From Nostoc sp. PCC 7120 = FACHB-418 (lineage in GTDB: Bacteria; Cyanobacteriota; Cyanobacteriia; Cyanobacteriales; Nostocaceae): a stretch of DNA of 32,000 nt. The notes beneath the pieces were generated by a model. That model searched no databases. It was not told the DNA's origin and saw only the letters and a program-made list of their open reading frames with translations. The position numbers and the translations under genes are program-made. How positions within the stretch are numbered: position 1 is the first letter of the stretch; each line of letters opens with the position of its first letter. Below are positions 1-32,000 of this stretch, one piece after another. The DNA lies in NCBI RefSeq assembly GCF_000009705.1, contig NC_003272.1, forward strand, positions 1,380,001 to 1,412,000. Reading direction: 5' to 3'.

Positions 1-1233
1 GCAATCGGCTAAACCAAGGTAGCCCCAAAACTGATCTTCTAGTCCCAGAGGTACTAACAATAGAGACTGAATCCCCTGCCTTTCCAGAAGTTCGCGTTCA
101 GCCACTGGCAATTTTCGCCTCAGTTCATTGATGGATTTACCACTAGATAAAACACTGTACCAACGTGATAATTCTGTAGACTGATAAAGCTGATTTTGCC
201 AATCTTGAATAGAAGGCTGGAGGTCGGAGCCATACCATTCAAATTGTAAGCTTACTGCCCTTTTTCCCGTAATGGGATGAGGATGGTTTTTAAATAAATA
301 AGCTCGATCTGCCTGGGCGGCTTCACCCACCACAGCTAAAGCTTTTTCAATAGCAGTATCATAATTCATTTCCACAACTAACCAATTAGCTGCTTCTGCT
401 ACTGCCTGTAACAGGCGATCGCGCTGATGTAGTTCGGCTTCAGCCTGTTTTTGTTCAGTAACATCACGTATAATATACGTTCTAATTAGATCACTTTCTG
501 GTAAATTATGGACTGATTGCTCATAAACTGCATGACCAACTGTCACTTCTCGGACAAAAGGATTGATTTTGGGATTTTCAGCAATATTCAGAATATCTTT
601 CAAAATCGGATGCTGCTTACCCAATTCTCGCAAATCTGGAAATTTCACAGATGCAGCTGGGTTGATATATGTGACTCTTCCCTCTAAATCTGTCTCAATA
701 ATTGGATTGGGAATCAGTTCTGGGAACGATGCTAAACGAGCTAAGGCCGTCTCACTAGCACCTTCAAACTCAGGATCAACAACTAAAGTTTGAAAAGGAT
801 TAACAGGTTGGGATAGCTCAGATAAAAATGTTGATAAGTCTTCAACGTCGGCAGATGCAAAAAAAGCTTTTTCGGAAATGTTGGAAATAGCATAATATTT
901 AGCTTGAGCTTGATGGCTACCAAAGTTGATCACATCCCCGTGCCTGAGATTGTGGGAAAAGCATCTAGTCCCATTTACAAGTAAGCCATTAGTGCTTCCC
1001 TGTCCTTTGAAGTTACCATCAATGATCCGAAAACTACATTGGTCAGTCTCAGGAAGCGTTACCCGCAGTAAAATGGCGTGTTGTCTGGATACTGACCGAG
1101 AATGGAGAACAATCGCATTACTGGTATGCCGTCCAATAGAATAAGTGGCCTCCTGCAATGGTATGGTGCGCTGTCCTTGCAAGTCTTGGACAACTAGTAT
1201 GTGGCGTATTTTCTCCCACTCGTTGCCTGGCAT
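1..1233 (-). CDS. FHA-PAS-GAF signalling protein, N-terminal 411 codons (the 3' end lies beyond the window edge)
   Basis: My own minus-strand translation from the ATG at 1233..1231 gives MPGNEWEKIRHILVVQDLQGQRTIPLQEATYSIGRHTSNAIVLHSRSVSRQHAILLRV...GSTNGLLVNG...HGDVINFG, which is an FHA signature. It is followed by ...LIPNPIIETDLEGRVTYINPAA... (PAS-like) and ...ALAVVGEAAQADRAYLF...LLLVPL...FWGYLGLAD (GAF-like). The frame stays open to position 1. It is absent from the ORF track, probably because it is truncated. Confidence 0.8.
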   Translation of the reverse strand, partial: MPGNEWEKIRHILVVQDLQGQRTIPLQEATYSIGRHTSNAIVLHSRSVSRQHAILLRVTLPETDQCSFRIIDGNFKGQGSTNGLLVNGTRCFSHNLRHGDVINFGSHQAQAKYYAISNISEKAFFASADVEDLSTFLSELSQPVNPFQTLVVDPEFEGASETALARLASFPELIPNPIIETDLEGRVTYINPAASVKFPDLRELGKQHPILKDILNIAENPKINPFVREVTVGHAVYEQSVHNLPESDLIRTYIIRDVTEQKQAEAELHQRDRLLQAVAEAANWLVVEMNYDTAIEKALAVVGEAAQADRAYLFKNHPHPITGKRAVSLQFEWYGSDLQPSIQDWQNQLYQSTELSRWYSVLSSGKSINELRRKLPVAERELLERQGIQSLLLVPLGLEDQFWGYLGLADC

Positions 1234-1554
1234 TATTCTTTCTCAAATCCTCAAATATTTTGAATATACAGTTGAAATATATCAATTAGACTTCACTATT
1301 TATAACAGCCATTCTTGCCAATGCACATCAATTAATTATTCAGCTTTCTCAATGCCAAAATTTTCTCAGATCACAAATGGATGGCACAAGTTGAAAACTT
1401 GTGAGAGTGGTTGCTTGTTTTTATATTTCATTCACCGAATACAATGATTATCACTGGTTATCATGGAATAATATTATACATGATTTCTTTATGGAACTTT
1501 TTGCCAAATGTTGATTATAAATAATCACAATAAACCTTTGAGGGTCAATATATC

Positions 1555-1594
1555 TTGCGTTTAATTACGCAATTTGTGTAAAAATTGCGTAATT
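1555..1594. promoter_or_regulatory. Operator-like cluster of TTGCGT/ACGCAA half-sites, including a perfect 13-bp inverted repeat
   Basis: TTGCGT (1555-1560), ACGCAA (1567-1572) and TTGCGT (1585-1590). AATTACGCAATTT (1563-1575) is the exact reverse complement of AAATTGCGTAATT (1582-1594), with the 6-nt spacer GTGTAA. It lies in the 617-bp spacer upstream of the FHA gene and downstream of the CHAT gene. Confidence 0.35.
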
Positions 1595-1850
1595 TATATA
1601 CCAATTTTTAGAGCGATCGCTGCACATAGAGTTCCTCTGTTGTGCTACCCCTGTTAAGGTGTACTAGAAAAAGAACTAATAAAAGGCTAAAACTCTTGCG
1701 GTACAAGTAAATATACCAATAGTAATCAAAAAACAGGAAAAAATAACCAACAATTCGTGGAAAGTTAAACATGGGATTATAGGTTGATCAGATAACGATA
1801 ATTGATGGGTGCTGTGTCATGCTGAGTTCAATTTTCGATTCAAACACCCT

Positions 1851-4457
1851 CTAAAGCCAATTACCTACCAATACAAATGCTGACCAATAAAAAGGATGTT
1901 GGAAATCAGCGTTTTGCAAAAAAGTTAGTTGAGTTTGTCGTAATGCTTCTGCTTTGCTAATACCCGGCTGTCTGAGGTGTTTATAAAATTCCACCATAAA
2001 TTTAGCAGTAGACTCATCTTTTACTGACCAGAGAGTAGCTAGAGTGCTGCGCGCACCAGAACGTACTGCTACCCCAGCCAAGCCTAATATAGCTCGATTG
2101 TCTCCTTTTGCTGTTTGACAGGCACTGAGAACCATTAATTCTACTGGTGTAGATTGTGATTCGTTTCTGGCTTGCAGAAATTCACTCAATTTTTTCACAT
2201 TAATCTTTTCATTCCAACTAAGAATAAAAGTGTCATCAGACTGGCTACTAAACTGACCATGAGTAGCTAGATGTAACACCGAAAACGGTGTTGATTCTAT
2301 GGCTTGTTTGAGGTTGGTGTCGGTAAAATTTTCATTTAAAAGTAGTTTTGAAGAAACTTCCTCAGAAATTTCTGTTACTTCCGATTTAACTGCTGGTAAA
2401 GCTTTAAAGCCTTGGCGTGATTCACTCAGCGCAGCTGTCATCAATTTGAGATTTTCCCGTTTGAGCGATCGCGCTGGCATCAACTGCATCCCTGGAGATA
2501 TTGCTAAACTGTATTTCTCTAGCAAATACTGTTTGCCATCATGTAAAACTGCCATTGGGATATTGCGTAAAGAACCATCTAACACAAAAGCTAGTGTCTT
2601 GATTCCACTTTTGCTTAACTCAGATTCAAGAGGACGTATTAGCCAATCATAAAGTTTTCGAGAAACATTTAGCCTTTCCTCATTTGAGAAAATTGGGTTG
2701 AGAGATTGGCGTGTCTGTTTAATTATGTCTTCTATTTCTCTTGAAGATAGGACTGTTTTATAACTAGATAGGGGTTTGCCAGGAATAGATAGAATTACTT
2801 CTAAGCGATCGCCTAAAATAATCGGATAGATCACTGCTGCTTGTTTGTCGATTTGATCAATTTGCTCTGGTTTAGCGTTTAAACAAGCTTCCCGAAAGAA
2901 ATTATCTAACTCTGCTAATTGCAACGCTTCGATTGTCTCTCGTGCTAACTTTAAGTTTCTTTGACTAGGTTGGGGCGATTCTAGTAATATATCCACTAAC
3001 TCCCGATAAATTGGCTCCACACTCTCTTGAAAAGAAAACTGAACATTACGATTAATGGCTACTAAGTCACTACGCAGAGACTTGAGGGTTTTAACAGCAC
3101 TATCATAAGCTGCGATCGCACCCTGATTGTCACCTTGTTTTTTTAGAATACGCCCAACTTGCCAAGCCGCTTGATAACTAATATCACCAGCGTTAATCTC
3201 TTGAGTAATTTGTAGTGCTTTTTGGCTCAGTTTTAAAGCGTCAGCTAACTGCCGCTTCTCAAAATACAATTTTCCTAACTCATTTAAAGCATAACCTTGA
3301 GAGCGCAAATCACCCAGCATTTGAGCCTGCCGTAATGCACGGGCTAAAATTTGTGCTGATTCTTGATATGATACGGACTCATTGCCATCTAGCTTTGACA
3401 ATTTAGTAAAATTGTTGACAAAATTAATTGCTGCATAAACAGACAACCGACTTGGCGGTAGTTTCTCTAATTGCCACTTAATCTCTGATAACAAGGCCTC
3501 AGATGGTTTGTTTTTTCTAGTTTCTAAATAGAGACTAAGTTGATTCAACTGTGCATCTACTCGCAATTGAGAATTAGTTGTCTGAGCTACAACTTGTTGA
3601 TAATAATCAAAAGCTACCTCTATTTGTTGTAAATCTCTAGCCGTATTTCCCAGATTAAACAGAATATTGCTAATGTCTGTAGCGGAATTTAAGCCTTTAC
3701 TAATCTTTAAGCTCTGCTGTAAAATTTCTTGAGATTGTTGTATGTCTCCTACTAATTGAAAAGCAATTCCTAAGCTTTGTAATGCTTTTGCTTTAATAAT
3801 AGAATCTGGCTGATTTTGTAACTTTTGATGCACATCAACCAATAACTGCTGCCCTCTGCGATATAATCCTAAAGCTCGCATTGCTTGGGATTGGTTAATT
3901 TGACTACCTAGCTTTCCCACTTCATCACCAGCCACTGCATATGCACTTTCCGCATCTTGCCAAGCTGTTAAAGCTGCTTGTGCTTGTCCTGTTGAGAGTT
4001 TGAGATTACCTAGAGTATTCAGAGCTACTGCTAAGATGGCAGAGTTTCCTTGTTTCCGGACGTTGAGAGGTTTTAATATATTTAAGCTATTAATAATAGT
4101 AACTTCTGCGTTTTGCCAATCGCCTAAGTTTTGATGAGCCAAGGACAGGTAACTTAAACTCCAAGCTTCATTAATACTATCACCTTGGTTTTTAAAACCA
4201 ATATATGCAGCTTCCCAAAATTTCACAGCTTCAGTAAAGCGTCCAGACTCAAATAACTTCCTACCCTGATGCAGCTGATATTTGGGATTTGAAGAGTCAA
4301 TAATGGAGTATTGCCGTAAACTTGAATCTGCTTGCAAATTTAATTGTGATATCTGGCCTAGCTCCTGATTGGTCTGTGCCAATACTGCAAGATTTGTTGT
4401 TATTAAAAAGAAGGTTAGCCCTCCCAAAGAGACAGCATATTTAGTGAAATTCAGCAT
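1851..4457 (-). CDS. Sec-exported TPR-repeat CHAT-domain (caspase-like) protease
   Basis: 868-aa ORF. It has an N-terminal signal peptide (MLNFTKYAVSLGGLTFFLITTNLAVLAQ/T). About 500 aa of TPR-like helical repeats follow (e.g. AWSLSYLSLAHQNLGDWQNA, ALNELGKLYFEKRQLADALKLSQKAL). The C-terminal CHAT fold shows His and Cys dyad contexts VLHLATHGQF and LMVLSACQTAKG. Confidence 0.85.
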   Translation of the reverse strand: MLNFTKYAVSLGGLTFFLITTNLAVLAQTNQELGQISQLNLQADSSLRQYSIIDSSNPKYQLHQGRKLFESGRFTEAVKFWEAAYIGFKNQGDSINEAWSLSYLSLAHQNLGDWQNAEVTIINSLNILKPLNVRKQGNSAILAVALNTLGNLKLSTGQAQAALTAWQDAESAYAVAGDEVGKLGSQINQSQAMRALGLYRRGQQLLVDVHQKLQNQPDSIIKAKALQSLGIAFQLVGDIQQSQEILQQSLKISKGLNSATDISNILFNLGNTARDLQQIEVAFDYYQQVVAQTTNSQLRVDAQLNQLSLYLETRKNKPSEALLSEIKWQLEKLPPSRLSVYAAINFVNNFTKLSKLDGNESVSYQESAQILARALRQAQMLGDLRSQGYALNELGKLYFEKRQLADALKLSQKALQITQEINAGDISYQAAWQVGRILKKQGDNQGAIAAYDSAVKTLKSLRSDLVAINRNVQFSFQESVEPIYRELVDILLESPQPSQRNLKLARETIEALQLAELDNFFREACLNAKPEQIDQIDKQAAVIYPIILGDRLEVILSIPGKPLSSYKTVLSSREIEDIIKQTRQSLNPIFSNEERLNVSRKLYDWLIRPLESELSKSGIKTLAFVLDGSLRNIPMAVLHDGKQYLLEKYSLAISPGMQLMPARSLKRENLKLMTAALSESRQGFKALPAVKSEVTEISEEVSSKLLLNENFTDTNLKQAIESTPFSVLHLATHGQFSSQSDDTFILSWNEKINVKKLSEFLQARNESQSTPVELMVLSACQTAKGDNRAILGLAGVAVRSGARSTLATLWSVKDESTAKFMVEFYKHLRQPGISKAEALRQTQLTFLQNADFQHPFYWSAFVLVGNWL

Positions 4458-4525
4458 ATACTAATTTTTTATATAAATTTGACATCTACTAGTAACCTCG
4501 CCTGATTAGAAAAATTTTTAGTAAG

Positions 4526-5848
4526 TCACCTAACTGGAATTTCCATTAAAAATTCTGTGCCTTCACCTAATACAGAAAAACATTTTAATCTGCCATTGTG
4601 TTTCTCTTCAATAATTTGGCGGCTAATAGATAAACCAAAATTAGTACCTTTACCACTTGGTTTGGTGGTGAAAAACTGTTCAAATATCTGTTTTTGAGTT
4701 TCTACTGACATACCCAAACCATTATCTTTAAATGTAACTATTAGTAATTCTTCTTCTTGCTTCCATACAGTTTTGATGATAATTTTACGATTTTTATTGT
4801 CTTGAATATCTGCTACTTTGTGACATAACTCATCAATAGCATCAATAGCATTAGCAATCATATTCATGAAAACTTGGTTTATCTGCTCAGGATAACACTC
4901 GATTAGTGGTAAATTGCCATATTCTTTAATTACTTCTATGTCTGGACGTAGTTTATTACCTCTTAAGCGATGGGATAAAATTATTAAAGTACTATTGATA
5001 CCTTCATGGATATCAAAAAATGCTTTTTTAGATATATCTGAACCATAAAAATTGCGTAAACTATCACTAATATTATTAATTCTTTCTAATTCTGTATCGA
5101 TTGAAGTCATAACTTTTGGTATATCTATTAATATTTCATCTAGTTCTATTAGATTAGCATTTTTAGTAATATTTATAACTGGATGTGGGCAATGTTGATG
5201 ATAAAGCTGTAAATGCTGAGTTAAAGCATTTATATAATTACGAAGGAAGCCTAAATTACCCATCAAGGAGTTTAGGGGATTATTAATTTCGTGAGCGACT
5301 CCAGCAACTAATGCTCCCAGAGTGGATAGTTTTTCACTTTGGACTAACTGTAATTGAGATTGCTGGAGTTTATCCAAAGTTAGAGAGAGTGTTTGTGTCC
5401 GTTCTTCTACTAACTTATCAAGTTCTTGGTTTTTTATTTCTAGTTCTTTGGTTAAGAAGCTCAATTTTAAATGCACTTGGATTCTTACTAAAACTTCATC
5501 CAAATTAAAAGGTTTAGTGATATAGTCTACCCCACCTGTGACAAGAGCTAACACCTTATCAAATTGATCTGTAAGAGCCGTCAGAAAAATGACTGGGATA
5601 TCTTTAGTAGACGTTTTACTCTTGAGTTCTGCACAGGTTTGAAATCCATCCATTTCTGGCATCATCACATCTAACAAAATTATATCTGGTTGAGCATATT
5701 CAGCTTCTTCAATAGCACTTTCACCATCAGTTGCTATTAAAATTTCCCATCCTAAAGAAGAAATAGCATCTGATAAAACTTTTAAATTTGTTGGATTATC
5801 ATCCACAATTAATACTGTTGCTTTTTCAAAGCTATTAAAAATCTTCAT
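4526..5848 (-). CDS. Receiver-domain histidine kinase (REC-coiled coil-HisKA-HATPase)
   Basis: 440-aa ORF. The receiver shows [11 protein letters not shown], phospho-Asp context [16 protein letters not shown] and ITKPF. The H-box is [17 protein letters not shown]-binding motifs are [18 protein letters not shown] and [12 protein letters not shown]. Its ATG overlaps the upstream stop (ATGA at 5845-5848). Confidence 0.85.
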
Positions 5849-8613
5849 GATACACCAGCTTTTAAATATTTTATTAATGCGCGGATTTGTTTAATTTGAA
5901 AGCTATCGCTTAATTGTCTAACTTGTGTCACAAAGCCGATAAAATCACCATTTAAATCTAATTCTTCTATTTCATCCAATATTATGTGTATTCCTTTGAT
6001 ATTGCCTCTCATAGACAAATCCAATAGCTTATCAAGTTCTGATATTGGTGGTGCAACTATCAATTGATGATTATTATGTTGGGATGGTTGATTTTCAGAA
6101 ATTTTTGTTTGCTTGCTATCTTCTGCATAAATCCAATCGAGTTGTAAATAATCTTGTAAATACTTGAGTAATTTATCAAGTTCTAAAGGTTTTGGTAAAA
6201 ACTCAGTTCCTCCTATTTGCAAACTTTTGTTTTTATCACTTTCAAACACACTAGCAGAAGAAACAAAAATGGGAACTTTGGATATTTGAGGTAAACTTCT
6301 TATGGTTTGGATCATTTCAAAGCCATCTATAACTGGCATGGCTAAGTCAGTAATAATCAAATCAGGCTCATTTGTTGCTGCTATATTTAATCCTTCTTGT
6401 CCATTAGCAGCTTCAAGGCATTCAAAACCAATTGGTCGCAGGAAATTACAAATTATGGCACGATTTTCCCATTTGTCATCTACAATTAGAACTTTTGGCT
6501 GTTTGTCTTGAATACCGATAATTTTTTTCTTCTGTAGTACACTAGATGTTTGTAACCAGTGACTGATAATATTTAAATTTAAATCTAGCCAGAATTTACT
6601 ACCAGTTCCCAAAATGCTATCTACTTGGATTTGGCTGCCCATTAATTCAGCAATTCTACAGCTAATAGCTAACCCTAATCCCGTACCTTCTGCTTGTTTA
6701 TTTTTATCTCCTACTTGCTCAAAAGGTAAAAAAATCTTTGTCAATTGTTCAGGAGTCATTCCCACTCCTGTATCTTCCACTTGAAATCTAATTTTGTTGA
6801 AATCGGCTCCAGCTTCTAAGACTTGTATTGTGAAATTGACTCCACCTGTCTCAGTAAACTTAATCGCATTACCAAGTAAATTAATTATTATTTGTCGTAG
6901 CCGTTTTTCATCTGCATTAATTGCTTGAGGGAGATCGGGATCTGGTAGGTAATGAAAAGAGATACCTTTTTGTAAAGCACGGATACGACACATTTCTACT
7001 ACTCCCGTAAGGAAGTAAGAAAAATCAAAATCCGTATTGTGTAATTCCAGTTTTCCCGCCTCGATTTTGGACAAGTCTAAAATATCGTTGATGAGAATGA
7101 GGAGGTGAGAACCACACTGATGAATAATATTAATGCCCTCTAATGCTGCGGGTGCTATGTTTTCAGAGCGTTCTAGGATTTGTGCGTATCCTAAAATCCC
7201 ATTGAGAGGTGTCCGCAACTCATGACTCATGCTTGCTAAAAATTCACTTTTAGCTTGGTTGGCGACATCAGCAGCAATTTTGGCGGTTTCTAACTCTTGG
7301 GTACGATCGCGCACTTTTTCTTCTAAGGTGCGAGAATAATCTTGGAGTTGCTGGTTAGCTTTTTCTAATTGTGATTGTTTATACAGATTAGTAGTGACAA
7401 TTGTAGACAGAAAAGTTGTTAACAGTGGTGACATTACAGGAATCCACCAACCAATCATAAATGCAGCATAGCTACTGCCGAAGATTATACTTATACTCAA
7501 TAAAATCACCAGAATCGGCCATCCTGGTAAAGACTGTTTGCGCTGAGAGTTGACTTGTAACCCATGCCAGGTCACACCACTACTGACAAAAGACCAACAA
7601 AATACCAATAGCCACTCTGCTGGCTCAGGCCAAACTCGCAACAATGGCCTACCATCAAGAGCAGCACTTAAAATTTGGCTGACTAAATTGGCATGAACTA
7701 CTACCCCAGCCATGCGTCTTTCTTCATCCTGCACATTGCGGCTGTAACCAACGTTCACAAAATCATTAATACTCTTAGCTGTAGTTCCAATCAAAACAAT
7801 GCGATCGCGTATTAATTCTGATGATATAGAATCACTAAGGATATCCCGCATTTTCACCGTGTCAAAATTATCTTGAAAACCACGGTAATTTAACAGAATT
7901 TGGTATCCTCCAACATCTGTACCTCGATAACTAAATTCTTCACCAGTCAAAGGTGTAAATATTGCTTTCCCTAGCCGCAAAGAAGTGCCAGTTGGATCTA
8001 GTTCCTCTAAAGCAATACCTTTACTTTGAAGATACATCAGACTTAAGTGAGGTGCTAATCCTAAAAAAATTTTCTCCTTACTATCACCAGCAGATAATAA
8101 CCCACGCCTAACTTTACCATCTGTGTCCACGACTAAATCAGCTAGTGCAATTTGACCTAGTTCAGATAAGGTAGGTGATGGAGCAACTTGATCCCCTACT
8201 AATTTTTTGATTCCAATTAAATTAGGCGTAGATTTAATCACTCCCAGAAATTCTTGATGACCTGGTTCTACTGGCAAATCTCGATAGATATCCAAGCCTA
8301 TAGCTGCTGGTCTTTGTGCCTTTAGTTTGATGATCAGCTTGGCTAAAATAAGGTCAGGAATAGGCCATTTGCCAATTTGAGTGATGTCTTGTTCATCAAT
8401 AGTAACGATTAAAATCCGTTTGTCTATTGATTCATTAGGACGTAGAGCATAATATTGCTCCATCGTGTTCCATTCCAGTAGTTGAAATAACCCCGCCATT
8501 CCTCCAGTCATGACGCATATTGCCACGACTGGAGCTGTCATGAATATACTGCGCCAATCTTGGAAACATACCTTGTGTATATAGCCAATAATTGTTTTTA
8601 CAGATGACCTCAT
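5845..8613 (-). CDS. CHASE2-domain hybrid sensor histidine kinase (CHASE2-TM-HisKA-HATPase-REC-helical tail)
   Basis: 922-aa ORF. An N-terminal TM helix is followed by a CHASE2-like periplasmic region ([22 protein letters not shown]...[10 protein letters not shown]...). Hydrophobic helices follow ([49 protein letters not shown]). The H-box is [15 protein letters not shown], with [18 protein letters not shown] and [12 protein letters not shown]. The receiver shows [11 protein letters not shown] and [15 protein letters not shown]. Confidence 0.85.
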
Positions 8614-8680
8614 TAGGTGTTTGTATTCAAGATGAAAAGTTGTGTAATATGAGAAGCATAAATAGTTATTTTTAGAGCAG

Positions 8681-8709
8681 AAGCATGAGTGAAAATTATT
8701 CTCATGCTT
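8681..8709. other. 9-bp stem hairpin in the DUF928/CHASE2 intergenic spacer
   Basis: AAGCATGAG (8681-8689) is the exact reverse complement of CTCATGCTT (8701-8709), with an 11-nt loop. A T-rich run follows only on the plus strand, which is antisense to the operon. Confidence 0.3.
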
Positions 8710-8744
8710 TACTATTTTCTTGCTCTTATGTTGTCTAGTTTTGC

Positions 8745-9464
8745 TTAATTGGTAAGAGGTACTTCAGCGAGCGCACTCAAATCAACAGACCTTAATAGTT
8801 CTTGCCAAGAAGTAGTTATAGTTGGATTATTTGGTTGTGTTCTCTTTAATTCGGCCAGAGTTGCCAGCGAATCATACCAGATGCCCATATTAGCTAACTT
8901 AGATGCTAATTGCACAGTAGGTTGATTATTGAAATTGCGATGAGATTCAACTCGACGAATCCATCCACTTACCCAAGGACTATCCGGCTCTAATTCTTCA
9001 GTACAAATCATCACTAAAGACCATTGATAATTCTGACCTATTTTGAGTGCTGACACTGAACTAGGAAGCTTAATTTCTATCACCCCAGGTTTCTTAGACA
9101 GGTGTAAGATTCTCTGGTAAGATTGCTTTCCTCGTTCATCTTGCAGAGCAAAAAGTGCTGTTTTAGCATTCGTTTGCGGAACATAAACAAATATTGTCGG
9201 ACGCTCCGCTACTGTCAAACCGATATTAGTTTTTGGTAATAGTGGTGTAACTGAGGCTTGAATAGTTGCGCTCATATCAGCACCGCAAGTAGAAGCATCA
9301 CGAGATGCTCCTCCAATTGATTTTTTTGGAGCCTGTGCTTTAGGTGGTCTGAAAGTTACCTGACCCATACTGGGTGTAATGCCAATGGGAATCGAGGACA
9401 AAGAAATTAACCACAAAATTACCAATAACTTGCGTGGGAAAAGATATTTATTTTCTCTTGCCAT
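8745..9464 (-). CDS. DUF928-family secreted protein
   Basis: 239-aa ORF. The N-terminus is hydrophobic and signal-like ([23 protein letters not shown]). The family-typical layout as I recall it is present: F-x-PP...AP....GGxSR....C ([24 protein letters not shown]), then [32 protein letters not shown]...VSGWIRRVE, and the C-terminal [15 protein letters not shown]. Confidence 0.8.
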
Positions 9465-10041
9465 AAATTTTGAAGACTGTCTAAAAGTAATTTAGTGGGG
9501 ATACCTTATTTCTAAGGATTATATTACTTACTATTATTGAATGTTATTATTGATCATATTGCATCAGTATAATTACTATTGCCATCTTTTTACTAATAAG
9601 TAAAAAGTTAATCATAAATTTCTAGAGATTCTAATATGGAAATTTCATGAAAACTTATTTGTTTATATAAAATAAATTCATGAAGTCAAATAATGATTTG
9701 AAGTAAAGCTTGAGTAATTTTTGATTAAAAAAGCTGACTTTCTGGTTCTTATAGACATTTTTACTTTCATGATAATGAATATATGCAATTTACAATACTT
9801 ACTTGAAAATACTTAAAATTAATAGATAAAAATTTTAAGTATAGGTCTTATCTTTTATAAGAAATGAATTAAACATACATTACTAATAGTTAACTTTAAA
9901 AAAACAACACACTCAAAAAGATTGATTATAGACTTCTATATAAAAAAAATTTTTGTTTTTACAAATGTTTCATATCGGAACATCACAATATTTTCTATAT
10001 TGATTGGCAGTTGATATATTTATTACTGATAAATTACTGTC

Positions 10042-11310
10042 ATGAACTGCAAGACGTATAAAAAAATACATATAACTCCATCTCATCAAACCACCCAAAT
10101 TACTCTGCATACGGCAAAACCACTCTTAGCTTTAGCCACATTGATAGGATCTGCTATTCCTGCTCAAGCCATCACATTTAACTTTACCTATCAGCCAGGA
10201 ATCACACAGGAACAGATTGCAGCAGTTGAGTTAGCAGGAAGTATTTGGTCTGCTTACTTACAAGATATAGATGTTGTGGTCAACGTCCATGTCGAGATGA
10301 CCGAAGGCGTTTTAGCTGAGGGTAAATTGGGCGGTGCAACCCCAGCGATTAAAAAGATCAACTATGACAAGTTCAAAGAAGGTTTGGGTGCAGATGGTAC
10401 AGCTAATATCCATCAGTTGCCAACTTCTACCCACAGCAGTGATAAATATAGAACTAGACTAACAGGCGGCATCATCAATAGTAGTAACTATGAACTTCTG
10501 ACAACTACAGCCAATAATAAAGCCCTCGGTAATGACTTGAGTGGCGATGCTTCTGGATTAGATGGCTATATTCAATTAGAAAAATCAGTTAATTGGAGTT
10601 ACAGGCACGCTGGGGGCAAAGTTGGACACAACCAATATGATTTTGTCAGTGTAGCTATCCACGAAATTGGGCATAGCTTGGGTTTTATTAGTGGTATTGA
10701 TGCTTTGAGTGGTTTAGCTTTACCTACTGCTCTTGATATGTTTCGCTACTCTACCGAGAGTGCCAGCCAAAGAGCAATTGACTACACAGTTGGTGGAACT
10801 AAATACTTCTCAATCAACGGAGGGCAAAATCCGTTTAACTTTACTCAAATAGAAAAAAACGCCCCCAATGTATACCAAGCAATCTTTTCTACTGGCGAAA
10901 ATACCCTCTTGGGAGGTGATGGGGAGCAGGCTAGTCACTGGAAAAGAAATAGCCAACCCTATTTAGGGATTATGTCCTCAACTATCAGCATGGGAGGAAT
11001 TAGAAAAATTTCCAAACTGGATCTCGCTGCCCTCGATTACATTGGTTGGCAGGTTGATTATTCCCCAAAAATTAATTTGCCTGCCTTATCCACGAATGCC
11101 CAAACTAAAGCACAAAAAATTTGGGAGTCACAATTCGATAGTAATACAAATAACGATGCCATCCGCGATCGCTCTTCTGATGTACAGCAAATGATGCAGG
11201 AAAGTGGGATTTATAACTGGGGCTGGAATGGATATTGGCAAACAGCCAATCCTACTCCATCATCACAAGTACCTATTTGTTCTCACACAAAAGAACAGGG
11301 CAATAAATAA
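10042..11310 (+). CDS. Secreted HExxH zinc-metalloprotease-like protein (HExxHxLGF type), paralogue A, without PEP-CTERM
   Basis: 422-aa ORF. The signal-like N-terminus is LLALATLIGSAIPAQA. The conserved N-block is ITFNFTYQPG. The catalytic-type motif is AIHEIGHSLGFISGID (10660-10686). It also has DMFRYS, GGDGEQASHWK and the C-terminal Trp-rich block YNWGWNGYWQ. It is a clear paralogue of 12022..13587. Confidence 0.75.
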   Translation: MNCKTYKKIHITPSHQTTQITLHTAKPLLALATLIGSAIPAQAITFNFTYQPGITQEQIAAVELAGSIWSAYLQDIDVVVNVHVEMTEGVLAEGKLGGATPAIKKINYDKFKEGLGADGTANIHQLPTSTHSSDKYRTRLTGGIINSSNYELLTTTANNKALGNDLSGDASGLDGYIQLEKSVNWSYRHAGGKVGHNQYDFVSVAIHEIGHSLGFISGIDALSGLALPTALDMFRYSTESASQRAIDYTVGGTKYFSINGGQNPFNFTQIEKNAPNVYQAIFSTGENTLLGGDGEQASHWKRNSQPYLGIMSSTISMGGIRKISKLDLAALDYIGWQVDYSPKINLPALSTNAQTKAQKIWESQFDSNTNNDAIRDRSSDVQQMMQESGIYNWGWNGYWQTANPTPSSQVPICSHTKEQGNK

Positions 11311-11457
11311 GCTTGTGCGTTGAACTGACTACCCATTGAGATATATCAGAAAACGGGCTGAAAATACTGTGCTTCCTTAGATATGACAAAGGCTTTTTCA
11401 TTCATTCTTCATCCTGACTCTCAACAGTAAAAATTTAAATCATTAAGGTTTGTCAAT

Positions 11458-11808
11458 ATGTCTTCAAATTGTTTGAAATTACTTCCTTGGTTCGGATGGC
11501 TTACACCCTTAACGTTAGCTGCTTCAATAGTCATAATTAGTAATACTTCAGCCCAAGAATTGCAATTTAATTCCACTTATGAAACAGCGACAACCATAGA
11601 CCAAATGCTCGGCGATGAAATGGCTAGTAGGGATTTGTCAAATTACCTAGCCGATAATGTCACCGTGATTCCTATCAATAACAATGGAAATGGCGATCGC
11701 GGTGAATCGTTAAACCAAACGATCAGTAGCAGTAGTCTTTACGCCTGGGATTGGTGGGATTGGTGGCGTGGGAATGGCTATTGGAATGACAAGGGTTGGG
11801 ATTGCTAG
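11458..11808 (+). CDS. Internally deleted metalloprotease paralogue: signal peptide and N-terminal block fused in frame to the Trp-rich tail, with no catalytic domain (possibly a gene remnant)
   Basis: 116-aa ORF. LQFNSTYETATTIDQMLGDEMASRDLSNYLADNVTV aligns with LQFNFTYAPGTTLDQMLGYEMAGKYWSNYLADDVTV of the downstream gene. NNNGNGDRGESLNQTISSSSLYAWDWW aligns with NNNGYDDRGESLNQMINSSGTYNWGWN. DNA-level similarity is visible by eye. There is no HExxH. Confidence 0.55.
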   Translation: MSSNCLKLLPWFGWLTPLTLAASIVIISNTSAQELQFNSTYETATTIDQMLGDEMASRDLSNYLADNVTVIPINNNGNGDRGESLNQTISSSSLYAWDWWDWWRGNGYWNDKGWDC

Positions 11809-12021
11809 TAGCAATTCTCCGCCAAGAAACTCGCGTAAAAATAAAATACCAGCCAATCTGTATCAACATTAAGTCAAGCAGAGTCCAAAACTTTATCCGC
11901 CAGTCCCCAACTTAAAGATTAGAGGTAGCTCTTGAAGTCAAGAAGTAACCAACAATAACTCTCTTACTTCCTCAGCCTCAAGAGCCTCCTCAGCTTATCT
12001 GTTTATCTTGAGCCTAATTCC

Positions 12022-13587
12022 ATGAATAAAAATATCAATTACAGGCAAAATAAATCTCTTGGCTTAATCAAGCTAATTACACCTCTAACATTGGCTGGTT
12101 CTATGGTTATGGTGGGTAGTATATCAGCCCAAGCATTGCAATTTAATTTCACCTATGCACCAGGGACAACCCTAGACCAAATGCTCGGTTATGAGATGGC
12201 GGGTAAATATTGGTCAAATTATTTAGCCGATGATGTCACGGTCAATATCTTTATTGAGCCGACAAATAAGTTACCTACTAATGTCATTGGTGGGGCAATA
12301 CCAGGGGTGACTTCGCAAAACTTTAGCACTGTTTATCAAAAGCTGCAAACAGATATCACCTCAACTAGCGATCACATAGCTTTAAATAGTTTATATAACC
12401 AATGTCAGACCAGCCTTACCTTTAGCAATGGATGGTTTCAGAATCAATGCACAGGATATAAATCTTTAACGAATACCTATAAAAATGGTCTAACTAACTT
12501 AGATATTCACTCCGATGTCAAAAAGATCAATCTCACTCGTGCTAATGCCAAAGCTTTAGGAATGATTAGTGCTAATGACCCTGGTTATGATGGTTATATT
12601 CTCGTGAGTAACTTAAGCAATATTGCTAGGCCTCTGTCATGGAATTATTTTTCTGCCACCAATACCAGTAGTACTATTCCTAACGCCACTCTAGACTTTT
12701 TCACTGTGGCGGTACATGAACTGACTCACACCCTCGGCTTTATCAGTGGTATAGACTTACCTGAATACCAAGATTTATTGACAAAAAAAACATGGTTAAC
12801 CAGTGATGATATGTCTAAATATGGCTACCTGATGGATATGTTTCGTTTATCTGAGAATAGCCGCTTTTGGAATAGACCTGATATATCCGTTGGTGTAGAT
12901 ACGATGTTATCTCTTGATGGTGGTATGACCAAGTTAGGTAATATGTCTTCTGGAAGTACCAAATTTGGAGGAGATGGTAATCAAGGTAGTCACTGGAAAA
13001 AAGACGCTACCTATGATGGCATTATGGAGTCTAGTTTGGGTGCAGGCGGTACGAGAAAATTTGTGACCAATAATGATCTGACTACTTTAGATATCTTGGG
13101 GTGGAATCTACAGCAGAACAATCAAGACCTACTCAGCACTTTCAATAGTGCTAAATCTGGACTGGCTACTAAGATGGGAGTTACTACCAGTTGGATGGAT
13201 GACAACCCTACTCAAGCAGCTTTACTGCTAACACCACAATATATCGATGCTAATAACAATGGCTACGATGATCGCGGTGAATCCTTGAACCAGATGATCA
13301 ATAGCAGTGGTACTTATAACTGGGGTTGGAATGGTTATTGGTGGGGTTGGAATGGCTATTGGTGGGGTTGGAATGGCTATTGGCAAACTACGGACAATTT
13401 AACCACAGATGGCTTTTGGCAAAATTTCGCTTGGGAAACACTGGATGAGTATGAACATGGCGACCATGACTATTTAAGTGGGTCTTCTCAGTCCCAATCT
13501 GTACCAGAACCCACTACTATCTTTGGATTATTTGGCATAGCCATAATGGGCATTGCTACAAAGCTCAAGCGTCGTTGTGAATATTAG
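12022..13587 (+). CDS. Secreted HExxH zinc-metalloprotease-like protein (HExxHxLGF type), paralogue C, with a C-terminal PEP-CTERM sorting signal
   Basis: 521-aa ORF. The signal-like N-terminus is LTLAGSMVMVGSISAQA. It has LQFNFTYAPG, AVHELTHTLGFISGID (12714-12740), DMFRLS, GGDGNQGSHWK and the triple GWNGYWW. The C-terminus VPEPTTIFGLFGIAIMGIATKLKRRCEY (13501-13587) is VPEP plus a hydrophobic helix plus a basic tail, which is a PEP-CTERM architecture. Confidence 0.8.
   Translation: MNKNINYRQNKSLGLIKLITPLTLAGSMVMVGSISAQALQFNFTYAPGTTLDQMLGYEMAGKYWSNYLADDVTVNIFIEPTNKLPTNVIGGAIPGVTSQNFSTVYQKLQTDITSTSDHIALNSLYNQCQTSLTFSNGWFQNQCTGYKSLTNTYKNGLTNLDIHSDVKKINLTRANAKALGMISANDPGYDGYILVSNLSNIARPLSWNYFSATNTSSTIPNATLDFFTVAVHELTHTLGFISGIDLPEYQDLLTKKTWLTSDDMSKYGYLMDMFRLSENSRFWNRPDISVGVDTMLSLDGGMTKLGNMSSGSTKFGGDGNQGSHWKKDATYDGIMESSLGAGGTRKFVTNNDLTTLDILGWNLQQNNQDLLSTFNSAKSGLATKMGVTTSWMDDNPTQAALLLTPQYIDANNNGYDDRGESLNQMINSSGTYNWGWNGYWWGWNGYWWGWNGYWQTTDNLTTDGFWQNFAWETLDEYEHGDHDYLSGSSQSQSVPEPTTIFGLFGIAIMGIATKLKRRCEY
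13321..13383 (+). repeat. 3 x 21-bp perfect-phase tandem repeat encoding (W)GWNGYW
   Basis: The units are TGGGGTTGGAATGGTTATTGG (13321-13341), TGGGGTTGGAATGGCTATTGG (13342-13362) and TGGGGTTGGAATGGCTATTGG (13363-13383). Copies 2 and 3 are identical and copy 1 differs by one T/C. Confidence 0.95.
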
Positions 13588-13789
13588 CAAAGTGGAAGAG
13601 TTCTATTGTTAGTTTAGTTAGTTTTTGGGGAAATATACTTTAGTTAGCAAGAGAAGAGAGTATCCCATCCACAGACATAATCTGTGTTGATGTGAATCAA
13701 TCTAATTTGTCCCACTTGCTTACAGTTCAAGTTATGTTTGCAAGGGGATTTTGCATTAGACAAGCTGGCAAAATTTATATAAAAATATA

Positions 13790-16342
13790 ATGGTGATTTT
13801 ACAACAAACAAAAATATTATTTTTTTTTACCTTTTGTCTATTTCTAGAAACACCTTTAAAGGCATTAGCACAGACTCAACTTAATCCTGATAACACATTG
13901 CCCACTAATGTGAATAATATTGGTGGTGGTGTGTACGATATTACTGGCGGTGCTAGACCAAATAATGGTGCTAATCTTTTCCACAGTTTCCAAGATTTTG
14001 CGATTCGATCAGGTGATACTGCCAGGTTTATTTATGATACAGGGATTAACAATATCATCACACGGGTTACGGGAGGGTCGCCTTCCCAAATTAACGGAAC
14101 TATTCAAACACTTCTCAATGGCACTAACAATATAGGCAATGCCAATTTATTTCTGATCAATCCTTATGGAATCATCTTTGGTGCTAATGCCAAATTAGAT
14201 ATAGGTGGCTCATTTATTGGTACTACAGCAGATAGCATCAAATTCACTGATGGGACAGAATTTAGTGCTACTAACCCCACCGTTAACCCAATTCTTACTG
14301 TTAGTGTACCTCTCGGCTTGCAATTTGGTTCTCATCCCACCAGCACCATTCAAGTACAAGGTTCAGGCAACAATTTAAGGCTCAACCCCGATTTTTCTAT
14401 TGATAGCAGGAACCGTCCACCAGGATTGAGCTATAAAACCCCAAATGGTCAGACTTTAGCACTAATTGCAGGCAAGGTAGAACTAGATGGAGGAAATATT
14501 ACTGTACCCCAGGGAAGAGTTGAATTATGGTCTGTGAATCAAGGTGAAGTTACAATTACCAATCCTAGTGGACAGCTACAACTACAACCCACACCAGGAA
14601 TTAGTTATGGTAATGTTAACCTTCTGAATGCTGCCTCTGTAGATACTAGTGGGAATAGTGGCGGTATTATCCAGGCACGAGGGCAAAATGTGACTCTCGA
14701 AAACGGCTCAGTGATAGTTACAGATACCATCGGTAATGGTTCTGGAGGAATATTGAATATCTCTGCATCTGAGGCGTTGACTATTAAAGGCTTTGTCCTA
14801 AATCCTAATAACCAGGTATCTAGCAGCATACTAGCTGATGTTGGCTCAGGTGCAAGTGGAGAGGGAGGTAAAATCAGCATTAGCACGAAAACCTTACAAG
14901 TGAGCAATGGGGGTCAAATTTCGAGCGGTACTTTTGGGACTGGAAACGCTGGAGAATTGAATGTTACAGCTCAGGATGTGCAGGTAAGTGGTATTTCTCC
15001 CTTCGGTCCGAGTGGTTTATTTGCTCCTGTTGCTCCTGGTGCAAGAGGAAACGGGGGTAGCTTAGGAGTTGAAACTAAGAAATTACAAGTTACTGATGGC
15101 GGACAGATATTCACCACTACCTATGGGTTTGGCCAAGCTGGTGATTTGAAAATCCTTGCTGAAGATGTGGAAGTTATTGGTGGGACACAATTTGGCCCTA
15201 GTATTATTGCCGCTACAACCATAAAACTATCAGCAATTCCAGAGCCAATAGCCACTTTTTTAGGTGCTGGTTTTGGTACAGGCGGTAATTTAATGATTGA
15301 AACCAATAACTTACGAGTTGCTGATGGGGGTCAGATTGCTGTTAGTACATCTGGGAATGGCTCGGCTGGTAACATGACGATTACTGCTAACTCGGTAGAA
15401 TTGACAGGTACTAATCAACTTGGTCGTAGTGGGTTATTCGCTAACGCTATTGTTGGTACTGGTCAAGGTGGCGATGTCAATGTGAGTGCTAATCGCTTAG
15501 TGGTTCGTGATGGTGCAACTATCAATGTCAGTAATTTACTCAGTCGAGACCCACAAAATCTGCTGGGTTTAGCTGGTCAAGGGGCGGCTGGAGATATCAC
15601 ACTTGATTCTGCTGATATTTTACTAGCAAATCAAGGGATAATTACTGCTGATACTAATGCCGGAGATAAAGGCAATATTACGATTCAATCGGATACTTTG
15701 CAAATGCTGCGCGGTAGTCAAATTAGCACCAATGCCCGCAATAGTGCAGTTGGGGGAAATATTAACATCACTACGAATACTTTAGTGGCTTACGAGAATA
15801 GTGATATTACCGCTAATGCTCAACAAGGTTTTGGGGGTAGGGTGGTTGTCAATGCCAAAGGAATTTTTGGGATTCAATTTCGTCCCCAACCGACTCCATA
15901 CAGTGATCTGACGGCTTCTTCTGATTTGGGTGCGGAGTTTCATGGTACCGTAGAATCGAATACGCTAGATGTTGATCCTACTAGCGGATTAGTGAAGCTA
16001 CCAACTAATTTTAGCGATCGCTCACAGCAGATAGCCAGTGGTTGTAGTACAACGCAACAGAATCGTTTTGTTGTTAGCAATCGTGGCGGATTACCTGCCA
16101 ATCCTACTGATACCGTCAGAGGTGAGATAGTTTGGTATGATGTCCGTGATTTATCAAATGAAGTAGCTAACTCAACAGCAAGCAGTAACTATCAAACTGC
16201 TAGTAATCAACAACCAATTGTTGAGGCTCAAGGACTAATTGTTAGTGCAGATGGTACAATACGGCTACTAGCATCCATCCCCACGGTAACGCCTCTTACT
16301 CCGTGGCAAGTATCACCTTCATGTAATGTTAAACCATCTTAA
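13790..16342 (+). CDS. Two-partner-secretion exoprotein (TpsA-like; filamentous-haemagglutinin N-terminal domain plus beta-helix repeats)
   Basis: 850-aa ORF. The signal peptide is FFFTFCLFLETPLKALAQ/T. TPS-domain motifs are YDITGGARPNNGANLFHSFQDF, ITRVTGGSPSQINGTI and ANLFLINPYGIIFG. Gly/Asn/Thr-rich repeats recur as L-x-V-x-DGGQI...G-x-G-x-AG-x-L. The C-terminal block is SGCS...NRFVVSNRGGLPANP...SPSC. Confidence 0.85.
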   Translation: MVILQQTKILFFFTFCLFLETPLKALAQTQLNPDNTLPTNVNNIGGGVYDITGGARPNNGANLFHSFQDFAIRSGDTARFIYDTGINNIITRVTGGSPSQINGTIQTLLNGTNNIGNANLFLINPYGIIFGANAKLDIGGSFIGTTADSIKFTDGTEFSATNPTVNPILTVSVPLGLQFGSHPTSTIQVQGSGNNLRLNPDFSIDSRNRPPGLSYKTPNGQTLALIAGKVELDGGNITVPQGRVELWSVNQGEVTITNPSGQLQLQPTPGISYGNVNLLNAASVDTSGNSGGIIQARGQNVTLENGSVIVTDTIGNGSGGILNISASEALTIKGFVLNPNNQVSSSILADVGSGASGEGGKISISTKTLQVSNGGQISSGTFGTGNAGELNVTAQDVQVSGISPFGPSGLFAPVAPGARGNGGSLGVETKKLQVTDGGQIFTTTYGFGQAGDLKILAEDVEVIGGTQFGPSIIAATTIKLSAIPEPIATFLGAGFGTGGNLMIETNNLRVADGGQIAVSTSGNGSAGNMTITANSVELTGTNQLGRSGLFANAIVGTGQGGDVNVSANRLVVRDGATINVSNLLSRDPQNLLGLAGQGAAGDITLDSADILLANQGIITADTNAGDKGNITIQSDTLQMLRGSQISTNARNSAVGGNINITTNTLVAYENSDITANAQQGFGGRVVVNAKGIFGIQFRPQPTPYSDLTASSDLGAEFHGTVESNTLDVDPTSGLVKLPTNFSDRSQQIASGCSTTQQNRFVVSNRGGLPANPTDTVRGEIVWYDVRDLSNEVANSTASSNYQTASNQQPIVEAQGLIVSADGTIRLLASIPTVTPLTPWQVSPSCNVKPS

Positions 16343-16559
16343 TGGTGAAATTGCTGCAACTAAATTACTTTCTCTCTTAACTAACCTGCGGAATGTGGGC
16401 TACAACAGAATTGGTAGTGCTACAGAGACACCTTGGCGTATTTCTCATTGGCCTTTTGGGAAGATGCACAAATGGGGCAGGTAGGTATGAGACGAGACCA
16501 GCAATAAACTCTACTTTTCCATCATTACATCTTGAGTACTACCCCCCCTCTGGAAAATT

Positions 16560-18374
16560 TTAAAAAGGATTATAAACCAGCGAAAAATATAATCCATTCT
16601 CTTGCCAGGTTCTGGCTTGTGAATCAACGGATACTAAAGGAATACCCCAATCAAGACGGGCGCTAAAGCGATCGCCTTGTGACCAGCGCAAACCCAGACC
16701 AATCGACGCTAGGGTATTAGGGTCTGGAGTCTCCCGATAGTTATTCCAGGCAACACCAAAATCTACAAAAGGGGTGACTTGTAACAGACCATCGGACTGG
16801 GATAATCGCAGAATCGGTATTTGCACCTCAGCTGAAGCAAAAGCGCCATTATCGGTTAGTAGAAAATCTTGCCGATAACCCCGGACACTATCTAAACCAC
16901 CCAAACCAAATTGTTCCAAAGATAATAGCCCTTTGGATGCTATCTGTGTATTAGCTTTGACAATTAATAAGGTTTCTGGAGCCAGAAGACGCGCCCATTG
17001 AGCTTGTCCCTGCCAAGAAAAAAAGCGACTATCGGGAGGCTCGGCATTAACTGTGGCGTTTAATGCACCTATACCCAAATTAAATTGCGATCGCACTGCA
17101 AAAACTTGCCGACTGTTACGAGTAGTCCATTCCTGAAAGAAACGCAACGCAGATATCCTGGTGCGTCCCTGATCATCAGCACCAGGGGAAAGCACACTAG
17201 GCGGTAAACGAGGTTCTTCGTTGAACAGTGAGGAATATATTTCACTTTCTCTCCGTGAGGCTGTCAAACCAATGGCGAATTCTTGGCTAGGAGATTGAGC
17301 TAATGGTTGACGATAGGTGATTTCGTAGTAGCGAGAGGAAGACTGGATATCGAGAGTATTAAAAGGTTCTTCAATCACATTGCTGGATGCAGTACCAAAA
17401 TTAAAGCTGATTGTGCCGTTGCGGGGATTTAATGGCAAGGTGTAACTGGTATCAAAGGTGTTACTACCATCAGTATTACTATAAGCTAAACTGATGTTGT
17501 CACCTAACCCCAGCAAATTAGCTTCATTTAATTGTACTCGGCGGCGAAAACTCCCGACTCCAGGCGATCGCCCATTATCTAAAGCTAACTGAGCATGAAA
17601 AGATTTTGCTTCTGTGATTTGTACCTGTAGTACACTCGTCCCTGGACGAGAACCTGCTGAAAGTTCAGCAGAAAGATTTTGAATCAACGGATTGAGTTGT
17701 AATAATTGTAGCGCTTCTAGTAAACTCTCGCGGTTGAGGGGGGGTTTTGTAGCGATCGCCAACCGACTGCGGACATAATTAGGTTTGAGTCGCCGATTTC
17801 CAGTAATTTGAATGTCTTCTAACCTACCTTCCACCACCTGAATTTTAATGACACCAGATTTAATAGTTTGCGGTGGGATATAAGCACCAGAAGTAATGTA
17901 ACCTTTATTGACGTATAATTCGGTAATTTTAGAACGAGCTTGAAACAGTTCTGCTAATGTAATAGGTCTTTTGGTAAACTCAGTGGTAACCTTGGCTAAC
18001 TCTTCCTGACTAAACACTGTACTGCCAACAACTTCAAACCTTTCTACTGTGATAGTTTGCGGCGCATTTTCCGGTACTTGTTGCTGTGGGTTAATGTCGG
18101 GAGAAGACGGTTGGAGTAGTTCTCCAGGTGGCGGTAATTGCTGTGGCTACTGGGGAGGAGGTAAAGGAGCAGGTGCAGGTGGTTGAATATCTTGAGGCTG
18201 AGGCAGTGCTTGTGTCGAATTACTATTTGGTAGTTGCGTCCGATCAACAGCTTGAGCGTTCACAGGTAGAAAATCTATGCTGTTGAGAGATAATAATATA
18301 CTCAACGGCAACCAAGAAACTGCAAGCTTTGGGTGGCTATACATCATGCTAATAAGTTGTTTATTTGCCAACAA
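16560..18374 (-). pseudogene. ShlB/FhaC/HecB-family TpsB outer-membrane transporter interrupted by one in-frame TAG (18147-18149)
   Basis: Track ORFs 18147..18374 and 16560..18017 are in the same frame ((18146-18017) = 129 = 43 codons). The first is a signal peptide (LAVSWLPLSILLSLNSIDFLPVNAQA) plus a Pro/Gln-rich linker. My translation across the gap has no further stop: ...APLPPPQ*PQQLPPPGELLQPSSPDINPQQQVPENAPQTITVERFEVVGSTVFSQEELAKV. The POTRA-like ITVERFEVVGSTVFS is followed by a beta-barrel ending ...GLYFSLVYNPF. Confidence 0.75.
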
Positions 18375-18480
18375 TAAGAGGTTTGCACGGCTACGGCTTC
18401 AGATGTGAATATTACTTCATCTTCTGGTCTAGGTACACGCTAACCATCAAAATTTCATCTACGGGACGGTGAAAAAGCAG

Positions 18481-18504
18481 GGGAGCAGGGAGCAGGGGGG
18501 AGCA
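18481..18504. repeat. Short GGGAGCA heptamer run
   Basis: GGGAGCA at 18481-18487, 18488-18494 and 18498-18504, with the last copy offset by an extra GGG. Confidence 0.8.
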
Positions 18505-18518
18505 AAGAAGAATTACTG

Positions 18519-18595
18519 TTGACCAATGACAACTGACAACTGACAACTAACAACTGACAACTGACAACTAACAACTGACAACTAACTATTGACTC
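18519..18595. repeat. STRR-like tandem heptanucleotide array (about 11 units, consensus CTGACAA / CTAACAA)
   Basis: Phased by hand: TTGACCA ATGACAA CTGACAA CTGACAA CTAACAA CTGACAA CTGACAA CTAACAA CTGACAA CTAACTA TTGACTC. The last units overlap the stop and final codons of the oxidoreductase gene. Confidence 0.9.
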
Positions 18596-19593
18596 ACCTT
18601 GACAATTAATTTGCCAAAGTTATCTCCTCGCAACAAGCCAATGAAGGCACGAGGAGCATTCTCCAAACCAACTACTACATCTTCTTTATATTTCAGTTGT
18701 CCTGACTGCAACCATCCAGCGACATCACGGACAAAATCAGGAAACCGGTATTGATAATCACTTACCAAAAAACCTTTAATTAAAGCTCTTTTAATGAGCA
18801 AAGGGAGCAGATTCGGGCCAGGCGGTGGTGATGAAGCATTATATTGAGAAATTAGTCCTACTAAAGGAATTCTGGCTCCCAAGTTAATTTGCTGTAACAC
18901 TGCTTCTAAAATTTCACCTGCGGTATTGTCAAAATAAACATCAATACCATCAGGTGCAGCTTCTTTGAGTGCTGATGATACTTCTTGCGTCCGGCGGTTA
19001 ATTCCCACATCAAAGCCTAATTCATTGACGATGTAGTCTCGCTTTTCGTCACTACCAACAATTCCTACTACTCTAGCGCCTTTAATTTTGGCAATTTGAC
19101 CTGCTACCGCACCGACAGCACCAGAAGCGGCGGAAATCACTACAGTTTCACCTGCTTTTGGTTGACCTATATCCAGTAAAGCAGCGTAAGCCGTTAGACC
19201 AGGCATACCCAATACGCCTAAATTGTAGGATAGAGGAGCCTGATTGGGGTCAAGTTTACGCAAAGTCTCACCTTTAGCAACAGCGTAAGTTTGCCAACCA
19301 TGATTGCTGAGAACAAAATCTCCTGCTTGAAACTCCAGATGATGGGATTTAATAACTTGACTGACTGTTCCACCAACAATAACTGAGTTTAATTCCGTTG
19401 AGGCTGCGTAAGAAGCATTGGCGCTGAGGCGACCACGCATATATGGGTCGAGGGATAAATAAATAGTGCGGCTGAGAACTTCGCCTTCCCCAGGTTGGGG
19501 AATTGGTGACTCTACTAAAGCAAAATCACTCTCTTGTGGTTCACCAAAAGGGCGACTCTTGAGTACGATTTGTTGATTTACGGCATCAGCCAT
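18586..19593 (-). CDS. NADP-dependent oxidoreductase, medium-chain dehydrogenase/reductase family (alkenal/enone reductase-like)
   Basis: Family-typical N-terminus MADAVNQQIVLKSRPFGEPQESDFALVE, then LSLDPYMRGR and the Rossmann motif VVISAASGAVGAVAGQIAKIKGARVVGI, ending in GKLIVKV. I prefer the ATG at 19593..19591 because the 21-aa extension to 19656 does not look conserved. Confidence 0.8.
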   Translation of the reverse strand: MADAVNQQIVLKSRPFGEPQESDFALVESPIPQPGEGEVLSRTIYLSLDPYMRGRLSANASYAASTELNSVIVGGTVSQVIKSHHLEFQAGDFVLSNHGWQTYAVAKGETLRKLDPNQAPLSYNLGVLGMPGLTAYAALLDIGQPKAGETVVISAASGAVGAVAGQIAKIKGARVVGIVGSDEKRDYIVNELGFDVGINRRTQEVSSALKEAAPDGIDVYFDNTAGEILEAVLQQINLGARIPLVGLISQYNASSPPPGPNLLPLLIKRALIKGFLVSDYQYRFPDFVRDVAGWLQSGQLKYKEDVVVGLENAPRAFIGLLRGDNFGKLIVKVSQ

Positions 19594-19745
19594 AGGAAAA
19601 TTATTCCATAGTATAAGACTGATGACCAACGTACATGATGTTTTCCATTTTTGCATCAGGCGATCAGCTATACCTGGACTTGGGTCACAGTCATATCTAT
19701 TAACGGGAGTTTGATAAATTCGGAAGAAACCTTACAGACAAGGCA

Positions 19746-20801
19746 TTACATACCCTTAAATCCCATATCCATTTCTACCTTTTGTTCTGCGGGAGTTGAA
19801 GCAATTGGAGATTTATGAGAAGTCTGACGGCTTTTGCTAATTTGGCTGAGAAAGATGCCTAACATAATCAAGCCACCACCAAGATATTGAGCTACAGTCG
19901 GGACTTCACTTAATATGAAATAAGCTGCCACAATACCTGCAATTGGGGTAAATGAAGCAACCAAGGATGCTGTAGAGACAGTAGAAGTTTTCAACCCTAT
20001 AAGCCAGAATGACTGACCTACAACCACAATCACACCACCATAAAGGAACATCCATTGCCACAAGAATGGTGAGAAGACATCAGCAAAATGCTCTCTACCA
20101 TAGAGTACTAAAGCAATGAAAAAAAAGATGACGGTTCCCAGTGCAGTCCGAAAGATGCTGTAAATCCCTAAAGGGATATGAGTTAAATATTTTTTACCGA
20201 TAATTGTAGAAATAGCTAAAGCGACAGACCCTGCGGCTACGAAAAATTCTCCTAAACCCAATTGCCAACCTCCCATATTCATCATGTCTGACACTGGCGG
20301 TTGGAGGATAATAGTTAAGATAACACCAATAAATGCGGCGATCGCTCCGATAAATTCCCCAAAATTGATCTGCTCTTTTAACAACCAAACTGATAAAGCC
20401 AACGCCAGAGTTGGTTCTAAGCGTCCCACCAAAATCACATTATTCACCCCTGTGAGTGACAATGCGTGGAAAATTAAGCCAGGCGCTAGCGCTCCTGATA
20501 AGATGGCTACTGCGGTTAAACCAAGCCAGTCCTTCTTTGACAGTTGCGTTAAAGTAGCTTTGTTCCACTGTCGGCTATAGATGAGGAGCATCACCATCAA
20601 GGCGCATAAGTTCCCCACAAACAAAACATTACACAAAGAAATAGGATTGCGTCCATCAATAAAGTGACGAGCGCCAATTTCTGTGAGTTTCCGGGTAACT
20701 GCACTAGATGCACCAAAAATGAAGATGGCTAGCCAAAGATATACTTGTCCAGAAACTCTGCGGATTAGGCGATGTCGTCCTCTAAATTTAATCACAATCA
20801 C
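19746..20801 (-). CDS. DMT-superfamily (EamA-type) membrane transporter
   Basis: 351-aa ORF with about 10 hydrophobic helices in two halves (e.g. LWLAIFIFGASSAVTRKL, GEFFVAAGSVALAISTIIGKKYL). It has a GTG start. Confidence 0.7.
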   Translation of the reverse strand: MIVIKFRGRHRLIRRVSGQVYLWLAIFIFGASSAVTRKLTEIGARHFIDGRNPISLCNVLFVGNLCALMVMLLIYSRQWNKATLTQLSKKDWLGLTAVAILSGALAPGLIFHALSLTGVNNVILVGRLEPTLALALSVWLLKEQINFGEFIGAIAAFIGVILTIILQPPVSDMMNMGGWQLGLGEFFVAAGSVALAISTIIGKKYLTHIPLGIYSIFRTALGTVIFFFIALVLYGREHFADVFSPFLWQWMFLYGGVIVVVGQSFWLIGLKTSTVSTASLVASFTPIAGIVAAYFILSEVPTVAQYLGGGLIMLGIFLSQISKSRQTSHKSPIASTPAEQKVEMDMGFKGM

Positions 20802-21053
20802 ATTACAGCAATAAAAGCATCATTCGATATATTAAGTTACTTCAATCTAGTTAAAAATGAGATTTTGCTGAGAGTGTCCTTAAATAAGGATGTGATTTTG
20901 AAAATGATGTGATTTTCTGAAAAAATGCTGAGAATTAACTTAATCGAATTAATAGATAAACTCAGGAAAAACATGAATTGGTTTCAATAATCTCTCAGTC
21001 CTCAGTGCGATAGTTTGGATGTTCGAGATAAGTCAAACATCCAGGAGTCAGCA

Positions 21054-21413
21054 ATGAAGATCGCGCCATTAATTACAACTTTTGCCTTGACTGGTTTTTT
21101 AACGCTTTGGGATGCACCATTAAAAGTCATTAATCCTGCATTAGTTCAAGCATCAGCTCAAGAATTATCAGTCAGTCAGAAAATAACATTAGTTACTAAA
21201 AATAAGGGTCAGATTGGTGGTGGTGATCAGTTACGGCGTTTCTTTTTTGGAGATTTGGAACCAATTGGAATTCAACCAGGCGGCGCAGGTCATGTGGTTA
21301 ACCTTTATAACAAAGCCAACAATGTGACATTCTCTTATTGTTCAACTTATGATGTAGTTGTTGCAGTTAAAAAAGGTAAGATCACTAAATTTGAACCTAA
21401 TGAAGTGAAGTAG
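21054..21413 (+). CDS. Small secreted hypothetical protein
   Basis: An ATG at 21054 is preceded by AGGAG (ccaggagtcagcaATG). The signal-like N-terminus is MKIAPLITTFALTGFLTLWDAP...VQASAQ. I recognise no family. The track ORF begins at an upstream TTG (21015). Confidence 0.55.
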   Translation: MKIAPLITTFALTGFLTLWDAPLKVINPALVQASAQELSVSQKITLVTKNKGQIGGGDQLRRFFFGDLEPIGIQPGGAGHVVNLYNKANNVTFSYCSTYDVVVAVKKGKITKFEPNEVK

Positions 21414-21460
21414 TTATAGGACTGTATAGAAAAAATAATCAATAGTCTTATTGCTAAAAT

Positions 21461-21496
21461 AGGGAAAAATGGAAATAAGCATCATCCTTTTTCCCT
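21461..21496 (+). terminator. Hairpin between convergent genes, a candidate intrinsic terminator
   Basis: AGGGAAAAA (21461-21469) is the exact reverse complement of TTTTTCCCT (21488-21496). It is followed by TTAATTATTTT. It sits between the 3' ends of 21054..21413 (+) and 21547..22854 (-). Confidence 0.45.
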
Positions 21497-21546
21497 TTAA
21501 TTATTTTGTCATATCTTTTTCTATTCAATTCTTATGAAATTATCTT

Positions 21547-22854
21547 TTAAAGATTATCTTTGCAGACTTCAAAATGTCCCAATCTCTTAAAAGTAGCTAT
21601 AGGCAATCGTACACTTACTATAGTACCTTTCGCTATATCAGACTCAATAGATAGTTTTCCATAATGAGCATGGATGATGCGTTCGGCAATGGCAAGTCCT
21701 AAACCAGTACCATGAGGTTTTGTAGAAAAGAATGGCTGAGTTAATTTTGATAAAATCTCTGGGGGAATTGGTTCGCCGCCATTACAGATATTTATACATA
21801 CTTGATCTGGCAATGAAACGTCCACTTCCCATTTAACAATATCTCCGTCTGCAATCACCTCACAGGCATTACAGATAATATTAATAAAAACTTGTTTTAG
21901 CTTATTTTCATCTGCTAAGATTTTCACCGGATTTGATGATGGAATAAATTCGATTTTACGTGAGATTGCTTCTGGCATTTCATATACCAATACAAGTAAC
22001 TCACTAATAAATTTGTTGACTTCTAATTCACATATTTGTAAAATTTGAGGTTTTGCATAAAGCAAGATTTCACTTAGTAGATTGTCTAGGCGGTAGGCTT
22101 CACTAACTGCTAAGGATAATCGCTCTTGAGCAGCTGATGACAAAATTGTTTTTTGAGAATATTTCAATCCCATGATCATTGTAGTTAAGGGATTGCGGAT
22201 TTCATGCACAATCATGGCAGCAAATTCACCCATAACTGCCAGTCTTTCCTTTTCTAGAAGCTTGCTTTGTGTCGCTTTTAATTCTGCCGTACGTTTTTCT
22301 ACTTCCGCTTCCAGAATATGATTAAATTGGCACTGCTGCTTGTATAAACGATAATTATCAATGGCTGTAGCAGCACGTTCAGCCAATAGTTCTGTAAACT
22401 GGATTTCTTCTGGACTAAACTCTCGTGATTCGTGATGAAATGAGCAAATAGTGCCAATTACTTCGCCTTCGGCAGTCCGCAACGGTATCCCTAAATAAGC
22501 TCGATAACCTTCTGGAGGCTGACCATACTCTGGGTGCTTACTAGTATCTTCTACTACCAAGGAGTTACCAGTTTCTATAACAGTGTTAGTTAGGGAACCA
22601 TGTAATGAATAAACGTGTTCACCTACACCTATATTAATACTACTTGCTAGGACTTTCTCAAATCCTTGTTGACACAATGTGACTACTGACCAGTCTACAT
22701 TTAGTAACTGACTAACTCCACAGGCAATGTTAAACAGATAGCCGCTTAGTTCTCCAGTCCGATAGTTTAAAGATGATAAAAGAGCGATCGCCAGACGCTC
22801 ACGTTGCCACATTTGATTTTGCAATAAAATTCCATCATCAATGGCCTTAACCAT
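21547..22854 (-). CDS. GAF-domain sensor histidine kinase
   Basis: 435-aa ORF. The GAF-like region is VVEDTSKHPEY...AYLGIPLRTAEGEVIGTICSFH. The H-box is AMIVHEIRNPLTTM. ATP-binding motifs are FINIICNACEV and [12 protein letters not shown]. Confidence 0.85.
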   Translation of the reverse strand: MVKAIDDGILLQNQMWQRERLAIALLSSLNYRTGELSGYLFNIACGVSQLLNVDWSVVTLCQQGFEKVLASSINIGVGEHVYSLHGSLTNTVIETGNSLVVEDTSKHPEYGQPPEGYRAYLGIPLRTAEGEVIGTICSFHHESREFSPEEIQFTELLAERAATAIDNYRLYKQQCQFNHILEAEVEKRTAELKATQSKLLEKERLAVMGEFAAMIVHEIRNPLTTMIMGLKYSQKTILSSAAQERLSLAVSEAYRLDNLLSEILLYAKPQILQICELEVNKFISELLVLVYEMPEAISRKIEFIPSSNPVKILADENKLKQVFINIICNACEVIADGDIVKWEVDVSLPDQVCINICNGGEPIPPEILSKLTQPFFSTKPHGTGLGLAIAERIIHAHYGKLSIESDIAKGTIVSVRLPIATFKRLGHFEVCKDNL

Positions 22855-23810
22855 AAATACCTATAACAAACTTAGGGAAATTATTTTTGAAATATTTATG
22901 TTAACTTGCGGTGACAAACTTCTGATTATCTCCTCAAGAAGATATCAGTTTTATAGATATAAACCATGAGATATTTATAATTTTTTAACTAATTAAGCTA
23001 CAAGTAATTTCCGTATCAAGATTAACTTAAAACTGAAACTGTTAAATGCTGGGTTTTAACAATACCCTAATGACAATGTAAAGTTTTAAATACATACATC
23101 CTTATCCTTGGTAAGCAAATATTTTGAGATAAATCAGAATTATGAGGAATTGTTGATTTTATTCTAATGTGCAGAATAAAGCCAAATAAATTATTAATCT
23201 TTTGTAAAGGTCATCAGTAGTAGCAGTCAAGTATTGCTGTAAAGACTTTCAGCGTCAGAGTAATTCTTAGGAAATTCTCAGCTTAAATTAATTTAATTGC
23301 TAACTAATATATTTTAATTAATATTAAAGAGATAAGATATCGGACGCTTAACCTGCATATTTTAATTTAGGAACAAAACGTCAATTTTCCTCCCCTGTGT
23401 CTTTCACCGCTCTATAAGAAAGATTACATCAGTCTAAGCTAATGCGCGCCTAAATTGCATAACTACTAATAAGGACTGTAAACAGTCCATAGCCCTCACG
23501 ATGGATTGTGCCACTTAAAAGCAGAATAGCTGAGAATTTTTGTTAGCAGTCAGTAGTCAGTTGCAAAACAACTAACCACCGCCCACAAGGAAGGTATTCA
23601 TCTAGATATAAAACAACTAGCAAGTGACAACTGACACGGGCAGCGCAAAGAAAATATTTGGTATTTTATTGGCAATAACTACCCTATTTACTGTGGTCTG
23701 CAAGAGCGGTAATTGTAAATCGGCTATAACTAAAGATGTAGCGGTTAACAGTCAAGTTACATTTAACAGCTTGATTTTATTATTAAAGCCTTTTTTGCTA
23801 CTCAAAAACA

Positions 23811-25229
23811 GTGAATAACATCAAAAAAAATTGGCTAAATATAGACCCATTTTCACTACAGTTACGCCTAACCGTTGGTATGGCTTCCTTTTCAGCTTTG
23901 GTATTAGGTAGCCTAGCTACCTGGACTAGTTGGAAGATGCAGCAAATTTTAATTGATAGCCATAAAAATGAGGTAGAACAAATAGCCAAACGACTACCAC
24001 AAGACGTGCAAATTTATAGCAAGATGATGCAACCTGACACGAGTTTAGAAAAGGCGATTAATAATTTTGCGAATACTAACACGTTAATATGGTTTAAGAA
24101 TTCTAACAATAAAATATTATCAAAAACTGATAATTTAGATTTATTACCTGACTTTTTGGTAACTAAGTTAATGAACTTGACTCAGATGCCGATTAAAGCA
24201 CAGGTTTATCAAGTTAATCAAAACTATTTTGTTTTATGTGGAACTTCTATCAAAATCCAAGGTAAGTTGTTGGGTGAGTTATTTGTAGTCAAGGATATTA
24301 CCCGCGAACAAACAATGTTTGTGGTAATGGTGCGTAGTTTATGTATTACTAGTATTCTGGCAATTATTATTCTGACTGTAGCGATCGCATTTTATATCAA
24401 GCGCTCTTTGCAACCTCTACGCCAACTCAGTCAAATGACTGCTGTGATTTCCGCCGAAGATTTAGGACAAGCCCAATTATATCTTGATAATGCTCCTAGC
24501 GAAGTCAAAGAATTAGCACAAACTTTAACTATGCTCTTATCCCGTCTCTCCCAATCTTGGGAACAGGAGCGGGAATTTGTCAGTAATGTTTCTCACGAAT
24601 TACGTACACCCTTAACGATTGTACATGGTTATTTACAGAGCGTATTGCGGCGGCAAAATAATTTAACCTCTATTCAACAAGAAGCTTTAGAAATTGCTGC
24701 ATCAGAAGCGGAACGGACTATCCGCCTGCTACAAGATTTACTGGATTTAGCAAGAGCCGACAGTGGTTATTTATACTTTCAGATGAAAACTTATGTACTG
24801 AATGACATAGTTGCAGAAATTGTAGTGATGGCTGAAAAGTATAGCGATCGCCTAATTACTATCGAGTCAACAATTTTCCCTATTGAAGTGAAAGTAGATT
24901 ACAGTCGCTTCAAACAAGTATTACTGAATTTGATTGATAATGCTGTTAAGTATTCTGAAGCTGATACACCCATAATCTTTAACTTAGATCAACTTCAAGA
25001 CACAGCAATTATTCAAGTTTGTGATCAAGGTTACGGTATTCCCTTACAACACCAAGCCCGGATTTTTGAGCGATTTTATCGTATAGATGAATCTCGCTCC
25101 CAGGCCACTGGCGGCTGTGGTTTGGGTTTATCGATTGTCAAAACGCTGGTAGAGGGTATGGGAGGTAGTGTCAGCGTGCAATCAAAGTTAGGAGAAGGAA
25201 GTATATTTACAATAATTTTACCTAGATAG
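23811..25229 (+). CDS. Membrane sensor histidine kinase (2 TM-HAMP-HisKA-HATPase)
   Basis: 472-aa ORF with a GTG start. TM1 is LRLTVGMASFSALVLGSLATW and TM2 is VVMVRSLCITSILAIIILTVAIAFYI. The HAMP region is KRSLQPLRQLSQMTAVIS. The H-box is [20 protein letters not shown]. It also has LLNLIDNAVKYS, DQGYGIP and GGCGLGLSIVK. Confidence 0.85.
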   Translation: MNNIKKNWLNIDPFSLQLRLTVGMASFSALVLGSLATWTSWKMQQILIDSHKNEVEQIAKRLPQDVQIYSKMMQPDTSLEKAINNFANTNTLIWFKNSNNKILSKTDNLDLLPDFLVTKLMNLTQMPIKAQVYQVNQNYFVLCGTSIKIQGKLLGELFVVKDITREQTMFVVMVRSLCITSILAIIILTVAIAFYIKRSLQPLRQLSQMTAVISAEDLGQAQLYLDNAPSEVKELAQTLTMLLSRLSQSWEQEREFVSNVSHELRTPLTIVHGYLQSVLRRQNNLTSIQQEALEIAASEAERTIRLLQDLLDLARADSGYLYFQMKTYVLNDIVAEIVVMAEKYSDRLITIESTIFPIEVKVDYSRFKQVLLNLIDNAVKYSEADTPIIFNLDQLQDTAIIQVCDQGYGIPLQHQARIFERFYRIDESRSQATGGCGLGLSIVKTLVEGMGGSVSVQSKLGEGSIFTIILPR

Positions 25230-25265
25230 GCAAAGTATGAATGAATCAATTCAAAATTTAAAATA

Positions 25266-25320
25266 GCCTACGGCATCTCTTACGTTCGCGGTAGCGTGTC
25301 GTAGACAGAGGCTAACGCCA
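25266..25320. repeat. Small GC-rich dispersed-repeat-like element in an AT-rich spacer
   Basis: GCCTACGGCATCTCTTACGTTCGCGGTAGCGTGTCGTAGACAGAGGCTAACGCC contains CTACG/CGTAG inverted segments. It resembles the short intergenic repeat families common in Nostocales genomes. Only one copy is in the window, so its repeat status is from recollection. Confidence 0.35.
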
Positions 25321-25423
25321 ACAAAATTCAAAACAGCCACAGCCACCCATAAGGAGTGATTTTTTAAAACTAACTTGTTCTCTAAAAAAGAATTTATATA
25401 TAATATTTTATATTTGAGTATTG

Positions 25424-25451
25424 AATTTATTAACTAATTAGTTAATAAATT
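25424..25451. other. Perfect 28-bp AT-only palindrome
   Basis: AATTTATTAACTAATTAGTTAATAAATT equals its own reverse complement. It lies in the spacer between the convergent kinase and DUF2808-like genes. Confidence 0.9.
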
Positions 25452-25466
25452 ACATTTTTTCAATTT

Positions 25467-25511
25467 AAGAGTCAGATATCAGATAAATTTGATTTCTGAT
25501 TCCTGACTCTT
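25467..25511. terminator. Compound hairpin at the 3' ends of two convergent genes (no clear U-tract)
   Basis: AAGAGTCAG (25467-25475) pairs with CTGACTCTT (25503-25511). An inner ATCAG/CTGAT stem is also present. It lies 18 nt beyond the stop of the minus-strand gene 25529..26032. Confidence 0.35.
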
Positions 25512-25528
25512 AATTGCTTACGTATATA

Positions 25529-26032
25529 CTAATTCTTATCATAAATATCAATTCTGGCTGTACCAACAGGAATCTGTCCTGTTAATCCAACCCTTCTAGC
25601 AGTTACGCCGTAAAGTAGTACGTCTTGACCTACGCCATTTCTTCGTACACCTGTTAGTTCTACTTCTACGGAAGCGCCAGATGTTACAGGTTCATCAAAA
25701 GTGATTGACAAATTATCTTTACTAATCTCTGTTTTAGCTGAAATTGCTTTACCTGACTGATCCCTAATTCTTACTCCATTGAAACGTTCCATTTGACTTG
25801 GTAATGAGATCATGAGGTCTTGCAAAGACATACCCACTACCTCCAGCCGAATGAAGTGATTACCATTGCGGACACCAGAGTTCGTAATATGGGGAACGTT
25901 AATATTTAGCGCCACCTGAGATAATTTATTTATATTTGAATCAGGCTGTTCATGTTTTACAGGTATAGCTATAGCTACAGCAGATGTAGAAAATATAAGA
26001 GCAGATAAGCTACCGCAAATTAGAATTTTCAT
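25529..26032 (-). CDS. DUF2808-like secreted cyanobacterial protein
   Basis: 167-aa ORF. The signal peptide is MKILICGSLSALIFSTSAVAIA. The layout HFIRLEVVGMSLQDLMISLP...VRIRDQSGK...ITFDEPVTSGASVEVELTGVRRNG...LLYGVTARR...GTARIDIY matches my recollection of DUF2808 proteins. Confidence 0.55.
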   Translation of the reverse strand: MKILICGSLSALIFSTSAVAIAIPVKHEQPDSNINKLSQVALNINVPHITNSGVRNGNHFIRLEVVGMSLQDLMISLPSQMERFNGVRIRDQSGKAISAKTEISKDNLSITFDEPVTSGASVEVELTGVRRNGVGQDVLLYGVTARRVGLTGQIPVGTARIDIYDKN

Positions 26033-26196
26033 GATGCAATTTTCATTTTTAGGTGAATTACTTGCTTGGTGTTAGTCAAGCAGTGTAATTAACAGATTGC
26101 TTCATGAAGATGAATTCAAGCTGATATATAAATTAAAGCAGTATGAAATTTGATGATCAATAATCTTATAAAAATCAGCATGGTTTTGAGAAGTTG

Positions 26197-26240
26197 GAAA
26201 TTTTCTCAGCAAAAACTTAAAATTTCTTCAGGAAAAACTC
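26197..26240. promoter_or_regulatory. Tandem 22-bp direct repeat, a candidate response-regulator binding site
   Basis: GAAATTTTCTCAGCAAAAACTT (26197-26218) and AAAATTTCTTCAGGAAAAACTC (26219-26240) match at 17 of 22 positions in phase. It lies about 165-210 bp upstream of the DUF2808-like gene start (26032) and about 555 bp upstream of the OmpR-type regulator. Confidence 0.3.
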
Positions 26241-26360
26241 ACTTTTATCATGACCGTTTATGTTAGCCTGATCAATCAAGAATTTTTAGCAAAATTTATA
26301 TACAGAATTTTCTATATGGATAAAGCGCAAAGCTAAGTCGAATAAGGTAAATAATTAAAT

Positions 26361-26430
26361 GTTTGTAGTGAGAACTTTAGTTCTCTGGGCGAGATGCTCC
26401 GCGAACAAACAAGGACTAGAGTCCTTACTA
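26361..26430. repeat. Small dispersed-repeat-like element with two hairpins
   Basis: GAGAAC-TTTA-GTTCTC (26370-26385) and AAGGAC-TAGA-GTCCTT (26411-26426) are both perfect 6-bp stems. The flanking GTTTGT (26361-26366) and ACAAAC (26405-26410) are complementary. The GTAGTGAG...CTTACTACGAAC style is typical of Nostocales intergenic mini-repeats. Confidence 0.5.
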
Positions 26431-26795
26431 CGAACTGAAGCCTAGTATTTTTACATCACTTGACATCGCTTGGTTTTTTCAAGTCGTTCTACTTATCTGT
26501 TTTCAGGTATTTAGAGGTAGTGTTAAGAATAATTACTGTACTTCACTGAGTTGAGAAATATTGTATTAATAGATGTTTTGAAAGACCGATTCAGAAGCGG
26601 AAATTAATTTTATAGACGAGACTTAGGAAAAAATATCTCATGCCTTTAGGATATGAATCAATAATATTGAATGACTCGGTTGTAGAGATAGCACTGATAA
26701 CCGAGAAACTTAAGTGTCGAGTTATTTCTTAATAAACCCAGAGTTAGTTTAAGATCACATTTTTTTAGACAATTACCAATGATAGGAACAAAAAT

Positions 26796-27482
26796 ATGAC
26801 AACACACATTCTTTTGGTTGAAGATGAAGTTAAATTAGCGCGATTTGTCGAATTGGAACTAAGTAGTGAAGGTTACAAAGTTAGTGTCGCTCATGATGGA
26901 ATTACTGGACTAACCTTGGCGCGAGAGTCAACACCCGATTTAGCGGTTCTTGATTGGATGTTACCAGGACTATCAGGTTTAGAAATTTGTCGCCGTCTGC
27001 GAGCAACGGGTAATTCAATACCTGTAATTTTGTTAACTGCCAGAGACGAAGTGAGCGATCGCGTGGCAGGATTAGATGCAGGAGCTGATGATTATGTAGT
27101 CAAACCCTTCAGTATTGAGGAATTATTAGCAAGAATTCGCGCCCATCTGCGCCGCACTCAAGAAACAGATGAAGACTTGTTGCAGTTTGAAGACCTAAGT
27201 TTAAATCGCCGCACTCGTGAAGTGTTTCGAGGTAACCGAGCGGTTGAATTAACAGCAAAAGAGTTTGATTTATTAGAGTATCTTCTTTCCTATCCCCGTC
27301 AGGTTTTTACCAGAGATCAAATTCTCGAAAAAGTTTGGGGTTATGATTTTATGGGAGATTCCAACATCATCGAGGTTTATATCCGTTATTTGCGGCTTAA
27401 ATTGGAAGAAAATAACGAAAAGCGGCTGGTTCATACAGTACGTGGCGTAGGATATGCACTACGGGAGTATCCCAACAAATAA
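26796..27482 (+). CDS. OmpR-family response regulator (REC plus winged-helix DNA-binding domain)
   Basis: 228-aa ORF. The receiver shows ILLVEDEVKL, DLAVLDWMLPGLSGLE and VVKPF. The winged-helix region is LTAKEFDLLEYLLSYPRQVFTRDQILEKVWGYDF...VHTVRGVGYAL. Confidence 0.9.
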   Translation: MTTHILLVEDEVKLARFVELELSSEGYKVSVAHDGITGLTLARESTPDLAVLDWMLPGLSGLEICRRLRATGNSIPVILLTARDEVSDRVAGLDAGADDYVVKPFSIEELLARIRAHLRRTQETDEDLLQFEDLSLNRRTREVFRGNRAVELTAKEFDLLEYLLSYPRQVFTRDQILEKVWGYDFMGDSNIIEVYIRYLRLKLEENNEKRLVHTVRGVGYALREYPNK

Positions 27483-27673
27483 TTCCCCAGTGAAAAACTT
27501 ACCAATTAAAAATTTATAGTGAAAAAGTGACCAATCACTCAGATTTCCATTGACTACGAACACAAAATCATTAGCAGGGGTTGCTACCGTGTTCCCTGAT
27601 AATTTCAGCTTTTTCTTCCCTGAGAGGCTGGTGTCTAACTTTGTGGCCTTAGTTAAAAGTTTAATGGTTGTAG

Positions 27674-27946
27674 ATGAATATAGGAATAATCGAGCCTTAC
27701 AGTGACGGATTTTTGGAAGTTTTACCAGAAGGTGAAAGCAGCGACTATTGGCAAATTGCCGCTATACATATTAATGGTCAAGCTTACTGCCCTACTCCTC
27801 AGCTTTATCGTTCAGAAAAATTAGCATTAGCAAAAGCTGCGAAAATTTATGATTGGATAGCTGAACACGAAACAGAAATGAGTAATGGAGCTTACTACTG
27901 TTCACCATTGCAACTTATTCTCTGGCAGCAATCGAAAGCATCTTAA
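27674..27946 (+). CDS. Hypothetical 90-aa protein
   Basis: It is an intact ORF with an ATG start in an otherwise gene-free gap, followed by a hairpin. I recognise no motif. Confidence 0.4.
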   Translation: MNIGIIEPYSDGFLEVLPEGESSDYWQIAAIHINGQAYCPTPQLYRSEKLALAKAAKIYDWIAEHETEMSNGAYYCSPLQLILWQQSKAS

Positions 27947-28026
27947 TTGACCTGGGCGTAATGCTAGAGACTATGTTTAAACCCAACACCAGAGCAGCGA
28001 AAATTTAAGCCTAGTTGTACGTTAGG

Positions 28027-28047
28027 GTGTGCTTAAATAAAGCACAC
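28027..28047 (+). terminator. Candidate intrinsic terminator after the 90-aa ORF
   Basis: GTGTGCT (28027-28033) pairs with AGCACAC (28041-28047) around the loop TAAATAA. It is followed by TATTTCTCATTT. Confidence 0.4.
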
Positions 28048-28110
28048 TATTTCTCATTTATGAAGTGACTACTTCCGCTACTAGCTATAATTTCATTTTG
28101 ATTTATCTAT

Positions 28111-28141
28111 TTGCCACAAACATTTTTTGAATTGGTATAAT
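28111..28141 (+). promoter_or_regulatory. Sigma-70-like promoter candidate for the MscS gene
   Basis: TTGCCA (28111-28116) and TATAAT (28136-28141) are separated by a 19-nt spacer, slightly longer than the optimum. The implied start near 28148 would exclude the GTG at 28147 as the initiation codon. Confidence 0.35.
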
Positions 28142-28203
28142 AAAAAGTGTCTGACACTCAATGGTGTAGTAAAATTTTGCAAGAGTTAATAGCAAAATTA
28201 ATT

Positions 28204-29220
28204 ATGATTCAATGGCTTTTACCTATAGGATTGCCCATATTTGCTTTAATAACGGGACTGATTAGTGAAAAATTTATAATTAATAAGTTTAAAAACTTCG
28301 TTTATAAAAAAGAAATACCCGGAAGCCATATAATTTTTAAGTCTCTGCAAGGTATGCTCCTAACTTGGTTCATACTAGCAGGCATTTTAGGCGCAGTTAT
28401 CGCTGCTCCTTTGAAGCCAGACTTTACTAATTTACTGCAAAAAATTATTACAATATTTTTCCTGTCTTCACTGACATTAGTTTTAGCTAGGTTAGTTTCA
28501 GGTTTCATCAGACTATATACTTATAGAACAGAAAGAGCTACGGCGTCTTTAATTTCTAACTTAGCCAAAGCTACTGTTTTAGTTTTGGGTTGCCTAATTT
28601 TGTTACAAACATTAGGAATTGAAATTACACCAATTATTACAACTTTAGGAGTCGGTGGTTTAGCCGTTGGTTTAGCGTTACAAGATACACTAGCAAATTT
28701 ATTCTCTGGCTTTCATTTAATTATTTCTAAGCAAGTTAGAACTGGAGATTATGTCAAATTAGATGCTGGACAAGAAGGTTACGTCACCGATATTTCTTGG
28801 CGTAATACCACAATTAAAGAGTTTTCCAATAATGTAATTATCGTTCCTAATTCTAAACTAGCCTCGGCAATCTTTACTAACTATCATCTACCAGCTAAAG
28901 AAATCACATTAACAATGAATGTCGGTGTTAGTTACGATAGTTATTTAGATCAAGTTGAAAGAGTGACGGTAGAAGTTGCCAAAGAAGTTATGCAGGAGAT
29001 TGCCCCAGAATTAAAAGAACATGAGCCATATATAAGGTTCCATACTTTTGGGGATTTTAGTATAGATTTTACATTATATATGCGTGTCAACGAATACTTT
29101 GACCAGCGTATTGGCAAACATCTATTTATTAAAAAACTACACAAACGCTATCAAGAAAATGGTATTTCGATTCCTTTTCCTGTGAGAAATGTGTATATTC
29201 AAGATCCTAATAACAATTAG
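28204..29220 (+). CDS. Small-conductance mechanosensitive channel (MscS family)
   Basis: The pore-helix and beta-domain signature is LGVGGLAVGLALQDTLANLFSGFHLIISKQVRTGDYVKL...GYVTDISWRNTTIKEFSNNVIIVPNSKLAS. Three to four N-terminal TM helices are present. The ORF opens at the GTG at 28147. I prefer the ATG at 28204 (MIQWLLPIG...) given the promoter-like hexamers. Confidence 0.85.
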   Translation: MIQWLLPIGLPIFALITGLISEKFIINKFKNFVYKKEIPGSHIIFKSLQGMLLTWFILAGILGAVIAAPLKPDFTNLLQKIITIFFLSSLTLVLARLVSGFIRLYTYRTERATASLISNLAKATVLVLGCLILLQTLGIEITPIITTLGVGGLAVGLALQDTLANLFSGFHLIISKQVRTGDYVKLDAGQEGYVTDISWRNTTIKEFSNNVIIVPNSKLASAIFTNYHLPAKEITLTMNVGVSYDSYLDQVERVTVEVAKEVMQEIAPELKEHEPYIRFHTFGDFSIDFTLYMRVNEYFDQRIGKHLFIKKLHKRYQENGISIPFPVRNVYIQDPNNN

Positions 29221-29378
29221 AGAAGAGAAGCAAATAGTTCATATTTCGTTTTTTGTGCATACTTCTGCTATTGTCATCGCTGATTAGTCAGGGTTGCATA
29301 ACTGGCACACGAAGCCAGTAAGACAAGATATTTTAGCGATCGCTTTGCAAACTGCATGAAAATGATTATCATTTAAAA

Positions 29379-30155
29379 ATGAATTTACCAATCATTACTG
29401 TCGTTGCCGGCCCGGCTGGCGGTGGCAAAACTACCTGGATTTGCCAACAAATACGAAACACCACCTCCAATGAAAATATCATTTACTTTAGTCCTGGGAC
29501 TGGCAAAGTTCCCATTGACCAGACACGGCTAGCAGCAGAATTCCCGAAAGTCAAAGTTTTTAGTGATGGACAAGAAATCGAGTTTTTGTCCGAACTGGCA
29601 ACATCGGGGAATGCTTATATAGAAATAGGGTTTTATTTAGAATTAAACGCCATCCAAACAATATTAGATAATTTACCTTACCAAGCCGTGGCTGTTTTAC
29701 CAGCAAACCTCCCAGACTCCGAATATCATGCTTGGGCCAGAAAAATTATCATTGGTGCAGATATTCAGGCCAGCATCATACCCACGCAAATGTGGCGCGT
29801 ACCCAGCAATGGTCAAGTAATCGACGAAGAGAGTTTAAAAGAGTTTTGGTACGAAATTACTCATGGTGCTTATGGTATAGTTAACCGCGCCAAGGGTATT
29901 TTTGATGTTGCTGATGGTAGGTCACTTTATGCAGATTTTATCGCAGGTATACCTACAATTGATTTTTTGGAATTAGACTTACCCCGCCACTTAGAAGGCA
30001 GACCACAAAGGTTTAGTGGTATAGAGGTATTGGGAAAAAACTTAGATGAGTCGGCAATGAGACAGACTTTGGCAGATTGCTATTTAACAGATGTAGCGAT
30101 CGCACAATACCAAGAACAGGTAACACAAATTTTACTAGAGGAGGGTAGCGAGTGA
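29379..30155 (+). CDS. P-loop NTPase, possibly a divergent CobW/G3E-type GTPase lacking the CxCC metal motif
   Basis: 258-aa ORF. The Walker A motif is VVAGPAGGGKTTW at the extreme N-terminus. The later YIEIGF and the C-terminal RAKGIFDVADGRSLYADF resemble CobW N- and C-domain features. I saw no GCxCC. Its stop overlaps the next gene's GTG (GTGA at 30152-30155). Confidence 0.5.
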   Translation: MNLPIITVVAGPAGGGKTTWICQQIRNTTSNENIIYFSPGTGKVPIDQTRLAAEFPKVKVFSDGQEIEFLSELATSGNAYIEIGFYLELNAIQTILDNLPYQAVAVLPANLPDSEYHAWARKIIIGADIQASIIPTQMWRVPSNGQVIDEESLKEFWYEITHGAYGIVNRAKGIFDVADGRSLYADFIAGIPTIDFLELDLPRHLEGRPQRFSGIEVLGKNLDESAMRQTLADCYLTDVAIAQYQEQVTQILLEEGSE

Positions 30156-30964
30156 AAATAGCAGTTATGTCCTGCATTCATAGTAACTATGAGGCGTTAG
30201 ATGCAGTTTTGTTAGATATTGACCAACAAAAAGCCGACCAAATCTATTGTCTGGGTGACTTAGTAGGATACGGGCCATATCCCAATGCTGTAGTTACCCA
30301 AATTCGCTCATTAGATATTCCCACCTGTGTCGGCTGTTGGGATGAAGATATTGTGGAAGGTTTAAACTCTTGTGACTGTAGTTACCCTTCACTGTTAGCG
30401 GAAAAACGCGGTAAACTTGCTCACGAATGGACACATAAAGAACTCCATCAAGAAAACCAAGAATTTCTTGCCCAATTACCCCACACCTTACGTCAAGACA
30501 ACTTGGTTTTTGTTCATGGTAGTCCCCAGAGTAACCACGAGTATCTGTTACCAGAACTTGACGCTTTTGCCGCCTTAGAAAGAGTATTTTCCACAGACGC
30601 AGATGTACTATTTTGTGGACATACTCATGTACCTTATGTCCGTACCCTAGATGCAGGTAGTTTACAAGTCTCCGTCAAAGGTATGGGAATAGAACAGAAA
30701 GAAATTAACTTTTCTGCTTCAGTAAAACGAATCGTCAATGTAGGTTCAGTGGGAGAACCCAGACACGGGCGACCAAATGCCACCTACGCTATTTATGATA
30801 CAGATACTCAAGAAGTAAATCTCAGAGAAGTACCTTACAACTATCAAAAAACCTGCGCCGCCATCATCGAACAAGGTTTACCCCCCATCTTTGCTTGGCG
30901 TTTAGCCCAAGGCTTGGAATATGCAGAAAGGGCTGATGACCCCACTCATGTTTGTACTCGATGA
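30152..30964 (+). CDS. Metallophosphoesterase-family protein with Cys-substituted metal-ligand motifs
   Basis: 270-aa ORF with GTG at 30152 preceded by GAGGAGGG (30138-30145). The motifs are I SCIHSN (canonical D-x-H), II GDLVGYGP, III GCWDED (canonical GNHD/E), IV VHGSP and V CGHTHVPY. Confidence 0.75.
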   Translation: MKIAVMSCIHSNYEALDAVLLDIDQQKADQIYCLGDLVGYGPYPNAVVTQIRSLDIPTCVGCWDEDIVEGLNSCDCSYPSLLAEKRGKLAHEWTHKELHQENQEFLAQLPHTLRQDNLVFVHGSPQSNHEYLLPELDAFAALERVFSTDADVLFCGHTHVPYVRTLDAGSLQVSVKGMGIEQKEINFSASVKRIVNVGSVGEPRHGRPNATYAIYDTDTQEVNLREVPYNYQKTCAAIIEQGLPPIFAWRLAQGLEYAERADDPTHVCTR

Positions 30965-31068
30965 AGGATATAGGGGATTAGGGATTGGTCAATAGTCTAT
31001 GGTTCTCTTGTCTCCTTACATCCCTAAAGCTTTTTGCAAAAAATAAATTATAAAATCGCAGAATTATT

Positions 31069-31821
31069 ATGAATAAATGGGCAATTTTAAGCGGTATTGA
31101 GGGCAATTTGGCAGCTTATGAGGCTGTAATGGCAGATATTAAGCGCCAAAGTAAACAGATAGAAGCTTTATATATTTTGGGTGATTTGGTGGGGCCAAGA
31201 CCAGAAGTGGAAAAAGTTGTAGAACGAGTCCGCAACCCACTAAACGGTGAGTTAGAACCTCTGGTTTGTAAAGGTTGGTGGGAAGAACAGTGCTTCATTT
31301 TGCATGGTCTTGGCCCCACTGGCGAGGCTGATGATTTACTAGTGCAGTATGGCGGAGAAACAGTTAAGTTACTTTGGGATTCTGTTTCTCGTCAAACGGT
31401 GCAATGGTTAAGAACTCTAGATTTTGGTTTTTTTGAACTAGATTGTTTATTAATTCACGGTACAACTGTATCAATTGATGAAGCATTAACTCCCGATACT
31501 TCACCAATTCAAATGCTTGACCGCCTGACAAGAATGCAGGCAAATAATTTATTTTGCGGTCGTTCTGGTTTAGCTTTTCAATATCACCTTCAAGCTGGTT
31601 CAGTAACTACAGGTATCACAACTCTTGATAGTCCAAAATCCCCGGAAACTATGACCATTTCTCCGCGCCAGATAATTGGAGTGGGTAATGTAGGTAGAAC
31701 ACCAGGTGTAGCAACATACACTCTCTATACTCCCGCTACAAACCATGTAGAATTTAAAACTATCCGTTATGGTATTGGTCAAGGATTTCAGCGTAATTCT
31801 GTTAAAGCTATCTCATCTTAA
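31069..31821 (+). CDS. Degenerate metallophosphoesterase paralogue, a likely pseudo-enzyme
   Basis: 250-aa ORF with the same layout as the upstream gene, but the motifs read I SGIEGN, II GDLVGPRP, III KGWWEEQ, IV IHGT and V CGRSG. Most canonical metal ligands are replaced. Confidence 0.65.
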   Translation: MNKWAILSGIEGNLAAYEAVMADIKRQSKQIEALYILGDLVGPRPEVEKVVERVRNPLNGELEPLVCKGWWEEQCFILHGLGPTGEADDLLVQYGGETVKLLWDSVSRQTVQWLRTLDFGFFELDCLLIHGTTVSIDEALTPDTSPIQMLDRLTRMQANNLFCGRSGLAFQYHLQAGSVTTGITTLDSPKSPETMTISPRQIIGVGNVGRTPGVATYTLYTPATNHVEFKTIRYGIGQGFQRNSVKAISS

Positions 31822-31882
31822 AGTGAGTTATGCCAAATTAATATGAAGCTGCATAGAATAATTGAATGCAGATGCACGCAGC

Positions 31883-31924
31883 GAAAAGTTCTGTAGGAGG
31901 GTTTCCCTCCGTAGGAAACTTTTC
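31883..31924 (+). terminator. Structured element 60 nt downstream of the last gene (two-stem hairpin)
   Basis: The outer stem is GAAAAGTT (31883-31890) with AACTTTTC (31917-31924). The inner stem is GGAGGG (31896-31901) with CCCTCC (31905-31910) around a TTT loop, with an internal loop between the stems. Confidence 0.35.
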
Positions 31925-32000
31925 AAGACAGAGAAACGCGGATAAATCAACGGATTTTATTTTCTGGTGTTCCCTAAAATAACTATAAGCACGTCGGATG

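Follow-up and report, generated by a model that had tools for sequence, protein, structure and literature searches.

A cyanobacterial envelope module of a TPR-CHAT protease, DUF928 and a CHASE2 receptor, and its possible role as a periplasmic proteolytic relay

Gene content of the Nostoc sp. PCC 7120 locus

The window (the whole stretch of 32,000 nucleotides analysed here, positions 1,380,001 to 1,412,000 of NC_003272.1) comes from Nostoc sp. PCC 7120 and takes in the genes all1176 to all1188. It contains one copy of a conserved cyanobacterial envelope module, the core of which is an exported TPR-CHAT protease, a periplasmic DUF928 protein and a CHASE2 membrane receptor, usually accompanied by one or two TpsA exoproteins. 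Pfam and NCBIfam matches bear out the domain calls of the original prediction and yield the following features (all locus tags other than all1178 are inferred):

1851..4457, minus strand: all1176, exported TPR-CHAT clan-CD cysteine protease, 868 aa (Pfam)
4526..5848, minus strand: all1177, cytoplasmic REC-HisKA-HATPase relay kinase, 440 aa (Pfam)
5845..8613, minus strand: all1178, CHASE2 hybrid histidine kinase, 922 aa (Pfam)
8745..9464, minus strand: all1179, DUF928 protein, 239 aa (Pfam)
9465..10041, no strand: divergent AT-rich intergenic region, 577 nt (ORF map; GC 0.30)
10042..11310, plus strand: alr1180, NF038122-family secreted metalloprotease, 422 aa, HEIGH motif (NCBIfam)
11458..11808, plus strand: metalloprotease-paralogue remnant, 116 aa, catalytic domain deleted (BLASTP)
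12022..13587, plus strand: alr1183, NF038122 metalloprotease with C-terminal PEP-CTERM, 521 aa, HELTH motif (NCBIfam, Pfam)
13790..16342, plus strand: alr1184, TpsA exoprotein, 850 aa (Pfam)
16560..18374, minus strand: tpsB (ShlB/FhaC-type Omp85 transporter) pseudogene, 604-codon frame (translation, Pfam)

The intergenic region separates the DUF928 operon on the minus strand from the metalloprotease and TpsA genes on the plus strand. The promoters of both gene sets presumably lie within it; a scan for consensus promoter sites did not locate them, recovering no more sites than in shuffled sequence. Signal-peptide-like N-termini are seen in DUF928, CHAT, both metalloproteases, TpsA and the upstream frame of TpsB. 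The expectation that the functional parts of all nine products lie outside the cytoplasm fails for All1177, whose protein sequence has no TM segment, signal sequence or export signal.

The all1176 protein (record BAB73133) combines TPRs with a CHAT domain (PF12770, E=3.5e-64) and begins with the hydrophobic signal MLNFTKYAVSLGGLTFFLITTNLAVLAQ; a signal-like N-terminal segment is likewise found in 43/48 full-length CHAT orthologues. Its catalytic dyad, His733/Cys780, is intact, and the His and Cys are invariant across the family (55/56 and 56/56 sequences, respectively). At the sequence level no solved CHAT structure matched it, the matches being to TPRs only. Next in the operon, all1178 has a TM segment, a periplasmic CHASE2 domain (PF05226, E=4.8e-62), three further TM segments, a HisKA-HATPase-REC cassette and finally ~98 aa without a Pfam match. 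The AF2 model of its residues 21-420 (pLDDT 88, pTM 0.88), with long flanking helices, has no structural neighbour in the PDB. The function of All1178 has been given as unknown, and in a strain overexpressing furC its exoproteome level was 452-fold lower (PMC10936207). The all1177 start overlaps the all1178 stop by 4 nt, and in all hybrid-kinase-type loci with enough stored sequence a REC-HisKA-HATPase kinase comes after the CHASE2 hybrid kinase; in PCC 7120 the output would be a phosphorelay from All1178 to All1177.

In the DUF928 protein all1179 (PF06051, E=2.7e-57), the signal peptide is followed by a disordered motif, F-x-P-P…P-K…G-G-A-S-R55, then by Cys60, an Ig-like beta-sandwich (about 75-172, including Cys154) and a 3-helix bundle (184-225). 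Its AF2 model (pLDDT 81) has only generic beta-sandwich matches in the PDB. G51, G52, S54 and R55 are invariant in the alignment (A1), and this GG.SR falls in a low-confidence region of the model. Among the fetched loci, the pattern G[GAS][AG]SR occurs in 75 DUF928 ORFs vs only 7 others. Two variants carry this motif as 4-5 tandem 22-aa copies and have lost both conserved cysteines together; both still lie within CHAT-DUF928-CHASE2 modules.

Across the intergenic region, three HExxH metalloprotease paralogues had been proposed, of which two are intact: alr1180 and alr1183, 31% identical to each other, score 219.7 and 234.2 bits, respectively, against NF038122 (cutoff 80). The PEP-CTERM anchor anticipated on one of them is present on alr1183 (TIGR02595, 19.4 vs 16; PF07589, 22.5 vs 20.7), which also has three WGWNGYW repeats; a 21-nt x3 repeat lies at 13321-13383. 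The third ORF, 11458..11808, has no HExxH and no Pfam or NCBIfam match; by BLASTP its residues 7-70 align with residues 11-74 of alr1183 and its residues 71-92 with 408-429, that is, with two separated segments, and it is therefore an internal-deletion remnant. The same position in another locus (L005) is also occupied by a 116-aa metalloprotease-related ORF without HExxH.

The TpsA protein alr1184 comprises a signal peptide, a TPS domain (30-295, E=7.5e-65), a Gly-rich repeat region that we assume to be a beta-helix and a two-cysteine C-terminal module (about 688-850; QIASGC…NRGGLPANP…PSC). Exactly two Cys lie within the last 190 aa of 26/27 complete TpsA orthologues, with an RGGLPxxP motif between them, whose central GGLP..P is conserved at ≥80-95%. 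No Pfam model covers this module, for which 5,419 representative clusters gave matches (E<=1e-3); wider relatives have an N-terminal TPS domain in 9/9 tested cases and two Cys in 102/104. Because it is found in thousands of TpsA proteins, it is probably not specific to the DUF928 system.

The predicted TpsA/TpsB pair stands at the level of domains (TPS, and POTRA_2 plus ShlB), but tpsB is broken. The frame running from 18374 to 16560 is interrupted by a single in-frame TAG (18147-18149) that cuts off the signal peptide from POTRA1 and so leaves a 485-aa ORF, 16560-18017 on the minus strand, with the POTRA_2 and ShlB matches but without its signal peptide. The TAG context is identical in two other loci (L001, L002), while tpsB is intact, at 584-644 aa, in L006-L009, L024 and L062, where the Pro-rich linker at this site is read through; in A. 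variabilis no tpsB adjoins tpsA. Since tpsB is a pseudogene in PCC 7120, the TpsA arm may be crippled in this organism.

Linkage of the module across cyanobacteria

We compared 73 DUF928 loci from three orders, Nostocales, Oscillatoriales and Pleurocapsales, 41 of which have full flanks (at least 8 kb either side of DUF928); the search patterns used to retrieve them came from an alignment weighted towards Nostocales, and the sampling is biased accordingly. CHASE2 lies beside DUF928 in 38/41 full-flank loci (93%), with a median gap of 71 nt. No other component is coupled as tightly to CHASE2 as DUF928, which the original prediction had left without a role. TPR-CHAT is near DUF928 in 35/41 full-flank loci (85%), and in 53/53 loci DUF928 and the nearest CHAT share a strand. 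Only 2 CHAT ORFs beyond one per locus occur in 1.2 Mb of DUF928-anchored sequence; a rough estimate from these same loci puts the chance occurrence of CHAT within a 20-kb stretch at roughly 3%, vs the 85% observed. A reciprocal check agrees: 6/6 CHASE2 proteins chosen by sequence alone fall within DUF928 modules, with CHAT also present in 5/6 and TPS in 4/6.

TpsA is found near DUF928 in 23/41 full-flank loci, the distance between TpsA and CHAT ranging from -13 to 214 nt, and TpsB in 5/41 (6/73 of all). With TpsA missing from about 44% of full-flank loci and TpsB seldom nearby, the filament arm may be an optional part. NF038122 metalloproteases occur in 11/41 full-flank loci (13/73 of all), and of the 14 sources having one (the window included) 12 encode it upstream of, and in the same direction as, TpsA; these enzymes are accessory, travelling with TpsA rather than with the sensor.

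The four-gene core of DUF928, CHASE2, CHAT and TpsA is thus linked more than by chance. Its anticipated co-occurrence in Nostocales proved stronger than claimed, and weaker for the remaining genes. The linkage also reaches well past Nostocales, into Oscillatoriales and Pleurocapsales. The loci span 17 DUF928 clusters at <60% identity, although one cluster at 60% identity takes in 33/73 of them. Gene order differs by lineage (DUF928-CHASE2-CHAT vs TpsA-CHAT-DUF928-CHASE2), and linkage persists through such reordering and through swaps of the output domain. Single genomes can encode several paralogous modules with different outputs (e.g. L011 and L017, L033 and L065, L034 and L087). However, the nine genes of the original prediction are not a single unit: linkage of TpsB is rare, the metalloproteases are accessory and All1177 is a cytoplasmic relay kinase. 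We found no description of a TpsA-CHAT-DUF928-CHASE2 module in the literature searched.

The cytoplasmic outputs of CHASE2 vary among loci and include the hybrid kinase, PAS-cyclase, GGDEF, SpoIIE/PP2C and AAA_35. The original prediction envisaged a sensor kinase, as All1178 is, but often the sensor carries one of the other outputs instead. Whichever output is present, DUF928 and CHAT remain the same. This pattern places DUF928, CHAT and TpsA on the periplasmic input side of the sensor, and the module gives a starting point for testing what CHASE2 sensors respond to.

A possible proteolytic relay and its alternatives

Our preferred reading, held tentatively, is a periplasmic proteolytic relay running from the TpsA C-terminal module through CHAT and the DUF928 G-x-x-S-R motif to CHASE2. 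TpsA would be displayed on the cell surface with its two-cysteine module kept on the periplasmic side, where it may recruit or regulate the TPR-CHAT protease. There is a precedent in CdrA: a cysteine hook retains it in CdrB, and cleavage by LapG, a periplasmic protease, sets it free (PMC7616799). The protease would cut DUF928 within its exposed N-terminal motif, following the invariant Ser-Arg, if, as we assume from clan-CD relatives, CHAT is specific for Arg at P1. The cleavage state of DUF928 would then set the activity of the adjacent CHASE2 receptor, which would relay the signal to whichever cytoplasmic output it bears, and the NF038122 metalloproteases could act as accessory surface proteases. 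In this model all physical interactions, the cleavage site and the direction of signalling are inferred. The surface filament, processing protease and product-reading sensor kinase of the original prediction are compatible with all these findings and come near to this model.

A less probable reading is that DUF928 is only a co-sensor, its beta-sandwich binding a small molecule or glycan as the periplasmic partner of CHASE2, with CHAT and TpsA as co-regulated surface-remodelling neighbours that take no part in signal generation. DUF928-CHASE2 is indeed the tightest pair, the gene linkage would fit a ligand-binding DUF928 with mechanistically separate CHAT and TpsA equally well, and the best PDB matches of the Ig-like model include carbohydrate-binding modules (e.g. 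8wae, TMt 0.70). Four loci (L050, L051, L056, L077) have DUF928-CHASE2 without detectable CHAT or TPS, although most CHAT-less loci are short contigs. However, CHAT is always co-directional with DUF928 and in many loci directly upstream, and conservation in DUF928 is highest not in a pocket of the fold but in a disordered linear motif with Ser-Arg at its end. Moreover, the linkage holds with GGDEF, cyclase and PP2C outputs; these are non-transcriptional, and a shared regulon therefore fails to explain the adjacency.

It is also conceivable, though unlikely, that CHAT cuts the periplasmic two-Cys plug of TpsA, e.g. near RGGLP, to shed the filament in a Lap/CdrA-like release switch, with DUF928-CHASE2 controlling or monitoring CHAT. 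The TpsA-to-CHAT gaps include overlaps, suggesting translational coupling, the two-Cys module is conserved, and CdrA/CdrB/LapG with its cysteine hook provides a precedent (PMC7616799, PMC4694147). Yet 15/33 full-flank loci having CHASE2 and CHAT lack a nearby TpsA, a LapG-type (BTLCP) protease and a LapD-type receptor are both absent, and the DUF928 motif is left unexplained. The output domains of the CHASE2 receptors likewise imply outside-in signalling over inside-out control.

Very improbable is a conflict system, be it contact-dependent inhibition or programmed cell death/antiphage defence, in which TpsA delivers and the caspase-like CHAT is the effector. CdiA toxins belong among TPS systems, TPR-CHAT proteases function in type III-E CRISPR (Craspase), and bacterial conflict systems repeatedly contain caspase-like and AAA_35/STAND-type domains; AAA_35-CHASE2 fusions occur among the fetched loci and caspase-CHASE2 fusions have been noted (PMC8195603). 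Nevertheless, the TpsA C-terminus is conserved rather than polymorphic and matches no Pfam family, toxin or otherwise, no immunity gene follows TpsA, the window has no CRISPR or Cas genes, PADLOC matches are weak and at the domain level only, and an exported CHAT cannot reach cytoplasmic targets. Least credible is inherited synteny without functional coupling: about half of the loci do fall in a single DUF928 cluster, but this explanation is already contradicted by linkage across at least 17 clusters and three orders, through inversions and reorderings with changing flanking genes, and by the several paralogous modules with different outputs in single genomes.

Comparison with known systems

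Among the close parallels to the proposed relay are two from Pseudomonas, the control of LapA by LapD/LapG and the cleavage by LapG of CdrA, a TpsA adhesin held in CdrB; there, too, a surface adhesin or type Vb exoprotein is kept by a C-terminal cysteine-containing element (PMC7616799, PMC4694147). Both further share a periplasmic cysteine protease and an inner-membrane receptor encoded in the same functional circuit. However, the protease is a clan-CD TPR-CHAT enzyme here and a BTLCP/LapG enzyme there; CHASE2 with its outputs suggests outside-in signalling, whereas LapD is c-di-GMP-binding and works inside-out; and DUF928 has no Lap counterpart, with cleavage being only putative in the PCC 7120 module.

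The FhaB/FhaC system of Bordetella joins a TPS-domain exoprotein to an Omp85-type TpsB; the exoprotein matures through dedicated proteases, and a C-terminal region is believed to remain in the periplasm. The module resembles it in the TPS-domain exoprotein, beta-helical by family expectation, and its Omp85-type TpsB, and by analogy the role of surface protease could fall to the NF038122/PEP-CTERM enzymes encoded directly upstream of TpsA. It differs in that TpsB is usually unlinked, and a pseudogene in the window, that the exoprotein is short (850 aa), and that a sensor receptor and DUF928 are included.

Craspase, with Csx29 as the TPR-CHAT protease of type III-E CRISPR-Cas, works in the cytoplasm under RNA guidance and is linked to Cas7-11. 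All1176 shares its TPR plus CHAT architecture and, as proposed here, would likewise signal by site-specific cleavage of a neighbour-encoded partner; unlike Csx29, it carries a signal peptide, and its surroundings lack cas genes. Finally, in DegS-RseA/RseB regulated periplasmic proteolysis signals envelope status across the inner membrane. In our proposal, too, a periplasmic protease would alter a periplasmic or membrane partner, but the protein families are unrelated, and a receptor with interchangeable enzymatic domains takes the place of sigma factor release.

Conservation of the neighbourhood across cyanobacteria

An exact-sequence look-up of eight window proteins matched all of them to records of Nostoc sp. 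PCC 7120 and very close relatives. The CHASE2 kinase protein BAB73135 is named All1178 in the literature and BAB73145 carries the name all1188; since the accession numbers between the two are consecutive, the other locus tags could be inferred from them. The region comprises the following genes:

1851-4457, reverse strand: all1176, TPR-CHAT protease (tag inferred from accession order)
4526-5848, reverse strand: all1177, REC-kinase (tag inferred from accession order)
5845-8613, reverse strand: all1178, CHASE2 hybrid kinase (tag named in the literature)
8745-9464, reverse strand: all1179, DUF928 (tag inferred from accession order)
10042-11310, forward strand: alr1180, metalloprotease (tag inferred from accession order)
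11458-11808, forward strand: 116-aa ORF between alr1180 and alr1183
12022-13587, forward strand: alr1183, metalloprotease with PEP-CTERM (tag inferred from accession order)
13790-16342, forward strand: alr1184, TpsA (tag inferred from accession order)
16560-18374, reverse strand: disrupted tpsB between alr1184 and all1188

The original prediction had treated these nine genes as one envelope unit with exclusively extracytoplasmic products. Profile searches recovered every domain that it named with very strong scores, and inspection of the sequences revealed signal-like N-termini in DUF928, CHAT, TpsA and the two large metalloproteases, as well as in the upstream portion of the TpsB frame. The claim of a uniformly extracytoplasmic location fails for All1177, which is a cytoplasmic REC-HisKA-HATPase protein with no membrane segment. 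The DUF928, CHASE2, REC kinase and CHAT genes follow each other with gaps of 131, -4 and 68 nt, and this operon looks intact in PCC 7120, for which proteomics has detected All1178 (PMC10936207). Transcription units were assigned by gene spacing only, because a promoter and terminator scan of the window found sites no more numerous than in shuffled sequence.

We used DUF928 as the anchor for 73 loci from species-representative genomes, in which ORFs were labelled by phmmer and by profile HMMs built from the window proteins; the loci were fetched with a narrow DUF928 alignment, so that the sampling is biased towards Nostocales-like sequences. A CHASE2 profile from the re-search of the loci matched kinase cores and was left out of the results. 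Forty-one loci extend for 8 kb or more to either side of DUF928 and serve as the full-flank set.

Occurrence of module components in the full-flank loci
CHASE2: 38/41; median gap to DUF928 71 nt over all 61 loci with CHASE2
CHAT: 35/41; nearest copy on the DUF928 strand in 53/53 loci with CHAT
TPS: 23/41
NF038122 metalloprotease: 11/41
ShlB/TpsB: 5/41

Only two CHAT ORFs beyond one per locus occur in 1.2 Mb, which places the chance background, as a rough estimate from the same loci, at a few percent against the 85-93% observed. TpsB lies within 10 kb in only 6 of the 73 DUF928-anchored loci; a profile-HMM re-search added no further copies, and hence its rarity is not an artefact of phmmer sensitivity. 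At 60% identity the loci group into 17 DUF928 clusters, and they come from Nostocales (Nostoc, Calothrix, Tolypothrix, Scytonema, Stigonema, Rivularia, Richelia), Oscillatoriales (Oscillatoria, Moorena, Microcoleus, Coleofasciculus) and Pleurocapsales (Xenococcus, Pleurocapsa, Hydrococcus, Hyella).

Two gene orders dominate: the window type, DUF928-CHASE2 kinase-REC kinase-CHAT, and one in which one or two copies of TpsA precede CHAT, DUF928 and CHASE2 with TpsA-to-CHAT gaps of -13 to 214 nt. The genes flanking the modules vary between loci, and several genomes contain two modules of different type (for example the locus pairs L011/L017, L033/L065 and L034/L087). The notion that these genes are adjacent through inherited synteny alone is contradicted by such rearrangements. 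An ABC permease gene recurs just upstream of DUF928 in Calothrix-type loci; since other loci lack it, we regard this as lineage synteny.

As a reciprocal test, six close relatives of the All1178 CHASE2 domain were picked for differing outputs and long contigs, blind to their gene context. A DUF928 module was present in all six, with the CHASE2 gene directly downstream of DUF928 in five and one gene further in the sixth; CHAT was found in 5/6 and TPS in 4/6. In this CHASE2 clade the receptor gene almost always directly follows DUF928 near an exported caspase-like protease, whatever its output, and the data directly support DUF928 as the sensor's most tightly linked partner. The four-gene core of DUF928, CHASE2, CHAT and TPS recurs more broadly than had been suspected, across three orders and 17 DUF928 clusters, and its members are very probably functionally coupled. 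The nine-gene unit as a whole is not supported, and three of its observational details, namely the middle metalloprotease, the interrupted TpsB and the cytoplasmic All1177, had been misread.

Other genes of the window were also inspected. Directly downstream of the CHAT gene, positions 1-1233 (reverse strand) encode 411 N-terminal residues of an FHA-GAF-GGDEF-EAL protein of 880 aa, the remainder of which lies beyond the left edge of the window; the gene is probably unrelated to the module because it does not adjoin it in Anabaena variabilis. The interval 19746-31821 encodes an EamA transporter, a GAF histidine kinase, a second histidine kinase, a DUF2808 protein, an OmpR-type response regulator, an MscS channel and a metallophosphoesterase, none of which recurs beside the module in other genomes.

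Receptor, protease and DUF928

All1178 matches the Pfam CHASE2 model PF05226 with E=4.8e-62. As is typical of CHASE2 transmembrane receptors, the domain lies between transmembrane helices and is followed by a cytoplasmic signalling region, here HisKA-HATPase-REC. An AF2 model of residues 21-420 (pLDDT 88, pTM 0.88) predicts that the domain is flanked by N-terminal helices and by three long helices on its C-terminal side; a Foldseek search with it recovered no structural neighbour from the PDB (best match E=0.12) and no hint of function. The last 98 residues of All1178 (5848-6141, reverse strand) form a conserved extension after the receiver domain, at the position expected of an HPt domain, with no Pfam match at E<=10 and no obvious phospho-accepting His motif.

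The outputs of the DUF928-adjacent CHASE2 receptors are diverse: a hybrid kinase with a REC-kinase encoded after it, a PAS-adenylate/guanylate cyclase, a GGDEF domain, a SpoIIE/PP2C phosphatase or an N-terminal AAA_35 NTPase. Some modules (L081, L089) have tandem CHASE2 receptors, one with a GGDEF domain and the other with a cyclase. That the periplasmic set is constant while the cytoplasmic domains vary indicates that its components act on the input side of the sensor. The AAA_35 architecture is unusual for a CHASE2 protein: in ten loci (L053, L054, L055, L057, L060 and L062-L066) CHASE2 is C-terminal to this STAND-like NTPase and the gene is convergent with DUF928, and separate AAA_35 genes recur near these modules.

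The CHAT domain of All1176 (PF12770 in Pfam, E=3.5e-64) retains its catalytic dyad, with His733 invariant in 55/56 and Cys780 in 56/56 orthologues, and a catalytically intact protease is thus directly supported as a prediction from residue conservation. A hydrophobic signal segment opens 43 of the 48 full-length orthologues, pointing to an exported enzyme. A sequence search of the PDB matched the protein through its TPR repeats only. The data directly support functional coupling of CHAT, DUF928, CHASE2 and, usually, TpsA, and an extracytoplasmic location for all of them.

All1179 scores 193.9 bits against PF06051, whose cutoff is 26. The most conserved element of DUF928 is a linear motif after the signal peptide, F-x-P-P…P-K…G-[GAS]-[AG]-S-R, with a Cys 2-9 residues further on; among all ORFs of the loci, its G[GAS][AG]SR core is found in 75 DUF928 ORFs as against only 7 others. 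The structural model of All1179 (pLDDT 81) places the motif in a low-confidence N-terminal part, which is followed by a predicted Ig-like sandwich with a second conserved Cys and then a three-helix bundle; a fold search gave generic Ig-like matches only and no hint of function. In two collected proteins, P0093 (L084, 10001-11014) and P0099 (L085, 381-1301), the N-terminal unit FTP…AP.QATGGASR is present in 4-5 tandem copies of 22 residues, and it is exactly these two variants that lack both conserved Cys. Their joint loss argues for a disulfide between the two Cys, and for a motif unit that is functional by itself. Both loci keep the DUF928-CHASE2 kinase-REC kinase module; in the P0093 locus the CHAT gene lies immediately before DUF928, and the contigs with P0099 stop short of that position. 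Motif variants such as GSGSR and GGASR were also considered as kin of the RGSGR motif of the PatS/HetN morphogens. We set this likeness aside because DUF928 is exported and found in heterocyst-free cyanobacteria, whereas PatS acts on cytoplasmic HetR.

The TpsA arm and its decay in PCC 7120

The alr1184 product has a visible signal peptide and a TPS domain at residues 30-295 (PF05860, E=7.5e-65; TIGR01901, 64.5 bits). Its last ~160 residues (15851-16339, forward strand; also in collected proteins P0282-P0430) make up a conserved module, which in 26/27 orthologues contains exactly two Cys. The first Cys occurs in a Q-I-x-x-G-C motif and the second within ~10 residues of the C-terminus, with R-G-G-L-P-x-x-P between them, the G-G-L-P…P positions being at least 80-95% conserved. 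In Alr1184 the two are approximately Cys740, in QIASGC, and Cys845, in PSC. No Pfam (E<=10) or NCBIfam model covers this module. An exhaustive HMMER search with it recovered 5,419 representative clusters at E<=1e-3, of which 3,128 also pass E<=1e-10, a count far above the three matches given by a word-indexed homologue search with the TpsA C-terminus. It is nearly always found at the extreme C-terminus of 600-1500-aa proteins; the N-terminal TPS domain was present in 9/9 tested relatives, and exactly two tail Cys in 102/104. This large TpsA family is presumably cyanobacterial. The two-Cys module is a candidate for a new domain definition. Being common to this family, it is not a mark of the present system alone.

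The tpsB frame (18374 to 16560, reverse strand) spans 604 codons and retains the POTRA and ShlB domains, with a single in-frame TAG (amber) codon at 18147-18149 in the proline-rich linker that separates the signal peptide from POTRA1. Two further assemblies of the PCC 7120 lineage share this stop. Six orthologues from other cyanobacteria have an unbroken frame of 584-644 aa, and no tpsB adjoins tpsA in A. variabilis. Of the partners in two-partner secretion, the window thus has TpsA and lacks an intact cognate TpsB. Between all1188 and the pseudogene, at 18527-18583, the heptanucleotide TGACAAC is repeated eight times in tandem, resembling the STRR (short tandemly repeated repetitive) sequences of heterocystous cyanobacteria.

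Three HExxH metalloproteases had been proposed. Two were confirmed by the NF038122 model, at 10042-11310 (219.7 bits, HEIGH) and at 12022-13587 (234.2 bits, HELTH); the ORF at 11458-11808 has neither an HExxH motif nor an NF038122 match. This 116-aa ORF (forward strand) aligns to residues 11-74 and then 408-429 of its 521-aa paralogue, and hence represents an internally deleted remnant that has lost the whole catalytic domain and retains 64 residues from the N-terminus plus a short stretch of the C-terminus. A Trichormus MAG locus (L005) has, in the same position, a metalloprotease-related 116-aa ORF without HExxH, which is alike in size and place. A sequence search of the PDB with the metalloprotease found nothing significant. 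Near the C-terminus of the PEP-CTERM metalloprotease, three tandem copies of a 21-nt repeat (13321-13383, forward strand) encode WGWNGYW three times, and the remnant ORF has a degenerate version with a 9-nt repeat at 11746-11766; the repeat number may vary, since the copy of a close relative has 517 aa versus 521. With the window counted, the NF038122 gene is upstream of TpsA on the same strand in 12 of the 14 sources that have one, usually with PEP-CTERM, and these metalloproteases travel with TpsA rather than with the sensor. With the premature stop in tpsB and the metalloprotease remnant, the TpsA arm shows decay in PCC 7120; a different strain may hence suit work on the filament arm better.

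Proposed mechanism and comparison with known systems

We regard the gene set as a presumed envelope-signalling system that works via a periplasmic protease and an accessory protein. As to its mechanism, we put forward the hypothesis of a proteolysis-coupled periplasmic relay, which we hold tentatively, at slightly below even chances. TpsA would be displayed at the cell surface and would present its two-Cys module to the periplasm, where the TPR domain of the CHAT protease would engage it. The protease would then cut the exposed DUF928 motif after Ser-Arg, with cleavage after Arg at P1 being assumed by analogy with related clan-CD enzymes, and the state of DUF928 would control CHASE2. The TpsA-display step finds support in CdrA, a TpsA adhesin that is retained by a cysteine hook in CdrB and released by the periplasmic protease LapG (PMC7616799; PMC4694147).

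A bolder form of this relay, which we consider rather unlikely, is that DUF928 provides the protein input so far missing for a large CHASE2 clade, acting as a protease-processed pro-ligand. Cleavage by the exported TPR-CHAT enzyme on the C-terminal side of the invariant Ser-Arg would, in All1179 with its R55, free a ~21-residue peptide, and the tandem-repeat variants would yield four or five 22-residue peptides in the manner of a pheromone polyprotein. Alternatively, the cut would expose a new N-terminus tethered by the disulfide. CHASE2 would read either the peptide or this N-terminus. CHAT could also act as a clan-CD transpeptidase, like legumain or GPI transamidase, instead of as a simple protease.

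Two rivals to the relay deserve weight. DUF928 might be a plain co-sensor, a reading in keeping with its tight association with the receptor gene. Alternatively, the system might be a Lap-like release switch with TpsA, rather than DUF928, as the substrate of the protease; the CdrA precedent would suit such a switch, and its differences from the Lap components are taken up below.

The gene linkage offers a first functional context for DUF928, and for the question of the CHASE2 input it singles out specific protein partners, a possible cleavage motif and a catalytic cysteine, all testable in a tractable organism. The analysis also defines an unmodelled two-cysteine C-terminal domain found in thousands of TpsA exoproteins, and suggests that caspase-fold proteases in cyanobacteria can be enzymes of periplasmic signalling and not of cell death. 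If the relay model is true, surface filaments would be linked to second-messenger and phosphorelay control in multicellular cyanobacteria, and adhesion, aggregation and motility could be affected. If DUF928 is in addition a pro-ligand, there would be peptide-based envelope or cell-cell signalling in these organisms, gated by the state of the TpsA filament and feeding kinase, cAMP/cGMP, c-di-GMP or phosphatase outputs.

The definition of CHASE2 dates from 2003. Two cyanobacterial CHASE2 receptors whose ligands are stated to be unknown are Dgc2 (LBDG_02920 of L. boryana), a repressor of gliding motility in Leptolyngbya (PMC10581220), and Alr1219, a major diguanylate cyclase of Anabaena (PMC13075795). 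The published phenotypes for alr1219 concern c-di-GMP homeostasis and cell size. The one paper mentioning DUF928 that a full-text search recovered reports a DUF928-CHASE2-WD40 cluster in N. punctiforme and treats it as species-specific (PMC5587647). In this search, of papers outside the subscription journals, CHASE2 and 'CHAT domain' did not occur together in any paper, nor did 'CHAT domain' and 'filamentous hemagglutinin'.

A conflict or toxin system is poorly supported, even though TpsA proteins and TPR-CHAT proteases both have counterparts in such systems. CDI (CdiA/CdiB/CdiI) features a polymorphic toxin C-terminus and an immunity gene, whereas the C-terminus here is conserved in 27 orthologues and thousands of relatives; that of alr1184 has no Pfam toxin or other family, and the next gene is the convergent tpsB pseudogene. 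The TPR-CHAT protein of Craspase (type III-E) is cytoplasmic and encoded with Cas7-11/gRAMP, whereas the CHAT protease here has a signal peptide and is exported; no cas genes were found in the window or the related loci. We reject a role in defence since PADLOC gave only weak matches, none of them meaningful. The hallmarks of the Lap switch (LapD/LapG) are the BTLCP protease LapG and the c-di-GMP receptor LapD, and neither domain occurs in any gene of the region. With its defining components lacking in each case, the module lies outside the Lap, CDI and Craspase families. In place of LapG and LapD it has a CHAT protease and a CHASE2 receptor, and the resemblance to Lap is functional only. The Lap adhesin is retained in its outer-membrane pore by a folded or cysteine-bonded terminal element; the C-terminal module of TpsA has two conserved Cys, of putative location and bonding. 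In its working, the gene set may be like the Lap system.

Follow-up and report, generated by a model that had tools for sequence, protein, structure and literature searches.

What is the task of four adjacent genes of Anabaena (Nostoc) sp. PCC 7120 that encode two kinases, two proteins with signal-like N termini and no DNA-binding domain? In the window analysed here, a stretch of 32,000 nucleotides, these genes lie on the minus strand, which corrects the sequence-only reading. The first, all1179 (8745..9464), encodes a DUF928 protein of 239 residues (Pfam PF06051, E=2.7e-57; exact match to BAB73136) and is followed by all1178 (5845..8613), a CHASE2 hybrid histidine kinase of 922 residues (Pfam) whose identity with Q8YXN4 was fixed via an internal repeat of known chromosome coordinate, all1177 (4526..5848), a receiver-HisKA-HATPase kinase of 440 residues, and all1176 (1851..4457), a putative exported TPR-CHAT protease of 868 residues (Pfam CHAT, E=3.5e-64, plus TPR families). 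The intergenic distances are 131, -4 and 68 bp, with the stop codon of all1178 and the start codon of all1177 sharing an ATGA at 5845-5848 that was read directly in the sequence, and Pfam detects no HTH or other output domain in the four products. Open reading frames, direct reading and Pfam thus uphold the initial description of four co-directional genes with these gaps and no DNA-binding domain, while consensus scans bearing on their co-transcription gave no excess over the shuffled expectation.

The four genes are one copy of a widespread and apparently undescribed cyanobacterial cassette. Gene neighbourhoods were compared from three seeds, namely DUF928 (47 genome loci with flanks of at least 7 kb), CHAT (28 metagenome loci with flanks of at least 4 kb) and CHASE2 (four look-ups). 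The DUF928-seeded loci contain CHASE2 in 43, CHAT in 36 and a TpsA-type exoprotein in 19 of 47 cases; around CHAT, DUF928 is found in 25/28, CHASE2 in 24/28 and TpsA in 20/28; and each of the four CHASE2 look-ups has DUF928 12-25 bp upstream, with CHAT in three. All three seeds return the same cassette of (TpsB) TpsA, TPR-CHAT, DUF928 and CHASE2-X, an arrangement whose conservation in well over 100 independent loci is beyond chance, so that the view of the four genes as a conserved unit is borne out by recurrence. The module X joined to CHASE2 may be HK-REC, a PAS-cyclase (adenylate cyclase), GGDEF, GGDEF-EAL, SpoIIE/PP2C, an N-terminal Ser/Thr kinase, AAA_35, CHAT or none. As the cytoplasmic module is exchanged while the periplasmic set stays, the shared function would be extracytoplasmic. 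The earlier headline of a phosphorelay without DNA-binding output describes only the Nostocales output version, whereas the conserved entity is DUF928/CHASE2/TPR-CHAT/TpsA.

Within the cassette the components are nested, in that TpsA hardly ever lacks CHAT as a companion and CHAT seldom lacks DUF928/CHASE2, and their usual order (TpsA, CHAT, DUF928, CHASE2) mirrors a path from outside to inside. CHAT and CHASE2 accompany DUF928 with no TpsA within 10 kb in 16 of the 47 loci, so that the tie of CHAT to DUF928/CHASE2 is closer than that to TpsA. DUF928 and CHASE2 also occur without CHAT, in Microcoleus-type loci, and the strongest link in the cassette, which the sequence-only reading had overlooked, is that of DUF928 with the CHASE2 sensor domain. 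Multiple copies with differing outputs, such as the locus with cyclase output in Trichormus variabilis (L164) and the tandem cassettes in loci L003 and L122, are as expected for cognate partner pairs.

All1179 comprises a signal peptide (aa 1-34, by inspection), an N-tail taken to be disordered because of its low pLDDT, an Ig-like β-sandwich (aa ~70-171) and three C-terminal helices (184-225). Its AF2 model has a pLDDT of 82, and Foldseek returns weak Ig/CBM-like matches only (TM 0.3 relative to the query). Right after the predicted signal-peptidase site lies a 26-residue tail unit (9285..9362, minus strand), which carries GGASR (9300-9314) with the invariant R55 (9300-9302; coordinates checked for both). 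The unit common to DUF928 tails has 22 residues, F-x-P-P…A-P…G-G-A-S-R, with an invariant Arg; in 76 homologues R55 is invariant and G51, G52, A53, S54 and C60 are at least 90% conserved. The unit is repeated two to five times in 12 of 165 homologues and reaches at least 13 copies in one locus (L145). Judged from sequence and model, the tail bears the marks of a recognition element, being predicted to be disordered, placed at the mature N terminus, marked by an invariant Arg and built of tandem 22-residue units. Microcoleus-type loci, which combine DUF928 arrays and CHASE2 without CHAT within 10 kb, retain the motif as well, so that it may be there for binding to CHASE2 and not for cleavage. 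DUF928 gene arrays are confined to loci without CHAT and tandem tail repeats to CHAT-bearing loci, which suggests a functional connection between DUF928 and CHAT. The strongly conserved folded body of DUF928 is left unexplained by a pure ‘peptide precursor’ role.

The CHAT protease looks active and exported. All1176 (all features on the minus strand) begins with a signal peptide (4377-4457, by inspection), followed by a TPR region (~3048-4286, Pfam) and the CHAT domain (1860-2666, Pfam), in which the coordinates of the dyad residues His733 (2259-2261) and Cys780 (2118-2120, in LSACQTA) were checked. Lack of conservation of this dyad in orthologues had been named beforehand as counting against the proposed partner-activated protease, and the dyad is invariant in 45/45 CHAT orthologues. 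By inspection, signal-peptide-like N termini, some of them Tat-like, are likewise present in 45/45, and DUF928, CHAT, TpsA and both neighbouring metalloproteases have n-h-c signal-like N termini, in agreement with the original view that the protease and DUF928 are both exported. The best sequence matches of the TPR region in the PDB are LGN/Pins, and the All1176 TPRs most resemble peptide-binding TPRs. A single-sequence search of solved structures (Csx29 included, if deposited) gave no match for All1176, and in a profile search no CHAT-system structure appeared at E<=1 among the 60 best matches listed, which are all TPR proteins.

All1178 (minus strand) carries a periplasmic CHASE2 domain (7582-8526, Pfam E=4.8e-62) followed by HisKA (7054-7254), HATPase_c (6574-6912) and a Response_reg receiver (6157-6492), all from Pfam, and ends in a conserved domain recognised by C-terminal alignment (~5848-6081), these last ~75-100 residues having neither a Pfam match nor a conserved His. 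Membrane helices are placed at aa ~22-44 (TM1) and, as a group of three, at aa 330-413, and the AF2 model (pLDDT 89) has helices at 2-39, 330-358, 365-386 and 394-413. All1177 has the Pfam architecture Response_reg, HisKA and HATPase_c, and the phospho-acceptors of both proteins, the His residues of the kinases and the Asp residues of the receivers, are intact. A kinase of the All1177 type is kept directly 3′ of the CHASE2 kinase in ~35 loci (Nostocales, Moorena and others), and All1178 has been detected by proteomics in Anabaena cultures, i.e., it is expressed (PMC10936207). The pair resembles the LvrA/LvrB phosphorelay of Leptospira in its order of hybrid HK-REC and then REC-HK without a DNA-binding domain, but differs in its CHASE2 input and in that a search for an HPt domain carrying a conserved His found none. 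The NCBIfam models for LvrA and LvrB match both All1178 and All1177, with scores far below the curated cut-offs, and orthology was rejected on that account.

TpsA itself (13790..16342, plus strand; 850 aa; Pfam TPS E=7.5e-65; TIGR01901) consists of a TPS secretion domain, β-helix repeats and a conserved C-terminal module with two Cys (C…F-V-V-S-N-R-G-G-L-P…IVEAQG…C) that is common to 49 cassette TpsAs. Its TpsB/ShlB-type Omp85 partner (16560..18374, minus strand; Pfam ShlB, POTRA_2 and Omp85) is interrupted. As a further correction to the earlier account, an in-frame TAG (18147-18149) separates the signal peptide and Pro/Gln linker (18150-18374) from the ORF for POTRA and barrel (16560-18017), as seen in the same-frame translation; two related assemblies have the identical stretch with the stop, and intact orthologues measure 572-644 aa. 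On the plus strand lie two genes of the NF038122 metalloprotease family, one divergent from the DUF928 gene and encoding an exported protein of 422 aa (10042..11310; NCBIfam E=7.4e-65; weak Peptidase_M10) and the other encoding 521 aa with a PEP-CTERM sorting tail (12022..13587; NCBIfam E=2.8e-69; Pfam PEP-CTERM). An internally deleted paralogue remnant of 116 aa (11458..11808, plus strand; BLASTP) aligns with the latter at aa 7-70 to aa 11-74 (59% identity) and at aa 71-92 to aa 408-429. The family is found in 17 cassette loci, 16 of which contain TpsA.

We give a probability of roughly 0.5 to the reading that the locus is a modular cell-envelope signalling cassette of cyanobacteria, in which DUF928 is the partner of CHASE2 and CHAT acts on DUF928 or TpsA. 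These two had been put forward as candidate substrates, and they stand as the obvious ones, since across cyanobacteria each of them is linked to this CHAT subfamily. The mechanistic part we infer from gene context and sequence features. The outermost component would be TpsA, a two-partner-secreted surface protein exported by TpsB; All1176 would be a periplasmic TPR-CHAT cysteine protease, All1179 a small periplasmic protein and All1178 the inner-membrane receptor, with CHASE2 as its periplasmic domain. DUF928 would be a dedicated periplasmic ligand or pro-ligand of the adjoining CHASE2 sensor, and its 22-residue N-terminal unit or units, ending in the invariant Arg, would be the element recognised by the TPR groove of the protease and/or by the sensor. 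CHAT would cut DUF928, most likely after this Arg, and cleavage would thus translate a surface or periplasmic event, which TpsA may report, into altered activity of the receptor. The output here would be a multi-step relay, in which All1178 phosphorylates its own receiver and/or that of All1177, and All1177 as a kinase then signals to a response regulator encoded elsewhere. A physical interaction between DUF928 and CHASE2 is probable; cleavage of DUF928 by CHAT is a tentative proposal, and the invariant Arg as P1 is more tentative still. That TpsA is the upstream input is rather doubtful; if it is, the PCC 7120 copy may be crippled by its broken TpsB. To our knowledge, no signal has been reported for this CHASE2 sensor, and its pairing with DUF928 and the caspase-like CHAT protease offers a concrete lead on what it detects.

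It is also conceivable, if unlikely, that the main substrate is TpsA rather than DUF928. The C-terminal module of TpsA, bracketed by Cys residues, would hold the protein in the TpsB pore until the periplasmic CHAT protease cuts the module and so releases TpsA. The CHASE2 protein, for which DUF928 would act as adaptor or inhibitor, would sequester this protease or set it free, much as LapD handles LapG, and the flow of information may run from inside to outside. Such a scheme is favoured by the fact that TpsA immediately precedes CHAT in most loci outside the Nostocales, by its presence in 20/28 CHAT-seeded loci and by the shared C-terminal module with its GRGGLP motif and Cys pair, as well as by some CHASE2 partners without enzymatic output or with N-terminal ATPase, kinase or CHAT modules, which suit inside-out signalling. 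However, most CHASE2 partners bear classic transmitter modules (kinase, cyclase, GGDEF), arguing for outside-in signalling, and 16/47 full DUF928 loci carry CHAT and CHASE2 without a nearby TpsA. The scheme also gives the Arg-terminated repeat units of DUF928 no role, and Pfam and NCBIfam reveal no component homologous to LapG or LapD.

We similarly regard as improbable that DUF928 is a periplasmic co-receptor that works without proteolysis, its sandwich binding an envelope or external molecule and docking on CHASE2, for which LuxP-LuxQ and TorT-TorS are models. CHAT would then have a separate job, e.g., turning over stalled TpsA or the NF038122 metalloproteases. DUF928 does adjoin CHASE2 genes directly whatever their output, the two occur without CHAT in Microcoleus-type loci, and the Ig/CBM-like sandwich finds carbohydrate-binding modules by Foldseek, although only weakly (TM 0.3, as above). 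Nevertheless, the association of CHAT with DUF928 (36/47 DUF928 loci and 25/28 CHAT loci) is too tight for an unrelated job, and the opposite distribution of gene arrays and tail repeats with respect to CHAT suggests a functional connection. A partner-activated defence or cell-death effector of the Craspase or gasdermin type, acting on a cis-encoded substrate, is highly improbable, since the analogy drawn at the outset reduces to the TPR-CHAT architecture with its intact dyad and a weak PADLOC match between the catalytic region and BovA, a CHAT protein (E=3.7e-5), whereas no CRISPR array, Cas7-11-sized (gRAMP) ORF, gasdermin or Csx30-like neighbour was found, the structure searches described above turned up no CHAT system, All1176 is exported (by inspection) while those systems are cytoplasmic, and the genes conserved beside it encode a sensor domain and a secretion system rather than defence functions.

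The envelope signalling cassette that we favour shares individual features with several known systems. Craspase (type III-E Csx29) and the CHAT or caspase-like gasdermin activators act in the cytoplasm on a dedicated substrate encoded next door. They have in common with All1176 the order of TPR and CHAT, the His/Cys dyad and the idea of an adjacent substrate, but no sequence similarity was detected past the Pfam domain, and the compartment and partners differ. In Sinorhizobium meliloti, the CHASE2 cyclases CyaD1/CyaD2/CyaK answer a protein signal and require the outer-membrane β-barrel protein NsrA (PMC13001267), a precedent for protein sensing by CHASE2 and thus for the receptor proposed here. 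Unlike the present cassette, no DUF928, CHAT or TpsA has been reported for these cyclases, NsrA is not a TpsB and the signal is a host protein.

Similar in overall layout is the LapD-LapG-CdrA/LapA system of Pseudomonas, in which a periplasmic cysteine protease under the control of a transmembrane receptor has a surface adhesin as substrate, CdrA being a TpsA (PMC4694147, PMC5231407). In both sets a cysteine protease of the periplasm is joined by a signalling protein of the inner membrane that has a periplasmic domain, and by a two-partner-secreted surface protein from a nearby gene, and regulated proteolysis in the periplasm, which for the cassette is proposed, would be the shared logic. The components are nonetheless not homologous, CHAT (clan CD) standing in place of LapG and CHASE2 in place of LapD; the cassette has an extra obligatory small protein, DUF928, and the many kinds of transmitter module on its receptor suggest outside-in signalling. 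In CpxP/DegP/CpxA and ExoR/ExoS-ChvI, a small periplasmic protein, which acts on a sensor kinase or shares its locus, is removed or processed by a periplasmic protease, whereupon the sensor switches. An accessory periplasmic protein and a protease that together switch a sensor are what we propose here, although the families are unrelated, the protease of the cassette is dedicated and encoded in cis, and its accessory protein carries tandem linear units ending in Arg. Moreover, the periplasmic set of the cassette serves cyclases, c-di-GMP enzymes, phosphatases and kinases, and not only histidine kinases.

The four minus-strand genes all1179 (DUF928, 239 aa, 8745-9464), all1178 (CHASE2 hybrid kinase, 922 aa, 5845-8613), all1177 (receiver-kinase, 440 aa, 4526-5848) and all1176 (TPR-CHAT, 868 aa, 1851-4457) follow one another with gaps of 131, -4 (an ATGA overlap) and 68 bp, as the sequence-only reading had described, and Pfam recovers every domain named there and, again in agreement, no DNA-binding domain in any of the four products. 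Five window proteins were compared with database entries, and each is identical to one of PCC 7120 (BAB73133-36 and BAB73141); all1178 is Q8YXN4, and the 26-nt repeat assigned to it at chromosome position 1386159 falls at window position 6159 (PMC8790569). All phospho-acceptor residues, His and Asp, are in place, as are both members of the CHAT dyad (H733 in HLATHG, C780 in LSACQTA). Consensus scanning gave promoter- and terminator-like sites at the locus no more often than in shuffled sequence, with no terminator-like site in either intergenic gap of the run, and NtcA-box matches at the locus were at chance level. Within the 131-bp gap between all1179 and all1178 lies an 8-bp inverted repeat (8680-8712, minus strand; AGCATGAG…CTCATGCT, 11-nt loop) that has no T-run behind it and was not called by the terminator scan; it could modulate read-through from the DUF928 gene to the kinase genes. 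Within the receiver-coding part of all1178, at 6159-6184, an imperfect 12-2-12 inverted repeat has been listed as an AzuR (SmtB/ArsR) box-like sequence (PMC8790569) and is probably fortuitous. Downstream of the CHAT gene, after a gap of ~617 bp, a gene for an FHA-GAF-GGDEF-EAL protein (1-~1233, minus strand, extending beyond the window start) is, by its position, all1175.

Comparison loci from other genomes and metagenomes, with ORFs called mechanically, place these genes in a conserved cassette, whose common order is (TpsB) TpsA, TPR-CHAT, DUF928, CHASE2-X, where TpsB/TpsA is a two-partner secretion pair and X a cytoplasmic output module. A scan seeded with DUF928 and restricted to one genome per species returned 80 loci, whose ORFs were searched with the window domains and with HMMs from first-round hits; among the 47 loci with at least 7 kb on both sides, CHASE2 was found in 43, TPR-CHAT in 36 and TpsA in 19. 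Seeding a metagenome scan with the CHAT protein also gave 80 loci, and the 28 with at least 4 kb on both sides carry DUF928 (25/28), CHASE2 (24/28), TpsA (20/28) and TpsB (7/28). When four arbitrary CHASE2 proteins with other outputs were used as seeds, DUF928 lay 12-25 bp upstream in all four, TPR-CHAT preceded DUF928 in three and TpsA was present in two. The Nostocales, the window included, show a rearranged order of DUF928, CHASE2-HK-REC, REC-HK and TPR-CHAT, with TpsA divergent. Output modules comprise HK-REC followed by a REC-HK gene, PAS-adenylate cyclase, GGDEF, GGDEF-EAL and SpoIIE/PP2C; those at the N terminus are a Ser/Thr kinase, an AAA_35 ATPase and a cytoplasmic CHAT domain, and a further case has no enzymatic module. 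Because X varies while the periplasmic set stays, the conserved functional unit is the extracytoplasmic set, with an interchangeable transmitter, and the phosphorelay is only one of the cassette's outputs.

Several loci depart from the common form. Tandem cassette pairs occur at two comparison loci (L003, L122). In Trichormus variabilis, a close relative of the window organism, a compact second cassette beside psaB (L164:2255-7935) encodes TPR-CHAT (868 aa), DUF928 (239 aa) and a CHASE2-adenylate cyclase (644 aa), the DUF928 and cyclase genes being 12 bp apart; such a paralogue is probably also present in PCC 7120, and its cAMP output would make an easy read-out. Microcoleus and other Oscillatoriales loci (L043, L045-L049, L051, L052, L055, L056, L058-L061, L063) show another form, in which a divergently transcribed gene for a CHASE2 protein without an enzymatic domain (Pro/Gln/Glu-rich C terminus) stands beside two to five DUF928 paralogues with the tail motif GGTHR or GATHR, CHAT and TpsA being absent within 10 kb. 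In Nodularia sp. UHCC 0506 (L076:7314-9833, plus strand) an N-terminal, presumably cytoplasmic, CHAT domain is fused to CHASE2, adjoining an exported TPR-CHAT, TpsB, a 1724-aa TpsA and a DUF928 that lacks the usual Arg motif. In Calothrix and Tolypothrix loci (L012-L029, L062) DUF928 is directly preceded, at a distance of ~0.2-1.3 kb, by a same-strand gene for an ABC-type ATPase of 232-281 aa, which we did not count as a cassette member, as it is confined to the Calothrix-type lineage. The non-cyanobacterial labels of some metagenome-assembled genomes among the loci (Gracilibacteria, Tatlockia) may reflect mis-binning.

The constant neighbour of CHASE2 is DUF928. The product of all1179 matches PF06051 with 193.9 bits over model positions 2-184 of 184, and a library clustered at 50% identity contains 7048 representatives of the family at E<=1e-3. 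In the AF2 model of all1179 (pLDDT 82) the signal peptide is followed by a disordered tail (aa ~34-66), then by an Ig-like sandwich of seven strands and finally by three helices; Foldseek matched it only to generic Ig/CBM-like sandwiches (TM about 0.3), so the fold does not assign a function. The tail, F-x-P-P…A-P…G-G-A-S-R…C, begins at the predicted mature N terminus. Across 76 homologues R55 is invariant and G51, G52, A53, S54 and C60 are at least 90% conserved, and the Arg is kept in the variants GGTHR, GGGSR, GAGSR and GAAGR. The strict pattern GG[AGS]SR is essentially specific to DUF928 (46/117 DUF928 ORFs vs 2/1944 unlabelled ORFs), and the latter count speaks against a motif shared with other cassette proteins. 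The 22-residue unit of the tail is repeated in tandem, in two to five copies, in 12 of 165 DUF928 ORFs, with four to five GGASR-ended copies at six loci (L053, L122, L124, L141, L148, L161); the extreme is L145 (7204-8877, plus strand), where GDV(Q/E)F(A/S)LPGGSAPRSGVAGGTR recurs in 13 or more copies. Multi-gene DUF928 arrays (nine loci, Microcoleus type) occur only where CHAT is not nearby, and all 36 CHAT loci have a single DUF928 gene.

The second exported component, all1176, matches PF12770 (CHAT) with 217 bits against a cut-off of 24. The dyad, whose conservation in orthologues had been left to check, is invariant: H733 and C780 are retained in 45/45 orthologues, along with many other CHAT residues. 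By inspection, on which all export signals given here are based, the same 45 N termini all combine a basic n-region with a hydrophobic stretch and a small-x-small site, with a Tat-like RR-x-F-L in some, for instance at L070. Judged by sequence, all1176 is a clan CD peptidase-like CHAT protein and a putative protease with both catalytic residues. In its TPR half it is similar to the peptide-binding TPRs of LGN/Pins proteins. Searched against the PDB by sequence, the CHAT half alone gave no match at E<=1, and the best 60 matches listed for the full-length profile were all TPR proteins; no solved CHAT homologue from which to read off the S1 pocket was thus found by sequence.

On the receptor side, all1178 matches PF05226 (CHASE2) with 210 bits, and its AF2 model (pLDDT 89) contains one N-terminal and three C-terminal long helices, consistent with 1+3 transmembrane segments bracketing a periplasmic CHASE2 domain, with the kinase modules downstream. 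Foldseek found no CHASE2 fold match in the PDB (best E = 0.28), and with a model of this confidence we discount CHASE2 as an inactive caspase-like fold pairing with CHAT. Both DHp domains carry the H-box His motif and both receivers the acceptor Asp, and direct transfer from the All1178 kinase to the All1177 receiver is possible. Behind the receiver, all CHASE2-HK-REC orthologues have a further conserved domain of ~75 residues (in all1178 aa ~845-922; 5848-6081, minus strand; …F.PF…VRQLADNFQ.KQIR.LIK). With neither a conserved His nor a Pfam match, it is not evidently an HPt domain; it could serve to dock All1177, or represent an HPt that has degenerated. All1178 has been found in the Anabaena exoproteome, where it drops about 450-fold on furC overexpression, its function being stated as unknown (PMC10936207).

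Divergently, on the plus strand, lie two exported NF038122 metalloproteases (one with a PEP-CTERM tail), the remnant of a third, and a TpsA that carries the N-terminal TPS domain characteristic of two-partner (type Vb) secretion. The TpsAs of the cassettes share a C-terminal module bracketed by two cysteines, C…F-x-V-T-G-R-G-G-L-P…W-x-D-x-R…IVEAQGW…C. Convergent to TpsA is the TpsB/ShlB gene (16560-18374, minus strand; POTRA_2, ShlB and Omp85 domains), in which an in-frame TAG at 18147-18149 parts the signal peptide from the POTRA-barrel within a Pro/Gln linker (…LPPPQ*PQQLPPP…; PQQLP in orthologues). Two related assemblies share the identical 100-bp stretch with the TAG, whereas the gene is intact (572-644 aa) elsewhere in the Nostocales; in the lineage of PCC 7120 TpsB has probably become a pseudogene through a nonsense mutation, and because it is broken PCC 7120 may not be the best strain for experiments. 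The metalloprotease remnant is a 116-aa ORF (11458-11808, plus strand), also present in related strains, whose aa 7-70 match aa 11-74 of the neighbouring metalloprotease before a jump to aa 408-429; from this alignment it reads as an internally deleted copy. Within the PEP-CTERM metalloprotease gene, three copies of a 21-bp tandem repeat (13321-13383, 97% match) encode a W/G-rich stretch directly before the sorting tail, and eight copies of the heptamer TGACAAC (18527-18583), resembling the STRR of heterocystous cyanobacteria, separate the TpsB and oxidoreductase genes. Further along are a GAF histidine kinase (21547-22854, minus strand), a HAMP histidine kinase (23811-25229, plus strand) and an OmpR-type regulator (26796-27482, plus strand). 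The last, the window's sole DNA-binding response regulator, lies 17 kb from the cassette beside its own HAMP kinase, with which it probably pairs.

We tentatively propose the following mechanism, each step of which we infer from genomic context. Since DUF928 lies beside CHASE2 whatever the module, and each cassette copy has its own, DUF928 is most simply the cognate partner of the CHASE2 domain in the periplasm, a ligand or pro-ligand. The components form a nested series, TpsA coming with CHAT, and CHAT with DUF928 and CHASE2; this, together with a gene order running from outside to inside, suggests that the CHAT protease is positioned between TpsA and DUF928. The DUF928 tail has the features to be expected of a protease recognition or cleavage element, as it is disordered, N-terminal, repeatable, Arg-ended and encoded beside a protease with a peptide-binding TPR array. 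Many clan CD peptidases, among them metacaspases, separase, gingipain R and clostripain, cleave after Arg, and by analogy Arg is a candidate P1 residue for the all1176 CHAT subfamily. In the periplasm, the CHAT protease would thus process DUF928, perhaps under gating by the TpsA/TpsB surface protein, and so alter CHASE2 receptor activity, and the output here would pass from All1178 to All1177 and on to a response regulator encoded elsewhere. A more specific version, which we regard as rather improbable, would make DUF928 a precursor of periplasmic signalling peptides, cut by TPR-CHAT after the Arg of each unit and serving as CHASE2 ligands, with one 22-residue unit here and up to 13 or more elsewhere, in the manner of a pro-hormone polyprotein. 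If true, filamentous cyanobacteria would have many private peptide-receptor channels, whose peptides might spread through the filament's shared periplasm while TpsA/TpsB gate the protease from the surface.

A less likely reading is that DUF928 acts as an uncleaved co-receptor. The Microcoleus loci, which lack CHAT, agree with it: they keep the tail motif, so the motif may primarily be a CHASE2-docking element. A Lap-like arrangement, in which CHAT would release TpsA while the CHASE2 protein and DUF928 regulate the protease, draws on the adjacency of TpsA and CHAT and on the conserved C-terminal module of TpsA, and LapG is known to free the TpsA adhesin CdrA under LapD control (PMC4694147, PMC5231407). 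This explanation is weakened by 16 full loci that contain CHAT, DUF928 and CHASE2 but no TpsA. The sequence-only reading had suggested a Craspase- or gasdermin-like, partner-activated protease with DUF928 or TpsA as a substrate encoded in cis. The parallel with such defence proteases fails on every feature except domain order: no array, Cas protein or gasdermin was found at the locus, and no solved structure matched the CHAT half by sequence. PADLOC returned no Cas match on the window, only receiver/TPR noise and one weak CHAT match, which gives no ground for a defence system; no CRISPR-like or tandem array was detected in the window, and Pfam scans of its ORFs revealed no gasdermin family. 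No ORF in the window exceeds 922 aa, and every large one belongs to another family. Chance co-location is excluded by the conservation of the arrangement.

The preferred reading, a protease acting on DUF928 ahead of the CHASE2 receptor, joins families that the literature has kept apart. We found no literature linking CHASE2 with 'CHAT domain', none linking 'CHAT domain' with two-partner secretion or filamentous hemagglutinin, and no mention of all1176, all1177 or all1179 in the searchable literature. The CHASE2 domain, defined in 2003, is part of many kinases, cyclases and c-di-GMP enzymes of bacteria. Dealing with a diguanylate cyclase that bears CHASE2 and controls motility and biofilm, a 2023 study describes the domain's ligands and partners as unknown and calls for a search for them (PMC10581220). 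The one mention of DUF928 that we found points, as an aside, to a neighbouring CHASE2 in N. punctiforme (PMC5587647). The presence of DUF928 and a dedicated protease beside CHASE2 receptors of every output class amounts to a specific hypothesis on the signal sensed, and gives a signalling context to DUF928, a family of more than 7000 clusters at 50% identity and of unknown function. The cassette also ties type Vb secretion to second-messenger and phosphorelay signalling in cyanobacteria, a group whose surface sensing, motility and control of biofilms are little understood. If true, a CHAT/caspase-like protease, a kind of enzyme otherwise placed in cytoplasmic defence or cell death, would for the first time be part of transmembrane signalling in the periplasm.

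With Craspase, all1176 shares the succession of TPR and CHAT with a His/Cys dyad, but no Cas7-11/gRAMP, Csx30 or CRISPR array stands beside it, and whereas Csx29 is cytoplasmic, all1176 has a conserved export signal and, in its CHAT half alone, no sequence match to a solved structure at E<=1. Unlike gasdermin-activating proteases, it neighbours a kinase and the FHA-GAF-GGDEF-EAL protein. The likeness to the Lap system is functional only, as Pfam and NCBIfam searches of all cassette proteins gave no LapG-type (bacterial transglutaminase-like) protease or LapD-type receptor. A further parallel is found in S. meliloti, where a protein is the signal for CHASE2 cyclases and an outer-membrane barrel protein mediates their response (PMC13001267). 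That a transmembrane sensor is controlled by a periplasmic accessory protein and a protease is a known principle, and what we rate as new is that it would here be carried by families previously unconnected.
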